A stretch of 64,000 nt of DNA from a candidate division FCPU426 bacterium (GTDB taxonomy: Bacteria; Oederibacteriota; Muellerivitia; Muellerivitales; Muellerivitaceae). The stretch lies in assembly GCA_963796105.1 (NCBI GenBank), contig CAWCKJ010000004.1, positions 640,001 to 704,000 on the forward strand, given 5' to 3'. The notes below the pieces were generated by a model. The model worked only from the letters and a program-made list of their open reading frames with translations, was not told the DNA's origin and ran no database searches. Positions 1 through 64,000 of the stretch are shown in pieces. A program made the position numbers and the translations under genes. How positions within the stretch are numbered: the first letter of the stretch is position 1; each line of letters opens with the position of its first letter.

Positions 1-90
1 GATTTTGCTAGTTACTCCGGGTAACAGATTGAAAAATGGATTTAAAGGCGCGAAAGAAGTCCTTGGGCTTGTCTGGATTTTCGGGAAGAT

Positions 91-462
91 TCAGGAGGTA
101 TGTGAAAACTTTTCCAAATAAGCCCTCAATTGCTCCTTCTCGTTTCGGCGCATGGACAGGAACCGCAGGCCGCTTCCCTTTCCGTTGGTCCAGACCACTT
201 CGGCCAGGGGAGCCACAATGTCCAACCCGTCCTGGAGGGAAATATAGAGGCGAAGGAGGTATCCCGTTTTCAAGACATGGTTCGTCAGCAGGTAAATGCC
301 CCCCAGGCTGATATCCACCGACCTAGCGCCCCCATCGCCTTTCTGCCGGAGCAGGATAAGTTCCGTTTCCTTCGGTTCCGAGATCACGCGGTAACCCACC
401 CGGACCTGGACCAGGGACCTCCGATAGACACGGTTCTCGACGAAAAGTTCAGCCTCGCGCAT
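91..462 (-). CDS. PilZ domain protein (putative c-di-GMP receptor)
   Basis: RxxxR (RVYRR) and DxSxGG (DISLGG) motifs, AEVVW...GLRF; paralog of 25129..25500. Confidence 0.85.
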   Translation of the reverse strand: MREAELFVENRVYRRSLVQVRVGYRVISEPKETELILLRQKGDGGARSVDISLGGIYLLTNHVLKTGYLLRLYISLQDGLDIVAPLAEVVWTNGKGSGLRFLSMRRNEKEQLRAYLEKFSHTS

Positions 463-482
463 GGGGTCTCTCCGCTTTATCC

Positions 483-860
483 TTAGGATTGGGAATATCT
501 CTGCTCGCCAAAAGCCTTGACTGCGTCCTGCTGGGTCTTCAGGACTTGAAATATCCTATCCAGGTCCAACAACTCGAAGACATGCTGGATCTCGGAATGG
601 ATGTGGGTAAGAATGATGTCCCCGCCTTTTTTCCGGGCGAGGTGGATGAAATGCATGAGCACCCCGACCCCGGCGCTGGAGATGTAGGAAAGGTTGGCCA
701 GGTTGAGGATGATGCGGTTCTTGTTTCTTTTCATGATGAGGTCTTGGAGCGTGTTTTGCAGAATGTCGGCGGTGGTGATATCCAGAACCCCGTCCACCTC
801 AAGGGTGATGACCTCGGTTCCGTTAACCATTTCCCGCGCCTTGAAAGACTGTGCTTCCAT
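483..860 (-). CDS. STAS domain anti-sigma factor antagonist
   Basis: GVLD...IILNLANLSYISSAG motif typical of SpoIIAA/RsbV. Confidence 0.9.
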   Translation of the reverse strand: MEAQSFKAREMVNGTEVITLEVDGVLDITTADILQNTLQDLIMKRNKNRIILNLANLSYISSAGVGVLMHFIHLARKKGGDIILTHIHSEIQHVFELLDLDRIFQVLKTQQDAVKAFGEQRYSQS

Positions 861-1172
861 AGATTTCCCCTTTCACCTCGCCCCAATAACTATTCGCAAA
901 AACCATTCCAATTTCGGGACCTTAGGCCAAAAAGGATGAAGCTCTCGGGGTAATGCATAACGGCTGGACCTGGTTAACGTTAAATCAAGGAGCTTAAATA
1001 GTTTATTGGACGATAATTTTCAGGGGAAATTGCACAAGGATTAACCCATTTGGGCTAACCAACGGGCGGTTTGTTTCAGAAAGTTTGCGGAAACGAGGGA
1101 TTTTGTCAGTTTTTAGGCTGAACCCGGGCATTTTTTTGACTTACAGGAAAGCCGCCGTCAAGGAGGAAAGTT

Positions 1173-2534
1173 TTACCTGACTTCCATCCTCCGGAGCCGG
1201 CAAACTTTTTCAGCCTCGGGCGACCCCTTTAAAAAAACCGCGAAGTAGCCTGCGTCCCCGTTCCTGAAAGCCTCGGCTGGATAATTGGTCTGGATTCCGC
1301 TGTTAATCGCCCGCGAAATCCAGGTGAGAGACGACCGGATGGCGTCGAGCCTGAAAAAGTCAGGGACCAGGTCAAAGGAGCGGTTCATGTAATCCTTGTA
1401 GGATTTGTATTGGTAGGGCCCCGCGGGTTCCGAGAAGGAGGCCGCGATGGGGGAATGGATATCCAACAGCATCATGTTCCTGATCCCCATTTCCCGGCAA
1501 ACGGCCGCCAGCACGCAGGGCGGGGTGTAGAGGGTCCAGATCACCCCGAAGCGGTGGTGCTTGTCCGTGAATAGGTAGGACCTGGCGACGTCGTCGTAAA
1601 AGGAGCAGAAGGCGTTGGGGAACTCGTCCGGGCCGGGTTTTCCGTTCTCCAGCACCATGAAGCGGTTTTGGACGCAGGTCCTGATTTTCCTCTTATCCTC
1701 CAATTTCCAGTAGGTGCCCAGGGCCATGTGGCCGTCCTCATAAATGGCGCAGGTGGCCATCTCGGGCTGGTTCGTCATGAATTTCCGGAATTCATACCGG
1801 AATCCAGCGTAACGCGTCTGGTCCACCGGCACGCCCCAATTGACCGCGTTGTCCACGTGGTCGAAGGTGCCGTTGATGATTCCCAGGAGCCCTTTGGAGT
1901 CCTGGATCAAGGCATAGTCCATCTTCTTCCCCTTCCGCTCGTCCTGGGTCGCCAGGGCCAGCCATTCCCTCTGCCGGGAGCGGTCTCCTCCCTTGAACTG
2001 CATTTTCCCCGGGTAATAAAGGCATTGGGCCTGCCTCGTGTCGAAGGACAAGTAAAAAACCATGGCCCTGTCCCTCATCATGTCCACATTGTCCAAAAGG
2101 AGCTTTCTGGATTTGGGCCCGAGGAATTTGAAGTCCTTGATGCGTTGAAGGTATTGCCGGAAATACTTTTTCGCCCCCTTGTGATACTTAACCCGGTATC
2201 CGGCGTAGATAGCGGTGGCGGCGGGACTTCCGGCGTTGAAGTCCACCGCGCATGGGGCTGAGAAAGGGAACCCTTTCTTATTTTCCAGTCGCTGTTTAGC
2301 CCAGTCCACGGGAAGAACGAAGGGCCGCTCCTTCCTAGTCAAGCGCCTGGTTTTGGGGAGATGTATTTTCAAAAGACCCTCGTAAAGCCACTCGCCGGCT
2401 TTCCGGTAAAAATACCCGCGGATGACCGATACTTCCCTCCCCTCCGCTTGGCCGGACAGGAAGTGGAAAGGACTAAACAATAAAGCCAAAAGGATCAGGA
2501 TAAGCTTGGAACGGTTATTTAACATGGAGGGCAA
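1173..2534 (-). CDS. exported hypothetical protein, possibly distant phosphodiester glycosidase (NAGPA-like)
   Basis: Signal peptide; GIINGTF, ARSYL and MMLLD segments loosely resemble NAGPA motifs. Confidence 0.45.
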   Translation of the reverse strand: MPSMLNNRSKLILILLALLFSPFHFLSGQAEGREVSVIRGYFYRKAGEWLYEGLLKIHLPKTRRLTRKERPFVLPVDWAKQRLENKKGFPFSAPCAVDFNAGSPAATAIYAGYRVKYHKGAKKYFRQYLQRIKDFKFLGPKSRKLLLDNVDMMRDRAMVFYLSFDTRQAQCLYYPGKMQFKGGDRSRQREWLALATQDERKGKKMDYALIQDSKGLLGIINGTFDHVDNAVNWGVPVDQTRYAGFRYEFRKFMTNQPEMATCAIYEDGHMALGTYWKLEDKRKIRTCVQNRFMVLENGKPGPDEFPNAFCSFYDDVARSYLFTDKHHRFGVIWTLYTPPCVLAAVCREMGIRNMMLLDIHSPIAASFSEPAGPYQYKSYKDYMNRSFDLVPDFFRLDAIRSSLTWISRAINSGIQTNYPAEAFRNGDAGYFAVFLKGSPEAEKVCRLRRMEVR

Positions 2535-2856
2535 ATTGCGCCTTCTTTGTATGAATCAATAAAACTGGCAGAAACGCCTTACCACGGGCAATGAAAATCT
2601 TGTTTTGTTATAAGTCCGTTAAACAAAAGCAAGCCACAAGACATATAACGCAACCAAAAAATACTGCGCTAAAACAAGCCAATAAGCCAAAGCGCTGTCT
2701 TTTTTTTAAATTCAGCGAATAATAAAAAAGTTTCTTTTGTTTTTAACCCCAGGGAAAAAAGAGCTAAAAGCAATAACCCCAAGCCCATTTCCAGCATCTC
2801 GCCGATATGGAAGTGATTCATTTTAATTTCATCTCCTGTAATCCAATGCAAGAAGC

Positions 2857-3888
2857 CTAATGAACCGGCAAAAGGCCTTTCATGGAAAGCATAAGCTCAA
2901 TCGTTGACCATCCATTCATTACGATATGGAAAACAATGCAGGTCCACAAGGAGCCGGTTTTCAGGCGCAAATAGGATACGTAAGACCCGAAAATGATTAA
3001 TAAAACGATATAGAAATAATCGTATTGAAGATGTAAATGCGCCCAGAATATAGAAGTGATCAGTGCCGCCTTCACATTGCCGAGTCTTGAGTGCCTCAAA
3101 CCTTCAAAAAGAAAACCACGGAAAAAGACTTCCTCGAAAATCGGGCCCAATAGCACGATGGCGATTAAAAGCATCGCGGGATTACCGCAAGTCACGTAGT
3201 AATCTTTCATTATGGGAGGGACAATTTCTTTTCCCGTGGCAAATATTAAAAAGTCACCGGCTGTACAGCATCCGATGGAAATACCAGCGACGGATAGTGC
3301 TGTTTTCCAACTTATCGGTTTGAGCGACAAGTAATCGGAAAAATTAGCGCCTTTTTTAAGTTTGATGGCAATCCAGACAAGGCTTAAACCAAACAAGCCG
3401 CCCACAATGGTGCATATGCTAAGAACATGTCCATTGGTCGCCAAGCTCTTGAGCTGGTCCATGCTTCCCTGCCCCGCATCCTGATGAAGGCGAGAGACCC
3501 ATATGATTATCAGCGGTGTAAATTGGAAAATCACCCAGCCGATAAAGATTAAAAACCCCAATCCCACGGTCGCCCAAGGGCTCCAAATGATTTTTTGAAC
3601 CGTCTCCGGGAAGTTCCAATACATTAAAAAGGACGGGGATTTGGAACGTATCTCTTCCAGCTTCTCATTCCGAACGTTTCCAGCGGGTTCCCTGTTGTTG
3701 GTTTCTAAAGACTTGCCCTGAGTGAACTCGATGGGCTTCCCGAGACTGGGCATACCCGTGGGAACTTTTTTACCCTTTTCATTTTTTTCTCTTTCAAAAC
3801 GGGCGCGCATCTCCAAAAAGCTTTCATTCCTCGTAAAGGGCACGCTATTCTTTTTCGGTTCTTCTGAATCAGAGCCAAATTTTTTCAT
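2857..3888 (-). CDS. CPBP (CAAX/Abi) family intramembrane metalloprotease
   Basis: EEVFFRG, FWAHLH and HIVMN motifs; multiple TM helices. Confidence 0.9.
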   Translation of the reverse strand: MKKFGSDSEEPKKNSVPFTRNESFLEMRARFEREKNEKGKKVPTGMPSLGKPIEFTQGKSLETNNREPAGNVRNEKLEEIRSKSPSFLMYWNFPETVQKIIWSPWATVGLGFLIFIGWVIFQFTPLIIIWVSRLHQDAGQGSMDQLKSLATNGHVLSICTIVGGLFGLSLVWIAIKLKKGANFSDYLSLKPISWKTALSVAGISIGCCTAGDFLIFATGKEIVPPIMKDYYVTCGNPAMLLIAIVLLGPIFEEVFFRGFLFEGLRHSRLGNVKAALITSIFWAHLHLQYDYFYIVLLIIFGSYVSYLRLKTGSLWTCIVFHIVMNGWSTIELMLSMKGLLPVH

Positions 3889-4286
3889 TTGCTTCTCCCT
3901 TCCTCTCCTGTGCTTTTTGGCACCTCATGCACCGGGCGGACTTTCCACAGCCAGATCGTTAAGGCAACCACGAATAGAATGAGGCCAGAGAAAATAATGG
4001 TATCAGTCGTGTTTAAAAAGACGCCGGGAGGCGAGCCCGTGGATATCGCGTAAACATCCTTGAAAATGACATAGAGGTAAAAAGAGCTTCCGAGCAGGAA
4101 AGGAATGAATACCGCGATCCAACCGATATTGGTCGGGTAGAGGTATTGGGCGAGGCAGATGACGGCTGGTACGCAATAAACCAGGAACCCTCCATCCTCA
4201 ATACTCTCATAGGCGAATAAAAGAAAGACGACCCCGCAAAGAAGATAGACCGGGCTTTTTTTGATGCGAATCAGGAATTTTGGCAT
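3885..4286 (-). CDS. hypothetical membrane protein
   Basis: 133 aa, about 4 hydrophobic helices; stop overlaps the CPBP start. Confidence 0.65.
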   Translation of the reverse strand: MPKFLIRIKKSPVYLLCGVVFLLFAYESIEDGGFLVYCVPAVICLAQYLYPTNIGWIAVFIPFLLGSSFYLYVIFKDVYAISTGSPPGVFLNTTDTIIFSGLILFVVALTIWLWKVRPVHEVPKSTGEEGRSK

Positions 4287-4542
4287 TTTAATATTTCCTT
4301 ATACCCCGCGGACTTCCAGTGAGTTTGAGGCGCTTCTTAACACAGAACTTAAAATTTAAATTGCCAACATTTTACTGCTTGGAGATACGCGGCGGGAAAA
4401 CTTCGAGTAAACACGGAAACTAAATGAGTACTTGGAGGGCAACAAATGAATATGGAAATTTAACGATAGAACTGCCTCAAGCGCGGCTATCAAGGGACGA
4501 CCCTTTGGGTCGCGGTTGGCGCCCTGCCAAGACCCGCGAACC

Positions 4543-4959
4543 TCAGGCGTTGGCCCTTTCCAAGACCCGCTCCGGGTTCCGCCTCTCGGCCGGATAATAC
4601 AACGCTCCATTGAAGTGGTTAATCGCGTCCTCAACCGTATTCATAACGTTCAATAGGCGCGGAAGCTCCAGGATTTCGAAAACCTCTTGAACCTTGTCGT
4701 TGATATGGGTCAGGATCAGGTCCCCGTTGCTATTCTTGAGATGCCGGTTGAAATACAACAATATCCCCATGCCCGCGCTCGAGATATAGTTGAGTTTTTT
4801 CAGGTTGAGGATCAACTTTATCTTCTTGTCCAGGATAAGTTCCTGGATTTTGGACTCGAAATGGCCGACGGTAGAACTGTCCACGGATCCATTCACCTCC
4901 AGGATCACTATCTCGGATAGGGTTGAGTCTTCCCGCGTCGCGAATGACAAGGTATCCAT
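4543..4959 (-). CDS. STAS domain anti-sigma factor antagonist
   Basis: GSVDS...LILNLKKLNYISSAG. Confidence 0.9.
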   Translation of the reverse strand: MDTLSFATREDSTLSEIVILEVNGSVDSSTVGHFESKIQELILDKKIKLILNLKKLNYISSAGMGILLYFNRHLKNSNGDLILTHINDKVQEVFEILELPRLLNVMNTVEDAINHFNGALYYPAERRNPERVLERANA

Positions 4960-5415
4960 AGCCCATTCCTTTCACCGGCTGATTCTTTTCCAACCAAAGA
5001 GGAAATAACTTGAGGCCCAATAGGGGACATTTGCATAAGAGTTAATGGAGGTTCTTCAGGAAGATGCCCATCCGGTCCGAAGGCCGGGGTGAGCAAGGTA
5101 AGGATAACTTTCCAAGGAAGGCAATCATTGGAAGCGCGGAAAACTTACTGCTGTTATAAATTGTACCACTGAATTTTATTTCCGCGGAACAAGCGAATTT
5201 TTAAACGCGGATAGTGTCAAGAAAAAGTCAGTTCATTTCTTTTCATAAACATTTGGACAAATCCTAAAATTATTAAAAAACAACGTCTCAATAAGTTTCT
5301 TGAAAAACGGATGAGCGCTAAATCTCCTGGCAACAAAAAAATCGGGGGTTATGGGTGAAATAGGCGGGGAAATAATTTTTAATCGGAGAAAAAAATCAGG
5401 AAATATTTTTCAACC

Positions 5416-5637
5416 TTATTTCGTTTTGGGCCCCTTCACTTTCAGCGCGGAGAGCAATGCCTTTTGGGATTTGATGTTCTTGATCTGGAACCCGGAGGGC
5501 TGGAAATTATTTTTCCCATCCACGTAGGAAAACTCTATTTTCAATTCGTTCTTGATCCTCACCACCTGGGCAATGTGCTCAGTATTCACGTAATGCGTGC
5601 AGTTATCCGAACCCAGCAAAGTCACGAACATAGCCAC
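5416..5637 (-). CDS. small hypothetical protein
   Basis: 73-aa ORF with protein-like composition (YVNTEHIAQV). Confidence 0.45.
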   Translation of the reverse strand: MAMFVTLLGSDNCTHYVNTEHIAQVVRIKNELKIEFSYVDGKNNFQPSGFQIKNIKSQKALLSALKVKGPKTK

Positions 5638-5707
5638 TTCCGATTGAATTTTTTGTTATGCGTGATGAAGGGTATACGCTACTAACCTGTCCCCGTCAAT
5701 GAGGCGG

Positions 5708-7411
5708 TTAATGCCCGATCCAGGTGTCCGGGGGACCGTTCCTCCGGTAGGGCGGGATGCCCTTGTCGTAATAGGGGAAGGAATCCACGCCCTTGGAGTC
5801 GTTCTTGTAGGCCGGGTCAAAGACGCCCGGGATCTCGTAATAAAACATGGTCCCTCCCACATTGCCCGTGGGGGGAGTCTTGCCCAGCCAGGGGCTGATC
5901 GCTGTGATGCGCTCCAGGAAAACCGGGTGGTCGTAGAGGAGCGAGGGCTCGTAAACGTAAACCATCCCGGGCTGGGGCTGGACGAAGTCCTGCACCGTCC
6001 ATGGCATCCAATTCAACCCGTAGAAATAGGGGTCCGTCCTCTGCTCGGTAAGCAGTTTCACCATCTTCCATCCCCGCTCCAGGCCCGTCTCGGCGAGCCG
6101 CTTCATGTCCTGCCCCAGGTTCCAGTTGAAGGAATAAAGGAGGCTGGGCTTATTTTGTGCGTCGAGAAGCTCGTTGGCGTAGGCGATGTGATAGGGAAAA
6201 GCGCGGATCACGCTCCCGGCGTGAAACATGAGCAATCCCAACAGCAGGGCCTTCGGCCAGGCCCTGGGAAAATTCCGGCTCTTGCTCCAGAGCCACTGGA
6301 AGGCCCTGGCCGCGATGAGGATCAGGAAGGGATAGCTTGGGAGGGCGTGGCGGATATCCATGCTCTTGTCGAACGCCCAGAAAAGCCCCAGGTAAACAGC
6401 AGGCGGCACCCAGACCCAAGGATAGAAAAAACCTTTTTTCAACAAACCGAGGACTGTCCCCGCCCCCAGGAGGATCAAGAAAGGGATCGTGTTCTTGAAG
6501 AAGAAATGGTAGGGGAAGCAGAGGTAGGAGCCGTCCTTCCAGGCTCTGCCAGCGAAATAAACGAACTGGTCCCCCACTTCCCTCAGTTGTCCGAAATAGG
6601 CGGCCATGTTCAGGTAAAAAACGGTGGTCGGAAGATAGTGCTTGAGGGAGACGAAAGGTCCGGAAAGATAAACTACATTGATGACCACGATGAAACCAGC
6701 CAGGCCTGAGAGCCAGGGGCGTAAACGTTTCCGGAGGCTTTTGAGCCCACCGCCCGCGGTGAGGGCATAGTGGATTTCCATCGCCAGGAGCACCGGCAGG
6801 ATCAGCATTCCGTTGTAGCGGACCGAAGCTGTCAGGGCTGTCAGCATTCCCGCCCAAAAAAAAGGCAACAACTTTTCCTGGGTTTGGACTTTTTTGAAAT
6901 ATAGAACGCAGAGGAAAAACCAGAAGGCCACCGAAAGGTCGGTCTTGGCCGTTCCGCTGAAGGCCAGCAAGGTCGGCTCGAAGGCCCAAAGGGCCAGCGC
7001 CGAGAGGCCCAGGGGCAGGGGCCCGTCCCTTACGGCCCAAAAAAGAAGGAACCCGATCAAGAGCCCGATCACCCAATCCACGCTCCGGCACCAGAGCGTG
7101 ATTTCCCCCAGCTTCCCAGGGTTGTCCATATATAGAAGGCTCAAGGACCTTGGGCGCCAGTCCTGGCTGATGTGCAGGTTGACTTTCAAGTCCATGAACA
7201 TGAGGGGCAGGCCGCAGAGGGCGCCGGGGAGAGTGGTCCCCCCGCCAGTCATCACGTCCCCGAACTTCAGGTAGTAATAGGACGCTGTCAGGTTCCATTC
7301 CTCGTCCATGATGATGGAATCGCCCTTCCAGCGGGGGATGACCTGCAGGCTGAAAGCCAGGGCGCAGAGCAGGAAGCAACTGAGGAGGGTTTTCCGGGAA
7401 TTTTCCATCAC
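5708..7411 (-). CDS. ArnT/PMT-like (GT-C, family 39-like) membrane glycosyltransferase
   Basis: N-terminal MDE motif, many TM helices, AKTDL, IRHALP and NWNLGQD segments. Confidence 0.8.
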   Translation of the reverse strand: MMENSRKTLLSCFLLCALAFSLQVIPRWKGDSIIMDEEWNLTASYYYLKFGDVMTGGGTTLPGALCGLPLMFMDLKVNLHISQDWRPRSLSLLYMDNPGKLGEITLWCRSVDWVIGLLIGFLLFWAVRDGPLPLGLSALALWAFEPTLLAFSGTAKTDLSVAFWFFLCVLYFKKVQTQEKLLPFFWAGMLTALTASVRYNGMLILPVLLAMEIHYALTAGGGLKSLRKRLRPWLSGLAGFIVVINVVYLSGPFVSLKHYLPTTVFYLNMAAYFGQLREVGDQFVYFAGRAWKDGSYLCFPYHFFFKNTIPFLILLGAGTVLGLLKKGFFYPWVWVPPAVYLGLFWAFDKSMDIRHALPSYPFLILIAARAFQWLWSKSRNFPRAWPKALLLGLLMFHAGSVIRAFPYHIAYANELLDAQNKPSLLYSFNWNLGQDMKRLAETGLERGWKMVKLLTEQRTDPYFYGLNWMPWTVQDFVQPQPGMVYVYEPSLLYDHPVFLERITAISPWLGKTPPTGNVGGTMFYYEIPGVFDPAYKNDSKGVDSFPYYDKGIPPYRRNGPPDTWIGH

Positions 7412-7493
7412 CGGATTATAACCAAGGGATTCGGCGCCACCAAGTTCGCTCAGGGTTGAAAAGAGGACTGGGTGTGGGGGGGATTTCCGATCG

Positions 7494-8479
7494 CATGCTT
7501 CTGTATTAAGTGACCCTTGAAATAAAGGAATACATAGGTATACTGTCCGCTACGGGAGGTGGTACATGAGCTACCAGCGGATGAAAAGCATTAAAATTCT
7601 GAGGAAAATCCACACGGAAGAAGAAGCCCGCCAATGGGTGTGGAGATGCCGTTTCGGCGGGAAAGACTTTGTTTGTCCCCAATGTGAGGGCGAAAGCTTC
7701 TGGCAACACCAGGCCAAGCCTGAAGTGAGGGAATGTGACTATTGCCGGAAACGTCTTCGGCTTCGCGCCGGGACGATTTTTGAAAGCTCCAAGCTGCCTC
7801 TTTTAACCTGGGTCAGGGCCATCAGTTTGATGATGCAGGGCAAACGGGGTATTTCGGCCCTGGAACTGAAGCGGCATTTAAATCTTTCGGATCATTCGGC
7901 ATGGCTTCTATTGCATAAGATCCGGGAAGGTCTTAGGCAAAAGGACGAAAGCTATACTCTAAAGGGCGTCATTGAGTTGGATGGGGCGGTTTTTGGGAAA
8001 AAGGCCAAGGAAAACCAAGTGGAAGTCTTGGTGGCGGTGGAAAGCAAGGAATGGGTGGATGAGAATGGTTGCAAGAAGGAAAAAGCGGGTTTTGCCAAGG
8101 TGAAGGTAGCTATGGAAACCAAGTGGGAGAGCCAGGAATTCGTGAATCAGACTATGGAAAAAGGCTCTTTCCTCAACACAGATGCTTCGCCAGCCTTGCG
8201 TGAACTCAAAGGAGTGGAGGCAGACTACCGGGTGATGGCCAATGACCCGAAAGAGTTGGAAAGTTGGTTGCCCTGGGTACACCGGTTCATTTCCAACGCC
8301 AAGGCCTGGATCATTGGAACTCATCATGGCGTTGATGCTAAGTATTTAGGCCGGTATCTAAGTGAATATGCCTATCGGTTCAACCGTCGTCATGATCCCG
8401 ATTCCTTATTTCACCGTGCTTTGACCGCATGTGCCTTAGCAAAACCCATTACAGCACGGTCACTTTGTGCATAAACATA
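7494..8479 (+). mobile_element. IS1595-family insertion sequence, 986 bp
   Basis: Imperfect 22-bp TIRs catgcttctgtattaagtgacc / ggtcactttgtgcataaacata; 8-bp direct repeat tccgatcg at 7486-7493 and 8480-8487. Confidence 0.9.
7566..8474 (+). CDS. IS1595 family transposase
   Basis: Zn ribbon CPQC..CDYC, AGTIF, ELDG, NTD, GTHHGV and YLSEYAYRFNRR motifs. Confidence 0.95.
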   Translation: MSYQRMKSIKILRKIHTEEEARQWVWRCRFGGKDFVCPQCEGESFWQHQAKPEVRECDYCRKRLRLRAGTIFESSKLPLLTWVRAISLMMQGKRGISALELKRHLNLSDHSAWLLLHKIREGLRQKDESYTLKGVIELDGAVFGKKAKENQVEVLVAVESKEWVDENGCKKEKAGFAKVKVAMETKWESQEFVNQTMEKGSFLNTDASPALRELKGVEADYRVMANDPKELESWLPWVHRFISNAKAWIIGTHHGVDAKYLGRYLSEYAYRFNRRHDPDSLFHRALTACALAKPITARSLCA

Positions 8480-8528
8480 TCCGATCGAGATTGACCTTTT
8501 CATGAAGGGTCCAATCCAGGGTCAACCT

Positions 8529-8906
8529 CTATTTTAAATAACCAAACACGATGTGAAATCCATTGCAATCTTCTATAAGGACTTCTCTTGTCCCATACTT
8601 CGTGTCGAGGGGACCGCGTGCGATTTTTACGTTTTTGGATTTAAGCTCTTCGGCCATGCCATCAACATCTTCAACCGCCAAAAACGCGTCATAACCCGTT
8701 CCGTGGACCGACCGGTTCGTTACGGCCAATCCCTTGGGAGACCTCACGAGGATGATTTCTACGGGGTCTCGATAGACCGGGACAAAGGGCTCGGGGCCAA
8801 ACCCTGCCCTCCCAATCCTGAAACCCAATTGATCCCGATAAAATTCCGCGGTTTTCTTTTCATCCGGAACCACGAAAACTGGTGCGATATTGGATATTTT
8901 AATCAT
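8529..8906 (-). CDS. VOC family (glyoxalase/bleomycin resistance) protein
   Basis: AEFYRDQLGF, VEDVD and YGTREVLIEDCNGFHIVF; start at ATG 8906 after GGAGG. Confidence 0.9.
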   Translation of the reverse strand: MIKISNIAPVFVVPDEKKTAEFYRDQLGFRIGRAGFGPEPFVPVYRDPVEIILVRSPKGLAVTNRSVHGTGYDAFLAVEDVDGMAEELKSKNVKIARGPLDTKYGTREVLIEDCNGFHIVFGYLK

Positions 8907-8979
8907 TCGCGCCTCCAGCCATGACCCTCTCGCGAACAAGTCATTAATTCAACACTTAAAATTCGCAATTCAGCGGTCA

Positions 8980-9663
8980 TCAACCTTTTGGTTTGAAGAA
9001 TCTTAACGTCTTTAAAACGGCTTTTTCTGAATCGAATTGATCTTTTGTCACTTGCCTAATGCCGGCAAAATCAGTGGGGTAGGTCAGCAGGTATTCGTCG
9101 ATTTCAACCCAGCGGTTTTTCCCCCGATAAAAAAAATACTTGATTTCCTCATTGCCGCTGACGCAAATGACTTTCTCGCCGCAGAGTTTAAAGATTTTCG
9201 CGGTCGGAAACGCCTTGGTCCTCGCGCCAAAAGGCAAATGAACCGCCTGGTATAAATCCTTCATCGAGTACTCGAAAGGCAGCCCAACGAAACAATTTCC
9301 TTTCGTAAAATTATTGTTCCATTTATTGACGGTGTCATCCGTGAAAGTATAAATCGTCATCATGTACTTTCCGCAGGTGGTCGGAAGCTCGATTTCCTCC
9401 TCGGCGTACGCGTTTTGCTGCTGATGGGGGGGCACAATATTTTCTCCCGATGGATAATTGATCGAAAAACCGTATTTTCCATTCAAGAGGGTTTTCCACG
9501 TGGCGATGGCGTCGGGGTTTGTTAAATAATACCCCCCCTCTTGGGGCGGGTCGCAAAAGGCCAATGGGAATGGAAATACCAACAGGCTGGCCCAAAACAA
9601 AAACAAACAATTAAATGTGATTTTCATGGAAGATCCAAACAAAACCTTTCTTACCTTGTCCAC
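8980..9663 (-). CDS. exported hypothetical protein
   Basis: Hydrophobic N-terminus; WKT..N.KYGFSINYP motif common in small secreted proteins. Confidence 0.6.
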   Translation of the reverse strand: MDKVRKVLFGSSMKITFNCLFLFWASLLVFPFPLAFCDPPQEGGYYLTNPDAIATWKTLLNGKYGFSINYPSGENIVPPHQQQNAYAEEEIELPTTCGKYMMTIYTFTDDTVNKWNNNFTKGNCFVGLPFEYSMKDLYQAVHLPFGARTKAFPTAKIFKLCGEKVICVSGNEEIKYFFYRGKNRWVEIDEYLLTYPTDFAGIRQVTKDQFDSEKAVLKTLRFFKPKG

Positions 9664-9684
9664 GCTTGCTCCCGGCCAAGGGTC

Positions 9685-9996
9685 TTATAAACCCAAGGCA
9701 AAAAAGAGGGCCTGCCGCACTTCCGACAGCTTTGAGGGGGGCAGTGTGGTGATGAGCCCGCCCAATTTCGCCTTCGGTACGGTCTGTATATGGTCGCAAT
9801 TGACGGCGCAATTCCTGGTCAAGCCGTCGTTTTGTCCCAATGGAACCTCACTTGGAATATTCCGTACGGTGGAAGTGAGGGGCGCTACCGTGACCTCAGC
9901 CAGGTATTCGATGATTGAATCCCGGGTCAGGATCAATACCGGGCGTTTCTTATCCGGGCGGGTGAATTGATACCAGCGAACCTCGCCCCGCTTCAT
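9685..9996 (-). CDS. PemK/MazF family toxin
   Basis: MKRGEV..KKRPVLIL..VAPLTS..NCDHIQTV. Confidence 0.92.
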   Translation of the reverse strand: MKRGEVRWYQFTRPDKKRPVLILTRDSIIEYLAEVTVAPLTSTVRNIPSEVPLGQNDGLTRNCAVNCDHIQTVPKAKLGGLITTLPPSKLSEVRQALFFALGL

Positions 9997-10241
9997 TCAT
10001 CGCCCCAGGCTTGTTCCTTCTCCCAAACCCCGGCTTCTTCCCTTGTGACCGGATGGGCCTTGTAGCCTTGACGATGCTGATCTTCCAATTGTCTCGTTTT
10101 CAGGTTGCGAAGCGCTTCCTTGAGGGCTGACCGGGTGAAAGCCGATCTGGTTGTCTTCAATCTCTTGGCGGCCTGATCCACCGACTTGACCAGGTCATTC
10201 TCCAACGTCATTTGAACCGTTCTCATGCCGTTCTCCTTCAA
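9993..10241 (-). CDS. ribbon-helix-helix antitoxin (MazE/CopG-type)
   Basis: TVQMTL..VDQAAK..TRSAFTR; overlaps the toxin start by 4 nt. Confidence 0.88.
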   Translation of the reverse strand: MKENGMRTVQMTLENDLVKSVDQAAKRLKTTRSAFTRSALKEALRNLKTRQLEDQHRQGYKAHPVTREEAGVWEKEQAWGDE

Positions 10242-10449
10242 TAGCTATTACAATAGCTATGATTATATACATTTTAAAAATGTTTTCAAGTATGGAGGCC
10301 AGTCCAATCACACTGAACTTCCCGAAAACCTGTTCCAATATCTTAAAAGCGCGTTTCCCCAGCGTATATTAAAACATGTTCCACAGGGTTTCCGGGCGTA
10401 TGAAATAACCTGATATAATATGACCTAAATCCTCGCCAACGGGTCAGAC

Positions 10450-12009
10450 ATGCTCATGCGAAAATCCCTCATCATTCCGGTGTTTTTTTTCGGGTTTGTC
10501 GCGCAAGCCCTCACATCAGCCCATGCCCAATGCCTCTACAGCGATTCACTGAACGAGGGCGCCCTGGCGGCCTTTTGGTCCGCGACCGACTTCAATACGG
10601 CTTTGGCGGGCGCCGGCACGCAAACGGAAGGCACAGCCCTCACCATCACCAGCGCGGACAACAATATCGTCACGGGTTCCGCGTCCGATTCCTTCCATTT
10701 CGTTTACCAGGAAGCCTCAGGCGACGCGGATATCACCCTGGAGATCGACAGCGCGCCCCCCCAGATCAACGGAAAAGTCGGAATCATGATGAGGGAACAG
10801 CTCACGACCAACTCTAATTTCGCGGGTATTTTCGCCTCCACGGGAATAGATTATCTTTTCAAGTACAGGACCACGGCGGGCGGGAACTCCGTGGAAGTGG
10901 ATTCCGCGACCTTGTCCCAATTCCCCAGCTATGTCCAATTGTCTCGGTCGGGGAATGTTTTTTCCGCTTATTACTCCCCGGATGGCGCCGCCTGGACCCT
11001 CGTCGCCACCCAAAGCGTCACCATGGCCTATCCCTATTACGTCGGCATCGCCGTCTGCGCCGCGAACAGTACCACCCCCGGTTCCGGCGTCGTCAATAAT
11101 TTCGCCGTGGTCTCAGGGGACAGCTGTACCTCGACCCCCACGCCTACCAACACAGCAACCGATACCCCGACTCCCACGGTTACCCCCACCCCCTCGCCGA
11201 CCTTAACCCCCACGATCACCCTATCCCCCACCCAGACCCAAAACCTCTCCCCGACGGCCACCCCCACGAAGACCTGGACCCGAACCCCCACCTCCACTTG
11301 GACCTTCACCTATTCCTATACCCCGGCCTACACTTTCAGCTTTACGGTCACTCCCACCATGACCTTGAGTCCCACCGACAGCCCCACTCTCACCCCCACC
11401 ATTACGGATACGCCGACTGACACTTCCACTGACACGCCATCCCCCACCGACACGGCCACTTTCACGGACACCCCCAGCCCCACGCCGACCAACACATGGA
11501 CCAATACGAATACCCCTTCATACACCCCAACCTTTACCCCTACACCCACGAACACCGCGACCAGCACATCCACGGATACAATGACCTATACAAACACCCC
11601 GTCCTACACCCCCACTAACACCTTTACCTTCACTTACACCCTGACCTTCACCCCCACCCCTACCCCAACCCCCACGCCCACGGTCTATTTGACGCCGACT
11701 TTTACCCTTTCGCCGACATCGACCCCGAACGCGGCCCTTTACCTGGACGCGAATTTCTTCAATCCGGACCAGGCCCCGTTGGGCATGGATGTGCGCGTGG
11801 ACCAGGGGGGCGGGGTCAATATCTTGGTTTTCAACCTGGCGGGCGAGGAAGTGCGCAAAATCAAGGATGAGAGCATGTCCGCCGGGAACTACCGTTCCTC
11901 CTGGGACGGGAAGAACAACGTAGGCGCCGTCGTTGGAAACGGCGTTTATTTCATCATCATCGACCAGCCCTCGGGCCGTACCACCCGGAAAGCCGTCGTC
12001 TTGAGGTAG
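10450..12009 (+). CDS. secreted protein: ConA-like beta-sandwich + Thr/Pro stalk + C-terminal FlgD-Ig-like domain
   Basis: Signal peptide; KVGIMMRE and LSRSGNVFSAYYSPDG; long T/P region; FNLAGEEV..WDGKN..GNGVYF. Confidence 0.8.
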   Translation: MLMRKSLIIPVFFFGFVAQALTSAHAQCLYSDSLNEGALAAFWSATDFNTALAGAGTQTEGTALTITSADNNIVTGSASDSFHFVYQEASGDADITLEIDSAPPQINGKVGIMMREQLTTNSNFAGIFASTGIDYLFKYRTTAGGNSVEVDSATLSQFPSYVQLSRSGNVFSAYYSPDGAAWTLVATQSVTMAYPYYVGIAVCAANSTTPGSGVVNNFAVVSGDSCTSTPTPTNTATDTPTPTVTPTPSPTLTPTITLSPTQTQNLSPTATPTKTWTRTPTSTWTFTYSYTPAYTFSFTVTPTMTLSPTDSPTLTPTITDTPTDTSTDTPSPTDTATFTDTPSPTPTNTWTNTNTPSYTPTFTPTPTNTATSTSTDTMTYTNTPSYTPTNTFTFTYTLTFTPTPTPTPTPTVYLTPTFTLSPTSTPNAALYLDANFFNPDQAPLGMDVRVDQGGGVNILVFNLAGEEVRKIKDESMSAGNYRSSWDGKNNVGAVVGNGVYFIIIDQPSGRTTRKAVVLR

Positions 12010-12064
12010 GGCTTGGCAGCCTGGCCAGTCTCAACCGCCTTTTTTCTGTCCACTGCGCCAAGCT

Positions 12065-12139
12065 GTACCGATCATCCATAAAAACATATTGAGATCGGTA
12101 CAATACCAACCTCAATAATCTTTCGTGGAAGGCTGGCAT
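12065..12139. repeat. tandem ~38-bp palindrome pair (GTRCC..GGTAC / ATRCC..GGYAT family)
   Basis: gtaccgatc..gatcggtac (12065-12101), 1 nt, then ataccaacct..aggctggcat (12103-12139). Confidence 0.75.
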
Positions 12140-12346
12140 GGGGGCGGCAATGAACCATCGGTGCGATGATTTCCCCACCCCGGTCGAGCCAATAAATTCA
12201 AAATTTAAAACTCAAAATTCATCATTGTTCTACTACCCCCCCGTGGACAGTTTTTGCTTTATTGACGTTTTGTTTGGGAAAAGGGTTGAATTTTTAAAAT
12301 CACTTTCTAAGATAACGCACCTGCACTTATTTAAAAAGGATCGCTT

Positions 12347-12820
12347 ATGGGCCAAGCTGCCCTCCTCACCATTCACTTTTTGCATGTTTTGTTCGGCTCC
12401 ATTTACTTGGGCGGTATTGTTTATATTTATTTCGAGCTTTGGCCTACCCTTCTCTCCCGTCCCTCGGCCGAGGCGCTGGATTTTTACAGGGCCATCCTGA
12501 AAAAAACCACTATCCTGATGGGCTCCTCATGCGGAATGACTTTTCTGCTGGGGATTACGCTTGGGATCGTCAATCAGCAGGTCAATTCTATCCAATCGTT
12601 GGGCACCCCTTATGGAATCACTTACTTGATCGCCCTCCTCGCTAACCTGGTCTTGTTGATCCAGGGCCCGGGGAGGGGACAGGCCCTTCTTAAAAAAGTT
12701 TGGGCCGAAAACCAATTCGCTCCCGATGCGGCCCTAACCGTGAGGAAAATGTACCGAGTGACCCTAATCGCGGTATGTATCATCATGACCTGCATGGGAC
12801 TGATGATTTTCAACCTCTGA
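12347..12820 (+). CDS. hypothetical 4-TM membrane protein
   Basis: FLHVLFGSIYLGG first helix (CopD/DUF2269-like pattern). Confidence 0.7.
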   Translation: MGQAALLTIHFLHVLFGSIYLGGIVYIYFELWPTLLSRPSAEALDFYRAILKKTTILMGSSCGMTFLLGITLGIVNQQVNSIQSLGTPYGITYLIALLANLVLLIQGPGRGQALLKKVWAENQFAPDAALTVRKMYRVTLIAVCIIMTCMGLMIFNL

Positions 12821-13114
12821 AAACCCTTTTCACGATTTACCCTTTAAATCAGGGGGCGCTTCCTATCCATTTTCCCCTTGTCCAATCCACCTCCCTGCGC
12901 CAAGCCGGGCGGCTGGGTCCCCGCCCTGTAGCGAAGCCTATGCGCATGCTATAGGGACCGCAGTGGACAAACTTATTTTGGCCATGGGATCGAAAGCAAC
13001 AACCAGCCCAAGCCTTTTTCGGGTGCTCCAGGGCCCATAACTTCTATAATAGGCTTTGTCTTCCGCCTTGGGTGAAGGGGAGCCCCGGGGCCATCCCGTC
13101 CAAGCGAGGTCCCC

Positions 13115-14434
13115 ATGCCCGAAGAAAACGTCCAGCGAAAACTTTCCGCCATCATGTTCACGGATATCGTGGGTTACAGCAAAATGATGGGGGAGGACGA
13201 GGCCGGTTCCCTGGATTTCCTCAGGTTCCATAACGCCCTTCTGCAGGGTGAGATCGAGAAAAACGGCGGGCGGGTCATCAAGACCGTGGGCGACGCCTTC
13301 CTGGCCGACTTCAATAGCGCGGTCAACGCTGTGCGCTGCGCGGTTTCCATCCAAAAACATCTTCATGATTACAACCTGGATTTTACCCGCTCCAGCGGGA
13401 AGAACCGGCAGGTGCGCATCGGCATTCACATCGGGGACGTGGTGATGTCGAACAACGACATTTTCGGGGATGGGGTCAATATCGCGGCGCGTCTCCAGCC
13501 CATCGCCGAGCCGGGCGGCATCTGCGTTTCCCAGGACGTTTACAACCACATCAAGAACCAGGTGGAATTTCACGCCACATCCCTTGGCCCCCATGAGCTC
13601 AAGAACATCGCCCAGAAGATCGAGATTTATAAGATCGTCATGGAGGTCATGGGCGGGGCAAAGGACAGGGTCATACCCCATCCCCATGTGGAAGCCAAAA
13701 AGAACATGGGCCTTAAAATGCTCCTCGGCTTGCTGCTGGCCGTGATCATCCTGGCCGCTTCGGCGGGTTTGTTCTGGTATTTTTTCCCGCCCAAACATAC
13801 CGTCTTTAAGACGAGGTACGGATTCAACTCGTTTTTCATGTCCAGGCAATCCGACCAGCAAATCGTATTGTGCTCGAAACCCGGCAACGAATTAAATCGC
13901 AACCCCCAAAATGGCCTGCTCACATTCCATTATTACACCAGCGGCACGGACGGAAGCGGGGTCACCTTTTATCCCATCAACGGGCCTTTTGCCGATGACA
14001 AATACGCCATCGTGGAAGGCTGCGATATGGTTCAACTTCATGGCATGGCCCCGGCGGGCCTGCGGTTCCAGGTCTCGATCAACGAGGCGGGCGTGGGAGC
14101 GCCTGGCGCGGCATCTTATCCGGGGGTAAACGGCGCCGATGGGGAACAATACCAAAGCCCGGTGATCACGGGTTTCGGAAAGTGGAAGGTCTATCAAATC
14201 AAGTTATCCGAGTTCATCCCCAGCGCTGTTTGGGGGAATCAAAACGGCAATAAGGTTTTGGACCTGAAATCCATTGATTCGTTGGGACTGGACATTCCGG
14301 CGAATCAGGGAACCGGGGACTTTAGGATCATGAGCATCGTGTTTGGAAAGTTAAACCCCGGAAATCGCGATAAAATGATTGTCCCCGTCCTGCGAGGGGC
14401 CCCGCCTGGCGGGAATCCGGCCGGCACACGGTAA
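13115..14434 (+). CDS. class III adenylate cyclase with one TM helix and a C-terminal CBM11/CIA30-like domain
   Basis: MFTDIVGYS, KTVGDA, RIGIHIGD and DIFGDGVNIAARL; TM near aa 200-222; WKVYQIKLSEF..LDLKSI. Confidence 0.9.
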   Translation: MPEENVQRKLSAIMFTDIVGYSKMMGEDEAGSLDFLRFHNALLQGEIEKNGGRVIKTVGDAFLADFNSAVNAVRCAVSIQKHLHDYNLDFTRSSGKNRQVRIGIHIGDVVMSNNDIFGDGVNIAARLQPIAEPGGICVSQDVYNHIKNQVEFHATSLGPHELKNIAQKIEIYKIVMEVMGGAKDRVIPHPHVEAKKNMGLKMLLGLLLAVIILAASAGLFWYFFPPKHTVFKTRYGFNSFFMSRQSDQQIVLCSKPGNELNRNPQNGLLTFHYYTSGTDGSGVTFYPINGPFADDKYAIVEGCDMVQLHGMAPAGLRFQVSINEAGVGAPGAASYPGVNGADGEQYQSPVITGFGKWKVYQIKLSEFIPSAVWGNQNGNKVLDLKSIDSLGLDIPANQGTGDFRIMSIVFGKLNPGNRDKMIVPVLRGAPPGGNPAGTR

Positions 14435-14574
14435 AGCCGGCCTTCCAGCTCCAAGTCATAAAAAAGAGGCCAGGTTCCACGCGCCTCAGCGTGGGTCAGC
14501 GCCAATCTATATTTTGACAATCGTCCAATGCGGCCGGCCCCCCGGAACCTGCCGGGCAAAAAAAAGGGTTCGGC

Positions 14575-16680
14575 CTACCTGAGAACGATCACTTTTCTTA
14601 TCAATCTTCCGGACGCTTCCTCGATGATCACGAAATAAACGGCGTTCCCCACGATAACGCCATCATTGTTGGTCCCATCCCACTGGACCCTGTAATTGCC
14701 AACGCCCCTGTATCCGTCCATGACCTTCTTGACTTCCTCCCCAGCGATGTTGAAAACCTTGATTTTGACGCCGCCGGCTTGATCCACCCTCACGTCCATC
14801 CCCAAGGGGCCCTTGTCGGGATTGAAATAGTTGACGTCCAAGTACAACTCGGCATTCGGGGTGTTCGTAGGCAGCGGGGTATTAGTGATGGTGAAGGTGT
14901 CGGTGATGGTTGGCGTTTGGGTCAGCGTGGGTGTGTTTGTGGGAGTCGGGGTGTTTGTGGCTGTGGGCGTCGGGGTGGCGGTGTAGGCGGAGGTCGGGGT
15001 CTCAGTCGCTGTTGAAGTATTGGTCGGGGTGTAAGTGAAGGTATAAGTGTAAGTGGGAGTGTATGACGGGGTGTTCGTATAGGTCATTGTATTCGTGGAT
15101 GTGCTGGTCGCGGTGTTCGTGAGTGTAGGTGAATAGGTATAGGTAAATGAAAAAGTAGGCGTAGCCGTGGGGGTGTCTGACGGCGACGGGGTAAAGGTAG
15201 GCGTCGGGGTTTGGGTTGGGGTATTGCTGGACGTGGCCGTTTTGGTCGGCGTGTTCGTCTGCGTGGGCGTATTGGTCCAGGTGTTCGTAGCGGTGGGTGT
15301 CGATGTATTCGTGACCGTTGGCGTGTAGGAAAGGGTATTAGTAGGCGTATTGGATGGCGTATCGGTCGGTGTGTCCGACCATGTGGGCGTGTCAGATGGA
15401 ATATCAGTCGGTGTGGCGGTTGGCGTGTAGGAAACAGTATCTGTCGGCGTGTTGGATGGGGTATCGGACGGCATTTCCGTCTGAGTGGGTGTATTGGTCC
15501 AGGTGTTCGTAGCGGTGGGTGTCGATGTATTCGTGACCGTTGGCGTGTTGGAAAAAGTATTCGTCGGCGTATTGGAAATCGTGGGTGTCGGCGTCAATGT
15601 CGGTGTATCGGATGGCGTATCGGTCGGCGTGTCCGACCATGTGGGCGTAACCGTAGCCGTGTTGGTCGGCGTCGGGGTGGCCGAAGGGGTGAAGGTTGGC
15701 GTGATGGTCGGTGTAAAAGAGTTTGTGGAGGTAGCGGTAGGCGAAGCGGTAGGGGTAGCCGAAAAAGTCGGTGTTGCCGAACCCGTTGGGGTATTGGTGG
15801 GGGTTCGAGTCGGGGTATAGGTGGGGGTCGGAGTCGGGGTGGGGGTCGGACCGCCGCTCAAAATTTCGACAGCCCAGCCATACCCGGTCGACGACATATT
15901 GTTGGGGTTGAAGCTCTGGCTGATGCTGACGGCTGACGTGGTCCCGGGCGAATAATCGCCGAAAGCAAAGCCTAACGAGTCAGAACCCATCGTGGCCGGG
16001 GTCAGGGGAAATTGACCGGCGCCATTGACCACGGCGTAACTGCCAGGATTCGTGCTTCCCTGCGTCAAAAGCACCTGAAGAATCGTGCTGGTGGAACTCA
16101 ATGGCGTGAAACTAAAGGAAACAGTCGCGGGTGTGCTGTTGGCCGGGCTAGTGACGTAATTCGTGGCGTTGACGCTGGTCGCGCCGATGGGGGACGCGCT
16201 TGCCGCGTTGCTGTAGGTCCACCACTCGTATCTCCAGGAACAGGAACTGTTGCCGCAGGCCAAACCCGTGCTGCCCCCGGCGATGGTCAGCGCGTGGGCG
16301 GACGCGGGGTTCGCGATATAGTAAAGAGACCGGTACGCGGTTTGGCTGGCCGCGTACGTGATGGGGCCGCCCAGGCTTGTCATCGCGGCGCCGTTATAAG
16401 TGATCGTGCCGGGCGTTGTCCCCCAAAAGGAGCCGTCAGCCTCAAGCAAGACGAACAAAACATAACTGCCCCCGGCGGAGGCGCCGAAATTGAGGGCGGA
16501 AACGGTGACACCGAGGCTGGTCAAGGAAGATGAAACCGTCGCGTCGCTGTCATAGCTGGAAACGGCGGCTTTGGCGTTTCCAGCGGAAAAAACCAGGACC
16601 AGGAATAATAAGGCGGCGATTAGTTTTGACCCCATTCGGGCTCTTGGGCTCTTCGCGCGGGGGGATATCGCAAACGTCAA
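14575..16680 (-). CDS. secreted protein with very long Thr/Pro stalk and C-terminal FlgD-Ig-like domain
   Basis: Signal peptide (AKAA); over 300 aa T/P region; C-terminus closely similar to 10450..12009. Confidence 0.8.
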
Positions 16681-16907
16681 TAAAAACTTAGGTAAAAGGG
16701 TTAACTTGAGTAGGACAAACTTTTTCTTCGCTATGATGAGCTCGCAAAATATGTTTTCGGGGTGAGTGAATTAAGAAATGGTAATTACCTGTAATTATAT
16801 CAGATTCCCCCCATCTCGGAGACCGTTGGAAATCGCCTTAAAACAACCCAAATCCGGGATTTCCCCGATGACCTGCCCCGAGTGTCATCGAGGCCCTGCC
16901 ACTCGCT

Positions 16908-16984
16908 GTGCCGATTTACAATAAGATGGTAATAGAAATCGGTACTATGCCAGCCTCACTATTGGGCTTATCGTAGGCTGGTAT
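16908..16984. repeat. tandem 38-bp palindrome pair
   Basis: gtgccgattt..aaatcggtac (16908-16945), t, atgccagcct..aggctggtat (16947-16984). Confidence 0.75.
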
Positions 16985-17078
16985 GCGGTGCGAGGGGGCT
17001 TTCTCTTGTAACATTGCCGCGGTGTAATGAGATCCCCGCCGTGGATAACTTAATAAACTTGCCCAATTTTCTGTTCAT

Positions 17079-17786
17079 TCATTTCTTCCCAGCCAGGTTC
17101 TTCAGGAACTGTTCCATCTCGTGGTTGGCGGCATCCCAAAAGGAATTGAAAATCTGGTGTTGGAAGGAGTCGCAGCCGTTCGCCTGCCAAAGGAGGCTTC
17201 CATCCCTCGTGGAAATAAGGAAAAGCTCGAATGCACCCACCTTGTTGTAACCCCGCGTGAACGTGGCGTCGTCCCGTTCCAGGATGGACTGCCGGCGGAA
17301 GTAATCGATCATCTTTCCATCCATGTTTTCACGGATCTTGACGGGACAGCCGAAAGTCCCGTAATAATCGATGATTCCCACCAAGGCATAGGGCTTTCCA
17401 CCGGAGAGCGCGGAAAGTCTTTCAGCGCTGAAGGGATACTTGCCCGGTTGATCGGGGCGGAACACATGAAGAAGTAATGCGCCCTGGTCGGCCGCGGCGG
17501 CGGGAACGGCTTCCACCGTGAGGTCCCATTTTTTCGCGTTTTTCAACAGGGCGGCTTGGACCTCCGAAACGGCTTTGTCCGCGGAGGGTATTTCGGTCAA
17601 CGGGGCCTGAAGAAAGGTTTTTTTACTTCCCGTCTGCCAAATTTTACTGGATCCGTAAAAACTGCCCAAATACGCGATATCGCCCGCCGGTACGGTGAAC
17701 CCGGGCGCCGGGCTGTAAATTTCATTCGGCCAAGCGTTCGCGAAAGATAAAAAAAAGAAGATTAAAGATAAAAAAGACAGCTTCAT
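17079..17786 (-). CDS. exported hypothetical protein
   Basis: ATG 17786 after GGAGG; signal peptide MKLSFLSLIFFFLSFANA. Confidence 0.65.
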   Translation of the reverse strand: MKLSFLSLIFFFLSFANAWPNEIYSPAPGFTVPAGDIAYLGSFYGSSKIWQTGSKKTFLQAPLTEIPSADKAVSEVQAALLKNAKKWDLTVEAVPAAAADQGALLLHVFRPDQPGKYPFSAERLSALSGGKPYALVGIIDYYGTFGCPVKIRENMDGKMIDYFRRQSILERDDATFTRGYNKVGAFELFLISTRDGSLLWQANGCDSFQHQIFNSFWDAANHEMEQFLKNLAGKK

Positions 17787-18129
17787 AAAGGCCTCCATTT
17801 GGTAAATAAGCGGTTTATCATTTCCTCTCTTTGATATTCCAATTTGGAATATCAAAGTTTTACTCTTTTCTCAGTTAGATACCATTCTAATCTGCCTGTC
17901 CACGATCCCCGCGCCAAGCCGACCCGTCTCCGACGTGTGTCCCGAAGCTTGAGTGTAGGGATAAGATTGAGCTCAGGGACAAGTCTTGACGTAGGGAGAG
18001 GAGCTTAAATCTTTATTTGTGGACAAGCCAAACAATTCAAAACCTGGCCCCGAGTCACATCGAATGGTTTAAAATTCAGAATTGTTGTACTTCCCCTCGT
18101 CGTAGTGGACAACTTAAATCGCTGTTTTT

Positions 18130-19167
18130 TTATCCTTTGGCCGAAGGCAATCGGTAACTAGCGGATTTCGTGCTTCCGGCCTTAGCCACCAACCCCGCCT
18201 TCACCAGCGGTTTCATTAATTTGCTGAAATTGGACCGCGATATTTTGAGCGCAATGGCCATTTCCCCGCCCGGCATGGAAGCGACAGCCCCTAAAGTCCT
18301 CAAAATTTGTTCTTGTTGGCGGTTCAACAATATTCGTTTTGCCCGCGTGCCGGCCCGAAGAACCTGAATTCTCCGTTGTGTTTTTCGGAGGGTTTCCACC
18401 ACGCCTTCCGCTACGTATTCCAGCCAGGAAGTCAGATTGTCCGCCTCCTTCCTGACTTTTTGAATTTGCCAGTAATACCTCGGCCGGTCTGTTTCAAAAA
18501 ACTCGTCCAACGCGAAGATGTGGTGCGTATCGAAACCTTTTCGGTAGAGAACCCAGGATTCCAAAGCCCGGGCCAAGCGCCCGTTTCCATCCATCACGGG
18601 ATGGATGGACACCAATCGGTGGTGGACAACCGCGGCCACAACGAGGACATGTTCCTTCCGTGCCTGGGTGGATCCGATCCAAGCCAATAGGCCCCTTGTC
18701 AGAATGGGAGCGGCCTCCGGGGGCGGCGGGCGGTAAATCACTTCCCGTCCCTTGAAAACCGCGTTAGGCGCCTTTTTATAAACACCCGCATCCGCCGCGG
18801 GAATGGTGCCCGCCGTTAACAAACCGTGCATTTTGAGAAGGTCTTTTTCGGCGACAGCCCTTCGCGGGCTCTTTTGCCAAATCCACCTCAAGGTTGCGAG
18901 ATAGTTCAAGACTTCGCGTTTAGCCTTAGCCTCAATTTCCAGGTCCTTTCCCTCGGCGAGGGCCCGCACTTCCGGCAGGGTCAAGGGATTTCCTTCTATC
19001 CGGGTTGAATAATGAGCCAATCGGGCGATAGTGTCCCGTTGGATCTCGGCAATCCAGGAAACGTCCACGGATTGCTGTTGAATCCAAGTCCTCAATTCCG
19101 CCGCCAAGGTTAGTCGTCGGACGAAATCAGGGGATCTCTCAAATTTCGGATGATAGGTAAGAATCAT
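18130..19167 (-). CDS. Fic family protein with C-terminal HTH
   Basis: HPVMDGNGRLAR Fic motif; STRIEGN autoinhibitory motif. Confidence 0.92.
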   Translation of the reverse strand: MILTYHPKFERSPDFVRRLTLAAELRTWIQQQSVDVSWIAEIQRDTIARLAHYSTRIEGNPLTLPEVRALAEGKDLEIEAKAKREVLNYLATLRWIWQKSPRRAVAEKDLLKMHGLLTAGTIPAADAGVYKKAPNAVFKGREVIYRPPPPEAAPILTRGLLAWIGSTQARKEHVLVVAAVVHHRLVSIHPVMDGNGRLARALESWVLYRKGFDTHHIFALDEFFETDRPRYYWQIQKVRKEADNLTSWLEYVAEGVVETLRKTQRRIQVLRAGTRAKRILLNRQQEQILRTLGAVASMPGGEMAIALKISRSNFSKLMKPLVKAGLVAKAGSTKSASYRLPSAKG

Positions 19168-19240
19168 GAAAACAGCCTATCGGGGGATAATTTAATTGTC
19201 AACTAATTGTTTCCATATTTGTTTCGAACCCTGTAAACTC

Positions 19241-19269
19241 TTATCCACGAAGGCCCCCGTCGTGGACAG
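19241..19269. repeat. TGTCCACGAC-family palindromic boundary site
   Basis: ttatccacga-aggcccccg-tcgtggacag; representative of more than 12 related sites in the window. Confidence 0.65.
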
Positions 19270-19275
19270 GACCAT

Positions 19276-19572
19276 TTAAGTTTTTTTAGTCCGTTTTGCA
19301 AAATAAGCTTTAACGGCGGTTTCCGGACTTTCTACGGGTGGCAATCCTAAGACGGTCGCGAAATTCGCTTTCTTCCTTGCCTCAAAATACCATCCATAGG
19401 CCTGTTTTGCTGTCGGATGGTCTTTTAGTTCAAAGACTTCCACCAATCCTTCCCAAGCGGTCCTGTTTTGGTAAACCTCTTTTACCCATGCCGACTTAAG
19501 ATGCTTTGCCTCGCATGAAAATTTCCGCTTAATTGCGGATGTAAGGGCCTCAAGGTATTCCGTGTTATCCAT
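19276..19572 (-). CDS. conserved hypothetical protein
   Basis: 98-aa ORF with WEGLVEVF.L..HP.A..AYGW pattern. Confidence 0.7.
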   Translation of the reverse strand: MDNTEYLEALTSAIKRKFSCEAKHLKSAWVKEVYQNRTAWEGLVEVFELKDHPTAKQAYGWYFEARKKANFATVLGLPPVESPETAVKAYFAKRTKKT

Positions 19573-19691
19573 TTATCTTTCTGACACCTGTCTTTCGATT
19601 AATTTCCCACTCCACGTCGGCTCCCCGTCGCGAGTAAGCCAACTCATTCAAAATTTAAAATTCAGAATTGTTGTACATCCCTCCTCGCGGG

Positions 19692-22163
19692 TTATTTCTC
19701 TTCCGGCTCGTCCAAACCCTCAAGTTTCTTTTTCGAGGTTTTATTCCCATGGGCTACGGCTTTGGTAAACCACCGCGAGGCTTCCTTCTTGTCCTGGGGG
19801 ACACCCAGGCCTTCCTCGTAAAGTTTGCCGATGACCAATTCGGCCCTGCCTAAACCTTTTTCATCCGCCTTCAGGAACCACTTCATGGCCTCCTGGTAAT
19901 CCTGGGGTACGCCATGGCCGTCCCGGTACATAATCCCGATATTCACCATGGCATTGGCGTGACCTTGGCCCGCGGATTTTTGGTACCACTTCATGGCTTC
20001 CTGGTAATCCTGGGTGACGCCCTGGCCTTTCTCATAAAGTTTGCCGATGACCAATTCAGCCCTGCCGAACCCTTTTTCATCCGCCTTCAGGTACCACTTC
20101 ATGGCCCCCTTGTAATCCTGGGGTACGCCATGGCCGTCCCGGTACATGATCCCGATATTCACCATGGCATTGGCGTGACCTTGGCCCGCGGATTTTTGGT
20201 ACCACTTCATGGCTTCCTGGTAATCCTGGGTGACGCCCTTTCCATACTCGTACAGGCAGCCAATATTGTTTAGACCGGAGGAATTCCCATGATCGGCGGC
20301 CTTTTGGTACCACTTCTTGGCTTCCCCGTAATCTTGGGGAACGCCTCTGCCATGCTCATAGAGGCAGCCAATATTACACTCAGCGATGTTATCCCCTTGT
20401 TCAGCGGCCTTCTGGTACCACTTTATGGCTTCTTGGTAATCTTGGGTGACTCCACGGCCATCGTCATATAGAACACCCATATCGCGTTCCGCAATTGCGT
20501 TTCCTTGGTCAGCGGATTTTCGATACCATTTCAGGGCTTCTTGAATATCTTGTGAAACACCTTTCCCAGTCTCGTAGCTATACCCAATACAGCATTCAGC
20601 GTCCGAGTTCCCCTTTTCCGCGGCTTTATGGAACCATTTCATGGCTTCCTGGTAATCCTGGGAAACGCCCCTTCCATTGGAATATAAATCGCCAATATCA
20701 TAATCGGCATCAGCGATTCCTTGTGCGGCGGCCTTCTGGTACCACTTCATGGCTTCTTGGTAATCTTTTGGAATGCTCCATCCCTTTTCATAAAAAACGC
20801 CGATATTGCATTCAGCCCCCCCATTACCTTTCTCAGCGGCTTTCTGGTACCATTTCATCGCTTCCTGGTAATCTTGGCTGACGCCCTCGCTTTTCACGTA
20901 CATAAGACCTATATGAAATTCAGCCTCGGCTGACCCATGGGCGGCGGCCTGTTGACACCACTTCATGGCTTCCTTGAAATCTTGGGTTACGCCATTACCG
21001 TTTTCATACAACCCACCGATATTGTTTTCAGCATCAGCGATCCCTTGTGCAACGGCCTTTTGGTACCACTTCATGGCTTCCTGGTAATCTTTTGGAATGC
21101 CCAATCCCTTTTCATAAAAAACACCGATATTGTTTTCAGCCCTCCCATTACCTTTCTCGGCGGCCTTCTGGTACCACTTCATGGCTTCCTGGTAATCCTG
21201 GGTTACGCCAAACCCTTGGGAATAAAGACTGCCAATCATAAATTCCCCGCCCGAATCCCCTTGCGAGGCGGCCTTTTGGTACCACTTCATGGCTACCTGG
21301 TAATCCTTTTTTACCCCAGTGCCCTTTTCATAATGCCAGCCTAAATTGACCTCGGCTCTTGCCAATCCGGAATCTTCCCGGTAGAGGACCCCGAAATTCC
21401 CGCCAAAAGGATAAGAATGATCATTCCCTCGGTTAGCGGCGTCCTTAAACCATTTCATGGCTTCCTGGTAATCCTGGGTAACACCCATTCCATTCTCAAA
21501 TAAAAAACCAATGTGCATTTGGGCGATCGGTTCATCTCGTTGCGCGGCTTTTCGATACCATGTCATGGCCTCTTGGTAATCCTGCGCGACTCCCAGTCCA
21601 TGCTCGTAGAGACTGCCTATATTGTCCTGAGCGATTGCGAATCCCTGCTCCGCGGCTTTTTGATACCAATTCATGGCTTCTTGGTAATTACGGGTAACGC
21701 CAAATCCTCTGGAATAAAGAAATCCTAATTCGTCTTGGGCTATCGCATTTCCTTTTTCAGCCGCTTTTCGGTACCAATTTAATGCTTCCTTGTAATCCTG
21801 GGTAACACCCCGGCCTTTTGTACAAAAAATACCGACATTACATTCTGCGGATACGTCCCCCTGCATTGCCGCTTTTTGGAACCATTTAAAGGCTTCCTGG
21901 TAATCCTGGGTCACCCCCATACCTTTCGAATATAGCCAGGCAAGTTTGTTTTGGGCTTTTACATTTCCCAGATCAGCGGCTTTTCGGAACCACTCTTGGG
22001 CTTGGCCGTAATCTTTTGCCTTAAGGGCTTCGTCCCCTTTGTTTAAATCCACAAAATCCTCGGGATCAGGGTCAACTCCAGCCCGCAACGCGGGTTGGTT
22101 GTATAAGAAAATTCCAATCGCCAGGATTAACATACAGGGTCTAACAGCGAATATATTTTTCAT
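19692..22163 (-). CDS. Sel1-like repeat protein (about 20 repeats), exported
   Basis: Repeated 36-aa A...IG.LY..G.GV.QDYQEAMKWYQKAA..G units; signal peptide. Confidence 0.95.
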   Translation of the reverse strand: MKNIFAVRPCMLILAIGIFLYNQPALRAGVDPDPEDFVDLNKGDEALKAKDYGQAQEWFRKAADLGNVKAQNKLAWLYSKGMGVTQDYQEAFKWFQKAAMQGDVSAECNVGIFCTKGRGVTQDYKEALNWYRKAAEKGNAIAQDELGFLYSRGFGVTRNYQEAMNWYQKAAEQGFAIAQDNIGSLYEHGLGVAQDYQEAMTWYRKAAQRDEPIAQMHIGFLFENGMGVTQDYQEAMKWFKDAANRGNDHSYPFGGNFGVLYREDSGLARAEVNLGWHYEKGTGVKKDYQVAMKWYQKAASQGDSGGEFMIGSLYSQGFGVTQDYQEAMKWYQKAAEKGNGRAENNIGVFYEKGLGIPKDYQEAMKWYQKAVAQGIADAENNIGGLYENGNGVTQDFKEAMKWCQQAAAHGSAEAEFHIGLMYVKSEGVSQDYQEAMKWYQKAAEKGNGGAECNIGVFYEKGWSIPKDYQEAMKWYQKAAAQGIADADYDIGDLYSNGRGVSQDYQEAMKWFHKAAEKGNSDAECCIGYSYETGKGVSQDIQEALKWYRKSADQGNAIAERDMGVLYDDGRGVTQDYQEAIKWYQKAAEQGDNIAECNIGCLYEHGRGVPQDYGEAKKWYQKAADHGNSSGLNNIGCLYEYGKGVTQDYQEAMKWYQKSAGQGHANAMVNIGIMYRDGHGVPQDYKGAMKWYLKADEKGFGRAELVIGKLYEKGQGVTQDYQEAMKWYQKSAGQGHANAMVNIGIMYRDGHGVPQDYQEAMKWFLKADEKGLGRAELVIGKLYEEGLGVPQDKKEASRWFTKAVAHGNKTSKKKLEGLDEPEEK

Positions 22164-22376
22164 CGCTTAATACCTTTCTTCATTTACTCCTAAATTAACG
22201 TCCCCTCAGGGTTCCCGGATTGGACACGCTAATCAATTCAAAATTTAACAATCAAAACCCGTCCTGAACATGCCGAAGGATTGAGCTTTTGTATAATCCT
22301 TCATTCATAATTTGAAATTGTATTTGAACTTCCCTCCCCTGAATCGCAGCCACAAGCCGCGGTTCACTCTTTGGGT

Positions 22377-22482
22377 GTGCCAATTCACCTTAAAGCAGGT
22401 GATGGAATTGGTACTATACCGAACTTTCATTGAAAGCTTTAATGAGGTTCGGCATGTGCCGGTTCAATAATGGAACCGGCCC
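22377..22482. repeat. three tandem palindromes of the GTRCC/ATRCC family
   Basis: 22377-22414, 22416-22455 and 22456-22482, followed directly by ccccatcgtggaca. Confidence 0.75.
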
Positions 22483-22498
22483 CCATCGTGGACATGGT

Positions 22499-22864
22499 TT
22501 AGCGGGCCTTTAAAACCTTGCGTTGATCGAAAGGGTTGAAGCCGAAAGGCTTGCAAATCTTTAGGATGCTTCCGAACTTCGGGTCTCTATTCTTGGCGAG
22601 TACCCGATAGACACTCTCCCGGGGCATACCCGATTGTTTCGACAACCATCCCACCCCGCCATGGGCTTCCGCAACGTCCCGAAGGGCAAGCTGGAATACG
22701 GATCCGTTGCCGTCGTCTAAGCTTCGATCGTAGGCTTCACGCAAATATTCCCGGGCTTCTTGTGGATCGCTTAGTTTTGAAAGAAGGTAATCTTTAAAAT
22801 CCCCTTCCGCTTGGTATTTCTTTTTCTTAATGGCCGTATTTTTCACGATTCCCCCCTTATTCAT
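22499..22864 (-). CDS. addiction module antidote protein (HigA-like HTH)
   Basis: ALRDVAEAHGG..LS..SGMPRESVYRVL...DPKF. Confidence 0.88.
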   Translation of the reverse strand: MNKGGIVKNTAIKKKKYQAEGDFKDYLLSKLSDPQEAREYLREAYDRSLDDGNGSVFQLALRDVAEAHGGVGWLSKQSGMPRESVYRVLAKNRDPKFGSILKICKPFGFNPFDQRKVLKAR

Positions 22865-23186
22865 TTCTCGCTTTGTGGTCTTTCAAGTATTTACGTGCGG
22901 TCGCGATATCCCTGTCTTGACCCCTTTTTGTTCCTCCGCTCAATAGCAAGACGATGAAACCCCTGACCCAGGTGTAATAAACCCTATAGCCTGGCCCCAT
23001 ATTGATCTTGATTTCGTGAAGACCACCGCCTTTGTTCTCGCAATTACTATAGTTACCTTCCCTTACGCGGCCGATGTAGGTGAGAACAGTGGCACGAGGT
23101 CCCCGGTCCAACGAATCCAACCATTCACGAACAGGGTATTTGCCGTCCTTCGTCAGATAATCCTTCATACCTTGAGGTTTATCCAT
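22857..23186 (-). CDS. RelE/ParE-superfamily addiction module toxin (HigB-like, toxin-first order)
   Basis: GLHEIKINMGPGYRVYY..LLLSGGTKRGQDRDI. Confidence 0.9.
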   Translation of the reverse strand: MDKPQGMKDYLTKDGKYPVREWLDSLDRGPRATVLTYIGRVREGNYSNCENKGGGLHEIKINMGPGYRVYYTWVRGFIVLLLSGGTKRGQDRDIATARKYLKDHKARNE

Positions 23187-23347
23187 GCCTTAAATGTAAC
23201 ACTTGTGTTACATCTTTTCAATAGTTTATTGTTTCCTTCGTTTCTCCGCCGCGGACAACCACGATAACCTTTCGTTCTTATAATGGTTTAAAATTGCGGA
23301 CATCATTCTTTAAATCTTTCCAAACCAATCCGTCTGAAGTTGCGGGA

Positions 23348-24315
23348 TTAGGGGTCGATCTTCAAGCCGATGGAAAAATACCCGCTGTCAATATAACCAT
23401 CCATGGAAAACTGCCGGGAGGTAAAAGTTTCCAAACTGTTGGCCTCGAAATAAAGGGCGAGGCCCTCCCCCGCCTTGACGTCGATTCCAAGCCCCAGCCG
23501 CAGGGCGAAATCCGTCTCGTTGATGCCGGGAGAAGAATAGGGATTCCCGTAAATATCCGTCAGGGTCATGGCATCGATCGAAAGAAGGGTGGGTCCGATG
23601 CCGCTGATCAAATAAAAGTCCACGGAACTGCCCTGCCCGGCCAAAATGAACCTGCCGTTCACTAAAAAAGTAAAGTTGGAGATACCGCCCCCGAGGCGCT
23701 CTCATACTCATAAGGGGAGATAATGTTCTGGGGGAAACTGCAGTATTGCCCGCTGAGGACAAGGGAGGTCATCCGGTTCAAACCCACTCCGTAACCAAAT
23801 CCAAAGCTCGGGCCGGTGGTCCAGTTGGTCGCAAACCCGGCCGGGTTGGTGGGCATCGACCACCCGCCGTTTAAATAAATGGAGTTGAAAATTTGCTTGT
23901 GGGCGGCATGGCCGATCATGGGAAGGGGCGGCAACGGACCGTGGCTGGCCGGGGGGTTGTCCGGCGCCGCCTCGATTTCAGGGGCCGGCATCGACACGGC
24001 TTTTAATTTATCGACGAACGCCTGGAGTTTGGGATTATTCGGGTTGATGTCCAGGCTGGATTCGCAATTCGAAAGGCATTTTTGGGTGTCGTTGAGGCGG
24101 TAATAGGCGTAACCCATGTATTGGTAGGCTTGCCAATCACCGGGGTTCGACTGGACGACTTGCTTGAAATAAGCGATGGCATTCCGCCAGTTCCCCGCCT
24201 GGTATTGTTCTACGCCCACGTGGAAGTTGTCCGCCGCCGCGGCACCGTATCCGTAAAATGGGAACAGGCACAAAACCAGCACCGCCAATAGCTTTTTCAT
24301 ATTCTTCCTTTCCAA
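23348..24315 (-). pseudogene. TPR + outer-membrane beta-barrel protein split by a frameshift (ORFs 23662..24315 and 23348..23662)
   Basis: Signal peptide, TPR, Pro linker and barrel strands continue in another frame; one extra G in the run at 23688-23692 would restore a continuous ORF. Confidence 0.6.
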
Positions 24316-24564
24316 GACAAAGCCGTTTTATATGCCCCGGAACCAGCCTTCCGGGGAAAACAGTAAATTACGAATATTTATTTTATACCTGAAAAGAAGT
24401 TGAAACCCCTGAAAAATAAAAAGCCGCCAACCGGAGTTTTCGGCCCATACCGCTTATCCATTTCAGGCGTTAAGGTAAGCGGTATTGTCCCGGGTTCTTG
24501 GCGCTTTTGCGCCAAGTGGGACAGGGATTTCCGCGTTATTTTTCCAGTTGGGCGGCATCCGGCC

Positions 24565-25101
24565 TCAAGGCTTGGTTTTCCAGCGGCTTATTTCCGTCTC
24601 AGTGAGCTTGTTCCACAAACGCACCTCGAAGGGGCACCCTTTGACAAAAGCCATGCAGGCCGATCGGGGATTCCGGTCGGGCCATTGAATGGGCAGGCTG
24701 GACCGTATGATGGAGGGAGTGATTTTCCGGCTGTCCAATTTCCAGAATTGCTTGTTGAAATAATGCCAAATCAAAACCGTTAATTCGATGAATACGTCCC
24801 CCTGGGCGGCGGTATCCTTGTCCGCGTGAAAGGCCTCCTCCAGGAAACGGCCGAAATTCCGGTTGGAACGGATCACGAGAAGCCCCTGGAAAGGCTCGGA
24901 GAATAGGATGCTTTTTTCCAGGGGAAGGTCCGCCAAACCTTCCGGCGCCCAGTTCACCGGTTCCACCGGAAGGTTGGCGCGCCGGGTCAGGAATTCCTTG
25001 AGGAACTCGAATAGCTCCTTATGGGACGGAACCCCCTGTTCATTATAACTGGCAAGAAGTTCCTCGCCGGAAAGGGGGGGCGGGGGGGTGGGTTCGCTCA
25101 T
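24565..25101 (-). CDS. hypothetical protein, possibly degenerate CheX-like
   Basis: FSEPFQGLLVI and DVFIELT segments loosely resemble CheX; follows PilZ gene on the same strand. Confidence 0.45.
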   Translation of the reverse strand: MSEPTPPPPLSGEELLASYNEQGVPSHKELFEFLKEFLTRRANLPVEPVNWAPEGLADLPLEKSILFSEPFQGLLVIRSNRNFGRFLEEAFHADKDTAAQGDVFIELTVLIWHYFNKQFWKLDSRKITPSIIRSSLPIQWPDRNPRSACMAFVKGCPFEVRLWNKLTETEISRWKTKP

Positions 25102-25128
25102 CTTGCTCCTTTGAACGGGTTTTGGGAA

Positions 25129-25500
25129 TCACCTGCTGGTGGAGGCTTTGGAAAGATAGGTTTTCATGAAACTCACGTCCTCTTCCTCCATAGTCATGAA
25201 TCGTATGCCCCCGCCCGTCTCGTTCGACCAAACCACCTCGGCGGCGGCTTTTATATCCTTCGCCAAGCCCGGGATCGTGATCTCAAGTTCCAAAACGCTC
25301 CCGTCTTTCAACCTTTGGTTCGTTAATAGGCACATGCCCCCCAGGCTGATGTTCAAGGCGGGATGGAGTTTTTTTCCCTTTTTGAGGGTGATTAATTTTT
25401 CGATTTCTTTCGTATCGTTAATCACCTTGAAGGTGATCGGGATTTTAACGCAAATGCGGGGTTCCACCCGCCTTTCTTTTATAAGATAGGCTTCCCGCAT
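25129..25500 (-). CDS. PilZ domain protein
   Basis: ERRVEPR and NISLGG motifs, AEVVW..GIRF. Confidence 0.9.
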   Translation of the reverse strand: MREAYLIKERRVEPRICVKIPITFKVINDTKEIEKLITLKKGKKLHPALNISLGGMCLLTNQRLKDGSVLELEITIPGLAKDIKAAAEVVWSNETGGGIRFMTMEEEDVSFMKTYLSKASTSR

Positions 25501-25950
25501 GAATCTCCCCTTTTAAAACAGCAATACCTGATGGGTGTTAAGGAACCGGCCATTGGAATAAGCGGTTACAACAGGAACCAAATACGTTTCCAGGTTAAAC
25601 ACTCACCAACAATTTGCCAATGAAATAAAATTTCATGGTGTCACTTCATTTATTTTGGTGGAATTTATTTCACGGGTGTTTTTGTGGATTTAACCGCGTA
25701 ACACTTGACCTGGAATAGAAAGCGAAGGGCCTAAAAAAGCAGATTAGAATCGTTTTTACATCGAACGGTGAGCCTCTTTTTGTAACCGGTGCCATGTTTG
25801 TGTTTTCGAGCTCCGGGATTCTCCTCAATTCCTTCTTCCCATTCAAAATCGGGGCGGAGAAACTTCTTCAGATCTTAAATTATTGGTAAGAAATGATCAA
25901 AAGCGGGTGGTTGGTGGCGGTGATGTAATTATAAAATACTGATAGTTTAT

Positions 25951-27000
25951 TTATAAGATTGTATTTAAAAAGGTAACGGTTCCGCTATTGGGTTTCGGGA
26001 AAGTGACGGAATTAGAACCAATGTTCGAGGAAATATAAAATTTAAAATCCGGGTCGATTCCGGAAGCGTAAACATTAACGGTTACGCCGTTAGTGACTCC
26101 GCCGGAAGCAAAGGTCGTTCCGGAAGATGATCCAACGAAACTGTAGTTCCAGGTGGTGCCGCAATCATTGGTGAAGTGGGGAGTAAAAATGTAATAAAGT
26201 GGGTTATAAGCAATAGTAAGCAGCACACTAACTGGATAGTCTCGGTAAATGGTTGCTGGGGATGAAGTTATTTGATAACCAGTAAAATCATTTGCTGCAA
26301 TTGTGTAGGGAACACTTCCGCCGTAACAGGACGATTTATCAATAGAAACTCCCTGCTGGGTTATACCCTCCCCTAAGACAAAATTCGCGGGAATGGATGT
26401 CCAACCGGTAGGTAGTGTTGGAGATTGTATTGTTATCGGAACATTTAAATTGCCGCTTTGGTTGTAAGTAACAGTTAAAGGAATGTCATATTGGGTAGGA
26501 TAAAGATCCAACATTGAAACGGGAGAAACGTTAACCGTATTATTTCCGTTTATAAAAGATACCGCATAATTTCCCGAGCCCGTAACTGGAAATGTTTGGG
26601 AACTCTGATAATAATAATGGTTAATAGTCACACCTGAAGATTGAATTACGTAACTGACCCCGCCTGTTAAGACCTCCGCTGTCCAAGTGCCATTAGTAAT
26701 AGTCGGATTAAATGGGGCATAACCATAAACCGGGACCGTTGTGACAGGCCCGACAGTGTTTCCTGTTGGATCAATAAGAATAATCGGGACATTCTGGATC
26801 GCCGTCTCAGAATCCAAGACAAAAATTTCTATAGATCCACGCGACGGAGTGGGGGTTATCGTCGGCCGGTCCAGTCCATCAGGCGCGTACACTCCCAAAG
26901 GGTGGTCCGTTTTTTGACATCCGGAATTAATAATGAACAGTGGACTTAACCCCGCAAAGGTTAAAAAACCAAAAACGCAGAAAAAATATAAATTTTTCAT
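25951..27000 (-). CDS. beta-rich putative lipoprotein (lower GC than flanks)
   Basis: Hydrophobic leader ending NSGC; T/S/N/G-rich Ig-like sequence. Confidence 0.65.
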   Translation of the reverse strand: MKNLYFFCVFGFLTFAGLSPLFIINSGCQKTDHPLGVYAPDGLDRPTITPTPSRGSIEIFVLDSETAIQNVPIILIDPTGNTVGPVTTVPVYGYAPFNPTITNGTWTAEVLTGGVSYVIQSSGVTINHYYYQSSQTFPVTGSGNYAVSFINGNNTVNVSPVSMLDLYPTQYDIPLTVTYNQSGNLNVPITIQSPTLPTGWTSIPANFVLGEGITQQGVSIDKSSCYGGSVPYTIAANDFTGYQITSSPATIYRDYPVSVLLTIAYNPLYYIFTPHFTNDCGTTWNYSFVGSSSGTTFASGGVTNGVTVNVYASGIDPDFKFYISSNIGSNSVTFPKPNSGTVTFLNTIL

Positions 27001-27204
27001 ATCAACACCCCTCCAAAAAACCTCTCCTTTCCCAATCTCCCCTTTTATTTCCGGCCCATTAATCCCATCGGCCGTACCCGCCCCGCGTCTTCTTGGAAAA
27101 GAAAATCGCTATTTTTGATAAAATTTTTCCAACACAAGGTACCAGCTATATGTACAATATTTCAAATACTTTTTTTTAAATAAAGTGTGGTAAATCTTTA
27201 ACTA

Positions 27205-28431
27205 TTGGTGATCCCTATGAAAACTGCAATATTCTCTTTTCTATTAATACTCGTTTCGGTTCCCGTTTGGGCCGAGGATGACACTTCCTTTTTCAAGGAC
27301 TCAAGCGACTCAAATCAAGAGAACAATTGGGTCCCTCCCCCGCCCCCCAATGAGGATTCCCGGGATCTCCGCTTCCTCCTCCAAGCCGACTTCCAGCAGG
27401 ATTCCGCCATCCAGGGCCAAGCCTTCTCCATGTTCGACCTTTCCGCCAAGCGCCAGTTGGACGAGAACTCGGTCCTGGCGGAGGGCCTGGTGCGGTTCCG
27501 CAAGAGCCTCTCTACTTCTGACGCCACATCCGAGGTGGATCTGCGCTTGGCGAGGATTTCCTATCTGGAGCCCTGGCTCCAGGTAACCTTGGGTCGCTTC
27601 GATCTTTTCCAGATGCTCACCCCCCTGGAGTTTTTCGGGGCCTACCCGGACATGGGCATCCATCGGGTGGACGGGGTCATGGCGACGATCCCCTTCTCTT
27701 TCTTCTTCGGTTTGGGGGACGCCAAAAAAGGCGATGTTCAAGCATCCTCACCCCTGGCCTTGAGCTTTTTCTACACACCCAGCCTTTTCTCGGCCCAGCA
27801 GGTTCAATGGAACATGACTCAGGCCTTCTGGCTCTCACAGCTTCGTTTTCAGATCCCCGGCAACGACGTTGAGGCTGTTTTCAAGATCAACGCGGGCGGG
27901 TCGTCCACGGATTTCTTCAGCTACTCCTCCCTGAACGGAAACCTCGCGGGATCGGCCGCAATGGACCTGATTTTCCAGAAGGACTATGACCTGGTCGCCG
28001 AATACGGGATTCAAAACCTGGACTACTCAACCGACACCAGCGCCTTCGCGGTGGGCTTCCAAGCCTCCCGGCTGGGTACTTGGGGGACCTTCTCCATGGA
28101 CGAGATTGCCCTTGAGGCTCAATTCCCCACGGGACAATCCCTCAACAACCCTTTTACCGGCGGTAACGCCTTCAGCCCCTATTTGGCGGGGACGCCCCAG
28201 GACAGCTGGTATATCAAGATGCGGTGCCGTTTGAAGGTATTGTTTCTGGAGATACATGTCACAAATAACCAGGATGATTACACCCTTGCCCGGCCCATGG
28301 CTGGTTCCATCGCGGTTCCTTTCACAGGCACCTTTGGACCAGGAAATGAGACCAACGGACCTGGAACAACCCTGCGAGCCTTGGCCTATGACAAACCAGC
28401 CTACTTCGCTAGGATCGGGGTGGAGTTTTGA
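27205..28431 (+). CDS. putative outer-membrane beta-barrel/porin-like protein
   Basis: Signal peptide (VWA); VTLGRF; C-terminal ARIGVEF ending in Phe. Confidence 0.6.
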   Translation: MVIPMKTAIFSFLLILVSVPVWAEDDTSFFKDSSDSNQENNWVPPPPPNEDSRDLRFLLQADFQQDSAIQGQAFSMFDLSAKRQLDENSVLAEGLVRFRKSLSTSDATSEVDLRLARISYLEPWLQVTLGRFDLFQMLTPLEFFGAYPDMGIHRVDGVMATIPFSFFFGLGDAKKGDVQASSPLALSFFYTPSLFSAQQVQWNMTQAFWLSQLRFQIPGNDVEAVFKINAGGSSTDFFSYSSLNGNLAGSAAMDLIFQKDYDLVAEYGIQNLDYSTDTSAFAVGFQASRLGTWGTFSMDEIALEAQFPTGQSLNNPFTGGNAFSPYLAGTPQDSWYIKMRCRLKVLFLEIHVTNNQDDYTLARPMAGSIAVPFTGTFGPGNETNGPGTTLRALAYDKPAYFARIGVEF

Positions 28432-29486
28432 GGCGGTTTTTTAGATTTTCCTTGCTTGGGTTTTTTCTTCTCCCGCTTTTCGCGTCCGCGCAAGACACAG
28501 GCGGGGAAATTCCAACCCATTTAAAACAAACGGCGGCCCGGACAAAACAGGTATCATCCGCCAATACCTACCATTTTCAATCCAGCACAGCCTGGGGGGA
28601 TATTAACGTTCTCGTGACGGATTTTTCCGGCTGCTTTAAGGTAGATGTTAAAACCGCCGCCACGGCCATGGGTTGGGTATTGAAAAACGGGAAAACGGGA
28701 AAAACCGTCAGCAAGGGCGGAATAGACCGGGAAAATCAATTCAATTTTCAAGTAAGCCAGGCTTTCGACGGATTTTTCCATCTTAAAATTTTCCTCGCGC
28801 AAGGACGGGAAGAGGTTCCCGTGGGTTTGACCCTTTCTCCCAACTCGGATAAGAAATCCGCAAACGCTATAGGGGCAAGCCCTGATGATTTTGAGGAAAA
28901 CCCGGACCAGCCCTATAACCGCACCGTCAAGGGCCTGTATTTACAGGCCCTATCCGCCTATGACCGGGGCAATGAGCGGGAAGTCCTTAAACTTTTGGAA
29001 AAGGCTGAGGAATTGGATCCCACCCAACCCCAAGTACAGGCCCTTTTAAACAAGGTTCGCATACCCAGCGATAGCGAATCGGGGCCCCTGGCCCAAGCGC
29101 GGGAAGCATTGAAAAAAGGCAATAAGGAGGAAGCCCTAGCGAAAGTCGAGGATTATCTGGATGAACATCCCGATAGCCAGGAAGCCCAACAGTTAAAGGA
29201 CAAAATCGAGGGCAAAGAACGGCCCCCTAAAATAATTAAAAACCATGCCGCCAAGGCTCAGGATATCGTCCCTAAAGAGACGGTACCAGCAAAGCCATTC
29301 ATGAAAGACGAGGACCGGAAAGCCCAGGCAGATCAGGCCTATAACTTGGGTTTGGCGAGTTACGACAAGGGCGATTACGCGGTGGCGAAGAAATTCTGGG
29401 AGCAGACCCTTCAGATTGATCCGGCCAACGTGAAGGCCAAGATGAATTTGGAACACTTAGCGAATGACCATCCGGATTTGAAATAA
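28428..29486 (+). CDS. exported tetratricopeptide repeat protein
   Basis: Signal peptide; TPRs such as AYNLGLASYDKGDYAVAKKFWEQTLQIDP. Confidence 0.8.
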   Translation: MRRFFRFSLLGFFLLPLFASAQDTGGEIPTHLKQTAARTKQVSSANTYHFQSSTAWGDINVLVTDFSGCFKVDVKTAATAMGWVLKNGKTGKTVSKGGIDRENQFNFQVSQAFDGFFHLKIFLAQGREEVPVGLTLSPNSDKKSANAIGASPDDFEENPDQPYNRTVKGLYLQALSAYDRGNEREVLKLLEKAEELDPTQPQVQALLNKVRIPSDSESGPLAQAREALKKGNKEEALAKVEDYLDEHPDSQEAQQLKDKIEGKERPPKIIKNHAAKAQDIVPKETVPAKPFMKDEDRKAQADQAYNLGLASYDKGDYAVAKKFWEQTLQIDPANVKAKMNLEHLANDHPDLK

Positions 29487-29548
29487 CCTTTCACCACAAA
29501 ACTCTTCACACCGCAGTGAAGAGTCGTGTCAGAGATCCAGAGAAAGAC
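29461..29548 (+). repeat. 88-bp direct repeat, copy 1 (TPR gene 3' end + CACCACA repeat)
   Basis: Matches 34755-34842 with 4 mismatches. Confidence 0.85.
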
Positions 29549-29697
29549 CTATCCCCTGGTACTTCCTAAATCAATTTCTCTATAAAAATTTGGGTTAAAC
29601 GGTTTTCAAGCTCATTCCCCGCGCCTTCAATATGATCAAGGGCATAAGCCCTTCCACGTCATCCCACTAGACTTTCATTCATGTCGCGCTGGGCCCC

Positions 29698-30642
29698 ATG
29701 AATCAAACGGCGCCGGGGGTATCCGTGAAAAAGCGTTCCAAGTCCAGAAACCATCTCAAGATCGCCGGGCTGACCCTCTTCTTGCTGGCCGGTTCCCTCT
29801 GCATCCACGCCTGCGGGAGCAATAACCCCCCCTCGAAACCAAGCGGCCCCGTCAACACCCCGACGTCCACCTTTACCCCCACCTCCTCGCCGACCAACCT
29901 CCCGACCCCGTCCCTTGTCGCGACTTGGACCATCAGCGGTCCCATGGGCCTGGCCGTCAGCGGCAACAGCCTTTATGCCTGTAGTTTCGGGACGCCTTCC
30001 AACGTGCAGAAATTCAACTTGAGCGGGACGCCCGACCCTACCTGGCCGAAACCCCAGGTCGATACGCCCTTCGGCATCGCCTTGGACGCGGGCGGCAACG
30101 TTTACGTCTCCAGCGACCACGGGGAAGCCGTCTATGAGTTCAATTCCATGGCCACCCCCGTCGCCACCTACGCCGCCACCAGCAATTCCCCGGCTGTGGC
30201 CCTGGACGCGAGCGGGAACGTTTACGCAGTCCTGGATTCCAACGCCATCGAGAAATTTTTCGCCAGCCAAATTGCCCCCAAGCAGTGGAACACCGGCAGT
30301 TGTCCCAAGGCCATCCAGATCGCGGGCTCGCCCCAGACGATATACGTGGGAACGATAGGAACGTCCTCCGAAAAGGGCACCTTCAACACCATGGATTTAA
30401 ACGGCGCCTACCTTAATAATTCCTGGTACACGTATCAAAATACCAGCGGGCTGGCGTTCAATAGCGCGGGGAACGTATATACGGTGGGCAACGCGCCGGA
30501 TTACGCCAAAGAGTTCACCCTCAGCGGCACCCTCTTGACCCAGTGGGGCCCTTACCGCTCCAACGGGGTCGCCGTGGACGGCAGTGATAACATCTACGTG
30601 TCGGACGACTCTAATAACGCCATATTGAAATTCACTCCCTGA
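29698..30642 (+). CDS. NHL-repeat beta-propeller lipoprotein
   Basis: IHAC lipobox; PFGIALDAGGNVYVS and GVAVDGSDNIYVSD repeats. Confidence 0.85.
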   Translation: MNQTAPGVSVKKRSKSRNHLKIAGLTLFLLAGSLCIHACGSNNPPSKPSGPVNTPTSTFTPTSSPTNLPTPSLVATWTISGPMGLAVSGNSLYACSFGTPSNVQKFNLSGTPDPTWPKPQVDTPFGIALDAGGNVYVSSDHGEAVYEFNSMATPVATYAATSNSPAVALDASGNVYAVLDSNAIEKFFASQIAPKQWNTGSCPKAIQIAGSPQTIYVGTIGTSSEKGTFNTMDLNGAYLNNSWYTYQNTSGLAFNSAGNVYTVGNAPDYAKEFTLSGTLLTQWGPYRSNGVAVDGSDNIYVSDDSNNAILKFTP

Positions 30643-30695
30643 CCTTTTTCTTTTTTCCCTGCGTTTTGCCAGGCAACCGCGCCCCGCTAAAAAAC

Positions 30696-30950
30696 TTTTC
30701 ACCACAGGGGCTCAGAGACTCAGAGAAAGACGTAACCCTGGGTACAACTTTTCACCACAGGGGCTCAGGAGCCCAGAGAAAGAAATAACCCAGGGTAAAA
30801 CTTTTCACCACAGGGGCTCAGAGACCCAGAGAAAGACATTTTCCTGAGTACTGACAAAATCAATTTCTGCGAATTATCAGATAAGAAATATTCACCACAA
30901 AACTCTTCACACCGCAGTGAAGAATCGTGTCAGAACCCCAGAGAAAGGCC
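30696..30950. repeat. 53-bp-period tandem repeat TTTTCACCACAGGGGCTCAGAGACCCAGAGAAAGAC
   Basis: Units start at 30696, 30749 and 30802; variant with inserted hairpin at 30891. Confidence 0.85.
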
Positions 30951-31003
30951 TGTCTCCGGCCACTTCTAATTCCAAACTCCTAATTCCTAATTTTTTTCTG
31001 CTA

Positions 31004-31095
31004 TCAGTGTGTAGTGACCGCGATGGAATAATAATTCTCGGCCTGTAAACCGTTGCCGCTGCCGTCGATCCCGTCGGTGATGACATGGTTGGCGT
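31004..31095 (-). pseudogene. orphan copy of the last ~30 codons of lipoprotein 33119..33898
   Basis: 92 bp matching 33119-33210 with 3 mismatches. Confidence 0.85.
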
Positions 31096-31097
31096 AC

Positions 31098-31334
31098 TTA
31101 TCGGACGATGGTTTGTCCGGCCGGGGTTTGCTGGATTCCTGTCTTGGGTTTGGCCTTGCCCACGGGCAAAAGCGGGTGTTTCAGCTTGCTTAGGTCCACC
31201 TTTTTCATCGGCCCCGAATAGGGCGGCCTGGTATGGACCCTTTTGTGCTTAGCCGTGGGTGTGGCCTGCTGGGCCAAAGCTAAGGACGAGATCAGGAATA
31301 ATCCCGCCATTGCGAACTGGGTGAATCCCTTCAT
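31098..31334 (-). CDS. small secreted basic Pro-rich protein
   Basis: ATG 31334 after GGAGG; signal peptide; paralog of 57103..57342. Confidence 0.75.
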   Translation of the reverse strand: MKGFTQFAMAGLFLISSLALAQQATPTAKHKRVHTRPPYSGPMKKVDLSKLKHPLLPVGKAKPKTGIQQTPAGQTIVR

Positions 31335-31368
31335 AGATGCCTCCTTGAGAATTTTGCCGGCCACGGTA

Positions 31369-32811
31369 TTATTCCGTGTATTTGTCCACCACGCAGCCGG
31401 CGTGATCCGGGATAAACAATTCCCCGGCGGGAGTCACGCACAACCAGGTGGGTCCGTTGAACCCGTCGATCTCCCCCAGGTATTGCCCTTGGGTCGTGGC
31501 GTAAACCACGCGGGAATTAATAGTATCGGTGATAAGGAGATTGCCATAAAGATCCACTCCGATGCCGGAAGGGTACGACCCCAAAAGCACCGCCCAACTC
31601 GATTCATTGAGGGGTCCCACGTATTGGTATTGGGAATTGAATACCGAGACAATCCCGTGATTCGCGCCATTGATTCCCGCGGCATAAACATACCCGGACG
31701 CGTCGAGCGCCGCATCCTGCGGCACGAATGAGGGCCCCCCCGTGGTTTGCCGCAGGACGGAATCATCCTCCCAGGCAAGGTTCCAAACCATCCCCATCTC
31801 ATCGGGTACCACCAGGTTTCCATTGGAGTCTATTCTCACGCTCATGGGCACTATCATTTTTCCCTGGCCGCTCCAGGTGTAATCGTAGGTGCAATTGGGG
31901 GTTCCGAGCATATAACCCACCACCCCGCCCGTTATTTGGGCGATATAAAGCTCTCCGGCGGAATCAATGGCCATGCCGTTGGGCATATTAGCCGCGATGT
32001 TGTAAAGCCAATTGCCGTTACTGTCGAATACTTGGACGTTGTTAACCTGGTCGCTGACGGCGATAAAACCGGCCCCCGCGGCGACCCCGACGGGACATCT
32101 CCCCCCGATATAAGGCGTGAGGGTGGCCCGCAAGGTATAGGGCACGAATGGCGTGATAAAAATGCTGGGTGTCGAAGGGAGGGTGGGGATTGGTGTCATG
32201 GAAGGTGTCGAAGTGAAGGTGGCCGTGCCGAGGATCACGGCAGTAGGCGTATCGGTGACATGGAACCTGGGCGTGTAAGTCAATGTCGCCTCGGGGGTAT
32301 CCGTCACGGTACTGGTATTGGTGATCGTGTCTGTATAGGTGATCGTGGGCGTAAGGGTGGGGGTGGCTGTAGGGGTGCAAGTGGGGGTATTTGTAAACGT
32401 CCCCGTGACCAGGACCGTTACGGGCGTATCGGTCGGCATGGGCGTGTCCGTGGAGGTCCGGGTGGGTGTCTGTGTATCCGTCGTGGTGCTGCTCGCCGTC
32501 TCGGTGGCCGTCAAGGTGCCTGGCGGGAAAGTGGGCGAATCGGTGGCCGTAACCAGGATCGTCACGGGCGTGTTGGTAGACAGGGGGGTATAAGTAAAGG
32601 TGGGAGTTAGGGGTGGGAAGGTTGGGGTTGAAGACGCGGTGGCGCTAAATGTGGGAGTGAGAGATAAGGAAGTAGGCGTGATAGTGGGAGTCGCGGTGGC
32701 GATTTCGGGGCTGGATGGGGTTAATTTGGAACCACAGGCCAGGTTGAGGGCCACAGACGACGCGAGAATGAGTAAGAAAAGCCGGGTGGATTTGTTTTTA
32801 AAACTGTTCAA
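31369..32811 (-). CDS. lipoprotein with Thr/Pro stalk and NHL beta-propeller
   Basis: NLAC lipobox; T/P region; PNGMAIDSAGELYIA and PSGIGVDLYGNLLITD; probable TTG start at 32811 after GGAGG. Confidence 0.8.
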   Translation of the reverse strand: MNSFKNKSTRLFLLILASSVALNLACGSKLTPSSPEIATATPTITPTSLSLTPTFSATASSTPTFPPLTPTFTYTPLSTNTPVTILVTATDSPTFPPGTLTATETASSTTTDTQTPTRTSTDTPMPTDTPVTVLVTGTFTNTPTCTPTATPTLTPTITYTDTITNTSTVTDTPEATLTYTPRFHVTDTPTAVILGTATFTSTPSMTPIPTLPSTPSIFITPFVPYTLRATLTPYIGGRCPVGVAAGAGFIAVSDQVNNVQVFDSNGNWLYNIAANMPNGMAIDSAGELYIAQITGGVVGYMLGTPNCTYDYTWSGQGKMIVPMSVRIDSNGNLVVPDEMGMVWNLAWEDDSVLRQTTGGPSFVPQDAALDASGYVYAAGINGANHGIVSVFNSQYQYVGPLNESSWAVLLGSYPSGIGVDLYGNLLITDTINSRVVYATTQGQYLGEIDGFNGPTWLCVTPAGELFIPDHAGCVVDKYTE

Positions 32812-32874
32812 GGGAGCCTCCAAAATAACATCCGGACAGCCTAAGCCCGCGGGCCCCAGCCTTTCCGCTCCCCC
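32812..32874 (-). promoter_or_regulatory. conserved structured 5' leader, copy 1
   Basis: Similar to 34611-34675; hairpin upstream of the GGAGG RBS. Confidence 0.45.
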
Positions 32875-33118
32875 GTCAACGTGGCGAATAGTAGTTTATA
32901 TGCCGGGATTAAAGTGAAGAAACTTGGATAAATCTTCGCGGGCGGGACAAAGGGTAAGTTTTCCGGGTGGAAAGGCTGAAAAATAAAAAATGTTCGTATT
33001 TTGTCGGTTGATTGGCCCCGGAAGACCCGCGCTTCACGTATTTTGTCGCGCGAGGGATTTTTTAACAGCCATCCATCACGGAACGTTTAAAAATATCCCG
33101 CCCCGCGGGAAACGGTTT

Positions 33119-33898
33119 TTAGTGGGTAGTGACCGCGATGGAATAATAATTCTCGGCCTGTAAACCGTTGCCGCTGCCGTCGATCCCGTGGGTGATGACA
33201 TGGTTGGCGTTGGCGAGGTCGATCCAAAGGACGTAAGTGCAAGGCGCGGCGTTAGGATAGGCGTTGCTCACCCCGCTGTCGGGGATATCGACGGAAAGAG
33301 CCCCGGCCGGGAAAATTTGGGTCCAAAGCACGCTATTGCCTGCCGAATTTTCCATTACTGCTCCCCCCGCGGATGGGTTGAAGTTCCAGCCCGCCTGGGT
33401 GATCGCTCCGTTTGTTGAGTCATAGGTGAAACTGGGATTTGGCCCCGGAGCCACGACGCTGGAAGTGGCTGTGACCCCCAAGGCCGCCGTCGAGAAAAAA
33501 TAAGTCGCGCCGGCCGTATAGGTGAAAGACGACGTCCTGTAAATCCCGAATGTGACCCCGTAATCGGCGTAAGTCTGCGTGAAAGGGAGCGCGAAGGTCT
33601 GGCCCCCGCCGGATACCGTGACCGCCGCGATCGAGCAGGGCTGGCCGTTCGCCTGCATGCCGATGCAGGCGTCAGTCACAGGGGAACTGACGAACACGTT
33701 ATGTTCCTCCTTGACCCAGGCGTAGTACCAGGCCAGTTGGGCCGTGGGAGTAGCTGTGCAGGTGATGGTTGGTGTGCTGGTGGCTGTGGCGTTGGTCTTA
33801 GGGGGGCCCGCCGGGTTATTGCTGTTGGAACTACAGGCCCCTGTCAGGACCATGACCGATAAGATGATTAAGGCGAAAAGCCAAATGGATTTTTTCAT
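33119..33898 (-). CDS. lipoprotein of the paralogous GACS family
   Basis: LTGAC lipobox; QANGQP..AAV and DSG.SNAYP shared with 44961..45959. Confidence 0.8.
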   Translation of the reverse strand: MKKSIWLFALIILSVMVLTGACSSNSNNPAGPPKTNATATSTPTITCTATPTAQLAWYYAWVKEEHNVFVSSPVTDACIGMQANGQPCSIAAVTVSGGGQTFALPFTQTYADYGVTFGIYRTSSFTYTAGATYFFSTAALGVTATSSVVAPGPNPSFTYDSTNGAITQAGWNFNPSAGGAVMENSAGNSVLWTQIFPAGALSVDIPDSGVSNAYPNAAPCTYVLWIDLANANHVITHGIDGSGNGLQAENYYSIAVTTH

Positions 33899-33920
33899 CC
33901 TCAGAAACTCCTTTATTGGA

Positions 33921-34610
33921 TTACTGGATAGTGACGTCGTCTATATAAAGGTTTACGGTGTTAAAGGGACCTGTCGCGGTAGAACTGGCACCAAGCACGA
34001 ATCGAATCCCATTCACGGCCGAAGGTGTGGTCTGTCCCATTAGGTAAGTGATCGCCCAGGTCGCCTGCGTCCAAGCGCCAACGGTCACCGAGGACATAAG
34101 GCCGCCCCCATTCCCGTATAAAGAATCCGCCTCGACCCAAATCTGGTTTCCGGTGGCTGCCGGAAGCTGGTCGATGAAGTACCAGAAGGAGATCGTCTCA
34201 CCGGTCAAGTTGACGGGCGGGTTGATAAAATAATAGAACCCCCCATATTGGTAGGCGCCGGTAAAAGTGATGCTCGATGCAAGGGATTGGATCTCCGTGT
34301 GCGCCTCGGCGGTGGAAAGCTCCACAGCGCTCTGAAGGCTTGGGAATTCAGTATACCAACCAGCAGGGACTGAAGAACCCTCGAACCCTTGGGCCGGGAA
34401 AGTCGTATCGATCGTTGCGGTGACCGTGACGGTTGGGGTGATCGTCGGCGAATTTGTGATAGTCGGCGTGATCGTGGCGGTCGGCGTCGCGGTCGCCTTA
34501 GGGGGGCCTACCGGATTTTCCGTGTTGGAACTGCAGGCACCTGTCAGGGCCATGACCGCTATGAGGATGAAGGCCAAGAACCAAAAGGATTTGTTTTGAA
34601 ATGTTTTCAA
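33921..34610 (-). CDS. lipoprotein with CBM-like beta-sandwich
   Basis: LTGAC lipobox; T/P linker; GFEG..NLTGETISFW..LYIDDVTI. Confidence 0.75.
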   Translation of the reverse strand: MKTFQNKSFWFLAFILIAVMALTGACSSNTENPVGPPKATATPTATITPTITNSPTITPTVTVTATIDTTFPAQGFEGSSVPAGWYTEFPSLQSAVELSTAEAHTEIQSLASSITFTGAYQYGGFYYFINPPVNLTGETISFWYFIDQLPAATGNQIWVEADSLYGNGGGLMSSVTVGAWTQATWAITYLMGQTTPSAVNGIRFVLGASSTATGPFNTVNLYIDDVTIQ

Positions 34611-34675
34611 AGGAGCCTCCGAAAATAAATATTCCGGACAGCCGCGCCCGAAGGCCCCGGCCTTTCCGCTCCCCC
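34611..34675 (-). promoter_or_regulatory. conserved structured 5' leader, copy 2
   Basis: CGGA-GGCCG-GCC(UUCG)GGC-CGGCU-UCCG stem-loop upstream of the RBS. Confidence 0.45.
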
Positions 34676-34754
34676 TTTATTAATGACTATGTTAATTCCC
34701 TTCCGGGAAAAAAGAGGTTAAATCTTCGTGTCGAGATTGAAGAGAAGGGTTAAA

Positions 34755-34842
34755 CGGATGACCATCCGGATTTGAAATAATCTTTCACCACAGAACTCTT
34801 CACACCGCAGTGAAGAGTCGTGTCAGAGACCCAGAGAAAGAC
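34755..34842 (+). repeat. 88-bp direct repeat, copy 2
   Basis: Matches 29461-29548. Confidence 0.85.
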
Positions 34843-34948
34843 ATTTAACCGGGTACAACTTTTCACCACAGAGTTTCACCACAGGGACACAGAGACACAG
34901 AGAAAGACATTTTCCTGGGTACTGACAAAATCAATTTTCGCCATGGAT

Positions 34949-35025
34949 GTGCCAATCTTCCATAAAACTTATAAGGAGATTGGTACGATACCAGCCCCCC
35001 TATTGGACTTATGGAAGGCTGGCAT
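34949..35025. repeat. tandem 38-bp palindrome pair
   Basis: gtgccaatct..agattggtac (34949-34986), g, ataccagcc..ggctggcat (34988-35025). Confidence 0.75.
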
Positions 35026-35040
35026 GCATGGGATGCATGG

Positions 35041-35166
35041 GATTTAAAGCGCATTTTGATCATGATCTGAAACCCTTTTGAATCAATATCAACATCCCCT
35101 GCTTTCGATTCATCCAGCAAGCCTGAAAAAAGCTAAAATAAGGCCAATTCAAAAAGGATATTTGGC
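35041..35166 (+). repeat. 126-bp direct repeat, copy 1
   Basis: Colinear with 37868-37993. Confidence 0.85.
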
Positions 35167-35192
35167 CGGTTCGAGTACAGCCTGGGGAGCCA
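35165..35192 (+). other. 3' fragment of a tRNA (Asn-like); putative att scar
   Basis: GCCGG-TTCGAGT-ACAGC-CTGGGGA-G-CCA: T arm, acceptor strand, G discriminator, CCA; no 5' half upstream. Confidence 0.6.
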
Positions 35193-35511
35193 TTTTAGAA
35201 CACCCAGTACCTCGGAAGCCTCAAGAGGTAACGCTGGGGTAACGCTCAAAGGGTCGATCCTGACATGGGATCAGGCCCTTTTGCATTCTTTATATGAACT
35301 ATCGCGGACAAGGTTCAACTTTTCTAACCTTATTTATAAGACCGTCACACTTTCGGATCAGCGTTTACAAGGTAAGAGCATTTAAAAAACCACGCCCTGA
35401 AAATCTATTGAAAATGTATTTCCGCGTCAAAATTAAGGAAAACAAGCGGGATCAAGTGAAAGCCGCAGTTTGAATATTTTATCGAACGTTGCCCCTTTTC
35501 GAGTTCCGACT

Positions 35512-37572
35512 TTATTTTTGTAACACCTTTTCCGGGACGGGCCAGGGAATCAAGTTTTCATTCTTGAATACCTGGGTCAATAACTTCCCGAAAAAGATGG
35601 CGCCGTTGGGATCCAAATGGCCGGGGCCGGTCGTGGGATAAAAGGAAAGATCCAGGGCATTCAGGTAGGGGCCAAGGTCAAAATAAGGGACATTGTACTT
35701 CTGGGCCACTTCCTTATAAAAATCTGGTTGATAGTAATCAGCGGACACTGCGTTTATGTAGCCAAAGAGAATTAATAGCCTCACGGGTTTGCCGCTGGAT
35801 GTTCTCATGTTCGAAAGCTTGCGATTGAGCAATTCCCAGGGGTACCCCCAAAACTCCAGGCTCATCTCGCGCGCTTTCGGATCGGAATTGATGTCGTTTA
35901 CCGAAAATTCAAAATTATTTCCGTTAATCTTCACATATTTATGCTCTTTGCAATATTCATAGAATCTCCGGGGCATACCATCCGGGATCCTCTCCTGGGG
36001 AGGCTTTAAAATATATTCCATATCCGGGTTAGAAGTTAAAACGCCGTTAGCGTGGGGAATGCCGTCGGGGGTCAAATTATAACGGTAATAATAACAATAG
36101 GCCGGCAAGTCAATCTGCGGGTTGAAGATGACCACCAGATCGACATCGAGTTTTTTGACTTCGTCGGGCACTTCAATGGTAGGCCAAAAGAGAAGGTCCC
36201 CATGGCGGCCAAAACTTAAAAACTCATAATTCATGGGATTATCATCTAGAGCGGCCTGGAAATTCAGTTCATGTTCCACTTGGGGAGCGATAGCCAAGTT
36301 CTCCGGGTATTGCTTGCCTGTGACCACGGGGTGGGTGTCGGTGGGAAGAAGAAAATCGTCGGTGTCCGTTGTCCCGCAGTTCCCGCATAACAATATCCGA
36401 TAGGTGTTTTTGGGCTTTTCGGCCGGGTATTCAGCGCCATTTAATCTTACGCTGTTATGGCCCATATTCCAAAACAGGTCCCGAATCGAAACGATAACGT
36501 TCACATTAGGAATGGTAAAAAAGAACTTTCGTTTACCTGAGGGATCAGGGACAAAACCCACCCAGGGGCTTATAGGCTGGATCGATTCATAAGGATATTT
36601 ATCCGGGGGTATAAAGTCACCCCATGCATTATTGAATTTTACCACTCCGTTGCTCGAGCCGTACTGCGAGTAACGCTTGTCTAAAATAAACCGCTCGGCC
36701 GGATACCCATCCTTTTTCAACAGGCCATAAAGGATTTGGTCGCTCGAGCAAAGTGAAATCACCTTATCCGCCGGGTTCCCCGCCGGCTGCATATTCGTCA
36801 CCGCGTTATTCTTCCAGTCCAACGAGAAAACACTTTGCAAATCCCTGTCGGACACGTAGATCGTGTTTTCCTGGATCCATAGGGCCGACGGATGGGGAAG
36901 TTGAACATTATCTTTCAGGATCGCCGTTATTTGACCGGTCCCCAAATTCAACGCATTCAAAACACCCGCGTCTGGCTGGGTAAACAGGATCGAATTGGCC
37001 GTGGGAAGGTAGACCATATCCTTGATCCCAATCAACAAGACCGGCGGCTTGACGTCAGGGGAAGGCATGGAGTTCGGTTTTGGGGAATCGGACCCATCCA
37101 GCTGGATAGGTCCGCCCCGATAGGTCGTCACCGTCCCCGCTTTTAGGTTCACAAAACGAAGACTTTGGCTCAAAAAATCGTTGACCGCCAAATAATCGCC
37201 CGGAAGATAAAGGACCCCTCGGGGTTCGTGGAATAGGGCCAGAGTCAATGGACCGTCCAAATTCCCGGGCGCGTCCTGGCCAGCAACGGTGCCAACCTCA
37301 TTGTTTTGGTCAAGGTGGATAATGCGGATTCGGTTATTGAGGGAATCGGCGACGAAAAGGCGGGTCCCATCATCGCTCACCGTCAAACCCAGGGGCTGGT
37401 TAAATAGGGCAGTGTTAAAACTTCCATCCCTATAACCGGCGTCGTATTGACTTCCCGCAACCACGGCAAAGGGGGAATACAAGGGACGAATCGTCCCCGC
37501 CGCTGGAACGGCCAGTAAGCTCAAGAGCGTTATTAAAAATACCGTCATAAGTGAAACAAGATACCGATTCAT
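35512..37572 (-). CDS. exported NHL/beta-propeller protein with C-terminal SGNH-like domain
   Basis: AG..DG..ALFNQPLGL..LFVADSLNNRIR; RILLCGNC and GHLDPNG. Confidence 0.7.
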   Translation of the reverse strand: MNRYLVSLMTVFLITLLSLLAVPAAGTIRPLYSPFAVVAGSQYDAGYRDGSFNTALFNQPLGLTVSDDGTRLFVADSLNNRIRIIHLDQNNEVGTVAGQDAPGNLDGPLTLALFHEPRGVLYLPGDYLAVNDFLSQSLRFVNLKAGTVTTYRGGPIQLDGSDSPKPNSMPSPDVKPPVLLIGIKDMVYLPTANSILFTQPDAGVLNALNLGTGQITAILKDNVQLPHPSALWIQENTIYVSDRDLQSVFSLDWKNNAVTNMQPAGNPADKVISLCSSDQILYGLLKKDGYPAERFILDKRYSQYGSSNGVVKFNNAWGDFIPPDKYPYESIQPISPWVGFVPDPSGKRKFFFTIPNVNVIVSIRDLFWNMGHNSVRLNGAEYPAEKPKNTYRILLCGNCGTTDTDDFLLPTDTHPVVTGKQYPENLAIAPQVEHELNFQAALDDNPMNYEFLSFGRHGDLLFWPTIEVPDEVKKLDVDLVVIFNPQIDLPAYCYYYRYNLTPDGIPHANGVLTSNPDMEYILKPPQERIPDGMPRRFYEYCKEHKYVKINGNNFEFSVNDINSDPKAREMSLEFWGYPWELLNRKLSNMRTSSGKPVRLLILFGYINAVSADYYQPDFYKEVAQKYNVPYFDLGPYLNALDLSFYPTTGPGHLDPNGAIFFGKLLTQVFKNENLIPWPVPEKVLQK

Positions 37573-37867
37573 ACGCGCCTCCTAATATATATTGGGCCAA
37601 AATAGGAAAAGGCGGGCTTAGGTACAAAACCCTCGCACTTTTCCTACCCTATAGACGGGAAAAGGCCGATTTATTTCAAATTTTTTTTAAATAGCCAAAA
37701 ACCCTTTTAATGAAGGGGTATTGGGGGGTTCTTGAGGGCCCTTTAACTGTGCCTCTGTCCCACATCCCCATAAATCCATAAAAGAATTTAGCTGTGCCTC
37801 TGAGTCCCTGTGGTGAATATTAAGGTTTTACGGGTTTTAGGCAAAAAATTCGCGCTGGCATTCAGGT

Positions 37868-37993
37868 GATTAAAAGCGAACTTTAATCATGATCTGGAAC
37901 CTTTTTGAATCAATGGCATCATCCGGCGCTTTCGATTTATCCAGCAAGCATGAAAAAAGCTAAAATAAGGCCAATTCAAAAAGGATGTTTGGC
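37868..37993 (+). repeat. 126-bp direct repeat, copy 2
   Basis: Colinear with 35041-35166. Confidence 0.85.
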
Positions 37994-38044
37994 TAATTTG
38001 ACCTAACTAGGGGAGTCTTAATTTAAATGCTGAAGGAAAATTAA

Positions 38045-38392
38045 ATGACGGATGAAGAGTATTTGCGGATTCTGAAGAAAAAAATGAATTTTAGGGGTAT
38101 AAGAGTTTTAATTGTTTTTTTGCTCTATTTACCCCTAATGAGAGGCACTGTTTATTTATCGAATTTAATGGGGTTTAAAAACAATAACTTTTTTCCAGCC
38201 GTAGCAATCGCATATATGATTTTTTGGCTTTACTGTATTTTATCTTACAAATTCATGAAGTGCCCTAAATGCGAAAATTATTACTATTGGGGCATTTATC
38301 GAAAGCCTATAAGCCAAATTTTCAATCTCAAACTTTTAATGGGTCGAAAGTGCTCTTCCTGTGGATTTGAATTAAAGAAATCTAAAAGTTGA
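38045..38392 (+). CDS. small membrane protein with CxxC..CxxC zinc ribbon
   Basis: Two TM helices; CPKC and CSSC; AT-rich. Confidence 0.7.
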   Translation: MTDEEYLRILKKKMNFRGIRVLIVFLLYLPLMRGTVYLSNLMGFKNNNFFPAVAIAYMIFWLYCILSYKFMKCPKCENYYYWGIYRKPISQIFNLKLLMGRKCSSCGFELKKSKS

Positions 38393-38535
38393 CCTTTTCG
38401 GCATAAATCCGAAGGTTCGAAAATGGATCGACAAGCTCAACAGATACTCGTCATGAATGTGGAGGAAGGAAGTCAATTCTCAATTTTGAATGTTAAATTT
38501 TGAATTAGTAGGCTTGTCCACGATGGGGAGGCCAT

Positions 38536-38985
38536 TTGAAAAGGGATACTGAAAATTCAGTTAAACGGCTTGATTTAATCTGGTATTCCTTCAGTTTTGT
38601 TTTTTTGGCAATTGTTACCGGCTTTTTTAAGTTTTCCGCGCTCAGTCATTTGCTTTTTACCCCCTATATTTTTTTGATGGGATTTTTTTCATTTACGTTC
38701 GGAGTTTTAAAAGTTGTTTTTTTCAGAAGCGGGAAATTCCTTCAATTAACCACGTCAGTGAAAATCAGGGGTTGGTTCGCCTTCCTTGCCTCAATGACCG
38801 CCGCCTTTTGGTGTCTATTCAGTTTTAATTTTCCTTGGTTTTATCGTTTGGCCTATTTTCTGTTCTGTTCATTCTTCGGCTTCCTTAACGGCCTAAGCCT
38901 ATATAAGGGTGTGAGCCTTGCCTTTTTTCATTGGGTTGACCAAAAGTACGGAGAATCCATCCGGAGGTTAATATTAAGAAAATAA
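38536..38985 (+). CDS. hypothetical membrane protein
   Basis: Phe-rich, about 4 TM; TTG start after GGAGG. Confidence 0.6.
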   Translation: MKRDTENSVKRLDLIWYSFSFVFLAIVTGFFKFSALSHLLFTPYIFLMGFFSFTFGVLKVVFFRSGKFLQLTTSVKIRGWFAFLASMTAAFWCLFSFNFPWFYRLAYFLFCSFFGFLNGLSLYKGVSLAFFHWVDQKYGESIRRLILRK

Positions 38986-39160
38986 TGCTAATTCCCTTGT
39001 TCACGACTGGGAGATCCTCGTTCCACAACGAGTATCAGTGGGATTGGACAGGGAGTAACCCCTGATTCAGCCCCGAATCGATGGAACTTTCACCCCCTTT
39101 GTTTCGTCCTATAATTGTTCCAGCGCTTTGTGATCTTGTTTTCAAGAAAGAGGTAAAGCT

Positions 39161-39976
39161 ATGAAACCAACCCCTGGTTTTCCGGTTCTGTTAAAAACGG
39201 CGTTGACCTTAATAGTTGTCTTTTTATTCAGCGGATGCGCGCAACAGCCCCTGCCGCCCCTCTTCAGCCTTTACGGCTACCAGCGCCTCGCCGTCATTCC
39301 CTTTGACAACAATACGCAGGACCCGGCCTTGGCCACCGCACTGCAGGATGAATTGACCAGTGAGATCGTGAGCCTAAACGCCCTTCCCGTGATCGAGGCG
39401 GGCCAGGTGGCGGCCTACCTGAAGTCCATCCCCGCAAAAGCTTCCGACGTACTGACGGACCAGGGATTGCGCCAAAATATCGTCCAACATTTCAAATGCG
39501 ACATCCTATTAGTGGGGTCGGCGGAGGGATACAACGAGTTCCTCAAGGATGAATCGCCTAATAGGTCGGGTTCAGGGTGGGGCTTTTACACGGATCGCAA
39601 GGTCGTCGTCACTAACAGCGCCAAGCTGATGGACCCTGCCAGCGGCAGTCTGCTATGGTTCCGGAACAAGAACTGGGGCGCAAGTTGGCACAATACCTGG
39701 AATCCCCTTCCCGTTCCGGAAACCGTGTTCCTTCCGGGCCTGCTAGGGCAGTTTGTCGATTTGGTTAATTTGGTGAAATACCGGCTGGACCAAAAAGTGG
39801 ATGTTGAGCCTCCCTTTGCCGACGAAACCTATGGTGGCGGCCTGATCTATCCCCAAAGCACCGCATTTACCCGGCTTCGCCAGAAGGCCATTGTGTCCGC
39901 GGTGGGTTCCATGGTGGATGACTTTCAGGGCCATTACAACTGGACGCCAGGGTTAAGGACAAACAACGGCCAATAA
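39161..39976 (+). CDS. lipoprotein (CsgG/DUF799-like fold)
   Basis: FSGC lipobox; RLAVIPFDNNT..DILLVG..AKLMD..GSLLW. Confidence 0.7.
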   Translation: MKPTPGFPVLLKTALTLIVVFLFSGCAQQPLPPLFSLYGYQRLAVIPFDNNTQDPALATALQDELTSEIVSLNALPVIEAGQVAAYLKSIPAKASDVLTDQGLRQNIVQHFKCDILLVGSAEGYNEFLKDESPNRSGSGWGFYTDRKVVVTNSAKLMDPASGSLLWFRNKNWGASWHNTWNPLPVPETVFLPGLLGQFVDLVNLVKYRLDQKVDVEPPFADETYGGGLIYPQSTAFTRLRQKAIVSAVGSMVDDFQGHYNWTPGLRTNNGQ

Positions 39977-40203
39977 GGCCGGAAGTAAAAAATCCGCTAA
40001 TTATCAATTTCCTTCGGTTAAATAATGAAAAGCAATGGTTTTGAATTGTCCACGACGGGGAGGGTTGTACAACAATTATGAATTTTGAATTAATAGACTT
40101 GTCCACGACGGTGAGGTGGAAAGAACAAATTTTTGGTTGATATTTGTATCCTTCCTTGCCAAAAGGTATATACTTTAGGTATATACCTTTTAGGAGTTGA
40201 AAA

Positions 40204-40443
40204 ATGACCAAAGTCCTGTCACTTAAAATAAAAGGCGAGATTTTCGAGGATGTGGAATCCATAACCAAAATCCTTCAAATGCCCCGGAACGCCTATATCA
40301 ACGAGGCGTTGAATTTTTACAATGAGTTCAACCGCCGAAAAGGGCTCAGGAAAAAACTGCTGAAGGAATCCCTGCTCACACGCAAGAACTCCATGGACGT
40401 CCTGAGTGAGATGGAAAAGCTCGAGGAAGCCACCCTCGAATGA
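40204..40443 (+). CDS. putative RHH antitoxin
   Basis: LSLKI..PRNAYINEAL; overlaps the toxin start. Confidence 0.8.
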   Translation: MTKVLSLKIKGEIFEDVESITKILQMPRNAYINEALNFYNEFNRRKGLRKKLLKESLLTRKNSMDVLSEMEKLEEATLE

Positions 40444-40850
40444 AGATCAGGAAATTTAATATTTACCTGGCCGATCTAAGCCCGCGTTTCGGCACAGAGC
40501 CGGGAAAAACAAGGCCGGTCGTCGTTCTCCAAACCAACCTTTTAAATGACGCTCAACACCCCAGCACCATTGTTTGTCCTATCACCACTAATGTTATCCG
40601 TGGGGCTGAAATACTTCGGGTGCGCCTTTCCAAAAAGGGAGTGGGTCTCCCTGGGCCGAGGCCACGAGCCGAAGCCCGAGGTTTGGGTGTGCCGGTTCTT
40701 ACAGGAACCGGCCTTAAAAAAGATTCCGATGTATTGGTCGATCAAATACGCGCTATTGATAACCGCCGGTTCGTAAAACAGTTGGGTGAATTAAACCCGA
40801 TGGATAAGGCAAAGTTGATTGAAAACCTTAAGATTATCTTATTCGAATAG
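40440..40850 (+). CDS. PemK/MazF family toxin with ~22-aa internal insertion
   Basis: ADLSPRFGTEPGKTRPVVV..CPITT..DQIRAID. Confidence 0.9.
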   Translation: MKIRKFNIYLADLSPRFGTEPGKTRPVVVLQTNLLNDAQHPSTIVCPITTNVIRGAEILRVRLSKKGVGLPGPRPRAEARGLGVPVLTGTGLKKDSDVLVDQIRAIDNRRFVKQLGELNPMDKAKLIENLKIILFE

Positions 40851-40888
40851 TCGAAAAAATCGATTCTCTTTCCCTCGGATCTGGCGCT

Positions 40889-41149
40889 TTGGTGATTGGG
40901 GTTATATCTGGGGTTTTAGCTCTTTTGTTTTCTTTTATTAAGAGAACACGTATTAAATGGCTACTCGTATTATTAGCCCCTTTTATTCTGACTGAATTCA
41001 TTTACTGGACACCTGTTTGGTTTGCCCACCAACCTTCGGGGGAATATTCATCATGGGAGGGTTTGTTTATTGTGCCCTGGTATGGGGTAGGTGCTTTTGC
41101 GTCTGCTTTGGTTTGTTACTTGGTTGAAAAATTGAAAAATAATAACTAA
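40889..41149 (+). CDS. small membrane protein
   Basis: Three hydrophobic helices; AT-rich; start uncertain. Confidence 0.55.
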   Translation: MVIGVISGVLALLFSFIKRTRIKWLLVLLAPFILTEFIYWTPVWFAHQPSGEYSSWEGLFIVPWYGVGAFASALVCYLVEKLKNNN

Positions 41150-41267
41150 GCGATGAAGTGGATAAAACTATTTACCCCAAAGGTTTAAAATTGACGTTAG
41201 AGGTTGTTCCTTATGGGGACCCGTCGTGGACAGTTAACTGGTAACCGAATTGATGTGTTGGTGATTT

Positions 41268-41648
41268 TTACGAGACAATCTTTTTACGATATTTGACTTC
41301 CGGTAAACCCTCAAAATCAGCGTCTTGAGTCCAAATGACCGCGCCATGGGATTTCGCAACCGCCAATATGATGCTGTCGGCCATGGGAAGCCGGTGTTTT
41401 AAACTTAAGGATGCGGCCCTAAACGATAGGGCGGCGGTTAAATCCACCACCAACCCCTGGCGCATAGCGGTGGTTTTCTCCAAGGCTTCTTTTTTGCCTT
41501 CTTGCCGAAGTATGGACTTAAAAACCTCATACAGGCAAATCGAGGGGACAATGAGCCGTTTTTGGTCCTCGATGGCTGGGGCAAAGAATCCCGCGTTAGG
41601 CCCCCCCGCGAAATATTCCAGCCAAGCGGAGGAATCAACAACGTTCAT
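41268..41648 (-). CDS. VapC-type PIN domain toxin
   Basis: VVDSSAWLEY..LYEV..MADSII..WTQDADF. Confidence 0.92.
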   Translation of the reverse strand: MNVVDSSAWLEYFAGGPNAGFFAPAIEDQKRLIVPSICLYEVFKSILRQEGKKEALEKTTAMRQGLVVDLTAALSFRAASLSLKHRLPMADSIILAVAKSHGAVIWTQDADFEGLPEVKYRKKIVS

Positions 41649-41854
41649 GCGCGGTCTTTCTTATCGCGCGGAACATCCGTGTCCAACCCCTTAAGGGATC
41701 CGCGGAGGGTTCGCATTTCCTTGACCGGAACCAATTCGACGCACCCCTCGAATTCGATGACGTCGAATTTTTGTCCGGGTTTGATGTTCAACCCTTTTCT
41801 GACATTTTCCGGTATAACAACCTGAAATTTAGGGGAGACGGTTACGGTGCTCAT
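41645..41854 (-). CDS. AbrB/MazE-type antitoxin
   Basis: MSTVTVSPKFQVVIP..VR..LNIKPG; ATG 41854 after GGAGG. Confidence 0.9.
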   Translation of the reverse strand: MSTVTVSPKFQVVIPENVRKGLNIKPGQKFDVIEFEGCVELVPVKEMRTLRGSLKGLDTDVPRDKKDRA

Positions 41855-42035
41855 GGGTCCTCCATCGATAAGGTTATAGTACAACAATATCACTATCGAT
41901 AAAAACATTCAAGAAAGAGGCTCCAGACTCCTTTTGGGGCAAAGAATGAAGGGGTTTTTGGTCCCCTTGCGGGAATAGCAATCAATTGATATCATGATAT
42001 CGAATTTAAACTTACCATTCATTATGGAGGAACCC

Positions 42036-42287
42036 ATGGCCCAACTCATCGTCCGGAATTTAGATGACAGCGTGAAGATGAAACTGAGCCAAAGGGCCCG
42101 GAAGAATGGGCACAGCACGGAGGAAGAAGTTCGGAATATCTTGAGAAACGCGGTCGGGAAGGCCGGGAGCCGCGCCCCCGTGCCTTTAGGCGCCAGGTTC
42201 AAGGCGCGGTTCAGCAAGATAGGGCTGACCAGGGAAATCCCCGAATTGCGCGGGCAACATGCCAGGCCCGCCGGCCTGGTCCCATGA
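42036..42287 (+). CDS. FitA-like RHH antitoxin
   Basis: MAQLIVRNLDD..RA..NGHSTEEEVRNIL; ATG 42036 after GGAGG. Confidence 0.9.
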   Translation: MAQLIVRNLDDSVKMKLSQRARKNGHSTEEEVRNILRNAVGKAGSRAPVPLGARFKARFSKIGLTREIPELRGQHARPAGLVP

Positions 42288-42703
42288 TCCTGCTCGATAC
42301 GAATATCCTTTCCGCATTGATGCTTCGAAAACCGGATCCTACGGTTGTTTCATGGTTGGACCGCCAGCCCATTGAATCGGTCTGGACTACGACCATCACG
42401 GTATTTGAAATACGCTTTGGCATTGAGGGCATGGCGGAGGGGCGTAAACGGCATCAGCTGGAGGGGATTTTTAACCAAGCTTTGGAGGAGGATTTGGAAG
42501 GCCGTGTCCTTCCATTTGACTTGGATGCGGCTCGGGCATCCGCCTTGATCGCAGCCCAGCAAAGAAAAATTGGGCGTCCGGTTGAGATCCGGGATGTCCA
42601 AATCGCCGGGATCGCTTTAGCCCGCAAGGCCGCATTAGCCACCAACAATACCAGGCATTTTCAAGGGCTTGGGATCCATCTGATTGATCCCTCGAAAACC
42701 TAG
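42284..42703 (+). CDS. FitB/VapC PIN domain toxin
   Basis: ILLDTNILS..FEI..DVQIAGIA..LATNNTRHF. Confidence 0.92.
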   Translation: MILLDTNILSALMLRKPDPTVVSWLDRQPIESVWTTTITVFEIRFGIEGMAEGRKRHQLEGIFNQALEEDLEGRVLPFDLDAARASALIAAQQRKIGRPVEIRDVQIAGIALARKAALATNNTRHFQGLGIHLIDPSKT

Positions 42704-42770
42704 CCCTGGGGGCGGGGTTGGAATGACCCCGCTCCCTAGGCCGCTTCCCCGCCGCCTGGGCGGCGTGGCC

Positions 42771-43655
42771 TTAATGGCCGATATGCACGTTGACGTCCAC
42801 GCCGCCGCCCACGTTCAAGTTCAGGTTGGCGCTGCCGTCCGTGGCCAAATAAGTCCCGCCGTTGTTCACGTAGAGGACTCCCGAGTTTGGATCCTGCGCG
42901 TACCAGGCCCCGTCGTTCCAGAACACCCAGCGGCTGGCGGCCGGGTCATACCACCACCAATGGTCCTGGTAGCGGCGGGTGAAGAAATAACGGTCCCCGA
43001 TGTAAAAGCCGTACCAGTGGTAGCCGTAGCTGTCATAATAATGGTTGTAGATGAACCCTTGCGGGTCGTAATGCCAATAGTAGCGGTTCGGCTCGTTCTC
43101 ATTGGGATAGTCATAGGCGAAATTCCCCCCGTCAATGTAGGCCATGTGGTCGTGGATGTAGGGGTCATGGTAAAAACTTTCCCGGTCATATTGCCTTTGG
43201 CTTAGGGCATAACCGTCGGGCCCGCGATGGGGATAGACGATCCGGTCATGCCGCCTGTCCGCGACCATCAATTGTTTGCGCTCGAACCGCTGGGGGAAAT
43301 GCTCCACACCCATCGACTTGAACTTCGGGGGAACGGGATGGGGATCGCAGTAGCGCTGGACCGGACGGGGTGCCGCGGCATGGGGGGCGGCGGCGGATTG
43401 CGCGGCCCATTTGGGGCGCGGGGCGACGGGCCTGGCGGCGGCCCTGGGGGCCGGCTTCGCCATGGCATTGAGCGCGGGCTTGAGCGCCGGTTTCGCCATG
43501 GCCTTGGGAGCCGGCTTCGGCGCGGGCTTAGGCGCGTGCTTGGGCGCGGGTTTCGGCGTGGGTTTTGGTGAGGGGCCCGCCAAAAGCAGACCGGGGATCG
43601 ATAACCAAACTGCAGCTAGGAACAAACCGCTCTTATGACTCCAAAAACTTTTCAT
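42771..43655 (-). CDS. secreted low-complexity protein (Pro/Ala/Lys N-region, Tyr/Trp/His-rich C-region)
   Basis: Signal peptide; PKPAPK repeats; YYWHY..HWYGFY..HWWWY. Confidence 0.7.
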   Translation of the reverse strand: MKSFWSHKSGLFLAAVWLSIPGLLLAGPSPKPTPKPAPKHAPKPAPKPAPKAMAKPALKPALNAMAKPAPRAAARPVAPRPKWAAQSAAAPHAAAPRPVQRYCDPHPVPPKFKSMGVEHFPQRFERKQLMVADRRHDRIVYPHRGPDGYALSQRQYDRESFYHDPYIHDHMAYIDGGNFAYDYPNENEPNRYYWHYDPQGFIYNHYYDSYGYHWYGFYIGDRYFFTRRYQDHWWWYDPAASRWVFWNDGAWYAQDPNSGVLYVNNGGTYLATDGSANLNLNVGGGVDVNVHIGH

Positions 43656-43933
43656 CCCATCCTCCTCGATATAAAAATTTAATACGGCGAGCCAAGAAAA
43701 AATCCGGATTCCCCGGATCGCCTGATCCAGAAAAGCCGCCTGATCATTGAGTGTGTATTATAGGTTATCCGGCAATGATCAAGCGCATGAAAAGGGGGGC
43801 CAAAATGGGGTAATCACCACAGGGGCTCAGAGACCCAGAGAAAGGACTATCCCTACACACCTGTCCAAAACAATCTTTCGCCACGGATGTGCCGATTCTC
43901 CATAAATCTATAAAAGAATTTAGCTGTGCCTCT

Positions 43934-44030
43934 GTCCCACATCCCCAAAGATCCTTAATTGAATTGCGGGACTATACCAACCTCCTAAATAGTTTTATGG
44001 AAGGTTGGCATGTGCGGCGTGAAGCGCCAC
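43934..44030. repeat. tandem palindromes of the GTRCC/ATRCC family
   Basis: gtccc..gggac (43934-43972), ataccaacct..aggttggcat (43974-44011), short hairpin 44012-44030. Confidence 0.65.
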
Positions 44031-44058
44031 TGTGGTTAAACTTTTTTTGTCCGGAGTT

Positions 44059-44697
44059 TTAAGGGTTTTTGGGCAAAGACTGCGCGCTGGGCACACTACT
44101 ATCTTTACGCATCTGGGGCATCTGCATTCCCTGCGGCATTTGCACCCCGCTGGGTATCTGCATCCCATTCGGCATTTGCATCCCGCTGGGCATGGCCATT
44201 CCCGGGGGCATTCCCTGGGGCCGGTTTAACTGCGCCTGAGTCAGGTTGGGCTTCTTGCCGTTTCCCAAGGCCGTTTGGAACTTGGTGACGTGGTCCTTCC
44301 ACATGGGGCAGTTAAGGTCCCGGATGATGCATTCCGCCACGCTCATCTTGCACCCGCAGGCGCAAAGTTCCGTGTTGAATTGCGCCATGACGGAGGCCTT
44401 CTTTGCCGCGGAGACGCCCGTGAAATTGATGACCTTCAAGGCATCCTCGGTGACGGGAACCGGCGTGGTGGCGGGGGGAGGCGTCATCTGCATATTGGCT
44501 TTCAGCATGTCTTCCATGCTCGGCTGGCCGTTATTCACCGGCCGGGCGAACCATCCCGCCGCGAAGGAGATGACCATCAAGGCGCCTACGATGACGCCAT
44601 AGGTGATTTTTTTGCGGGTTTCCGGGGACAGGGATGGCGGTTCCGGCGTATTTTCTTTCGTATTTTCACTTTCAGTCGTCTGGTTTTCCTCGTTCAC
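44059..44697 (-). CDS. membrane-anchored protein with CxCGC..C..C motif and Met/Gln/Pro tail
   Basis: One TM; LCACGCKMSVAECIIRDLNCP; GMQMP repeats. Confidence 0.7.
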   Translation of the reverse strand: MNEENQTTESENTKENTPEPPSLSPETRKKITYGVIVGALMVISFAAGWFARPVNNGQPSMEDMLKANMQMTPPPATTPVPVTEDALKVINFTGVSAAKKASVMAQFNTELCACGCKMSVAECIIRDLNCPMWKDHVTKFQTALGNGKKPNLTQAQLNRPQGMPPGMAMPSGMQMPNGMQIPSGVQMPQGMQMPQMRKDSSVPSAQSLPKNP

Positions 44698-44960
44698 GCT
44701 TCCCCCTTGGTTTAAGACGTTTCAGGCCTAGGCGGTCATCATACCTTTTTTATTCTCCAAAACACAAACATCTCTCGTATTAAATTCGTCGGATTAAAGA
44801 AAAAACTTCCCTCAAAAATCTTCTTTTCACCACAGTCTGCCTTCGGCAGAGCACAGAGGCACAGTAGGGAAAAACTTCAGTATTTTAACGGCTTGAAATC
44901 TGCGACAACTAGCATTGGCGCGAAGCGCCACAGTTTTAAAGGGACAACCCTTCGGTGAAT

Positions 44961-45959
44961 TTAGGGCAGGGTCACGGATTGGTTCCAGGAATCCAATGAC
45001 TCGAAAGTGCAGCCCGCGGCGAAAGCGCCGTTCGTGATGCTGGTGGTATTGCTTTGGACCTGGGTGGAAACGGTATAGATGCTTCCCGATCCCGCCGGGT
45101 AGGCGTTCGAGGCACCGCTATCGGGAAGATTCACCGGCGAGGCCGCTGTCGCGTAGGCTCCGTTAAAAGTGTAGGTGCTGCCCGGGTAAGTTTCCAGGAC
45201 CGTCACCAACCCGGTACTGGCCGGATATAACCAGCTCACCTGGGTTACCGCGTTACCGTTGGTTGAATCGGCCGCGAGGGAAATGCCCCCCGCGGCGGTG
45301 ATGGAGGCCGAGGCCGTCACACCCTCAAAACCCGTGGATAACACGTAAACGTCATTCGCTTGGTAAATAAAAGTTGATGTGTAGTAATAACCGTAATACT
45401 GGCCGGAATAAGTGACGGGACCGCTGTAGGGTATCGGAACAGTGACCCCCGCTCCGGCAAGGGAGACGGCGGCGGTTGAGACGGGTTGGCCGTTAGCCTG
45501 GACCGCGACATAGGCCTCTATGGCGGCGACATTGTAAGGCGCTTGGTTGTTATCACGGATCAGTCCCGCGTTGTACCAAAGGATGCTGACTGTCGGGGTA
45601 GTCGTGAGGGTAACTGTAGGGCTTGCCGTTGGGGTGCCGGAAAAAGTTAAAGTGGGGGTGGAAGAAAAGGTAAGAGTCGGGGACGGAGTATGAGTGAAAG
45701 TTTGAGTCGGGGTCATGGTCTTCGTCGAAGTTGGGGTCGGCGAAAAGGTCATCGTGTTCGTAACGGTCTTGGTTGAAGTGGAGGTGCTAGTAAATGTAAA
45801 GGTGGAAGTCAGGAGTGATGAGGTTGGGGTTGTGGATGGCGTCGCCGTGGGGGCCGCTGGGGTGGGCCCCGATGAGTTGTTGCTGGAACTGCAAGCGCCG
45901 AAGAGGCCGGCTGTCGCCGTGAGGATGGAAATGAACAACCAAATATTCCTGTGACTCAT
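44961..45959 (-). CDS. lipoprotein of the GACS family with Thr/Pro stalk
   Basis: LFGAC lipobox; domain homologous to 33119..33898. Confidence 0.8.
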   Translation of the reverse strand: MSHRNIWLFISILTATAGLFGACSSSNNSSGPTPAAPTATPSTTPTSSLLTSTFTFTSTSTSTKTVTNTMTFSPTPTSTKTMTPTQTFTHTPSPTLTFSSTPTLTFSGTPTASPTVTLTTTPTVSILWYNAGLIRDNNQAPYNVAAIEAYVAVQANGQPVSTAAVSLAGAGVTVPIPYSGPVTYSGQYYGYYYTSTFIYQANDVYVLSTGFEGVTASASITAAGGISLAADSTNGNAVTQVSWLYPASTGLVTVLETYPGSTYTFNGAYATAASPVNLPDSGASNAYPAGSGSIYTVSTQVQSNTTSITNGAFAAGCTFESLDSWNQSVTLP

Positions 45960-46165
45960 CGGAAACTCCCTAAAACATATTCGTACGGCCTTACGACTGT
46001 TTTTCCACTACCTGAAAACGGGGATTATCTTAAGGGAAGTTGCCTAGATTCAATAAAAATAATCTTTCCCACAAAACTTGGAATTTGCGGGATTTCCTGA
46101 AATTCGAAATTTAAAGTTTCCGCCGTCAATTCCTAACTCCAAACTCCTGATTCCTAATTGCTGGC

Positions 46166-47254
46166 CTATCTGTAGACCGTTTCTTCGATCCCGTCCATGA
46201 ACCAGCAGAGGGAGCCGGCGCTCGCGTTGGTGAGGGACAAGGAATTGCCGACCAGGACCTCAAGGGTGTAGGGGCCGCAATGGGGATAAGCCGTGGACGG
46301 GATATTAAAAGGGGAACTCATGGACGCGGGACCGTCCAGAAAGGTCGTGTAAGAGTTGCTGTCAGACACTATGATCTCGTTGTAATTCCCTCCCCCCGTC
46401 CAACTGAAGGAGGAACCGTCCGGCGCCACGTTGAGGTTTCCCGGGTAAACGCCCGAGCCCGTGACGGTGCCGGCCGTGGTCACTATTTTGAGGCTGTAGG
46501 ATTGGCCTGCCGTCATGCCGATTCCGCCCGAATAGGATGCCAGCGTATAGCCGTTGTTCGTGACGCTTCCCGAATAGGTCAAGGGTGCCGACCCCCCCGT
46601 CCAGGACAAGGTGATGCCGGCGTCCGACACAGGAGATTGGTTGACGGCCAAATCGACAAAGGCGGCGTTGACATTAAAACTGATCCCCAAAATGCTCCCA
46701 ACGAAGTGGCCGAAGGATCCCTGGACATAAATCCCGCTGGGCAGGGCAAAAGGCGTGGGGCTCAGCGTCGGGGTGTAAGGCACCGAGGGGGTCCAGGGGC
46801 AGGGACTTGGGGTGATCGTGGGTGAATTCGTGATGGTGGGGGTAGCCGTGGGAGTGCCGGTGATCGTGGGAGTTCGGGTCTGGGTGGACGAGAGAATGTT
46901 GGTGGGGGAGTTCGTGATGGTCGGCGAGTAGGTGGCGGTAGGGGAGGAAGTGATCGTCGGCGTCAGGGTGATGGTGGAGGTGTTGGTGATTGTCGGGGAC
47001 AAAGTCTCGGTGGGGCTGTTCGTAATGGTCGGAGTGGGGCTGGCTGTGGCAGTGTCGGTGGAGGTGAAGGTGTCGGTCGGGGTGCAGGTATGACCGCTTC
47101 CATCCGCGCAGGCCGTGCTGGTCAGGGTCGGAGTGGGAGTGTGGGTAGCCGCGGGGGGAGCGGGGGAATTGGGACTGCTGGAGTTACTGCAAGCGCCGAT
47201 TAACGCGGCCGTCACCGCGAGGATGAAAATGAAAAGCCAAATATTCCTATTCAT
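46166..47254 (-). CDS. lipoprotein of the GACS family with Thr/Pro stalk
   Basis: LIGAC lipobox; AVNQSPVSDAGITL..IPSTAYP. Confidence 0.8.
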   Translation of the reverse strand: MNRNIWLFIFILAVTAALIGACSNSSSPNSPAPPAATHTPTPTLTSTACADGSGHTCTPTDTFTSTDTATASPTPTITNSPTETLSPTITNTSTITLTPTITSSPTATYSPTITNSPTNILSSTQTRTPTITGTPTATPTITNSPTITPSPCPWTPSVPYTPTLSPTPFALPSGIYVQGSFGHFVGSILGISFNVNAAFVDLAVNQSPVSDAGITLSWTGGSAPLTYSGSVTNNGYTLASYSGGIGMTAGQSYSLKIVTTAGTVTGSGVYPGNLNVAPDGSSFSWTGGGNYNEIIVSDSNSYTTFLDGPASMSSPFNIPSTAYPHCGPYTLEVLVGNSLSLTNASAGSLCWFMDGIEETVYR

Positions 47255-47390
47255 CGCAAACCCCCAAAATCATATTCGTTCGGCATTGTACCGATCTCAA
47301 TGTGGTTTTATGGATGATCGGCACAACTGGTCAAATATTAAGTGAAGGGAGAAAGTTTTAAAAGCAAATTGGGCGGTATTGCGGGTAAAT

Positions 47391-47423
47391 AAAAAACCCC
47401 GCCCCACGAAAGTGGAACGGGGT
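47391..47423 (-). terminator. intrinsic terminator after the XRE gene
   Basis: ACCCCGTTCCAC-TTTC-GTGGGGCGGGG followed by a T run on the minus strand. Confidence 0.65.
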
Positions 47424-47480
47424 CGAGTCCGGGCTACATCACCTCAGGAACGAACGGCGTTCCTTCCCCCGGAAAAATAC

Positions 47481-47705
47481 TTAAATGCCCTCAAATAAAT
47501 GATCCACATTGCAGCCCAGGGCTTTTTGAATCCTGACGATTTTATGGATCGTGATATTCCTTTTGCCTTCCTCCACGGAGCAGATCACCCTTCCGGACAA
47601 GCCGGATTCTCGAGCCACCTTTTCCGGCGATATCCCGTGCTTCTCACGGATTTTTTTGATGTTTTTCCCGAATTTTTGGTAGATACGAGTTTCTGTCGTT
47701 GCCAT
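47481..47705 (-). CDS. XRE family HTH regulator
   Basis: FGKNIKKIREKHGIS..VEEGKRNIT; ATG 47705 after GGAGG. Confidence 0.85.
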   Translation of the reverse strand: MATTETRIYQKFGKNIKKIREKHGISPEKVARESGLSGRVICSVEEGKRNITIHKIVRIQKALGCNVDHLFEGI

Positions 47706-47908
47706 AACCATCCTCCCATACATATTTTCCAATCACAGGTTTCATATTGTTTTCCTAAAGAGAATTTTTGTCTTATACCAAAGGTATATAAACGCGGGTA
47801 AATTTTCGGAAATTCGGGAAGGTTCACGGAATGGTTTAGGCTTCAGGAAAATATTTTTCTTGGAAAATATCCGGGTGCCGGAAGGAATAGGCCGCGAGGC
47901 CCGGCTTC

Positions 47909-48874
47909 TCAACCGGAAGTGATGGCGGGCCAGAGTTCCTCGGAATGCTCGCGGAGATTTTTCAATAGGAAGCGACGCCTTTGCCGCGTTTTCCCACCGT
48001 CCCCTTTCTCCCGCGAGGCTTCCCCGAGAATTTCCTGGTCCGCCGATTCCACCTTGTCGTAAACCGCCTGCCAGCGTTTCTTGATGGTGATGGGGGACAA
48101 ACCCAGGGCTTTGGCGATTTCCTCGTCAGTCTCCCCCGCGAGGGCCCGCTTCAGGACTTCCTGCTCCGCGCTGTTGAAATGAAAGCGGGGAGGGCCCATG
48201 AAAGCGATCGCCGCGGTGGTGGTGCCTGTTTTCTTGAGGGCGTCTTTCGTGGTGACCCCCACCAGGTAGGGATGGTTCTTTCCCGCGGTTTTGGGAAGAT
48301 ACTTGGTCCCCAGGAATTCCTTGTAATCGCGGTAGAGGTCGCAACCCATGTGGAGGATCATGTCCCTTTCCTGAGCGTCATAAACCTCCTCGGCGAAATC
48401 CTTGCAGCGGAAACCCCTCAAGAGGGTGACGAAAGCCTGGATGTGGAATTGCCGGATCTTATTGAACCCTTCCTGGTTGTACCTTTGGCCGTCCCATCCC
48501 ACGTGCAGGACCAGCACGTTCAAGCCCGCGCCGGCCTGGGCGTTGTAAACCTCGTTCTTTTTCAGGAAAGGGCGGGTTCCCCTTTTCCATTTCTCAAGCA
48601 CCCTTAAGGGGAGGAAAGGCGGAAGGGTGGTCTTGGCCTCCTCCATGAAACGGTCGGTGGCGAAAAAGGTGAGACCGAAGCCCACATGCCTTTGTCCCGC
48701 CGGCTGGTCGCGGTCCTCAATCACGTGGGAGACACAGGCGCGCTCCTCGAGGAGGGTTTTCCAGAGTGAAAGAACATCCTTCTCCATTTCCACGCCGTAG
48801 CGGTAGCGGGCGCGGATGAAGGGATAAGAGGGCTCCAAGTCGGCCATTTCGGTCAATCGGTAGCTCAGGTACAT
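47909..48874 (-). CDS. regulator with unknown (GNAT-like?) N-domain and LuxR-type HTH
   Basis: AEQEVLKRALAGETDEEIAKALGLSPITIKKRW. Confidence 0.7.
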   Translation of the reverse strand: MYLSYRLTEMADLEPSYPFIRARYRYGVEMEKDVLSLWKTLLEERACVSHVIEDRDQPAGQRHVGFGLTFFATDRFMEEAKTTLPPFLPLRVLEKWKRGTRPFLKKNEVYNAQAGAGLNVLVLHVGWDGQRYNQEGFNKIRQFHIQAFVTLLRGFRCKDFAEEVYDAQERDMILHMGCDLYRDYKEFLGTKYLPKTAGKNHPYLVGVTTKDALKKTGTTTAAIAFMGPPRFHFNSAEQEVLKRALAGETDEEIAKALGLSPITIKKRWQAVYDKVESADQEILGEASREKGDGGKTRQRRRFLLKNLREHSEELWPAITSG

Positions 48875-49061
48875 GGCGTACTTCCCGTCTTTAATTCATC
48901 CATCGGCGAGAGGCGGTCCAACCTTCTATGTTTCCAGGAGAAAATTCCAGGGGATAAAACTGTTTTATTGGGAGAAAAAATTTCACGGGTACGTTTAAAT
49001 ACCAGTGTTTGGCCGCGGCTTCCGACTCCCGGACCCAGGGCCCGTTGATACGGCCACTGGA

Positions 49062-49292
49062 TTAAATATTCCCAAAGAGTTTGCCGAAAGGACACCGCAA
49101 GGCCTTTTGCAATTTGACGACATTTTTCAGAGTGATGCTTCTTTCGCCGCGTTCCACGAACCCCACGAAATTGCCGGCCATATCCGCCTTCTCTCCCAAC
49201 TCGGCCTGGGTCCAACCCCGCTTCTTGCGGATGTCGCGGATGTTCGCGCCGAATTGAAGGAGAGTTTGCTGATCTTTTTTATTCCTTGGCAT
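49062..49292 (-). CDS. XRE family HTH regulator
   Basis: FGANIRDIRKKRGWTQAELG..VERGERSIT; ATG 49292 after GGAGG. Confidence 0.9.
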   Translation of the reverse strand: MPRNKKDQQTLLQFGANIRDIRKKRGWTQAELGEKADMAGNFVGFVERGERSITLKNVVKLQKALRCPFGKLFGNI

Positions 49293-49383
49293 GTGAACCT
49301 CCAGAAGTGTTTCCAAAATCAGCGGGACTTCCCAACAAATCCCGCGTTATTCAATTAAGAGCACCTCTAAATATTCATTTAGA

Positions 49384-49475
49384 CCCTCGCCCCATGAGGG
49401 AGAGGGTAGGGTAAGGGGTATTTATTCAAAGCATTTCCACCCTCATCCCAACCTTCTCCCCTCCAGGGAGAAGGA
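49384..49475. repeat. inverted pair of CCCTC..GGGAGAGGG REP-like palindromes
   Basis: ccctcgcccc-atga-gggagaggg..aagggg and ccctcatcccaaccttctccc-tcca-gggagaagg. Confidence 0.6.
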
Positions 49476-49906
49476 GCACAACAATTTCTAGAGGCTCCTT
49501 TAATATTATGTTAAAAATTTGAATTTGAGGAGATTCTTTTGCAACGAATGGTCAAGAATCTCAATAAGCAATGACTATTGGGTGTTCCTTTTGTGATCAT
49601 TTCCCCGGAAAATTCACTGCCGATCAGATTACTTTTCATCCAAATATTGATAAGGCCCGTTCAGTGAGTGGAGGCGATTCACCCCACCAGCGGAATTTAG
49701 GCTTGAGAATCAAAAAAAATTTATTTCCTCCAGCCGTCTTTTGGCAGGACTTATGCTTCCACCTTCCTCCAAGCCGGCTCGGACCCTTTTCGCCGCTCCC
49801 CTTGCTTTCCAAAGGACACCTCCCGTAAGGTAAAGGTGAGAGGTTAGGCCACACACCTTACCCCCCGTTCAGCGGCAGGTTCTCCCTGCCGGGAATCGAG
49901 AACGCG

Positions 49907-51202
49907 ATGGAAGACCTCGTGATTCTGGATGGCATACGAACGCCCTTCCTGAGGGCCGGGACCCCCGGGCACCACGCCTCGGCCCAGGAGCTGGCCCGCC
50001 AGGTCCTGGTGGCCCTGCTCAAGAAGACCTCCGTTCCCCCCGGCGAGGTGGACGAGGTGGTCCTCGGGTGCGTGGAACAGCCGGTGGACGCCCCCAACCT
50101 GGCCCGGGTCACGGCCATCCAGGCGGGTTTCCCCCTCCAGGTGACGGCCCAGACCGTCCAGCGCAACTGCTCCTCCTCCATGCAGTCCGTCACCACCGCC
50201 TGGGACATGATCCGCTCGGGAAGGGCCGAGGTGGTCGTGGCGGGTGGCGCGGAATCCCTCTCCAACAGCCCCCTTCTCTTCAACGACGCCTTCACCGGAC
50301 TCTTCAACCGTTGGGTCCACGCCAAGACTCCCTCCGCCAAATGGAAAGTCTTCTCCTGCTTCCGTCCCAAGATGCTCGTTCCCCGCGTGGCCTTGGCCGA
50401 GGGCCTGACCGACCCCATCTGCGGGTTGAACATGGGCCAGACGGCGGAACTGCTTTCCCGCGAGGTCGGAATCAGCCGGAGGGAGCAGGATGAATTCGCC
50501 CTGGAATCCCACCGCCGGGCCGGCCTTGCCGCCCAAAGCGGCCGCTTAGCCAGGGAAATTTCACCGATCTTCCCTCCCCCGGATTTCGAGCCCATCACGG
50601 CCGACAACGGCATCCGCCCCCAGGGGACCCTGGAGGCGCTCGCCAAACTCCCCCCCCTCTTCGACAAGCACCATGGAACGGTCACTGCGGGCAATTCCAG
50701 CCAGATCACGGACGGTGCCGTAGCCCTCCTGATTACAACCCGCTCCCGCGCCCAAGCCTGGGGGGTGAAACCCCTGGTGAAAATCACGGGTTTCGCCTAC
50801 GCCGGACTGGACCCCAGGCATATGGGCCTGGGGCCGGTCACAAGCACCGCCAAACTATTGGAGCGCCTGGGGCGCCCCCTCTCCGGCATGAGTCTTATCG
50901 AAATCAATGAAGCTTTCGCGGCCCAAGTGCTATCCTGCCTCCGGTTGTTCGAGTCGGACGCCCTGGCCTCCAAGTTCCTGGGGCTCTCCCGGGCGCCGGG
51001 GGCCATCAACCGGGATATCCTGAACGTCAACGGGGGTGCCATCGCGCTGGGGCATCCGGTGGGGTCCAGCGGGGGACGATTGCTTCTCACCCTCGCGCTG
51101 GAGCTGTCGGAAAGAAACCTGGAGACAGGCCTCGCCACCCTCTGCGTGGGCGGCGGCCAGGGGGCTTCCTTCGTTTTGGAGCGGACTTCATACACCAGGT
51201 AA
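49907..51202 (+). CDS. 3-ketoacyl-CoA thiolase (FadA/FadI-like)
   Basis: RNCSSS, NEAFA, GGAIALGHP and CVGGGQG motifs. Confidence 0.95.
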   Translation: MEDLVILDGIRTPFLRAGTPGHHASAQELARQVLVALLKKTSVPPGEVDEVVLGCVEQPVDAPNLARVTAIQAGFPLQVTAQTVQRNCSSSMQSVTTAWDMIRSGRAEVVVAGGAESLSNSPLLFNDAFTGLFNRWVHAKTPSAKWKVFSCFRPKMLVPRVALAEGLTDPICGLNMGQTAELLSREVGISRREQDEFALESHRRAGLAAQSGRLAREISPIFPPPDFEPITADNGIRPQGTLEALAKLPPLFDKHHGTVTAGNSSQITDGAVALLITTRSRAQAWGVKPLVKITGFAYAGLDPRHMGLGPVTSTAKLLERLGRPLSGMSLIEINEAFAAQVLSCLRLFESDALASKFLGLSRAPGAINRDILNVNGGAIALGHPVGSSGGRLLLTLALELSERNLETGLATLCVGGGQGASFVLERTSYTR

Positions 51203-51214
51203 AGGAGGATACGC

Positions 51215-53341
51215 ATGGATCAAATGATCCGCCTTGAAATGAACCCTCCCGTGGCCCACCTGCTCCTGGACGATCCAAGCCGGAAGGTCAACACTCTCAA
51301 CCACCAGGTTTTCCTGGAGCTCAATGAGGCCCTGGATTCACTCGCTTCCGATCCCTCCGTCAAGGCGCTCGTCATCCGTTCCGCCAAGCCGGGCGTCTTC
51401 CTGGCGGGGGCCGACCTGCGGGAGTTAAAGAATCTCGCAGGCTCCCCTTCCAAAGTCCGCGAGGGCTACCAAGCGGCCCGAACCGGGCAGGAGCTGATGG
51501 ACAAGATCGGGAAATTCCCCAAGCCCGTCGTGGCGGCCATCAACGGGGCTTGCATGGGCGGGGGGCTGGAACTGGCCCTGGCCTGCACGGCCCGCGTGGC
51601 GGCCAAGGACCCTTCCACCCAACTGGGGCTTCCGGAGCTGAAGCTGGGGATCATCCCCGGCTTCGGGGGCACATACCGGCTTCCAAGACTCATCGGTCTC
51701 GTCCGGGCCGTCGAGGCCATTTTGTCCTCCCGAACCTACGGAGCCAGGCAGGCCCTGAAGCTGGGACTGGTGGACGACATTTGCGAGCCGGAGCAATTGG
51801 CGCGGGTCTCGCAGGAAACAGCGCTGGGACTGGCCGAGGGACGGCTGGGCGAAAAATTCGCCAAGAGGAGAAAAAAAGCCCTCCCCTGGTACCTTCGCGC
51901 CCTCCAGCTTCCCATTCTCCGGCGGATTTTTTTCCAACTGGCCATAAGGCAGGTCCTGAAAAAAACACGGGGCCGGTACCCCGCCCCCCTTCGCCTGATC
52001 CGGCTCTTGTCGGAAAGCTATGGCGGGGACGGGGAAAAACACCTCGAAGCCGAAGCCTTGGCCCTCGCGGACACCCTGGCCACCCCTCAAGCGGAAAACC
52101 TGGTCCGGCTATTCCTGGCCTCCCAGGACGCCAAGCGTCCCGGCTCCTTGGCGCGGGAAATCAAAGCCGTGGGGATCGTGGGTTCAGGCCTGATGGGCTC
52201 GGGGATCGCTGTCAATCTCATCCACAAGGCGGAAGTAGAGGTTTCCCTCAAGGACACCGACTTGAAGATGCTGGGCAAAGCCTTGAAAAAAACATGGGAT
52301 TTTCTGGAAAAGCGCTCGAAAAGGGGCGAGATGGACCACGCCGAGGCCCTGCGGCGTTTCCACCGGCTTTCAACTTCCACCGGCCTGGAGGGCTTCCAGA
52401 ACCTAGATTTCGTCATCGAGGCCGTGCCGGAAATCCTGGACTTGAAGAGGAAAATTTTCGCGGAGGTGGAAGGGGCCGTATCGCCGGGGGCGGTTCTAGC
52501 CAGCAACACCTCCAGCTTGAAGGTATCGGATCTCTCGGCCCTGGCCTCGCGCCCCGAGAGGTTCGTGGGCATGCATTTCTTCTCCCCTGCCGAAGTCATG
52601 CCCCTGGTGGAGGTGGTCCGGGGGCCGAAGACCCTTCCCGAAGCCGTCGAGCGGACCGTCGCCCTGGCCTTGAAAATGGGCAAGATCCCCATCGTGGTGA
52701 AGGACACGCCAGGGTTCCTGGTCAACCGAATCCTTCTTTCCTACGCCCTGGAATCAGCCCTCATGGTCCAGGAGGGGGTGCCGGTTTCCAGAGTGGACGG
52801 CGCCGCTTTGTCTTTCGGTATGCCAATGGGCCCCATCCGGCTCATCGGGGAGGTGGGCATCGAGGTCATGCGAACCGTCATCCGCCGGATCCAGGAGGCC
52901 TACGGGGACCGCTTCCCCTCCCCTTCCTGGCTGAATCGTGAGGATCTGCGGATGGCCTTCCGCAAGGGAAAAGACGGCAAGTGGAAAGCCGATGGAAAAC
53001 TGATCGATGGCTGGACCGGCTCCCCCGACCCCGGCCTGTCGGCCAAGGAAATCCAGGACCGCTTCTTCCAGGCCATGCTGGGTGAAAGCGTCCGCTGTCT
53101 GGAGGAGAATGTCGTGGAGACGCCGGAGCTCCTGGACCTGGCCATGGTTTACGGGATGGGTTTCCCCCCCGAAAAGGGAGGGCCCTTGAGGGAAGCGGAC
53201 GCCAGGGGGCTGGAGATCCTGGTCAACCGAGGCCGGGAATATTCGAAAAAATTCGGGGCGCGTTTCGAGCCGCCGGCCCTGCTCGTTCAAAAGATGGAGA
53301 CGCGCGGAAGTTTCACCCGGGGCGCTTCGGAGCAAGGATAA
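51215..53341 (+). CDS. fatty acid oxidation complex alpha subunit (enoyl-CoA hydratase / 3-hydroxyacyl-CoA dehydrogenase, FadB/FadJ-like)
   Basis: AGADL, GGGLELALAC, PELKLGIIPG; GSGLMGSGIA, SNTSSL, HFFSP. Confidence 0.95.
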   Translation: MDQMIRLEMNPPVAHLLLDDPSRKVNTLNHQVFLELNEALDSLASDPSVKALVIRSAKPGVFLAGADLRELKNLAGSPSKVREGYQAARTGQELMDKIGKFPKPVVAAINGACMGGGLELALACTARVAAKDPSTQLGLPELKLGIIPGFGGTYRLPRLIGLVRAVEAILSSRTYGARQALKLGLVDDICEPEQLARVSQETALGLAEGRLGEKFAKRRKKALPWYLRALQLPILRRIFFQLAIRQVLKKTRGRYPAPLRLIRLLSESYGGDGEKHLEAEALALADTLATPQAENLVRLFLASQDAKRPGSLAREIKAVGIVGSGLMGSGIAVNLIHKAEVEVSLKDTDLKMLGKALKKTWDFLEKRSKRGEMDHAEALRRFHRLSTSTGLEGFQNLDFVIEAVPEILDLKRKIFAEVEGAVSPGAVLASNTSSLKVSDLSALASRPERFVGMHFFSPAEVMPLVEVVRGPKTLPEAVERTVALALKMGKIPIVVKDTPGFLVNRILLSYALESALMVQEGVPVSRVDGAALSFGMPMGPIRLIGEVGIEVMRTVIRRIQEAYGDRFPSPSWLNREDLRMAFRKGKDGKWKADGKLIDGWTGSPDPGLSAKEIQDRFFQAMLGESVRCLEENVVETPELLDLAMVYGMGFPPEKGGPLREADARGLEILVNRGREYSKKFGARFEPPALLVQKMETRGSFTRGASEQG

Positions 53342-53351
53342 AGGAGGGCTT

Positions 53352-55223
53352 ATGGACGGCATCGACACGAGCAAGATGACCTCAGGAAAGGCAGCGGCCC
53401 TGGAAACGGCTGAGGCCGCCAGGGAAACCGAGTGGAAAAACCCCAGCTTCATGGCGGAAATTTTCATGGGCCGGTTCCGGGAGGAGTTGTTGTGGCCCTT
53501 CCCGGCCCAGAGCGCCGAGGAAGAGGCGGTGGGCGGCAAGCTCCTGGAAAAAACGCGGGACTTCCTGGTAAAAAACGTGGACCCTGACCGGATCGACCGC
53601 GAGCAGGAAATGCCGGAGGAAGTCCTGAGGGGCCTGGCGGATCTGGGCCTCTTCGGCATGAAAATCCCCAGGGAATACGGCGGACTCGGCCTCTCCCAGG
53701 TCAACTACAACCGTGTGATCTCCCTCACGGCCACCCATTGCGCCTCGACAGCCGTGTGGCTTTCAGCCCACCAATCCATCGGGGTTCCCCAGCCCTTGAT
53801 GCTCTTCGGCACCGAGGAGCAGAAGAAAAAGTGGCTCCCGAAGCTGGCCCAGGGGCTGGTTTCAGGCTTCGCCTTGACCGAGCCGGACGTCGGCTCCGAC
53901 CCGGCGCGCATGGCCTCCACCGCGGTCCCCGCCCCCGACGGCAAGAGCTACCTGCTCAACGGCGTGAAACTCTGGTGCACCAACGGCCTCGCGGCCGATT
54001 TGCTGGTGGTGATGGCCTGTACGCCCCAAAGGGACCCCTCGAAAAGCGGCAGAAAAAGCATCACGGCCTTCGTGGTGGACGCGAAAAGTCCCGGCGTCAA
54101 AATCCTGAGCCGATGCCGGTTCATGGGGCTTCACGGCATCCAGAACGGCCTGATGAAATTCACCGACGTCAGGGTCCCCTCGGAGAACATCCTGCTGGGC
54201 GAGGGCAAGGGCCTCAAGCTGGCCCTCACGACGCTCAACACCGGGCGCCTCACCCTGCCCGCCGCCTGCGCGGCCACGGCCCGATCCTCCCTGGGCATGG
54301 CCCGCCGCTGGGCCGCCAAACGCTCGCAGTGGGGGGACCCTGTCGGCAAGCATGACGCCGTGGCCCAGAAGCTTTCCCAAATGGCGGCCTCATCCTTCGC
54401 CATGGAGGCGGTTTCCCTCTACACGGCCGGCCTCGCCGACTCTCACCAAGCCGACATCCGCCTGGAAGCTGCGGCGGCGAAGCTCTTTTGCAGCGAGGCC
54501 GCCTGGAAAATCGCCGATGACGCGGTACAGGTCCTGGGCGGAAGGGGCTATGAGACGGCCGAATCCCTGAGGGAGAGGGGCGAGACGGGGTACCCCTTGG
54601 AGCGCATGATGAGGGACCAGCGAATCAACCGCATCATCGAGGGCACCAGCGAGATCATGAGGCTCTTCATCGCCCGGGAGGCCCTGGACCGCCACTTGAA
54701 GGCGGCGGGCTCGCTGGTCAACCCCAAGCGCGCGGGATGGAAGCGGCTCGCCTCCGACGCCGTGAGGGCGGGGATTTTCTACGCCATCTGGTACCCGAAA
54801 CGCTGGCTTCCCCACGGCCTTCCAGGGACCCGCTCTTCCTGGGGAAAACTGGGAAGTCACATGGCCTGGATCAGCAACTCGTCCAACCGCCTGGCCCGGC
54901 GGTTGTTCCACCTGATGATCCGGTTCGGACCCGGACTGGAAAAGAGGCAGGCGCTCCTGGGACGCGCGGTAGATATCGGGACTGAATTGTTCGCGGCCTC
55001 CTGCGCCTGCTCCTACGCCCGGCACCTGGGGGAAAAGGGGAGGCAGGACGCCTTGATCCTGGCGGAAAGATTCTGCCAGGGGTCGAGATTCCGCGTCGAG
55101 ACCCTCTTCAGGGAGCTAGCCCGCAACGGCGACAAGGAAAACTACCGTCTCGCGCGCCGGGTGCTGGAGGGGGAGTTCGCCTGGATGGAAGAGGGCATCA
55201 TGCCCATCGAGGATTACAAGTAG
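53352..55223 (+). CDS. acyl-CoA dehydrogenase
   Basis: FALTEPDVGSD, NGVKLWCTNG, QVLGGRGY, RIIEGTSEI. Confidence 0.95.
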   Translation: MDGIDTSKMTSGKAAALETAEAARETEWKNPSFMAEIFMGRFREELLWPFPAQSAEEEAVGGKLLEKTRDFLVKNVDPDRIDREQEMPEEVLRGLADLGLFGMKIPREYGGLGLSQVNYNRVISLTATHCASTAVWLSAHQSIGVPQPLMLFGTEEQKKKWLPKLAQGLVSGFALTEPDVGSDPARMASTAVPAPDGKSYLLNGVKLWCTNGLAADLLVVMACTPQRDPSKSGRKSITAFVVDAKSPGVKILSRCRFMGLHGIQNGLMKFTDVRVPSENILLGEGKGLKLALTTLNTGRLTLPAACAATARSSLGMARRWAAKRSQWGDPVGKHDAVAQKLSQMAASSFAMEAVSLYTAGLADSHQADIRLEAAAAKLFCSEAAWKIADDAVQVLGGRGYETAESLRERGETGYPLERMMRDQRINRIIEGTSEIMRLFIAREALDRHLKAAGSLVNPKRAGWKRLASDAVRAGIFYAIWYPKRWLPHGLPGTRSSWGKLGSHMAWISNSSNRLARRLFHLMIRFGPGLEKRQALLGRAVDIGTELFAASCACSYARHLGEKGRQDALILAERFCQGSRFRVETLFRELARNGDKENYRLARRVLEGEFAWMEEGIMPIEDYK

Positions 55224-55270
55224 CCGTTTTTCAGCCGCAGCAGGGGAAGAACCGCCCCGGGGCGCCCCTG

Positions 55271-55747
55271 TTAGGACCGAAAAAGAAACCCAATGGGCAA
55301 GACCGCCGGGACCCTTTTCCGGTACTCCTCATAGGGAGCGCCGAATCTTTGGAGTAGATATTCCTCCTCAGCCCGCCCGCAGCGTTTCACGATGCCCATC
55401 AGTACGACGGCAGCCACCAGCGCCAGCCAAGTGTCCAGCCACAGCAATAATCCGGGCAAAACAAAGACGGCGAAGCCGGCGTAAAGGGGATGGCGGCAAA
55501 ACCGGTAAGTCCCGGTCGTGCAAAGGTTGTCGAGCTTGTAGGCCCTCATGACCGTCACCGCGCTCCAAAGCCAAAAAACCAGGCCGAGCCCGATCCAGAT
55601 CAAGGCGACCGGCTTGATGAACGGCTGGAAACCAAACAGCGAAAAATAAGCGGGGAAATGTTTCCTCAATCCCGCCATCAATCCCGTGACCCCGATGGAA
55701 TACAAGGCGATGAGCGGGCCCGCCCCAAATCTCGACATTCTTTCCAT
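55271..55747 (-). CDS. ICMT/PEMT family membrane methyltransferase
   Basis: LCTTGTYRFCRHPLY..EEEYL..FG..Y..Y...VP. Confidence 0.88.
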   Translation of the reverse strand: MERMSRFGAGPLIALYSIGVTGLMAGLRKHFPAYFSLFGFQPFIKPVALIWIGLGLVFWLWSAVTVMRAYKLDNLCTTGTYRFCRHPLYAGFAVFVLPGLLLWLDTWLALVAAVVLMGIVKRCGRAEEEYLLQRFGAPYEEYRKRVPAVLPIGFLFRS

Positions 55748-56013
55748 AGTTTTTACCTCCCGACCAATGAAAGGCCTTCACCCGGATTTTACAGTTGTTG
55801 GAAACTCCCCATTTCTCATTGCGGCCTCCCGCTTTCCCGCCTTGGAAAACAGAAGGCCCTGTATTATTCCCTAGGCTCAGGGTATCAGGGGCCCAACCGG
55901 AACGCGCATAAAAAAACCCGCCGTCCCAACCCTTTTACCCCCTTTCCCTCGTCAAATGACTGGCATTTCCTTCATTGGCTAATAGGGCCGTTTCCCTGTA
56001 GGATAACTTCGAA

Positions 56014-56958
56014 ATGAAAAAACATTCCATTTGGCTTTGCGCCGCCTTGCTGGTCGTTCTCGCCCGCGTCCTGGCCTCCTGCGGCATGAGCGGCGGCACT
56101 TCCGCCCCCTTCTCCCCGGCTCCCGTTCCCCCTGCCGGTCCCCCTACATTCACTGGCACCCCGACCCCCTCGCCCACCATCACCAATTCCCCGACCATCA
56201 CCTGCACCCCCACTATTACCAACACTCCCGCCGCGTACCTGAACGGCTCCGTGACTTACACCGGAAACCTGAACGGCGGAAGCGTGAACGCGGAGCATCC
56301 CATCGGCGTGGAGGTTTACGGGAATGACGCCCTGTCTGCCGAGGCTGGCCAGGGAATCGCCGGTTCCGCCGCCGTCACGGTGAACGGAGGCGCCTTCAGC
56401 GTCCCCCTTGAAACAGCCGGAACCTATTTCGTCCTGGTGAACTATGACTGTTTAGGCGCCACCACGCCCCTGGGATGCGTGGATGAGTCTGGGCCCCTTC
56501 CCGGGGAGCCTTACGCCCTGGCGGTCTCCCCGGCCGTAACCACCGGCTCCCTGCCAGCACCGCCCGTCACGGTGAACGCCGGATCCAACAGCCTGGGCGC
56601 CTTGACCCTCAATGACTCGGATATCGCGGGGGGCGTCACGGGCACCATCAACTTTAAGGATTCCAAGAAGGTCGCCGGCAGGAAAGAGATCCATATCCAG
56701 GCCTATGTATCCGGAACCAAGCATGGAACCTTGCTCACTGGGGATAAAGTCGCGAAATCGCCCGGCAAATATTATTTGACCTGTCTGGGAAAAAACGCCG
56801 GAGTGAGCCTTGACCTGGTGGTTTTTTATGACGCGGTGGGGGGCGCCCCCCTGACCGCCGTGCCCTTGCTTAACGACCCTGTGACCCTCATCAACAACGT
56901 TCCCACGACTCTCAACGGCCCCGGAAAGCCGCGCAACTTGTCCATCGACTTCCACTAA
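56014..56958 (+). CDS. lipoprotein with Pro/Thr linker and Ig-like domains
   Basis: IWL leader, LASC lipobox, PTITNSPTIT linker. Confidence 0.75.
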   Translation: MKKHSIWLCAALLVVLARVLASCGMSGGTSAPFSPAPVPPAGPPTFTGTPTPSPTITNSPTITCTPTITNTPAAYLNGSVTYTGNLNGGSVNAEHPIGVEVYGNDALSAEAGQGIAGSAAVTVNGGAFSVPLETAGTYFVLVNYDCLGATTPLGCVDESGPLPGEPYALAVSPAVTTGSLPAPPVTVNAGSNSLGALTLNDSDIAGGVTGTINFKDSKKVAGRKEIHIQAYVSGTKHGTLLTGDKVAKSPGKYYLTCLGKNAGVSLDLVVFYDAVGGAPLTAVPLLNDPVTLINNVPTTLNGPGKPRNLSIDFH

Positions 56959-57050
56959 CCGGCAACACCCGCAAAATAAAAAACCCCGCCCCGAAACCAC
57001 AAGTTGAGGGGCAGGATTTGGTTGTGCCCATTTCAAAAAAAGAAATGGGT

Positions 57051-57081
57051 ACCCCGCCCCGCGAAAACGGAACGGGGTTTT
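57051..57081. terminator. hairpin terminator between convergent genes
   Basis: accccgccccg-cgaaaa-cggaacggggtttt, same family as 47391. Confidence 0.5.
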
Positions 57082-57102
57082 AAAGAGCTATTCCAGTTCA
57101 GC

Positions 57103-57342
57103 TTAACGGACGATGATCTGTCCGGTTGGGGCCTGTTGGGTCCCAGTTTGAGGCTTGGCCTTCCCCTTGGGCGGCAGGGGCGGGCGTTTCATTTTGCTCT
57201 TGTCCACAGCCTTCATCGGCCCCGAGTAGGGCGGCCGGGTGTGAACCCGTTTGTGCTTTACCGTCGGCGTGGCTTGCTGGGCCAACGCCAGTGACCCGGC
57301 TATCCACAACCCCGCAACCGCCATCGCGATGATTCTTTTCAT
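57103..57342 (-). CDS. small secreted basic Pro-rich protein
   Basis: Paralog of 31098..31334 (KHKRVHTRPPYSGPMK). Confidence 0.75.
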   Translation of the reverse strand: MKRIIAMAVAGLWIAGSLALAQQATPTVKHKRVHTRPPYSGPMKAVDKSKMKRPPLPPKGKAKPQTGTQQAPTGQIIVR

Positions 57343-57403
57343 ACATCCTCCTTTATTTTAATTAATGTTTCGCGTCAACCTTGAAAGTCTTTTCACGAAT
57401 AAA

Positions 57404-58381
57404 CTATATCGGCAAATTCAAGCCGACTTGCAGGGGTAAAAAAATATAGGTTACATAGCCGAACTCAACCGCCAACTTGGCCTGGAAAAAAACATCCATG
57501 TTTTTCCCCGCGGAAAAGGTGACTCCCAGTCCCGGATCCACCTCGAGATTGGTGGAGACCGAGTTGTTGGTGGGATAGCTCGTCGCCACCCCGTTCACCA
57601 CCTGGACGAAGGCGCCGCTGGCAAAATCCAGGGACATTCCCAAACCCCAGGTGAAATAGGGTTTCACCGAGGGGTCCCCCACGTCGAAATGGTACTGGCC
57701 TACCAACTCCACGGGAATATGATTCTTGGCCGCGTAAGTCACTTCCCCAAAATCGACCTTCACGCTGTTTCCCGGAAGGTAGTAATAACCCGTTTCCAAG
57801 CCGAAGATGATCTGGGGCGTAATGGGATATCCCGCCATCAATTCCCCGCCGTATCCCACGCACAGGACATTGGAAGCCTCACTGCTGATGGGAATGGGCA
57901 CCAAGCCGCTGATTTGGACCACCCATTTCTCCTTCGGACGGTCGGTCTTGATCCAGGCGACTTCGCCCTCGGGGATGGGCCCATTGGGGGTCGTCGTGAC
58001 GGGAGCCGTGGCTGGAGGATTCTCGGCCGGGGCTTCCGCCGGAGCGGTGGCAACAGGAGATGCCACAAGGGGAATGGTCGAAGCCGGGGGAGCCGCTGCT
58101 GGTAAAACCAAAGCGGGTGAAACCGCCAAGGGAGTCGCCGCAACCGGGGAGGCAGTGATTACCGGAACCCTGGCCGCCGCTGGATTCGTATTCGTGGCAC
58201 CCGCTGCGGAAGTGCTTGCCTGAGGGATGGGGGTAGGGATAACCGCCGGATTGAACGCCGTCGGGACTGCCGTCGGGGCATTTATTGCCGACAAGGTTGC
58301 CCCAGGAAGCACCGCGTCCGCGGCGAACGAAACAGAGGCAATCAAAGCCAAAACAAAAGCCGGGAACAAAACTTTATTCAT
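57404..58381 (-). CDS. outer-membrane beta-barrel (OmpA/OmpW-like) with Pro/Ala-rich N-linker
   Basis: Signal peptide; GYGGE..GY, IPVELVGQY, KPYFTWGLG, PGLGV. Confidence 0.75.
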   Translation of the reverse strand: MNKVLFPAFVLALIASVSFAADAVLPGATLSAINAPTAVPTAFNPAVIPTPIPQASTSAAGATNTNPAAARVPVITASPVAATPLAVSPALVLPAAAPPASTIPLVASPVATAPAEAPAENPPATAPVTTTPNGPIPEGEVAWIKTDRPKEKWVVQISGLVPIPISSEASNVLCVGYGGELMAGYPITPQIIFGLETGYYYLPGNSVKVDFGEVTYAAKNHIPVELVGQYHFDVGDPSVKPYFTWGLGMSLDFASGAFVQVVNGVATSYPTNNSVSTNLEVDPGLGVTFSAGKNMDVFFQAKLAVEFGYVTYIFLPLQVGLNLPI

Positions 58382-58504
58382 ATCGCCCTCATCTCCATAT
58401 CCGTTCGCTGGTATTTCGGGAAAGCAATCTCATTCCTTATCTTATAAGGGCTTTTCCGGGAGCCTTCAACCAATAAAACCCGTTTGATTCCCTGCCCCAA
58501 CAAC

Positions 58505-58540
58505 AAAAAACCCCATTCCACATAAATGGAACAGGGTTTT
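58505..58540. terminator. bidirectional hairpin terminator
   Basis: aaaaaaccccattcca-cataaa-tggaacagggtttt. Confidence 0.5.
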
Positions 58541-58561
58541 AAAATCCTAGAACGGGAATGA

Positions 58562-59536
58562 CTAATTCAGGGGCAGGAGATCGGGCACCTCATAGGCTTG
58601 GATGACGTGCTGGCTTCCGGCGCGGCAGACCCAGGTGGCGGGTTTCACGAATCCCTTTTGGCGGAGCTGGAGGGGGGTGAAAGGTCCTTCCCATTTGTCC
58701 TCGCGGTAAACCATGAAGGCGGTCCCCTCGTCGAACAAACCGGAAGAAGGGGTGAGCTTGAAGAAATCCTCTTTCTTCCCTTCCTCAGGCAGGACCAATG
58801 TCCCAACATCCCTTTTTAAAGGCTCGAGCATCGGCTCGGAAGCCGTTGGGGTGGAGCGGCCGCCTTCGGGTTTTGAAAAAACAAGCTCCAATACTTCCGG
58901 CTCCTTGCGGGCGGTTTTCACGGGCTGTTCCTTCGGAGTCACCAGGGATATCAGCTCCTCGTCGTCCTTGAGCCTTCGGATTTCATCCGTCAATTTATCC
59001 ACGCGCGACTGGTCGGGAACGGGTTTGGACATCTCGTTCTCCAGCTCGATACGCTTGACGTGGAGGGGGTATGACTTGCGGAGGATCTTGAAGCATTTTT
59101 GAAGTTCCGGATCCGCCGGCGTCGCCTGGAGGGTTAATAGGTTCAAGGCGATGGAATAGGCCAGCTCCGCGTTGTCCGACCTGAGGTTGGGATTCTGCCC
59201 GATACTGCGGTTGAAAAGCTTGATGGCTTCCTGGTAAACCCCGTAGGCTTTTCGGGCCTCCTTTTCCTCCTGGTAATACTTGCCCACCAGGTAATGGCAT
59301 TGGAGGTCAAAAATATCCGAGGCGGAAAGGGTCTCAAACAAGGCCAGGGCCTCGTCGATGTAATTTTCCTTGATCTTGGGGTTCGTAAAGCGGTTCAAAA
59401 GGCAAAAGTTGATGAACTGGGTCTTGAGGCCGTGGTCGTTGGGGTTCCGTTCCATGGCGGTCTTGAACCGCTTGTACTCGGCGGCGGGATTCACGTCGCT
59501 CCCGAAAAGGGATGTCAGTTTCTCAAAAATTGCCAT
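58562..59536 (-). CDS. TPR-like protein with C-terminal GYF_2-like domain
   Basis: Helical TPR-like N-region; EGPFTPLQL..TWVCRAG. Confidence 0.6.
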   Translation of the reverse strand: MAIFEKLTSLFGSDVNPAAEYKRFKTAMERNPNDHGLKTQFINFCLLNRFTNPKIKENYIDEALALFETLSASDIFDLQCHYLVGKYYQEEKEARKAYGVYQEAIKLFNRSIGQNPNLRSDNAELAYSIALNLLTLQATPADPELQKCFKILRKSYPLHVKRIELENEMSKPVPDQSRVDKLTDEIRRLKDDEELISLVTPKEQPVKTARKEPEVLELVFSKPEGGRSTPTASEPMLEPLKRDVGTLVLPEEGKKEDFFKLTPSSGLFDEGTAFMVYREDKWEGPFTPLQLRQKGFVKPATWVCRAGSQHVIQAYEVPDLLPLN

Positions 59537-59554
59537 AAAGCCTCTTCCTTAAGA

Positions 59555-60091
59555 TTAAAACCACCGCCAGGGTTTCAGGATTCTCTTGAACCAATGGGGT
59601 TTCTGGGGTTTCCGGAAAGTCAAAGTCTCCTGCAGGGCCGGTTCCACCCACTGTTCCATAGGCATTTCCTGGGCCTGGAACTGATCAACGTCCTTCTTCG
59701 TCCTGCGTTTCCCGTTCCCTTTGTCCGCCCTGGTTTTTCCGAAACCATTGAGGACCGCCTGCTCCACGTCCGGGAAGGATTTCAAGATGGTGTGAAATTC
59801 CAATAGGTGGAAAGTATCCGTCACCGAGGGGGTCATGGAAACCAGGAAAAGATTCCCCCTTTGCGCCCGGATGCGCTTCAATTCCGCGATGAAAATGCCC
59901 CAACCCGCGCTGGAAATGTAGTTGACGTCCTTCAAGTCGACGATGAGGTTGAATTTTTTCTGGCTTAGGACTGTTTGGAATGTCTTGTCGAATTCCGACG
60001 CGGTCACAGTGTCGATGATCCCCTTGGCCGAGATCAAGGTGATGTCTTTGTGATGTTGGTGAGCCGAAGCGGTTACCGTTAAATTGGGCAT
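59555..60091 (-). CDS. STAS domain anti-sigma factor antagonist with C-terminal extension
   Basis: GIIDT..LIVDLKDVNYISSAGWG; start at 60091 or 60124. Confidence 0.88.
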   Translation of the reverse strand: MPNLTVTASAHQHHKDITLISAKGIIDTVTASEFDKTFQTVLSQKKFNLIVDLKDVNYISSAGWGIFIAELKRIRAQRGNLFLVSMTPSVTDTFHLLEFHTILKSFPDVEQAVLNGFGKTRADKGNGKRRTKKDVDQFQAQEMPMEQWVEPALQETLTFRKPQKPHWFKRILKPWRWF

Positions 60092-60346
60092 GAGGCCTCT
60101 AAATAATTTAAGTAGTGCCCGCATTATTAGGCTGTAATGGAACCCGTTTCAAGCCCTTGGCGAAAATAGAAAAACGATTTTACATTGATTTTCAATTGTA
60201 AAACGGCAATCCCACGTCTAAAAAATCATACGTTGAATAAACCTGGAAAACAAAAGGACCCCGCCCCACGGAAGCGGGACTAGGTCCTTTTGGCTTGTGA
60301 CGAACTAGCCAATCCATTTTCGGAAGTAAAAGTCCAGGGACGCCTT

Positions 60347-61276
60347 TTAATGAAAGGAGTAATTCAACCCCGCCTGGAAGGGGGCGAGAACCATGATATT
60401 GTCCGTACCTTGCGTAGCGGCGCTAGTCTTCGACAGCATGAAATTCATAGCCACCCGCGCTTGGACGAACAGACTGATGTTATCCAGGGCCGCGAAAGAG
60501 ATTCCAAGGCCAGGATCCACCACCAGGTTGGTCCAGCTTTCATTCAGCATGGGGTAACTCGTTGAAATCCCGTTGCTGGTGACGGAGTAAGGCCCGATGA
60601 CAGAATCAAAGGACAATCCCAACCCCAAGAGGACATAGGGCCTCGCGGTGGCGTCAACCGTGTTGATGTAGTATTGGCCGGTCAATTCCACTGGGATATG
60701 GGTCATAGGAGGGTCTTTCCTGGTCCCGCTCACGAGCGGGGTAAAAATCGTGTAGGAATTCGTGTCCAAACTGAAATAACCGCCTTCCACCCCCAGGGTG
60801 AGTTGGGGCGAGCAAGTGTAACCCACCAGGATTTCTCCACCGTAACCCAAGTCATATTCGGTGGCGGCGTTATCGCTCATAGGAGGGGCGATTCCACCCT
60901 GAAGCTGGACGATCAGATTCCCATGAGAGACGGCAGAGCTTACAGCAGCGCTAGCCGCCGGGATGGAAGCAGTCGGGACGGGAGAAACCGGGGATCCTAT
61001 TCCCACGATGCCAGCTCCTGGGGTGACAGTTCCGGTGACTGCGGGTTGAATGCTCCCGGCCTCAGGAGTAACAATACTTGTCACCGCCTCATGGATGCCC
61101 TCGACTTGCGGGGTGACGGCACTCTTGACTCCCACTTCTGGAGTAACGGTTTCCAGAACAGTCACGTCTGGAATAACGGTTTTTACTACCCCTGAATCAA
61201 TAGAATCCCCTTCCGCCGCGAAACTCAACGAGCTGGTCATCGTTAAGACTAAGACAAGGAGCAATGTTTTTTTCAA
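60347..61276 (-). CDS. outer-membrane beta-barrel with VTP-repeat N-linker
   Basis: Paralog of 57404..58381 (GYGGE, HIPVELTGQY, PY..GLG, VDPGLG). Confidence 0.75.
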   Translation of the reverse strand: MKKTLLLVLVLTMTSSLSFAAEGDSIDSGVVKTVIPDVTVLETVTPEVGVKSAVTPQVEGIHEAVTSIVTPEAGSIQPAVTGTVTPGAGIVGIGSPVSPVPTASIPAASAAVSSAVSHGNLIVQLQGGIAPPMSDNAATEYDLGYGGEILVGYTCSPQLTLGVEGGYFSLDTNSYTIFTPLVSGTRKDPPMTHIPVELTGQYYINTVDATARPYVLLGLGLSFDSVIGPYSVTSNGISTSYPMLNESWTNLVVDPGLGISFAALDNISLFVQARVAMNFMLSKTSAATQGTDNIMVLAPFQAGLNYSFH

Positions 61277-61569
61277 TTTTTATCACCCGTTAAATATTTT
61301 TTGTTCCCAACTAAAAGAAGTGAATATCCCATACTTTATAAGTGCTTTTTAAAAACGGTTCAACAAATAAAACCAAGACTGATAGCGAATCAATAATAGG
61401 GGCAAGCACCCCAATGCCTTGAAAATTCCCGTTTTCTAAGTGCATTTTTTGCAATTATTCGAAAATGGCTTCTTCCCAAGCCGTCAAGCTTCACTTGAAA
61501 CACCCAAGGTAATCGCTGAGAATCGGTACCTTAAGGATCACTAGTTCATTTTCGAGGTTGAGAATATCC

Positions 61570-63843
61570 ATGCCTAGCTCCGGAAAAAAATCATTTACCG
61601 TCACGGTCAAGGGAGTGGTGCAAGGAGTGGGTTTCCGCCCCTACGTGTACCGCCTGGCGGAGAGATATAATCTAGCGGGCTGGGTGAAGAATTCCTCCCA
61701 GGGAGCCGAATTGGAAGTTGAGGGCGCCGAGGCGGACCTGGAGGCTTTCCTCCAAGCCCTCCAGAAAGAGGCCCCTCCCGGAGCCATTCTCAGGGACCTG
61801 GAAGTCCGGCGGGGCGGGCCAAAGGGCTTTTCTGGTTTTGAAATCCTTCAAAGCCGGGAGGAAGGCGGAAAGGAAGCCTGGATCCTCCCCGACTTGGCCT
61901 CCTGCCCCGAGTGCCTGGCGGAGCTGTTTGATCCCAAAGACCGGCGCTACCGCTATCCTTTCCTCAATTGCACCCACTGCGGGCCCCGCTTTTCCATCAT
62001 CGAGAGCCTTCCCTATGACCGTCCCCATACCACCATGAAGGTTTTCCCCCTCTGCGGGGATTGTCGGAAAGAGTACGAGGACCCCAAAAACCGGCGCTTC
62101 CACGCCCAACCCACCGCCTGCCCCCAATGCGGGCCTTTGGCCTCTATATATAGTAATGATGGAACATACCAAGGGGAGGGGGAGAAAGCCCTCCAACTCT
62201 CTATTCAAACCTTAAAAGACGGGAAAATATTGGCGGTCAAAGGCCTGGGCGGATACCACCTTTTGTGCGACGCGCGGAACGAACAAACCATCCAGGAGCT
62301 TAGGCGCAGGAAAAAACGGGAGGAAAAACCGCTTGCCCTCATGGCCCCCAGCCTGGAATGGATTAAAAAAGCCTGCGAAGTTTCCCCTGAGGAGGAAAAG
62401 CTTCTGGTTTCCCCCCAGGCACCCATCGTCCTGTTGAGGAAGAAGCCTGAAACCGATATCGCTGGGTCTGTTGCTCCCGGCAACCCCTACCTGGGCGTCA
62501 TGCTTCCCTACGCCCCCCTGCACCACCTGTTATTGAGGGATTTTGGATACCCGGTCGTGGCCACCAGCGGAAACCTCTCGGACGAGCCCATTTGCGTCGA
62601 CGAGCCGGAGGCGTTCGAGCGCCTCGGCGGCATCGCGGATTTTTTCCTGGCCCACAACCGGCCCATCGCCAGGCCCGTGGACGACTCGGTCTGCCGGATT
62701 TTGCTGGGAGAACCCCAGGTTCTTCGGCGGGCCCGGGGCTACGCCCCCCTGCCGGTGGAAATAGCTTTTACCGGAAAACCCCTCTTGGCTTTCGGCGCCC
62801 ACCTGAAAAACACCGCGGCCCTTTATGAGAACGGCAAGGTTTTCCTGAGCCAGCACATCGGCGACCTCGACACTCCCGAGGCCCTGGCCCACTTTTCCCG
62901 CGTCGTGTCGGACCTTCCCCGCCTTTATGAGGTGGACCCTCCCCGCGTGGCTTGCGACCTGCATCCCGATTACGCCTCTACCCAGATGGCCGAGAAAACC
63001 GGCAAGACCCTGCAAAGGGTCCAGCACCACATAGCCCATATCTTCGCCTGCGCCGCCGAGAACCAATTATCCCCCCCTTTCCTGGGAGTGGTTTGGGACG
63101 GGGCAGGCCTGGGCGAGGACAACAGCATCTGGGGAGGCGAGTTCTTCAGGGTGGAAAATTCACAGGTCAAAAGGGTGGGCAGGCTCCTTCCCTTCCTATT
63201 GTTAGGTGGCGATAAGGCTGCATTGGAACCCCGGCGGTCCGCCCTGGGGGTTCTTTATGAAATTTTCGGGAAGGAAGTCTTTGACAAGAAAAACCTTCCG
63301 TTGTTGGGCCTTTTCACCGAGCCGGAATTGAAGCTCTTGAAATCCATGGCTGAGAAGGGACTCAATACCCCCAGAACCTCCAGCGCAGGGCGTTTGTTTG
63401 ACGCGGCGGCTTCCCTGACAGAACTTTGCCAAATTTCCCGTTTCGAGGGCCAAGCCGCCATGAAAATGGAGTTCGCCCTGCCTTTAGAACCTGGCCCCAG
63501 GACTTATCCCCTGGAATTCCAGGAAGGCGGAAAACTTTGGGAATTGGATTGGCGCCCTTTGATCCGGCAGCTTGTGAAGGAAGCCGCGTCGGGAATTCCC
63601 GCGGCGGAGCTCTCAACAGGCTTCCATAATGGGCTTGCGGAGGGTATTGTGAAGGCGGCCCGCCGGGAGGGTTTGGAGCGGGTGGTCCTTTCCGGGGGCT
63701 GTTTCCAGAATAAATACCTCTCGACCCAGGTCATTCAGGAATTGAAAAGCGCGGGTTTCCAGCCCTATTGGCACAAGCAAACGCCTCCCAACGACGGGGG
63801 AATCGCGCTGGGCCAGGCCGCTTACACGCTTTGGAAAGGTTGA
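61570..63843 (+). CDS. hypF: [NiFe]-hydrogenase maturation carbamoyltransferase HypF
   Basis: GVVQGVGFRP, CxxC zinc fingers, KGLGGYHL, DLHPDY, HHIAH, PPNDGGIALGQ. Confidence 0.97.
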   Translation: MPSSGKKSFTVTVKGVVQGVGFRPYVYRLAERYNLAGWVKNSSQGAELEVEGAEADLEAFLQALQKEAPPGAILRDLEVRRGGPKGFSGFEILQSREEGGKEAWILPDLASCPECLAELFDPKDRRYRYPFLNCTHCGPRFSIIESLPYDRPHTTMKVFPLCGDCRKEYEDPKNRRFHAQPTACPQCGPLASIYSNDGTYQGEGEKALQLSIQTLKDGKILAVKGLGGYHLLCDARNEQTIQELRRRKKREEKPLALMAPSLEWIKKACEVSPEEEKLLVSPQAPIVLLRKKPETDIAGSVAPGNPYLGVMLPYAPLHHLLLRDFGYPVVATSGNLSDEPICVDEPEAFERLGGIADFFLAHNRPIARPVDDSVCRILLGEPQVLRRARGYAPLPVEIAFTGKPLLAFGAHLKNTAALYENGKVFLSQHIGDLDTPEALAHFSRVVSDLPRLYEVDPPRVACDLHPDYASTQMAEKTGKTLQRVQHHIAHIFACAAENQLSPPFLGVVWDGAGLGEDNSIWGGEFFRVENSQVKRVGRLLPFLLLGGDKAALEPRRSALGVLYEIFGKEVFDKKNLPLLGLFTEPELKLLKSMAEKGLNTPRTSSAGRLFDAAASLTELCQISRFEGQAAMKMEFALPLEPGPRTYPLEFQEGGKLWELDWRPLIRQLVKEAASGIPAAELSTGFHNGLAEGIVKAARREGLERVVLSGGCFQNKYLSTQVIQELKSAGFQPYWHKQTPPNDGGIALGQAAYTLWKG

Positions 63844-63847
63844 AACC

Positions 63848-64000
63848 ATGTGTCTCGCCATGCCGGGGAAAATAGTCAGCATCCAGGGCCAGGATAACCT
63901 GGGCCTCCGCGCTAAAGTGGATTTCGGGGGGGTGCTCAAGGAAATTTCCCTGGCTTGCCTGCCGGACGCCAAGGTGGGCGAGTACGTGATCGTTCACGTG
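63848..64000 (+). CDS. hypC: hydrogenase maturation chaperone HypC (runs off the window)
   Basis: Manual translation MCLAMPGKIV..KVDFGG..VGEYVIVHV directly after hypF. Confidence 0.93.
   Translation, partial: MCLAMPGKIVSIQGQDNLGLRAKVDFGGVLKEISLACLPDAKVGEYVIVHV

Follow-up and report, generated by a model that had tools for sequence, protein, structure and literature searches.

A 30-bp palindrome as the joint of gene cassettes in a family of uncultured bacteria, with a shortened serine recombinase as its likely catalyst

In the present study, we analyzed a 64,000-nucleotide stretch of the genome of a candidate division FCPU426 bacterium (contig CAWCKJ010000004.1, positions 640,001 to 704,000; hereafter the window) together with related genomes. 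Sequence comparisons indicate that a 30-bp palindrome is the joint at which cassettes of one or two genes have changed neighbors. We propose as the likely catalyst a shortened serine recombinase, which is predicted to cut both strands at the central GA of the site. A sequence-only reading of the window had envisaged a tyrosine recombinase near the sites; the recombinase found adjoining them is instead a serine recombinase.

Sequence, Geometry, and Polarity of the Site

The family consensus of the site is TTGTCCACGACGGG-GA-CCCGTCGTGGACAA (30 bp), with a 14+2+14 layout that is fully palindromic up to the central asymmetric GA; positions 12-14 (GGG) pair with positions 17-19 (CCC). The description of one conserved and one variable arm applies to the window copies, through erosion, but not to this consensus. 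A matrix scan of the genome and its relatives, which the sequence-only reading had recommended, yielded 66 matches of at least 20 bits in the host genome of the window (G000) versus none in the reversed genome. Six matches representing a different repeat type were removed from the pooled site set, and the rebuilt matrix gave 50 strong copies in G000, arranged in 20 clusters. Beyond the host, the site was present in 26 of 30 other family genomes and in the sole genome of the same order, and in none of 67 other genomes of the phylum; viral contigs contained no exact match. Within the window, a matrix trained on the host genome, window included, gave eight matches (seven places) of at least 15 bits, whereas 30 shuffles averaged 0.13 and never exceeded 1.

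The central GA was present in 312 of the 335 pooled sites. When half-sites were picked by the arm only (n = 89), GA came next in 46 and TC in 9, and CCC followed in just 17 of the 46 that kept GA. The proposed 11+8+11 geometry of a tyrosine-recombinase site is not supported by this frequent loss of CCC next to a retained GA or by a palindrome that reaches the center. An 11+6+11 reading is compatible with the geometry alone because a 6-bp core, GGGACC, is kept in 258 of 335 sites.

The sites have a clear polarity. Neighbors no more than 4 kb apart shared one orientation in 233 of 245 cases, at a median spacing of 828 nt, and a co-oriented stop codon preceded 265 of 335 sites, compared with 7% of 300 random places. 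Sites are intergenic, only six of the 335 lying inside long ORFs, and they delimit cassettes with one or two genes. The proposal of a chromosomal gene-cassette system apart from attC and the host dif is borne out by this placement and by the swapping of neighbors at the site. Many arrays occur per chromosome.

An intergenic palindrome shortly after stop codons may also be read as a transcription-factor operator or terminator. However, flanks swap at the site center, by which this reading is largely refuted, polarity tracks the 2-bp asymmetry, and the cargo genes are unrelated to one another. Terminator-like matches were absent from the three fully examined window sites at 40.0-41.2 kb and from those at 38.5 and 39.0 kb, and we consider this explanation extremely unlikely. 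Rfam searches returned nothing in the window.

A further reading is that the site acts as a single-stranded hairpin, attC-like or REP-like, under an HUH or IntI-like enzyme. The consensus does fold as DNA, at -15.4 kcal/mol, and group II introns target the site, as IIC-attC introns target attC. Nevertheless, of the six 30-nt copies in the window, five show no better folding than shuffled sequences, and the arms show no covariation over 229 cassettes: shared non-consensus pairs numbered 54 (array form) and 51 (circle form) versus a null of 49 +/- 5. The best IntI score in G000 was 67.2 versus a cut-off of 265 (TIGR02249). A hairpin substrate thus appears very unlikely. Covariation between the ends of one and the same cassette was also considered and dismissed; these were no more alike than random pairs.

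Arrays in the Window

Two arrays lie in the window, at approximately 8.5-23.3 kb on the minus strand and at 38.5-41.2 kb on the plus strand, and the 15 kb between them holds a single weak arm match of 11.4 bits. Both are eroded. The letters that the sequence-only reading described are present at every position it listed, including four 30-bp copies (23229-23258, 40046-40075, 40099-40128, and 41204-41233) and a 29-bp copy (19241-19269). Two of its arms, at 17897 and 18019, score below 11 bits. Further copies that it overlooked lie at 22198-22227 and 19608-19637, and two right halves begin or lie at 9656 and 12878. The distances it gave from stop codon to site were confirmed, at 30 nt for the gene at 17079, 17 for 18130, 6 for 19276, 3 for 22499, 11 for 38536, and 34 for 41268.

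The plus-strand array begins with a site having an intact left arm, GA, and a degenerate right arm (38514..38543), followed by a cassette gene for a hydrophobic protein of 149 aa without a family (38536..38985). An 88% identical homologue lies in an array of G022, and the homology stops exactly after the GA of the next window site (39012). That site (38997..39051) is split after GA by a short hairpin, with the right arm moved to 39041-39051, and the same interrupted form occurs at G001 L097:9293. Next come a 271-aa cassette gene without a family (39161..39976), a site with a perfect left arm and a variant right arm (40046..40075), a 53-bp mini-cassette without a gene (40062..40114), and the site (40099..40128) heading a cassette of an antitoxin and a PemK/MazF toxin (40204..40850). 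Homologues of this last cassette lie in arrays of G001, G002, G018, G022, and G023, with a site after all five and an intact site in front of four; its downstream site has been lost in the window. Further cargo is a small hydrophobic ORF (40889..41149), before the best full site of the window, with a variant left arm, GA, and a near-consensus right arm (41204..41233). This site has plus polarity, and the minus-strand pair of VapC (PIN) and an AbrB/MazE-type protein (41268..41908) therefore converges on it. Sites are not recognizable in the window around a plus-strand FitA/FitB-like pair (41994..42703); its 87% identical counterpart in G001 is a cassette with a site on either side.

All features of the other array are on the minus strand. 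It is headed by a degenerate site (23229..23258), and a cassette of a RelE/ParE-family toxin and an HI1420-type antidote (22499..23186) follows, with a left-arm half-site just past the antidote stop (22466..22495). A site with an AA center (22198..22227) precedes an 823-aa Sel1-repeat gene (19692..22163) and a degenerate site (19608..19637). The copy reported at the Sel1 stop is present, as the right part of a gene-less mini-unit. The array continues with a 98-aa ORF without a family (19276..19572), the 29-bp site, from which one base has been deleted (19241..19269), a SoFic-like Fic protein (18130..19167), a degenerate site and then a mini-unit (18083..18112), a 258-aa ORF without a family (17079..17855), and a half-site of left arm plus GA (17019..17048). 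Further along are a split degenerate site (12878..12970; left arm 12941-12970, GA plus right arm 12878-12907), a degenerate site with a mini-unit (12221..12250), and an RHH plus PemK pair (9656..10241) with a remnant of GA plus right arm at 9656-9685; in G001 and G023, this pair is a site-bounded cassette. Eroded kin of the 53-bp mini-cassette lie near 38455-38513, 22228-22330, 19638-19700, 18040-18096, and 12170-12234, and at G000 C6:189339-189435.

Exchange of Neighbors at the Site

Fifty-six pairs of sites had one flank in common, seven of which were intron insertions, and no pair had both flanks in common. In a stricter set of 23 upstream-sharing pairs, which are not independent of one another, mismatches at positions 12-16 occurred in 0, 0, 1, 3, and 0 pairs, at positions 17-19 in 6, 5, and 6 pairs, and at positions 20-30 in 8-16 pairs. 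These sequence pairs map the switch in homology only to between positions 12 and 16, and conservation falls after GA. Near-identical cassettes recur beside different neighbors, even between genera: a 1275-nt cassette is identical in two arrays of G002, and G002 shares a unit of 858 nt at 99.2% identity with G022, which belongs to another genus, with new neighbors each time. A comparison of G001 with the host at three loci revealed no clean empty-versus-filled site, being blurred by divergence and other rearrangements, and no long stretch of G001 is syntenic with the window backbone.

A repeated right flank at C4:35647 and 39555 was considered as a cassette junction and rejected; it is a group II intron, and such introns insert into the cassette site. 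For the idea that genes may be captured by fusion of arms to a Shine-Dalgarno motif (GGAGG), the counts were 3 of 11 versus 2 of 55.

Alternatively, the cassettes may be regarded as non-autonomous DDE transposons that duplicate a 2-bp GA target, the arms being their terminal inverted repeats. Inverted arms end each cassette with GA on both sides, and IS1595-type elements are abundant in G000. On the other hand, head-to-tail units with one common GA would require each insertion to hit an earlier end exactly. As noted, the ends of a single cassette resemble each other no more than random pairs do, and no transposase family recurs at the arrays. A match to the ends of a known IS was a possibility raised at the outset, and the ends of the IS1595 copy in the window do not match the site. 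This alternative is highly improbable.

Mismatches directly after GA, at positions 17-19 of partner sites, are frequent and speak against recombination by a tyrosine recombinase, such as the single Xer of the host, on an 11+6+11 or 11+8+11 core as in pdif modules. In favor of such an enzyme, 28 conserved site bases match the length of dif, the GGGACC core is well kept, and an Xer-like gene is present in 13 of 13 genomes with aligned loci, which makes it better distributed than the serine enzyme. However, immediately upstream of the Xer-like gene lies a separate, AT-rich palindrome, ATAA-N6-TTAT, which is unlike the cassette site, and 14 Xer-like loci contained no cassette site of at least 12 bits. 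When up to 4 mismatches are allowed, G000 has this dif-like sequence only once, and a search with the canonical dif pattern found nothing convincing. The dif-like sequence of the host thus differs from the cassette site, and, with no IntI at the cut-off in G000 either, the tyrosine recombinase that the sequence-only reading favored is improbable.

A Short Serine Recombinase Adjoining the Site

The candidate enzyme is a conserved serine recombinase of 274-283 aa that lacks a zinc ribbon and a coiled coil. Resolvase (PF00239) and Recombinase (PF07508) domains are present with an intact YVRVSS motif, and PF13408 is absent. The top fold matches are serine integrases, and weak NCBIfam matches point to Ccr of SCC elements; a structure model, of moderate confidence by pLDDT and tentative by pTM, confirms the domains only. 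All 19 protein clusters with identities of 73-100% measure 275-283 aa, and the next relatives reach at most 61%. Ten short ORFs form one clade (support 100/100), which, with dN/dS values of 0.04-0.16 where computable, is under purifying selection.

The end of this gene adjoins a site in 10 of 11 intact copies, whereas none of 128 full-length relatives has a site in its locus. Eight of the 11 have a full convergent site 8-36 nt past the stop. Of the other three, one has a half-site split by an intron, one lies on a contig that ends within the site, and one has a site of opposite polarity 110 nt away. Remnants of the 3' end of the gene also lie beside sites in G019 (two), G072 (three), G076 (one), and G000 (C6, KVPGKHFQIR-stop). 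This link emerged from a search for Resolvase domains and not from the clustering of ORFs near arrays (20 loci plus the G000 clusters), in which no recombinase family recurred. G000 also has RIT trios and an XerC/D-like tandem pair, which we discounted for want of recurrence at arrays. One RIT trio, beside the array at C4:29.5-39.6 kb, is the only trio that adjoins an array.

The short gene is often found at the end of ICE-like elements. In G072 (C8), an element of 37 kb that carries TraG P-loop and ArdC genes lies between direct sites and ends in the enzyme, as does a 7-kb RadC/ArdC unit in G075 (C17). G000 retains an ICE-like element but merely an 11-codon remnant of the gene. The C14 element of G000 and an element of G001 share long stretches at 97-99.9%, and the left-arm variant at G000 C14:79000 is an inverted copy of the right arm adjoining the G001 enzyme gene. 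The C14 element is the only case of such matching arms.

Of 30 family genomes searched, only five had an intact short gene. The query used did not detect it in the site-rich genomes G006, G011, G016, G022, G023, and G073, and no intact copy was found in G000; most of the site-rich genomes without it are fragmented, but G022 comprises approximately 20 contigs. The linkage of gene and site could also come about if the enzyme gene were a mere passenger cassette, with catalysis by a full-length serine recombinase, such as a 510-aa relative (G000 C6:129.5-131.0 kb), or by an unseen one in trans. Long relatives of the same family and order group beside the short clade (support 90/92) and are 54-57% identical to the short enzyme, and G000 holds only long serine recombinases of this kind. 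These relatives lack sites in their loci, as noted above, and are also absent from most site-rich genomes, while the short clade is under purifying selection and its gene nearly always abuts a site. We regard this alternative as unlikely.

Relationship to Known Systems

Tn4451/TnpX and Tn5397/TndX resemble the present system in using a serine recombinase, a GA crossover dinucleotide, and circular intermediates. Their enzymes are full-length and move one element, without cassette arrays. In pdif, sites bound small modules with toxin-antitoxin cargo, like the cassette sites, although pdif pairs are usually inverted and cassette sites direct. Dyad sites of 28-30 bp are also described for Xer/dif, XerS/difSL, and XerH/difH (PMC2731167), whereas the cassette site has a GC-rich sequence without the ATAA-N6-TTAT core; the dif-like site of the host is another sequence, in one copy beside the Xer-like gene.

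Similarities to integrons and CALINs include co-oriented arrays of one- or two-gene cassettes with a site after each, chimeric sites after exchange, toxin-antitoxin and unknown cargo, and arrays without an enzyme (PMC4889954), as well as site-targeting group II introns, there of the IIC-attC type (PMC3001079). Integrons differ in needing IntI, which does not reach its cut-off in G000, and in using attC sites with paired R and L boxes on a folded strand, as opposed to a fixed 30-bp palindrome without covariation. Neither attI nor Pc was seen at the heads of cassette-site arrays, where no gene family recurs, and a promoter scan at 37.5-42.8 kb gave one match versus 7.7 in shuffles. The linked enzyme is a serine recombinase, with its gene convergent at the array tail. 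The many arrays per chromosome are another difference.

Large serine integrases (LI/A118, Bxb1, phiC31, and SPbeta) share the catalytic and recombinase domains, YVRVSS, a central asymmetric dinucleotide, and a gene at the end of an integrative element, but have half-sites of ~25 bp versus 14 bp here (PMC3783163, PMC5499577, PMC11722253). In contrast to them, the short enzyme has neither zinc ribbon nor coiled coil, appears to move other cassettes besides its own element, and would act on one site class in dozens of copies in place of distinct attP and attB. The recombinase domain has a 13-bp contact area (PMC3783163). Removal of the coiled coil is reported to make LI integrase promiscuous and to weaken dimerization over 100-fold (PMC5499577), with no in vivo integration for any site pair (PMC3783163), and the natural short enzyme would therefore need compensation.

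Proposed Mechanism and Significance

A cassette consists of right arm, gene or genes, and left arm, adjoining cassettes having one GA in common. In the mechanism that we favor, an enzyme dimer would bind the two arms of double-stranded DNA, each of ~13 bp, after which two sites would synapse and subunit rotation would swap their arms. Recombination between direct repeats would release circles, for which any other site, or a pseudo-site containing GA, would serve as a target of reinsertion. The asymmetry of GA would impose a single polarity on all cassettes. Without a coiled coil, directionality may have been lost, such that one site class would serve in place of attP plus attB and recombination would run both ways. 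ArdC- or conjugation-type elements of 7-75 kb, bounded by the same sites, carry the enzyme gene in convergent orientation at their right-arm end. These elements would import it, and chromosomal arrays would freeze and erode after its loss, as appears to have occurred in the window.

It is rather probable, although less so than the main explanation above, that the integron has been invented independently here: a large serine integrase deprived of its zinc-ribbon/coiled-coil half may have become a reversible single-site recombinase, riding on ICE-like giant cassettes, rearranging chromosomal cassette libraries in trans throughout the family, and accompanied by its own site-targeting group II introns. 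No description of such a system was found in the titles or abstract openings of the open-access PMC and bioRxiv papers that our searches returned. To our knowledge, the known gene-cassette capture systems, namely integrons and dif modules, all use tyrosine recombinases.

With 278 aa and a 30-bp site, the enzyme would make a compact tool for engineering. Because laboratory deletions of the coiled coil are weak and yet the short clade is under selection, the system would also put to a natural test the model that serine integrases owe their directionality to the coiled coil. If the proposed system is correct, integron-centered tools overlook a class of accessory-gene libraries, and cassette arrays would have evolved convergently from unrelated parts.

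Geometry and range of the site

The motif that the sequence-only reading had placed between genes of the window was recovered at the listed positions far above the chance level. In a matrix scan, 7 places in the window reached at least 15 bits versus 0.13 matches in shuffled sequence, and the 4.98-Mb source genome (G000) contained 66 matches of at least 20 bits, whereas its reversed sequence contained 0. When the matrix was rebuilt with sites of relatives, it resolved 50 strong sites in 20 clusters in this genome, among which the window sites belong to the more eroded copies. Palindromic repeats of another type, TGGTCCCC...GGGGACCT, were noted at G000 contigs C4:1488314-1490607 and C10:164766; they score on the site matrix with differing arms and were removed from site counts.

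The consensus from 292 sites in nine genomes was TTGTCCACGACGGG-GA-CCCGTCGTGGACAA, the arms of which are complementary as far as the central GA (312 of 335 sites). Only 6 of the 335 sites lay within long open reading frames versus 64% of random places, a co-oriented stop codon preceded 265 of them at a median gap of 20 nt, and neighboring sites, at a median spacing of 828 nt, were co-oriented in 233 of 245 cases. No covariation between the arms was detected in the array or circle form, which argues against a hairpin and for putative half-sites bound by protein as double-stranded DNA. In a search with an 18-base pattern allowing one mismatch at most, the site was present in the single same-order genome and 26 of 30 further family genomes, and in none of 67 genomes from elsewhere in the phylum; viral contigs gave no exact match.

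Exchange of neighbors at the site

Fifty-six pairs of sites shared one flank (7 being intron insertions) and none shared both. In a stricter set, in which 8 rows sharing both flanks were overlaps of adjacent sites, 23 pairs with a common upstream flank showed 0, 0, 1, 3, and 0 differences at positions 12-16 and diverged from position 17, while 14 pairs with a common downstream flank shared right-arm variants and differed in their left arms. A 1275-nt cassette was identical between two arrays of the relative G002, and an 858-nt unit was 99.2% identical across two genera, both with different neighbors at each place. The match between the window gene at 38536-38985 and a cassette of G022 ends at the GA, at 39012, and the window PemK cassette (40204-40850) also occurs in arrays of five other genomes. 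Among 89 half-sites selected on one arm alone, the next bases were GA in 46 and TC in 9, and CCC followed GA in only 17 of these 46, which suggests that identity is needed at two bases only. We consider a cassette system at these sites very likely.

In two species (fetched loci L012:12832 of G002 and L110:4230 of G018), a site follows an ATP-synthase-type operon, with 200 identical upstream bases and different downstream cassettes, and, thus, cassettes may also consist of multi-gene operons. A 315-aa gene between two sites (G000 C3:300419-301396) was inserted between apparent panB and panC genes, names assigned by eye; G001 has different DNA without sites at this position.

Group II introns, called by Rfam matches in G002 and G018 and by a motif match in G000, occupied three different site positions (G000 C4:35647 and 39555; L011:9031; L014:8544; C4:832440; L094:3013; L110:15096). 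Four, two each in G000 and G002, followed position 20, both junctions rebuilding the site, and the two in G000 were short and apparently ORF-less; two followed position 27, with the 5' junction alone seen, and another interrupted the enzyme-side site of G018. These insertions parallel IIC-attC introns, as described in PMC3001079. Hairpins of approximately 25 nt, possibly REP-like invaders, replaced the CCC after GA at window 38997-39051, L096:10212, L097:9293 and 6840, L100:8561, and L104:7877, and a displaced right arm lay within 115 nt of 9 of the 46 GA half-sites versus 1.2% by chance.

Tyrosine recombinases and the host dif-like site

The proposal of a gene-cassette system distinct from attC and dif held because neighbors are exchanged at the site; its tyrosine-recombinase basis was not sustained, since a profile search of G000 detected no IntI above the cut-off and the host Xer-like gene has its own palindrome, which is unlike the cassette site in sequence. 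This gene (G000 C3:368879-369841) scores under NCBIfam cut-offs and was kept in 13 of 14 fetched loci; the site-bearing family mostly lacks the strongest XerC/D-like matches seen in the phylum's other families. Directly upstream is an AT-rich 11+6+11 palindrome (C3:369919-369946, locus L291; orthologous loci L292-L304), which is single-copy in G000, occurs with two mismatches at most in 12 of 24 further genomes of the family, and is conserved with the gene across the family and the single same-order genome. We infer a dif role for it, and the pair is a candidate single-recombinase dif system resembling the linked xerS/difSL and xerH/difH modules described in PMC2731167. G000 carries 36 phage-integrase-family matches, including at least five RIT-like trios of tyrosine recombinases (C1, C4:40.6-43.1 kb, C14, C15, and C16).

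A candidate short serine recombinase

Given a cassette system, its enzyme is probably a short serine recombinase: a 274-281-aa protein that has the Resolvase and Recombinase domains but lacks a zinc ribbon, and the stop codon of which lies just ahead of a site in G001 and G002. Homologue searches returned 19 clusters at 73-100% identity, each of 275-283 aa, the next level being 61%. Ten short proteins formed one clade (support 100/100) with a dN/dS of 0.04-0.16 where dS was unsaturated; one unrelated long gene with a premature stop fell outside. Among 11 intact copies, with L133 and L306 counting as one locus, eight had a full convergent site 8-36 nt past the stop, one a right half-site beyond an inserted intron, one a site cut by the contig end, and one, 110 nt away, a site of opposite polarity, whereas none of 128 full-length relatives had a site in its own locus. 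The 13-bp contact area of the LI integrase recombinase domain (PMC3783163) fits the conserved arm. Site selectivity is gone once the coiled coil is lost, according to PMC5499577; coiled-coil loss also abolished in vivo integration in PMC3783163, which counts against efficient insertion by the short enzyme.

The enzyme gene is at the end of a 37-kb G072 element carrying TraG P-loop and ArdC genes and of a 7-kb RadC/ArdC unit in G075, both between direct sites. Not all copies are on bounded elements: that of G002 is beside chromosomal genes and lacks a second site upstream, and no far-end site was found for that of G018. A conjugation-type element of G001 also ends in the enzyme gene. Two conjugation-type elements of G000 (C14:3892-79029 and C5:7000-25657), which are related to each other, end at cassette sites, and that on C14, 97-99.9% identical to the G001 element over long stretches, represents a recent interspecies transfer. 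This match breaks off at C14:3892, approximately 1.4 kb short of the enzyme gene, and gives way to other DNA.

The enzyme assignment is weakest in the distribution of the gene: 5 of the 30 searched family genomes yielded an intact copy, and the enzyme query used matched nothing in six genomes rich in sites, although half of CALINs lie in genomes without IntI, according to PMC4889954. Remnants adjoin sites in G019, G072, G076, and G000, the last retaining 11 3' codons on C6.

Relation to known systems and state of the window

The cassette arrays work like those of integrons, yet membership tests placed the system outside integrons, pdif modules, and canonical serine integrases, and we found no description of such a system in the open-access literature. 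The window contains two arrays, a minus-strand one at approximately 8.5-23.3 kb and a plus-strand one at 38.5-41.2 kb. Along with five toxin-antitoxin pairs, their cargo includes genes for a Fic and a Sel1 protein, small hydrophobic ORFs, and gene-less AT-rich mini-cassettes of 53-130 bp (40062-40114, 38455-38513, 22228-22330, 19638-19700, 18040-18096, and 12170-12234), for which a promoter scan did not support a promoter role. Two Thr/Pro-rich FlgD-Ig genes on opposite strands (10450-12009 and 14575-16680) share a 130-bp segment and flank an adenylate/guanylate cyclase gene (13115-14434) within the minus-strand array. As the sequence-only reading had stated, no recombinase is encoded among the 57 ORFs scanned, the sole mobility gene being the transposase of an IS1595-family element (7493-8478), of which G000 has at least 27 further full-length, near-identical copies. 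The window arrays appear to represent an eroded state after the loss of the enzyme.
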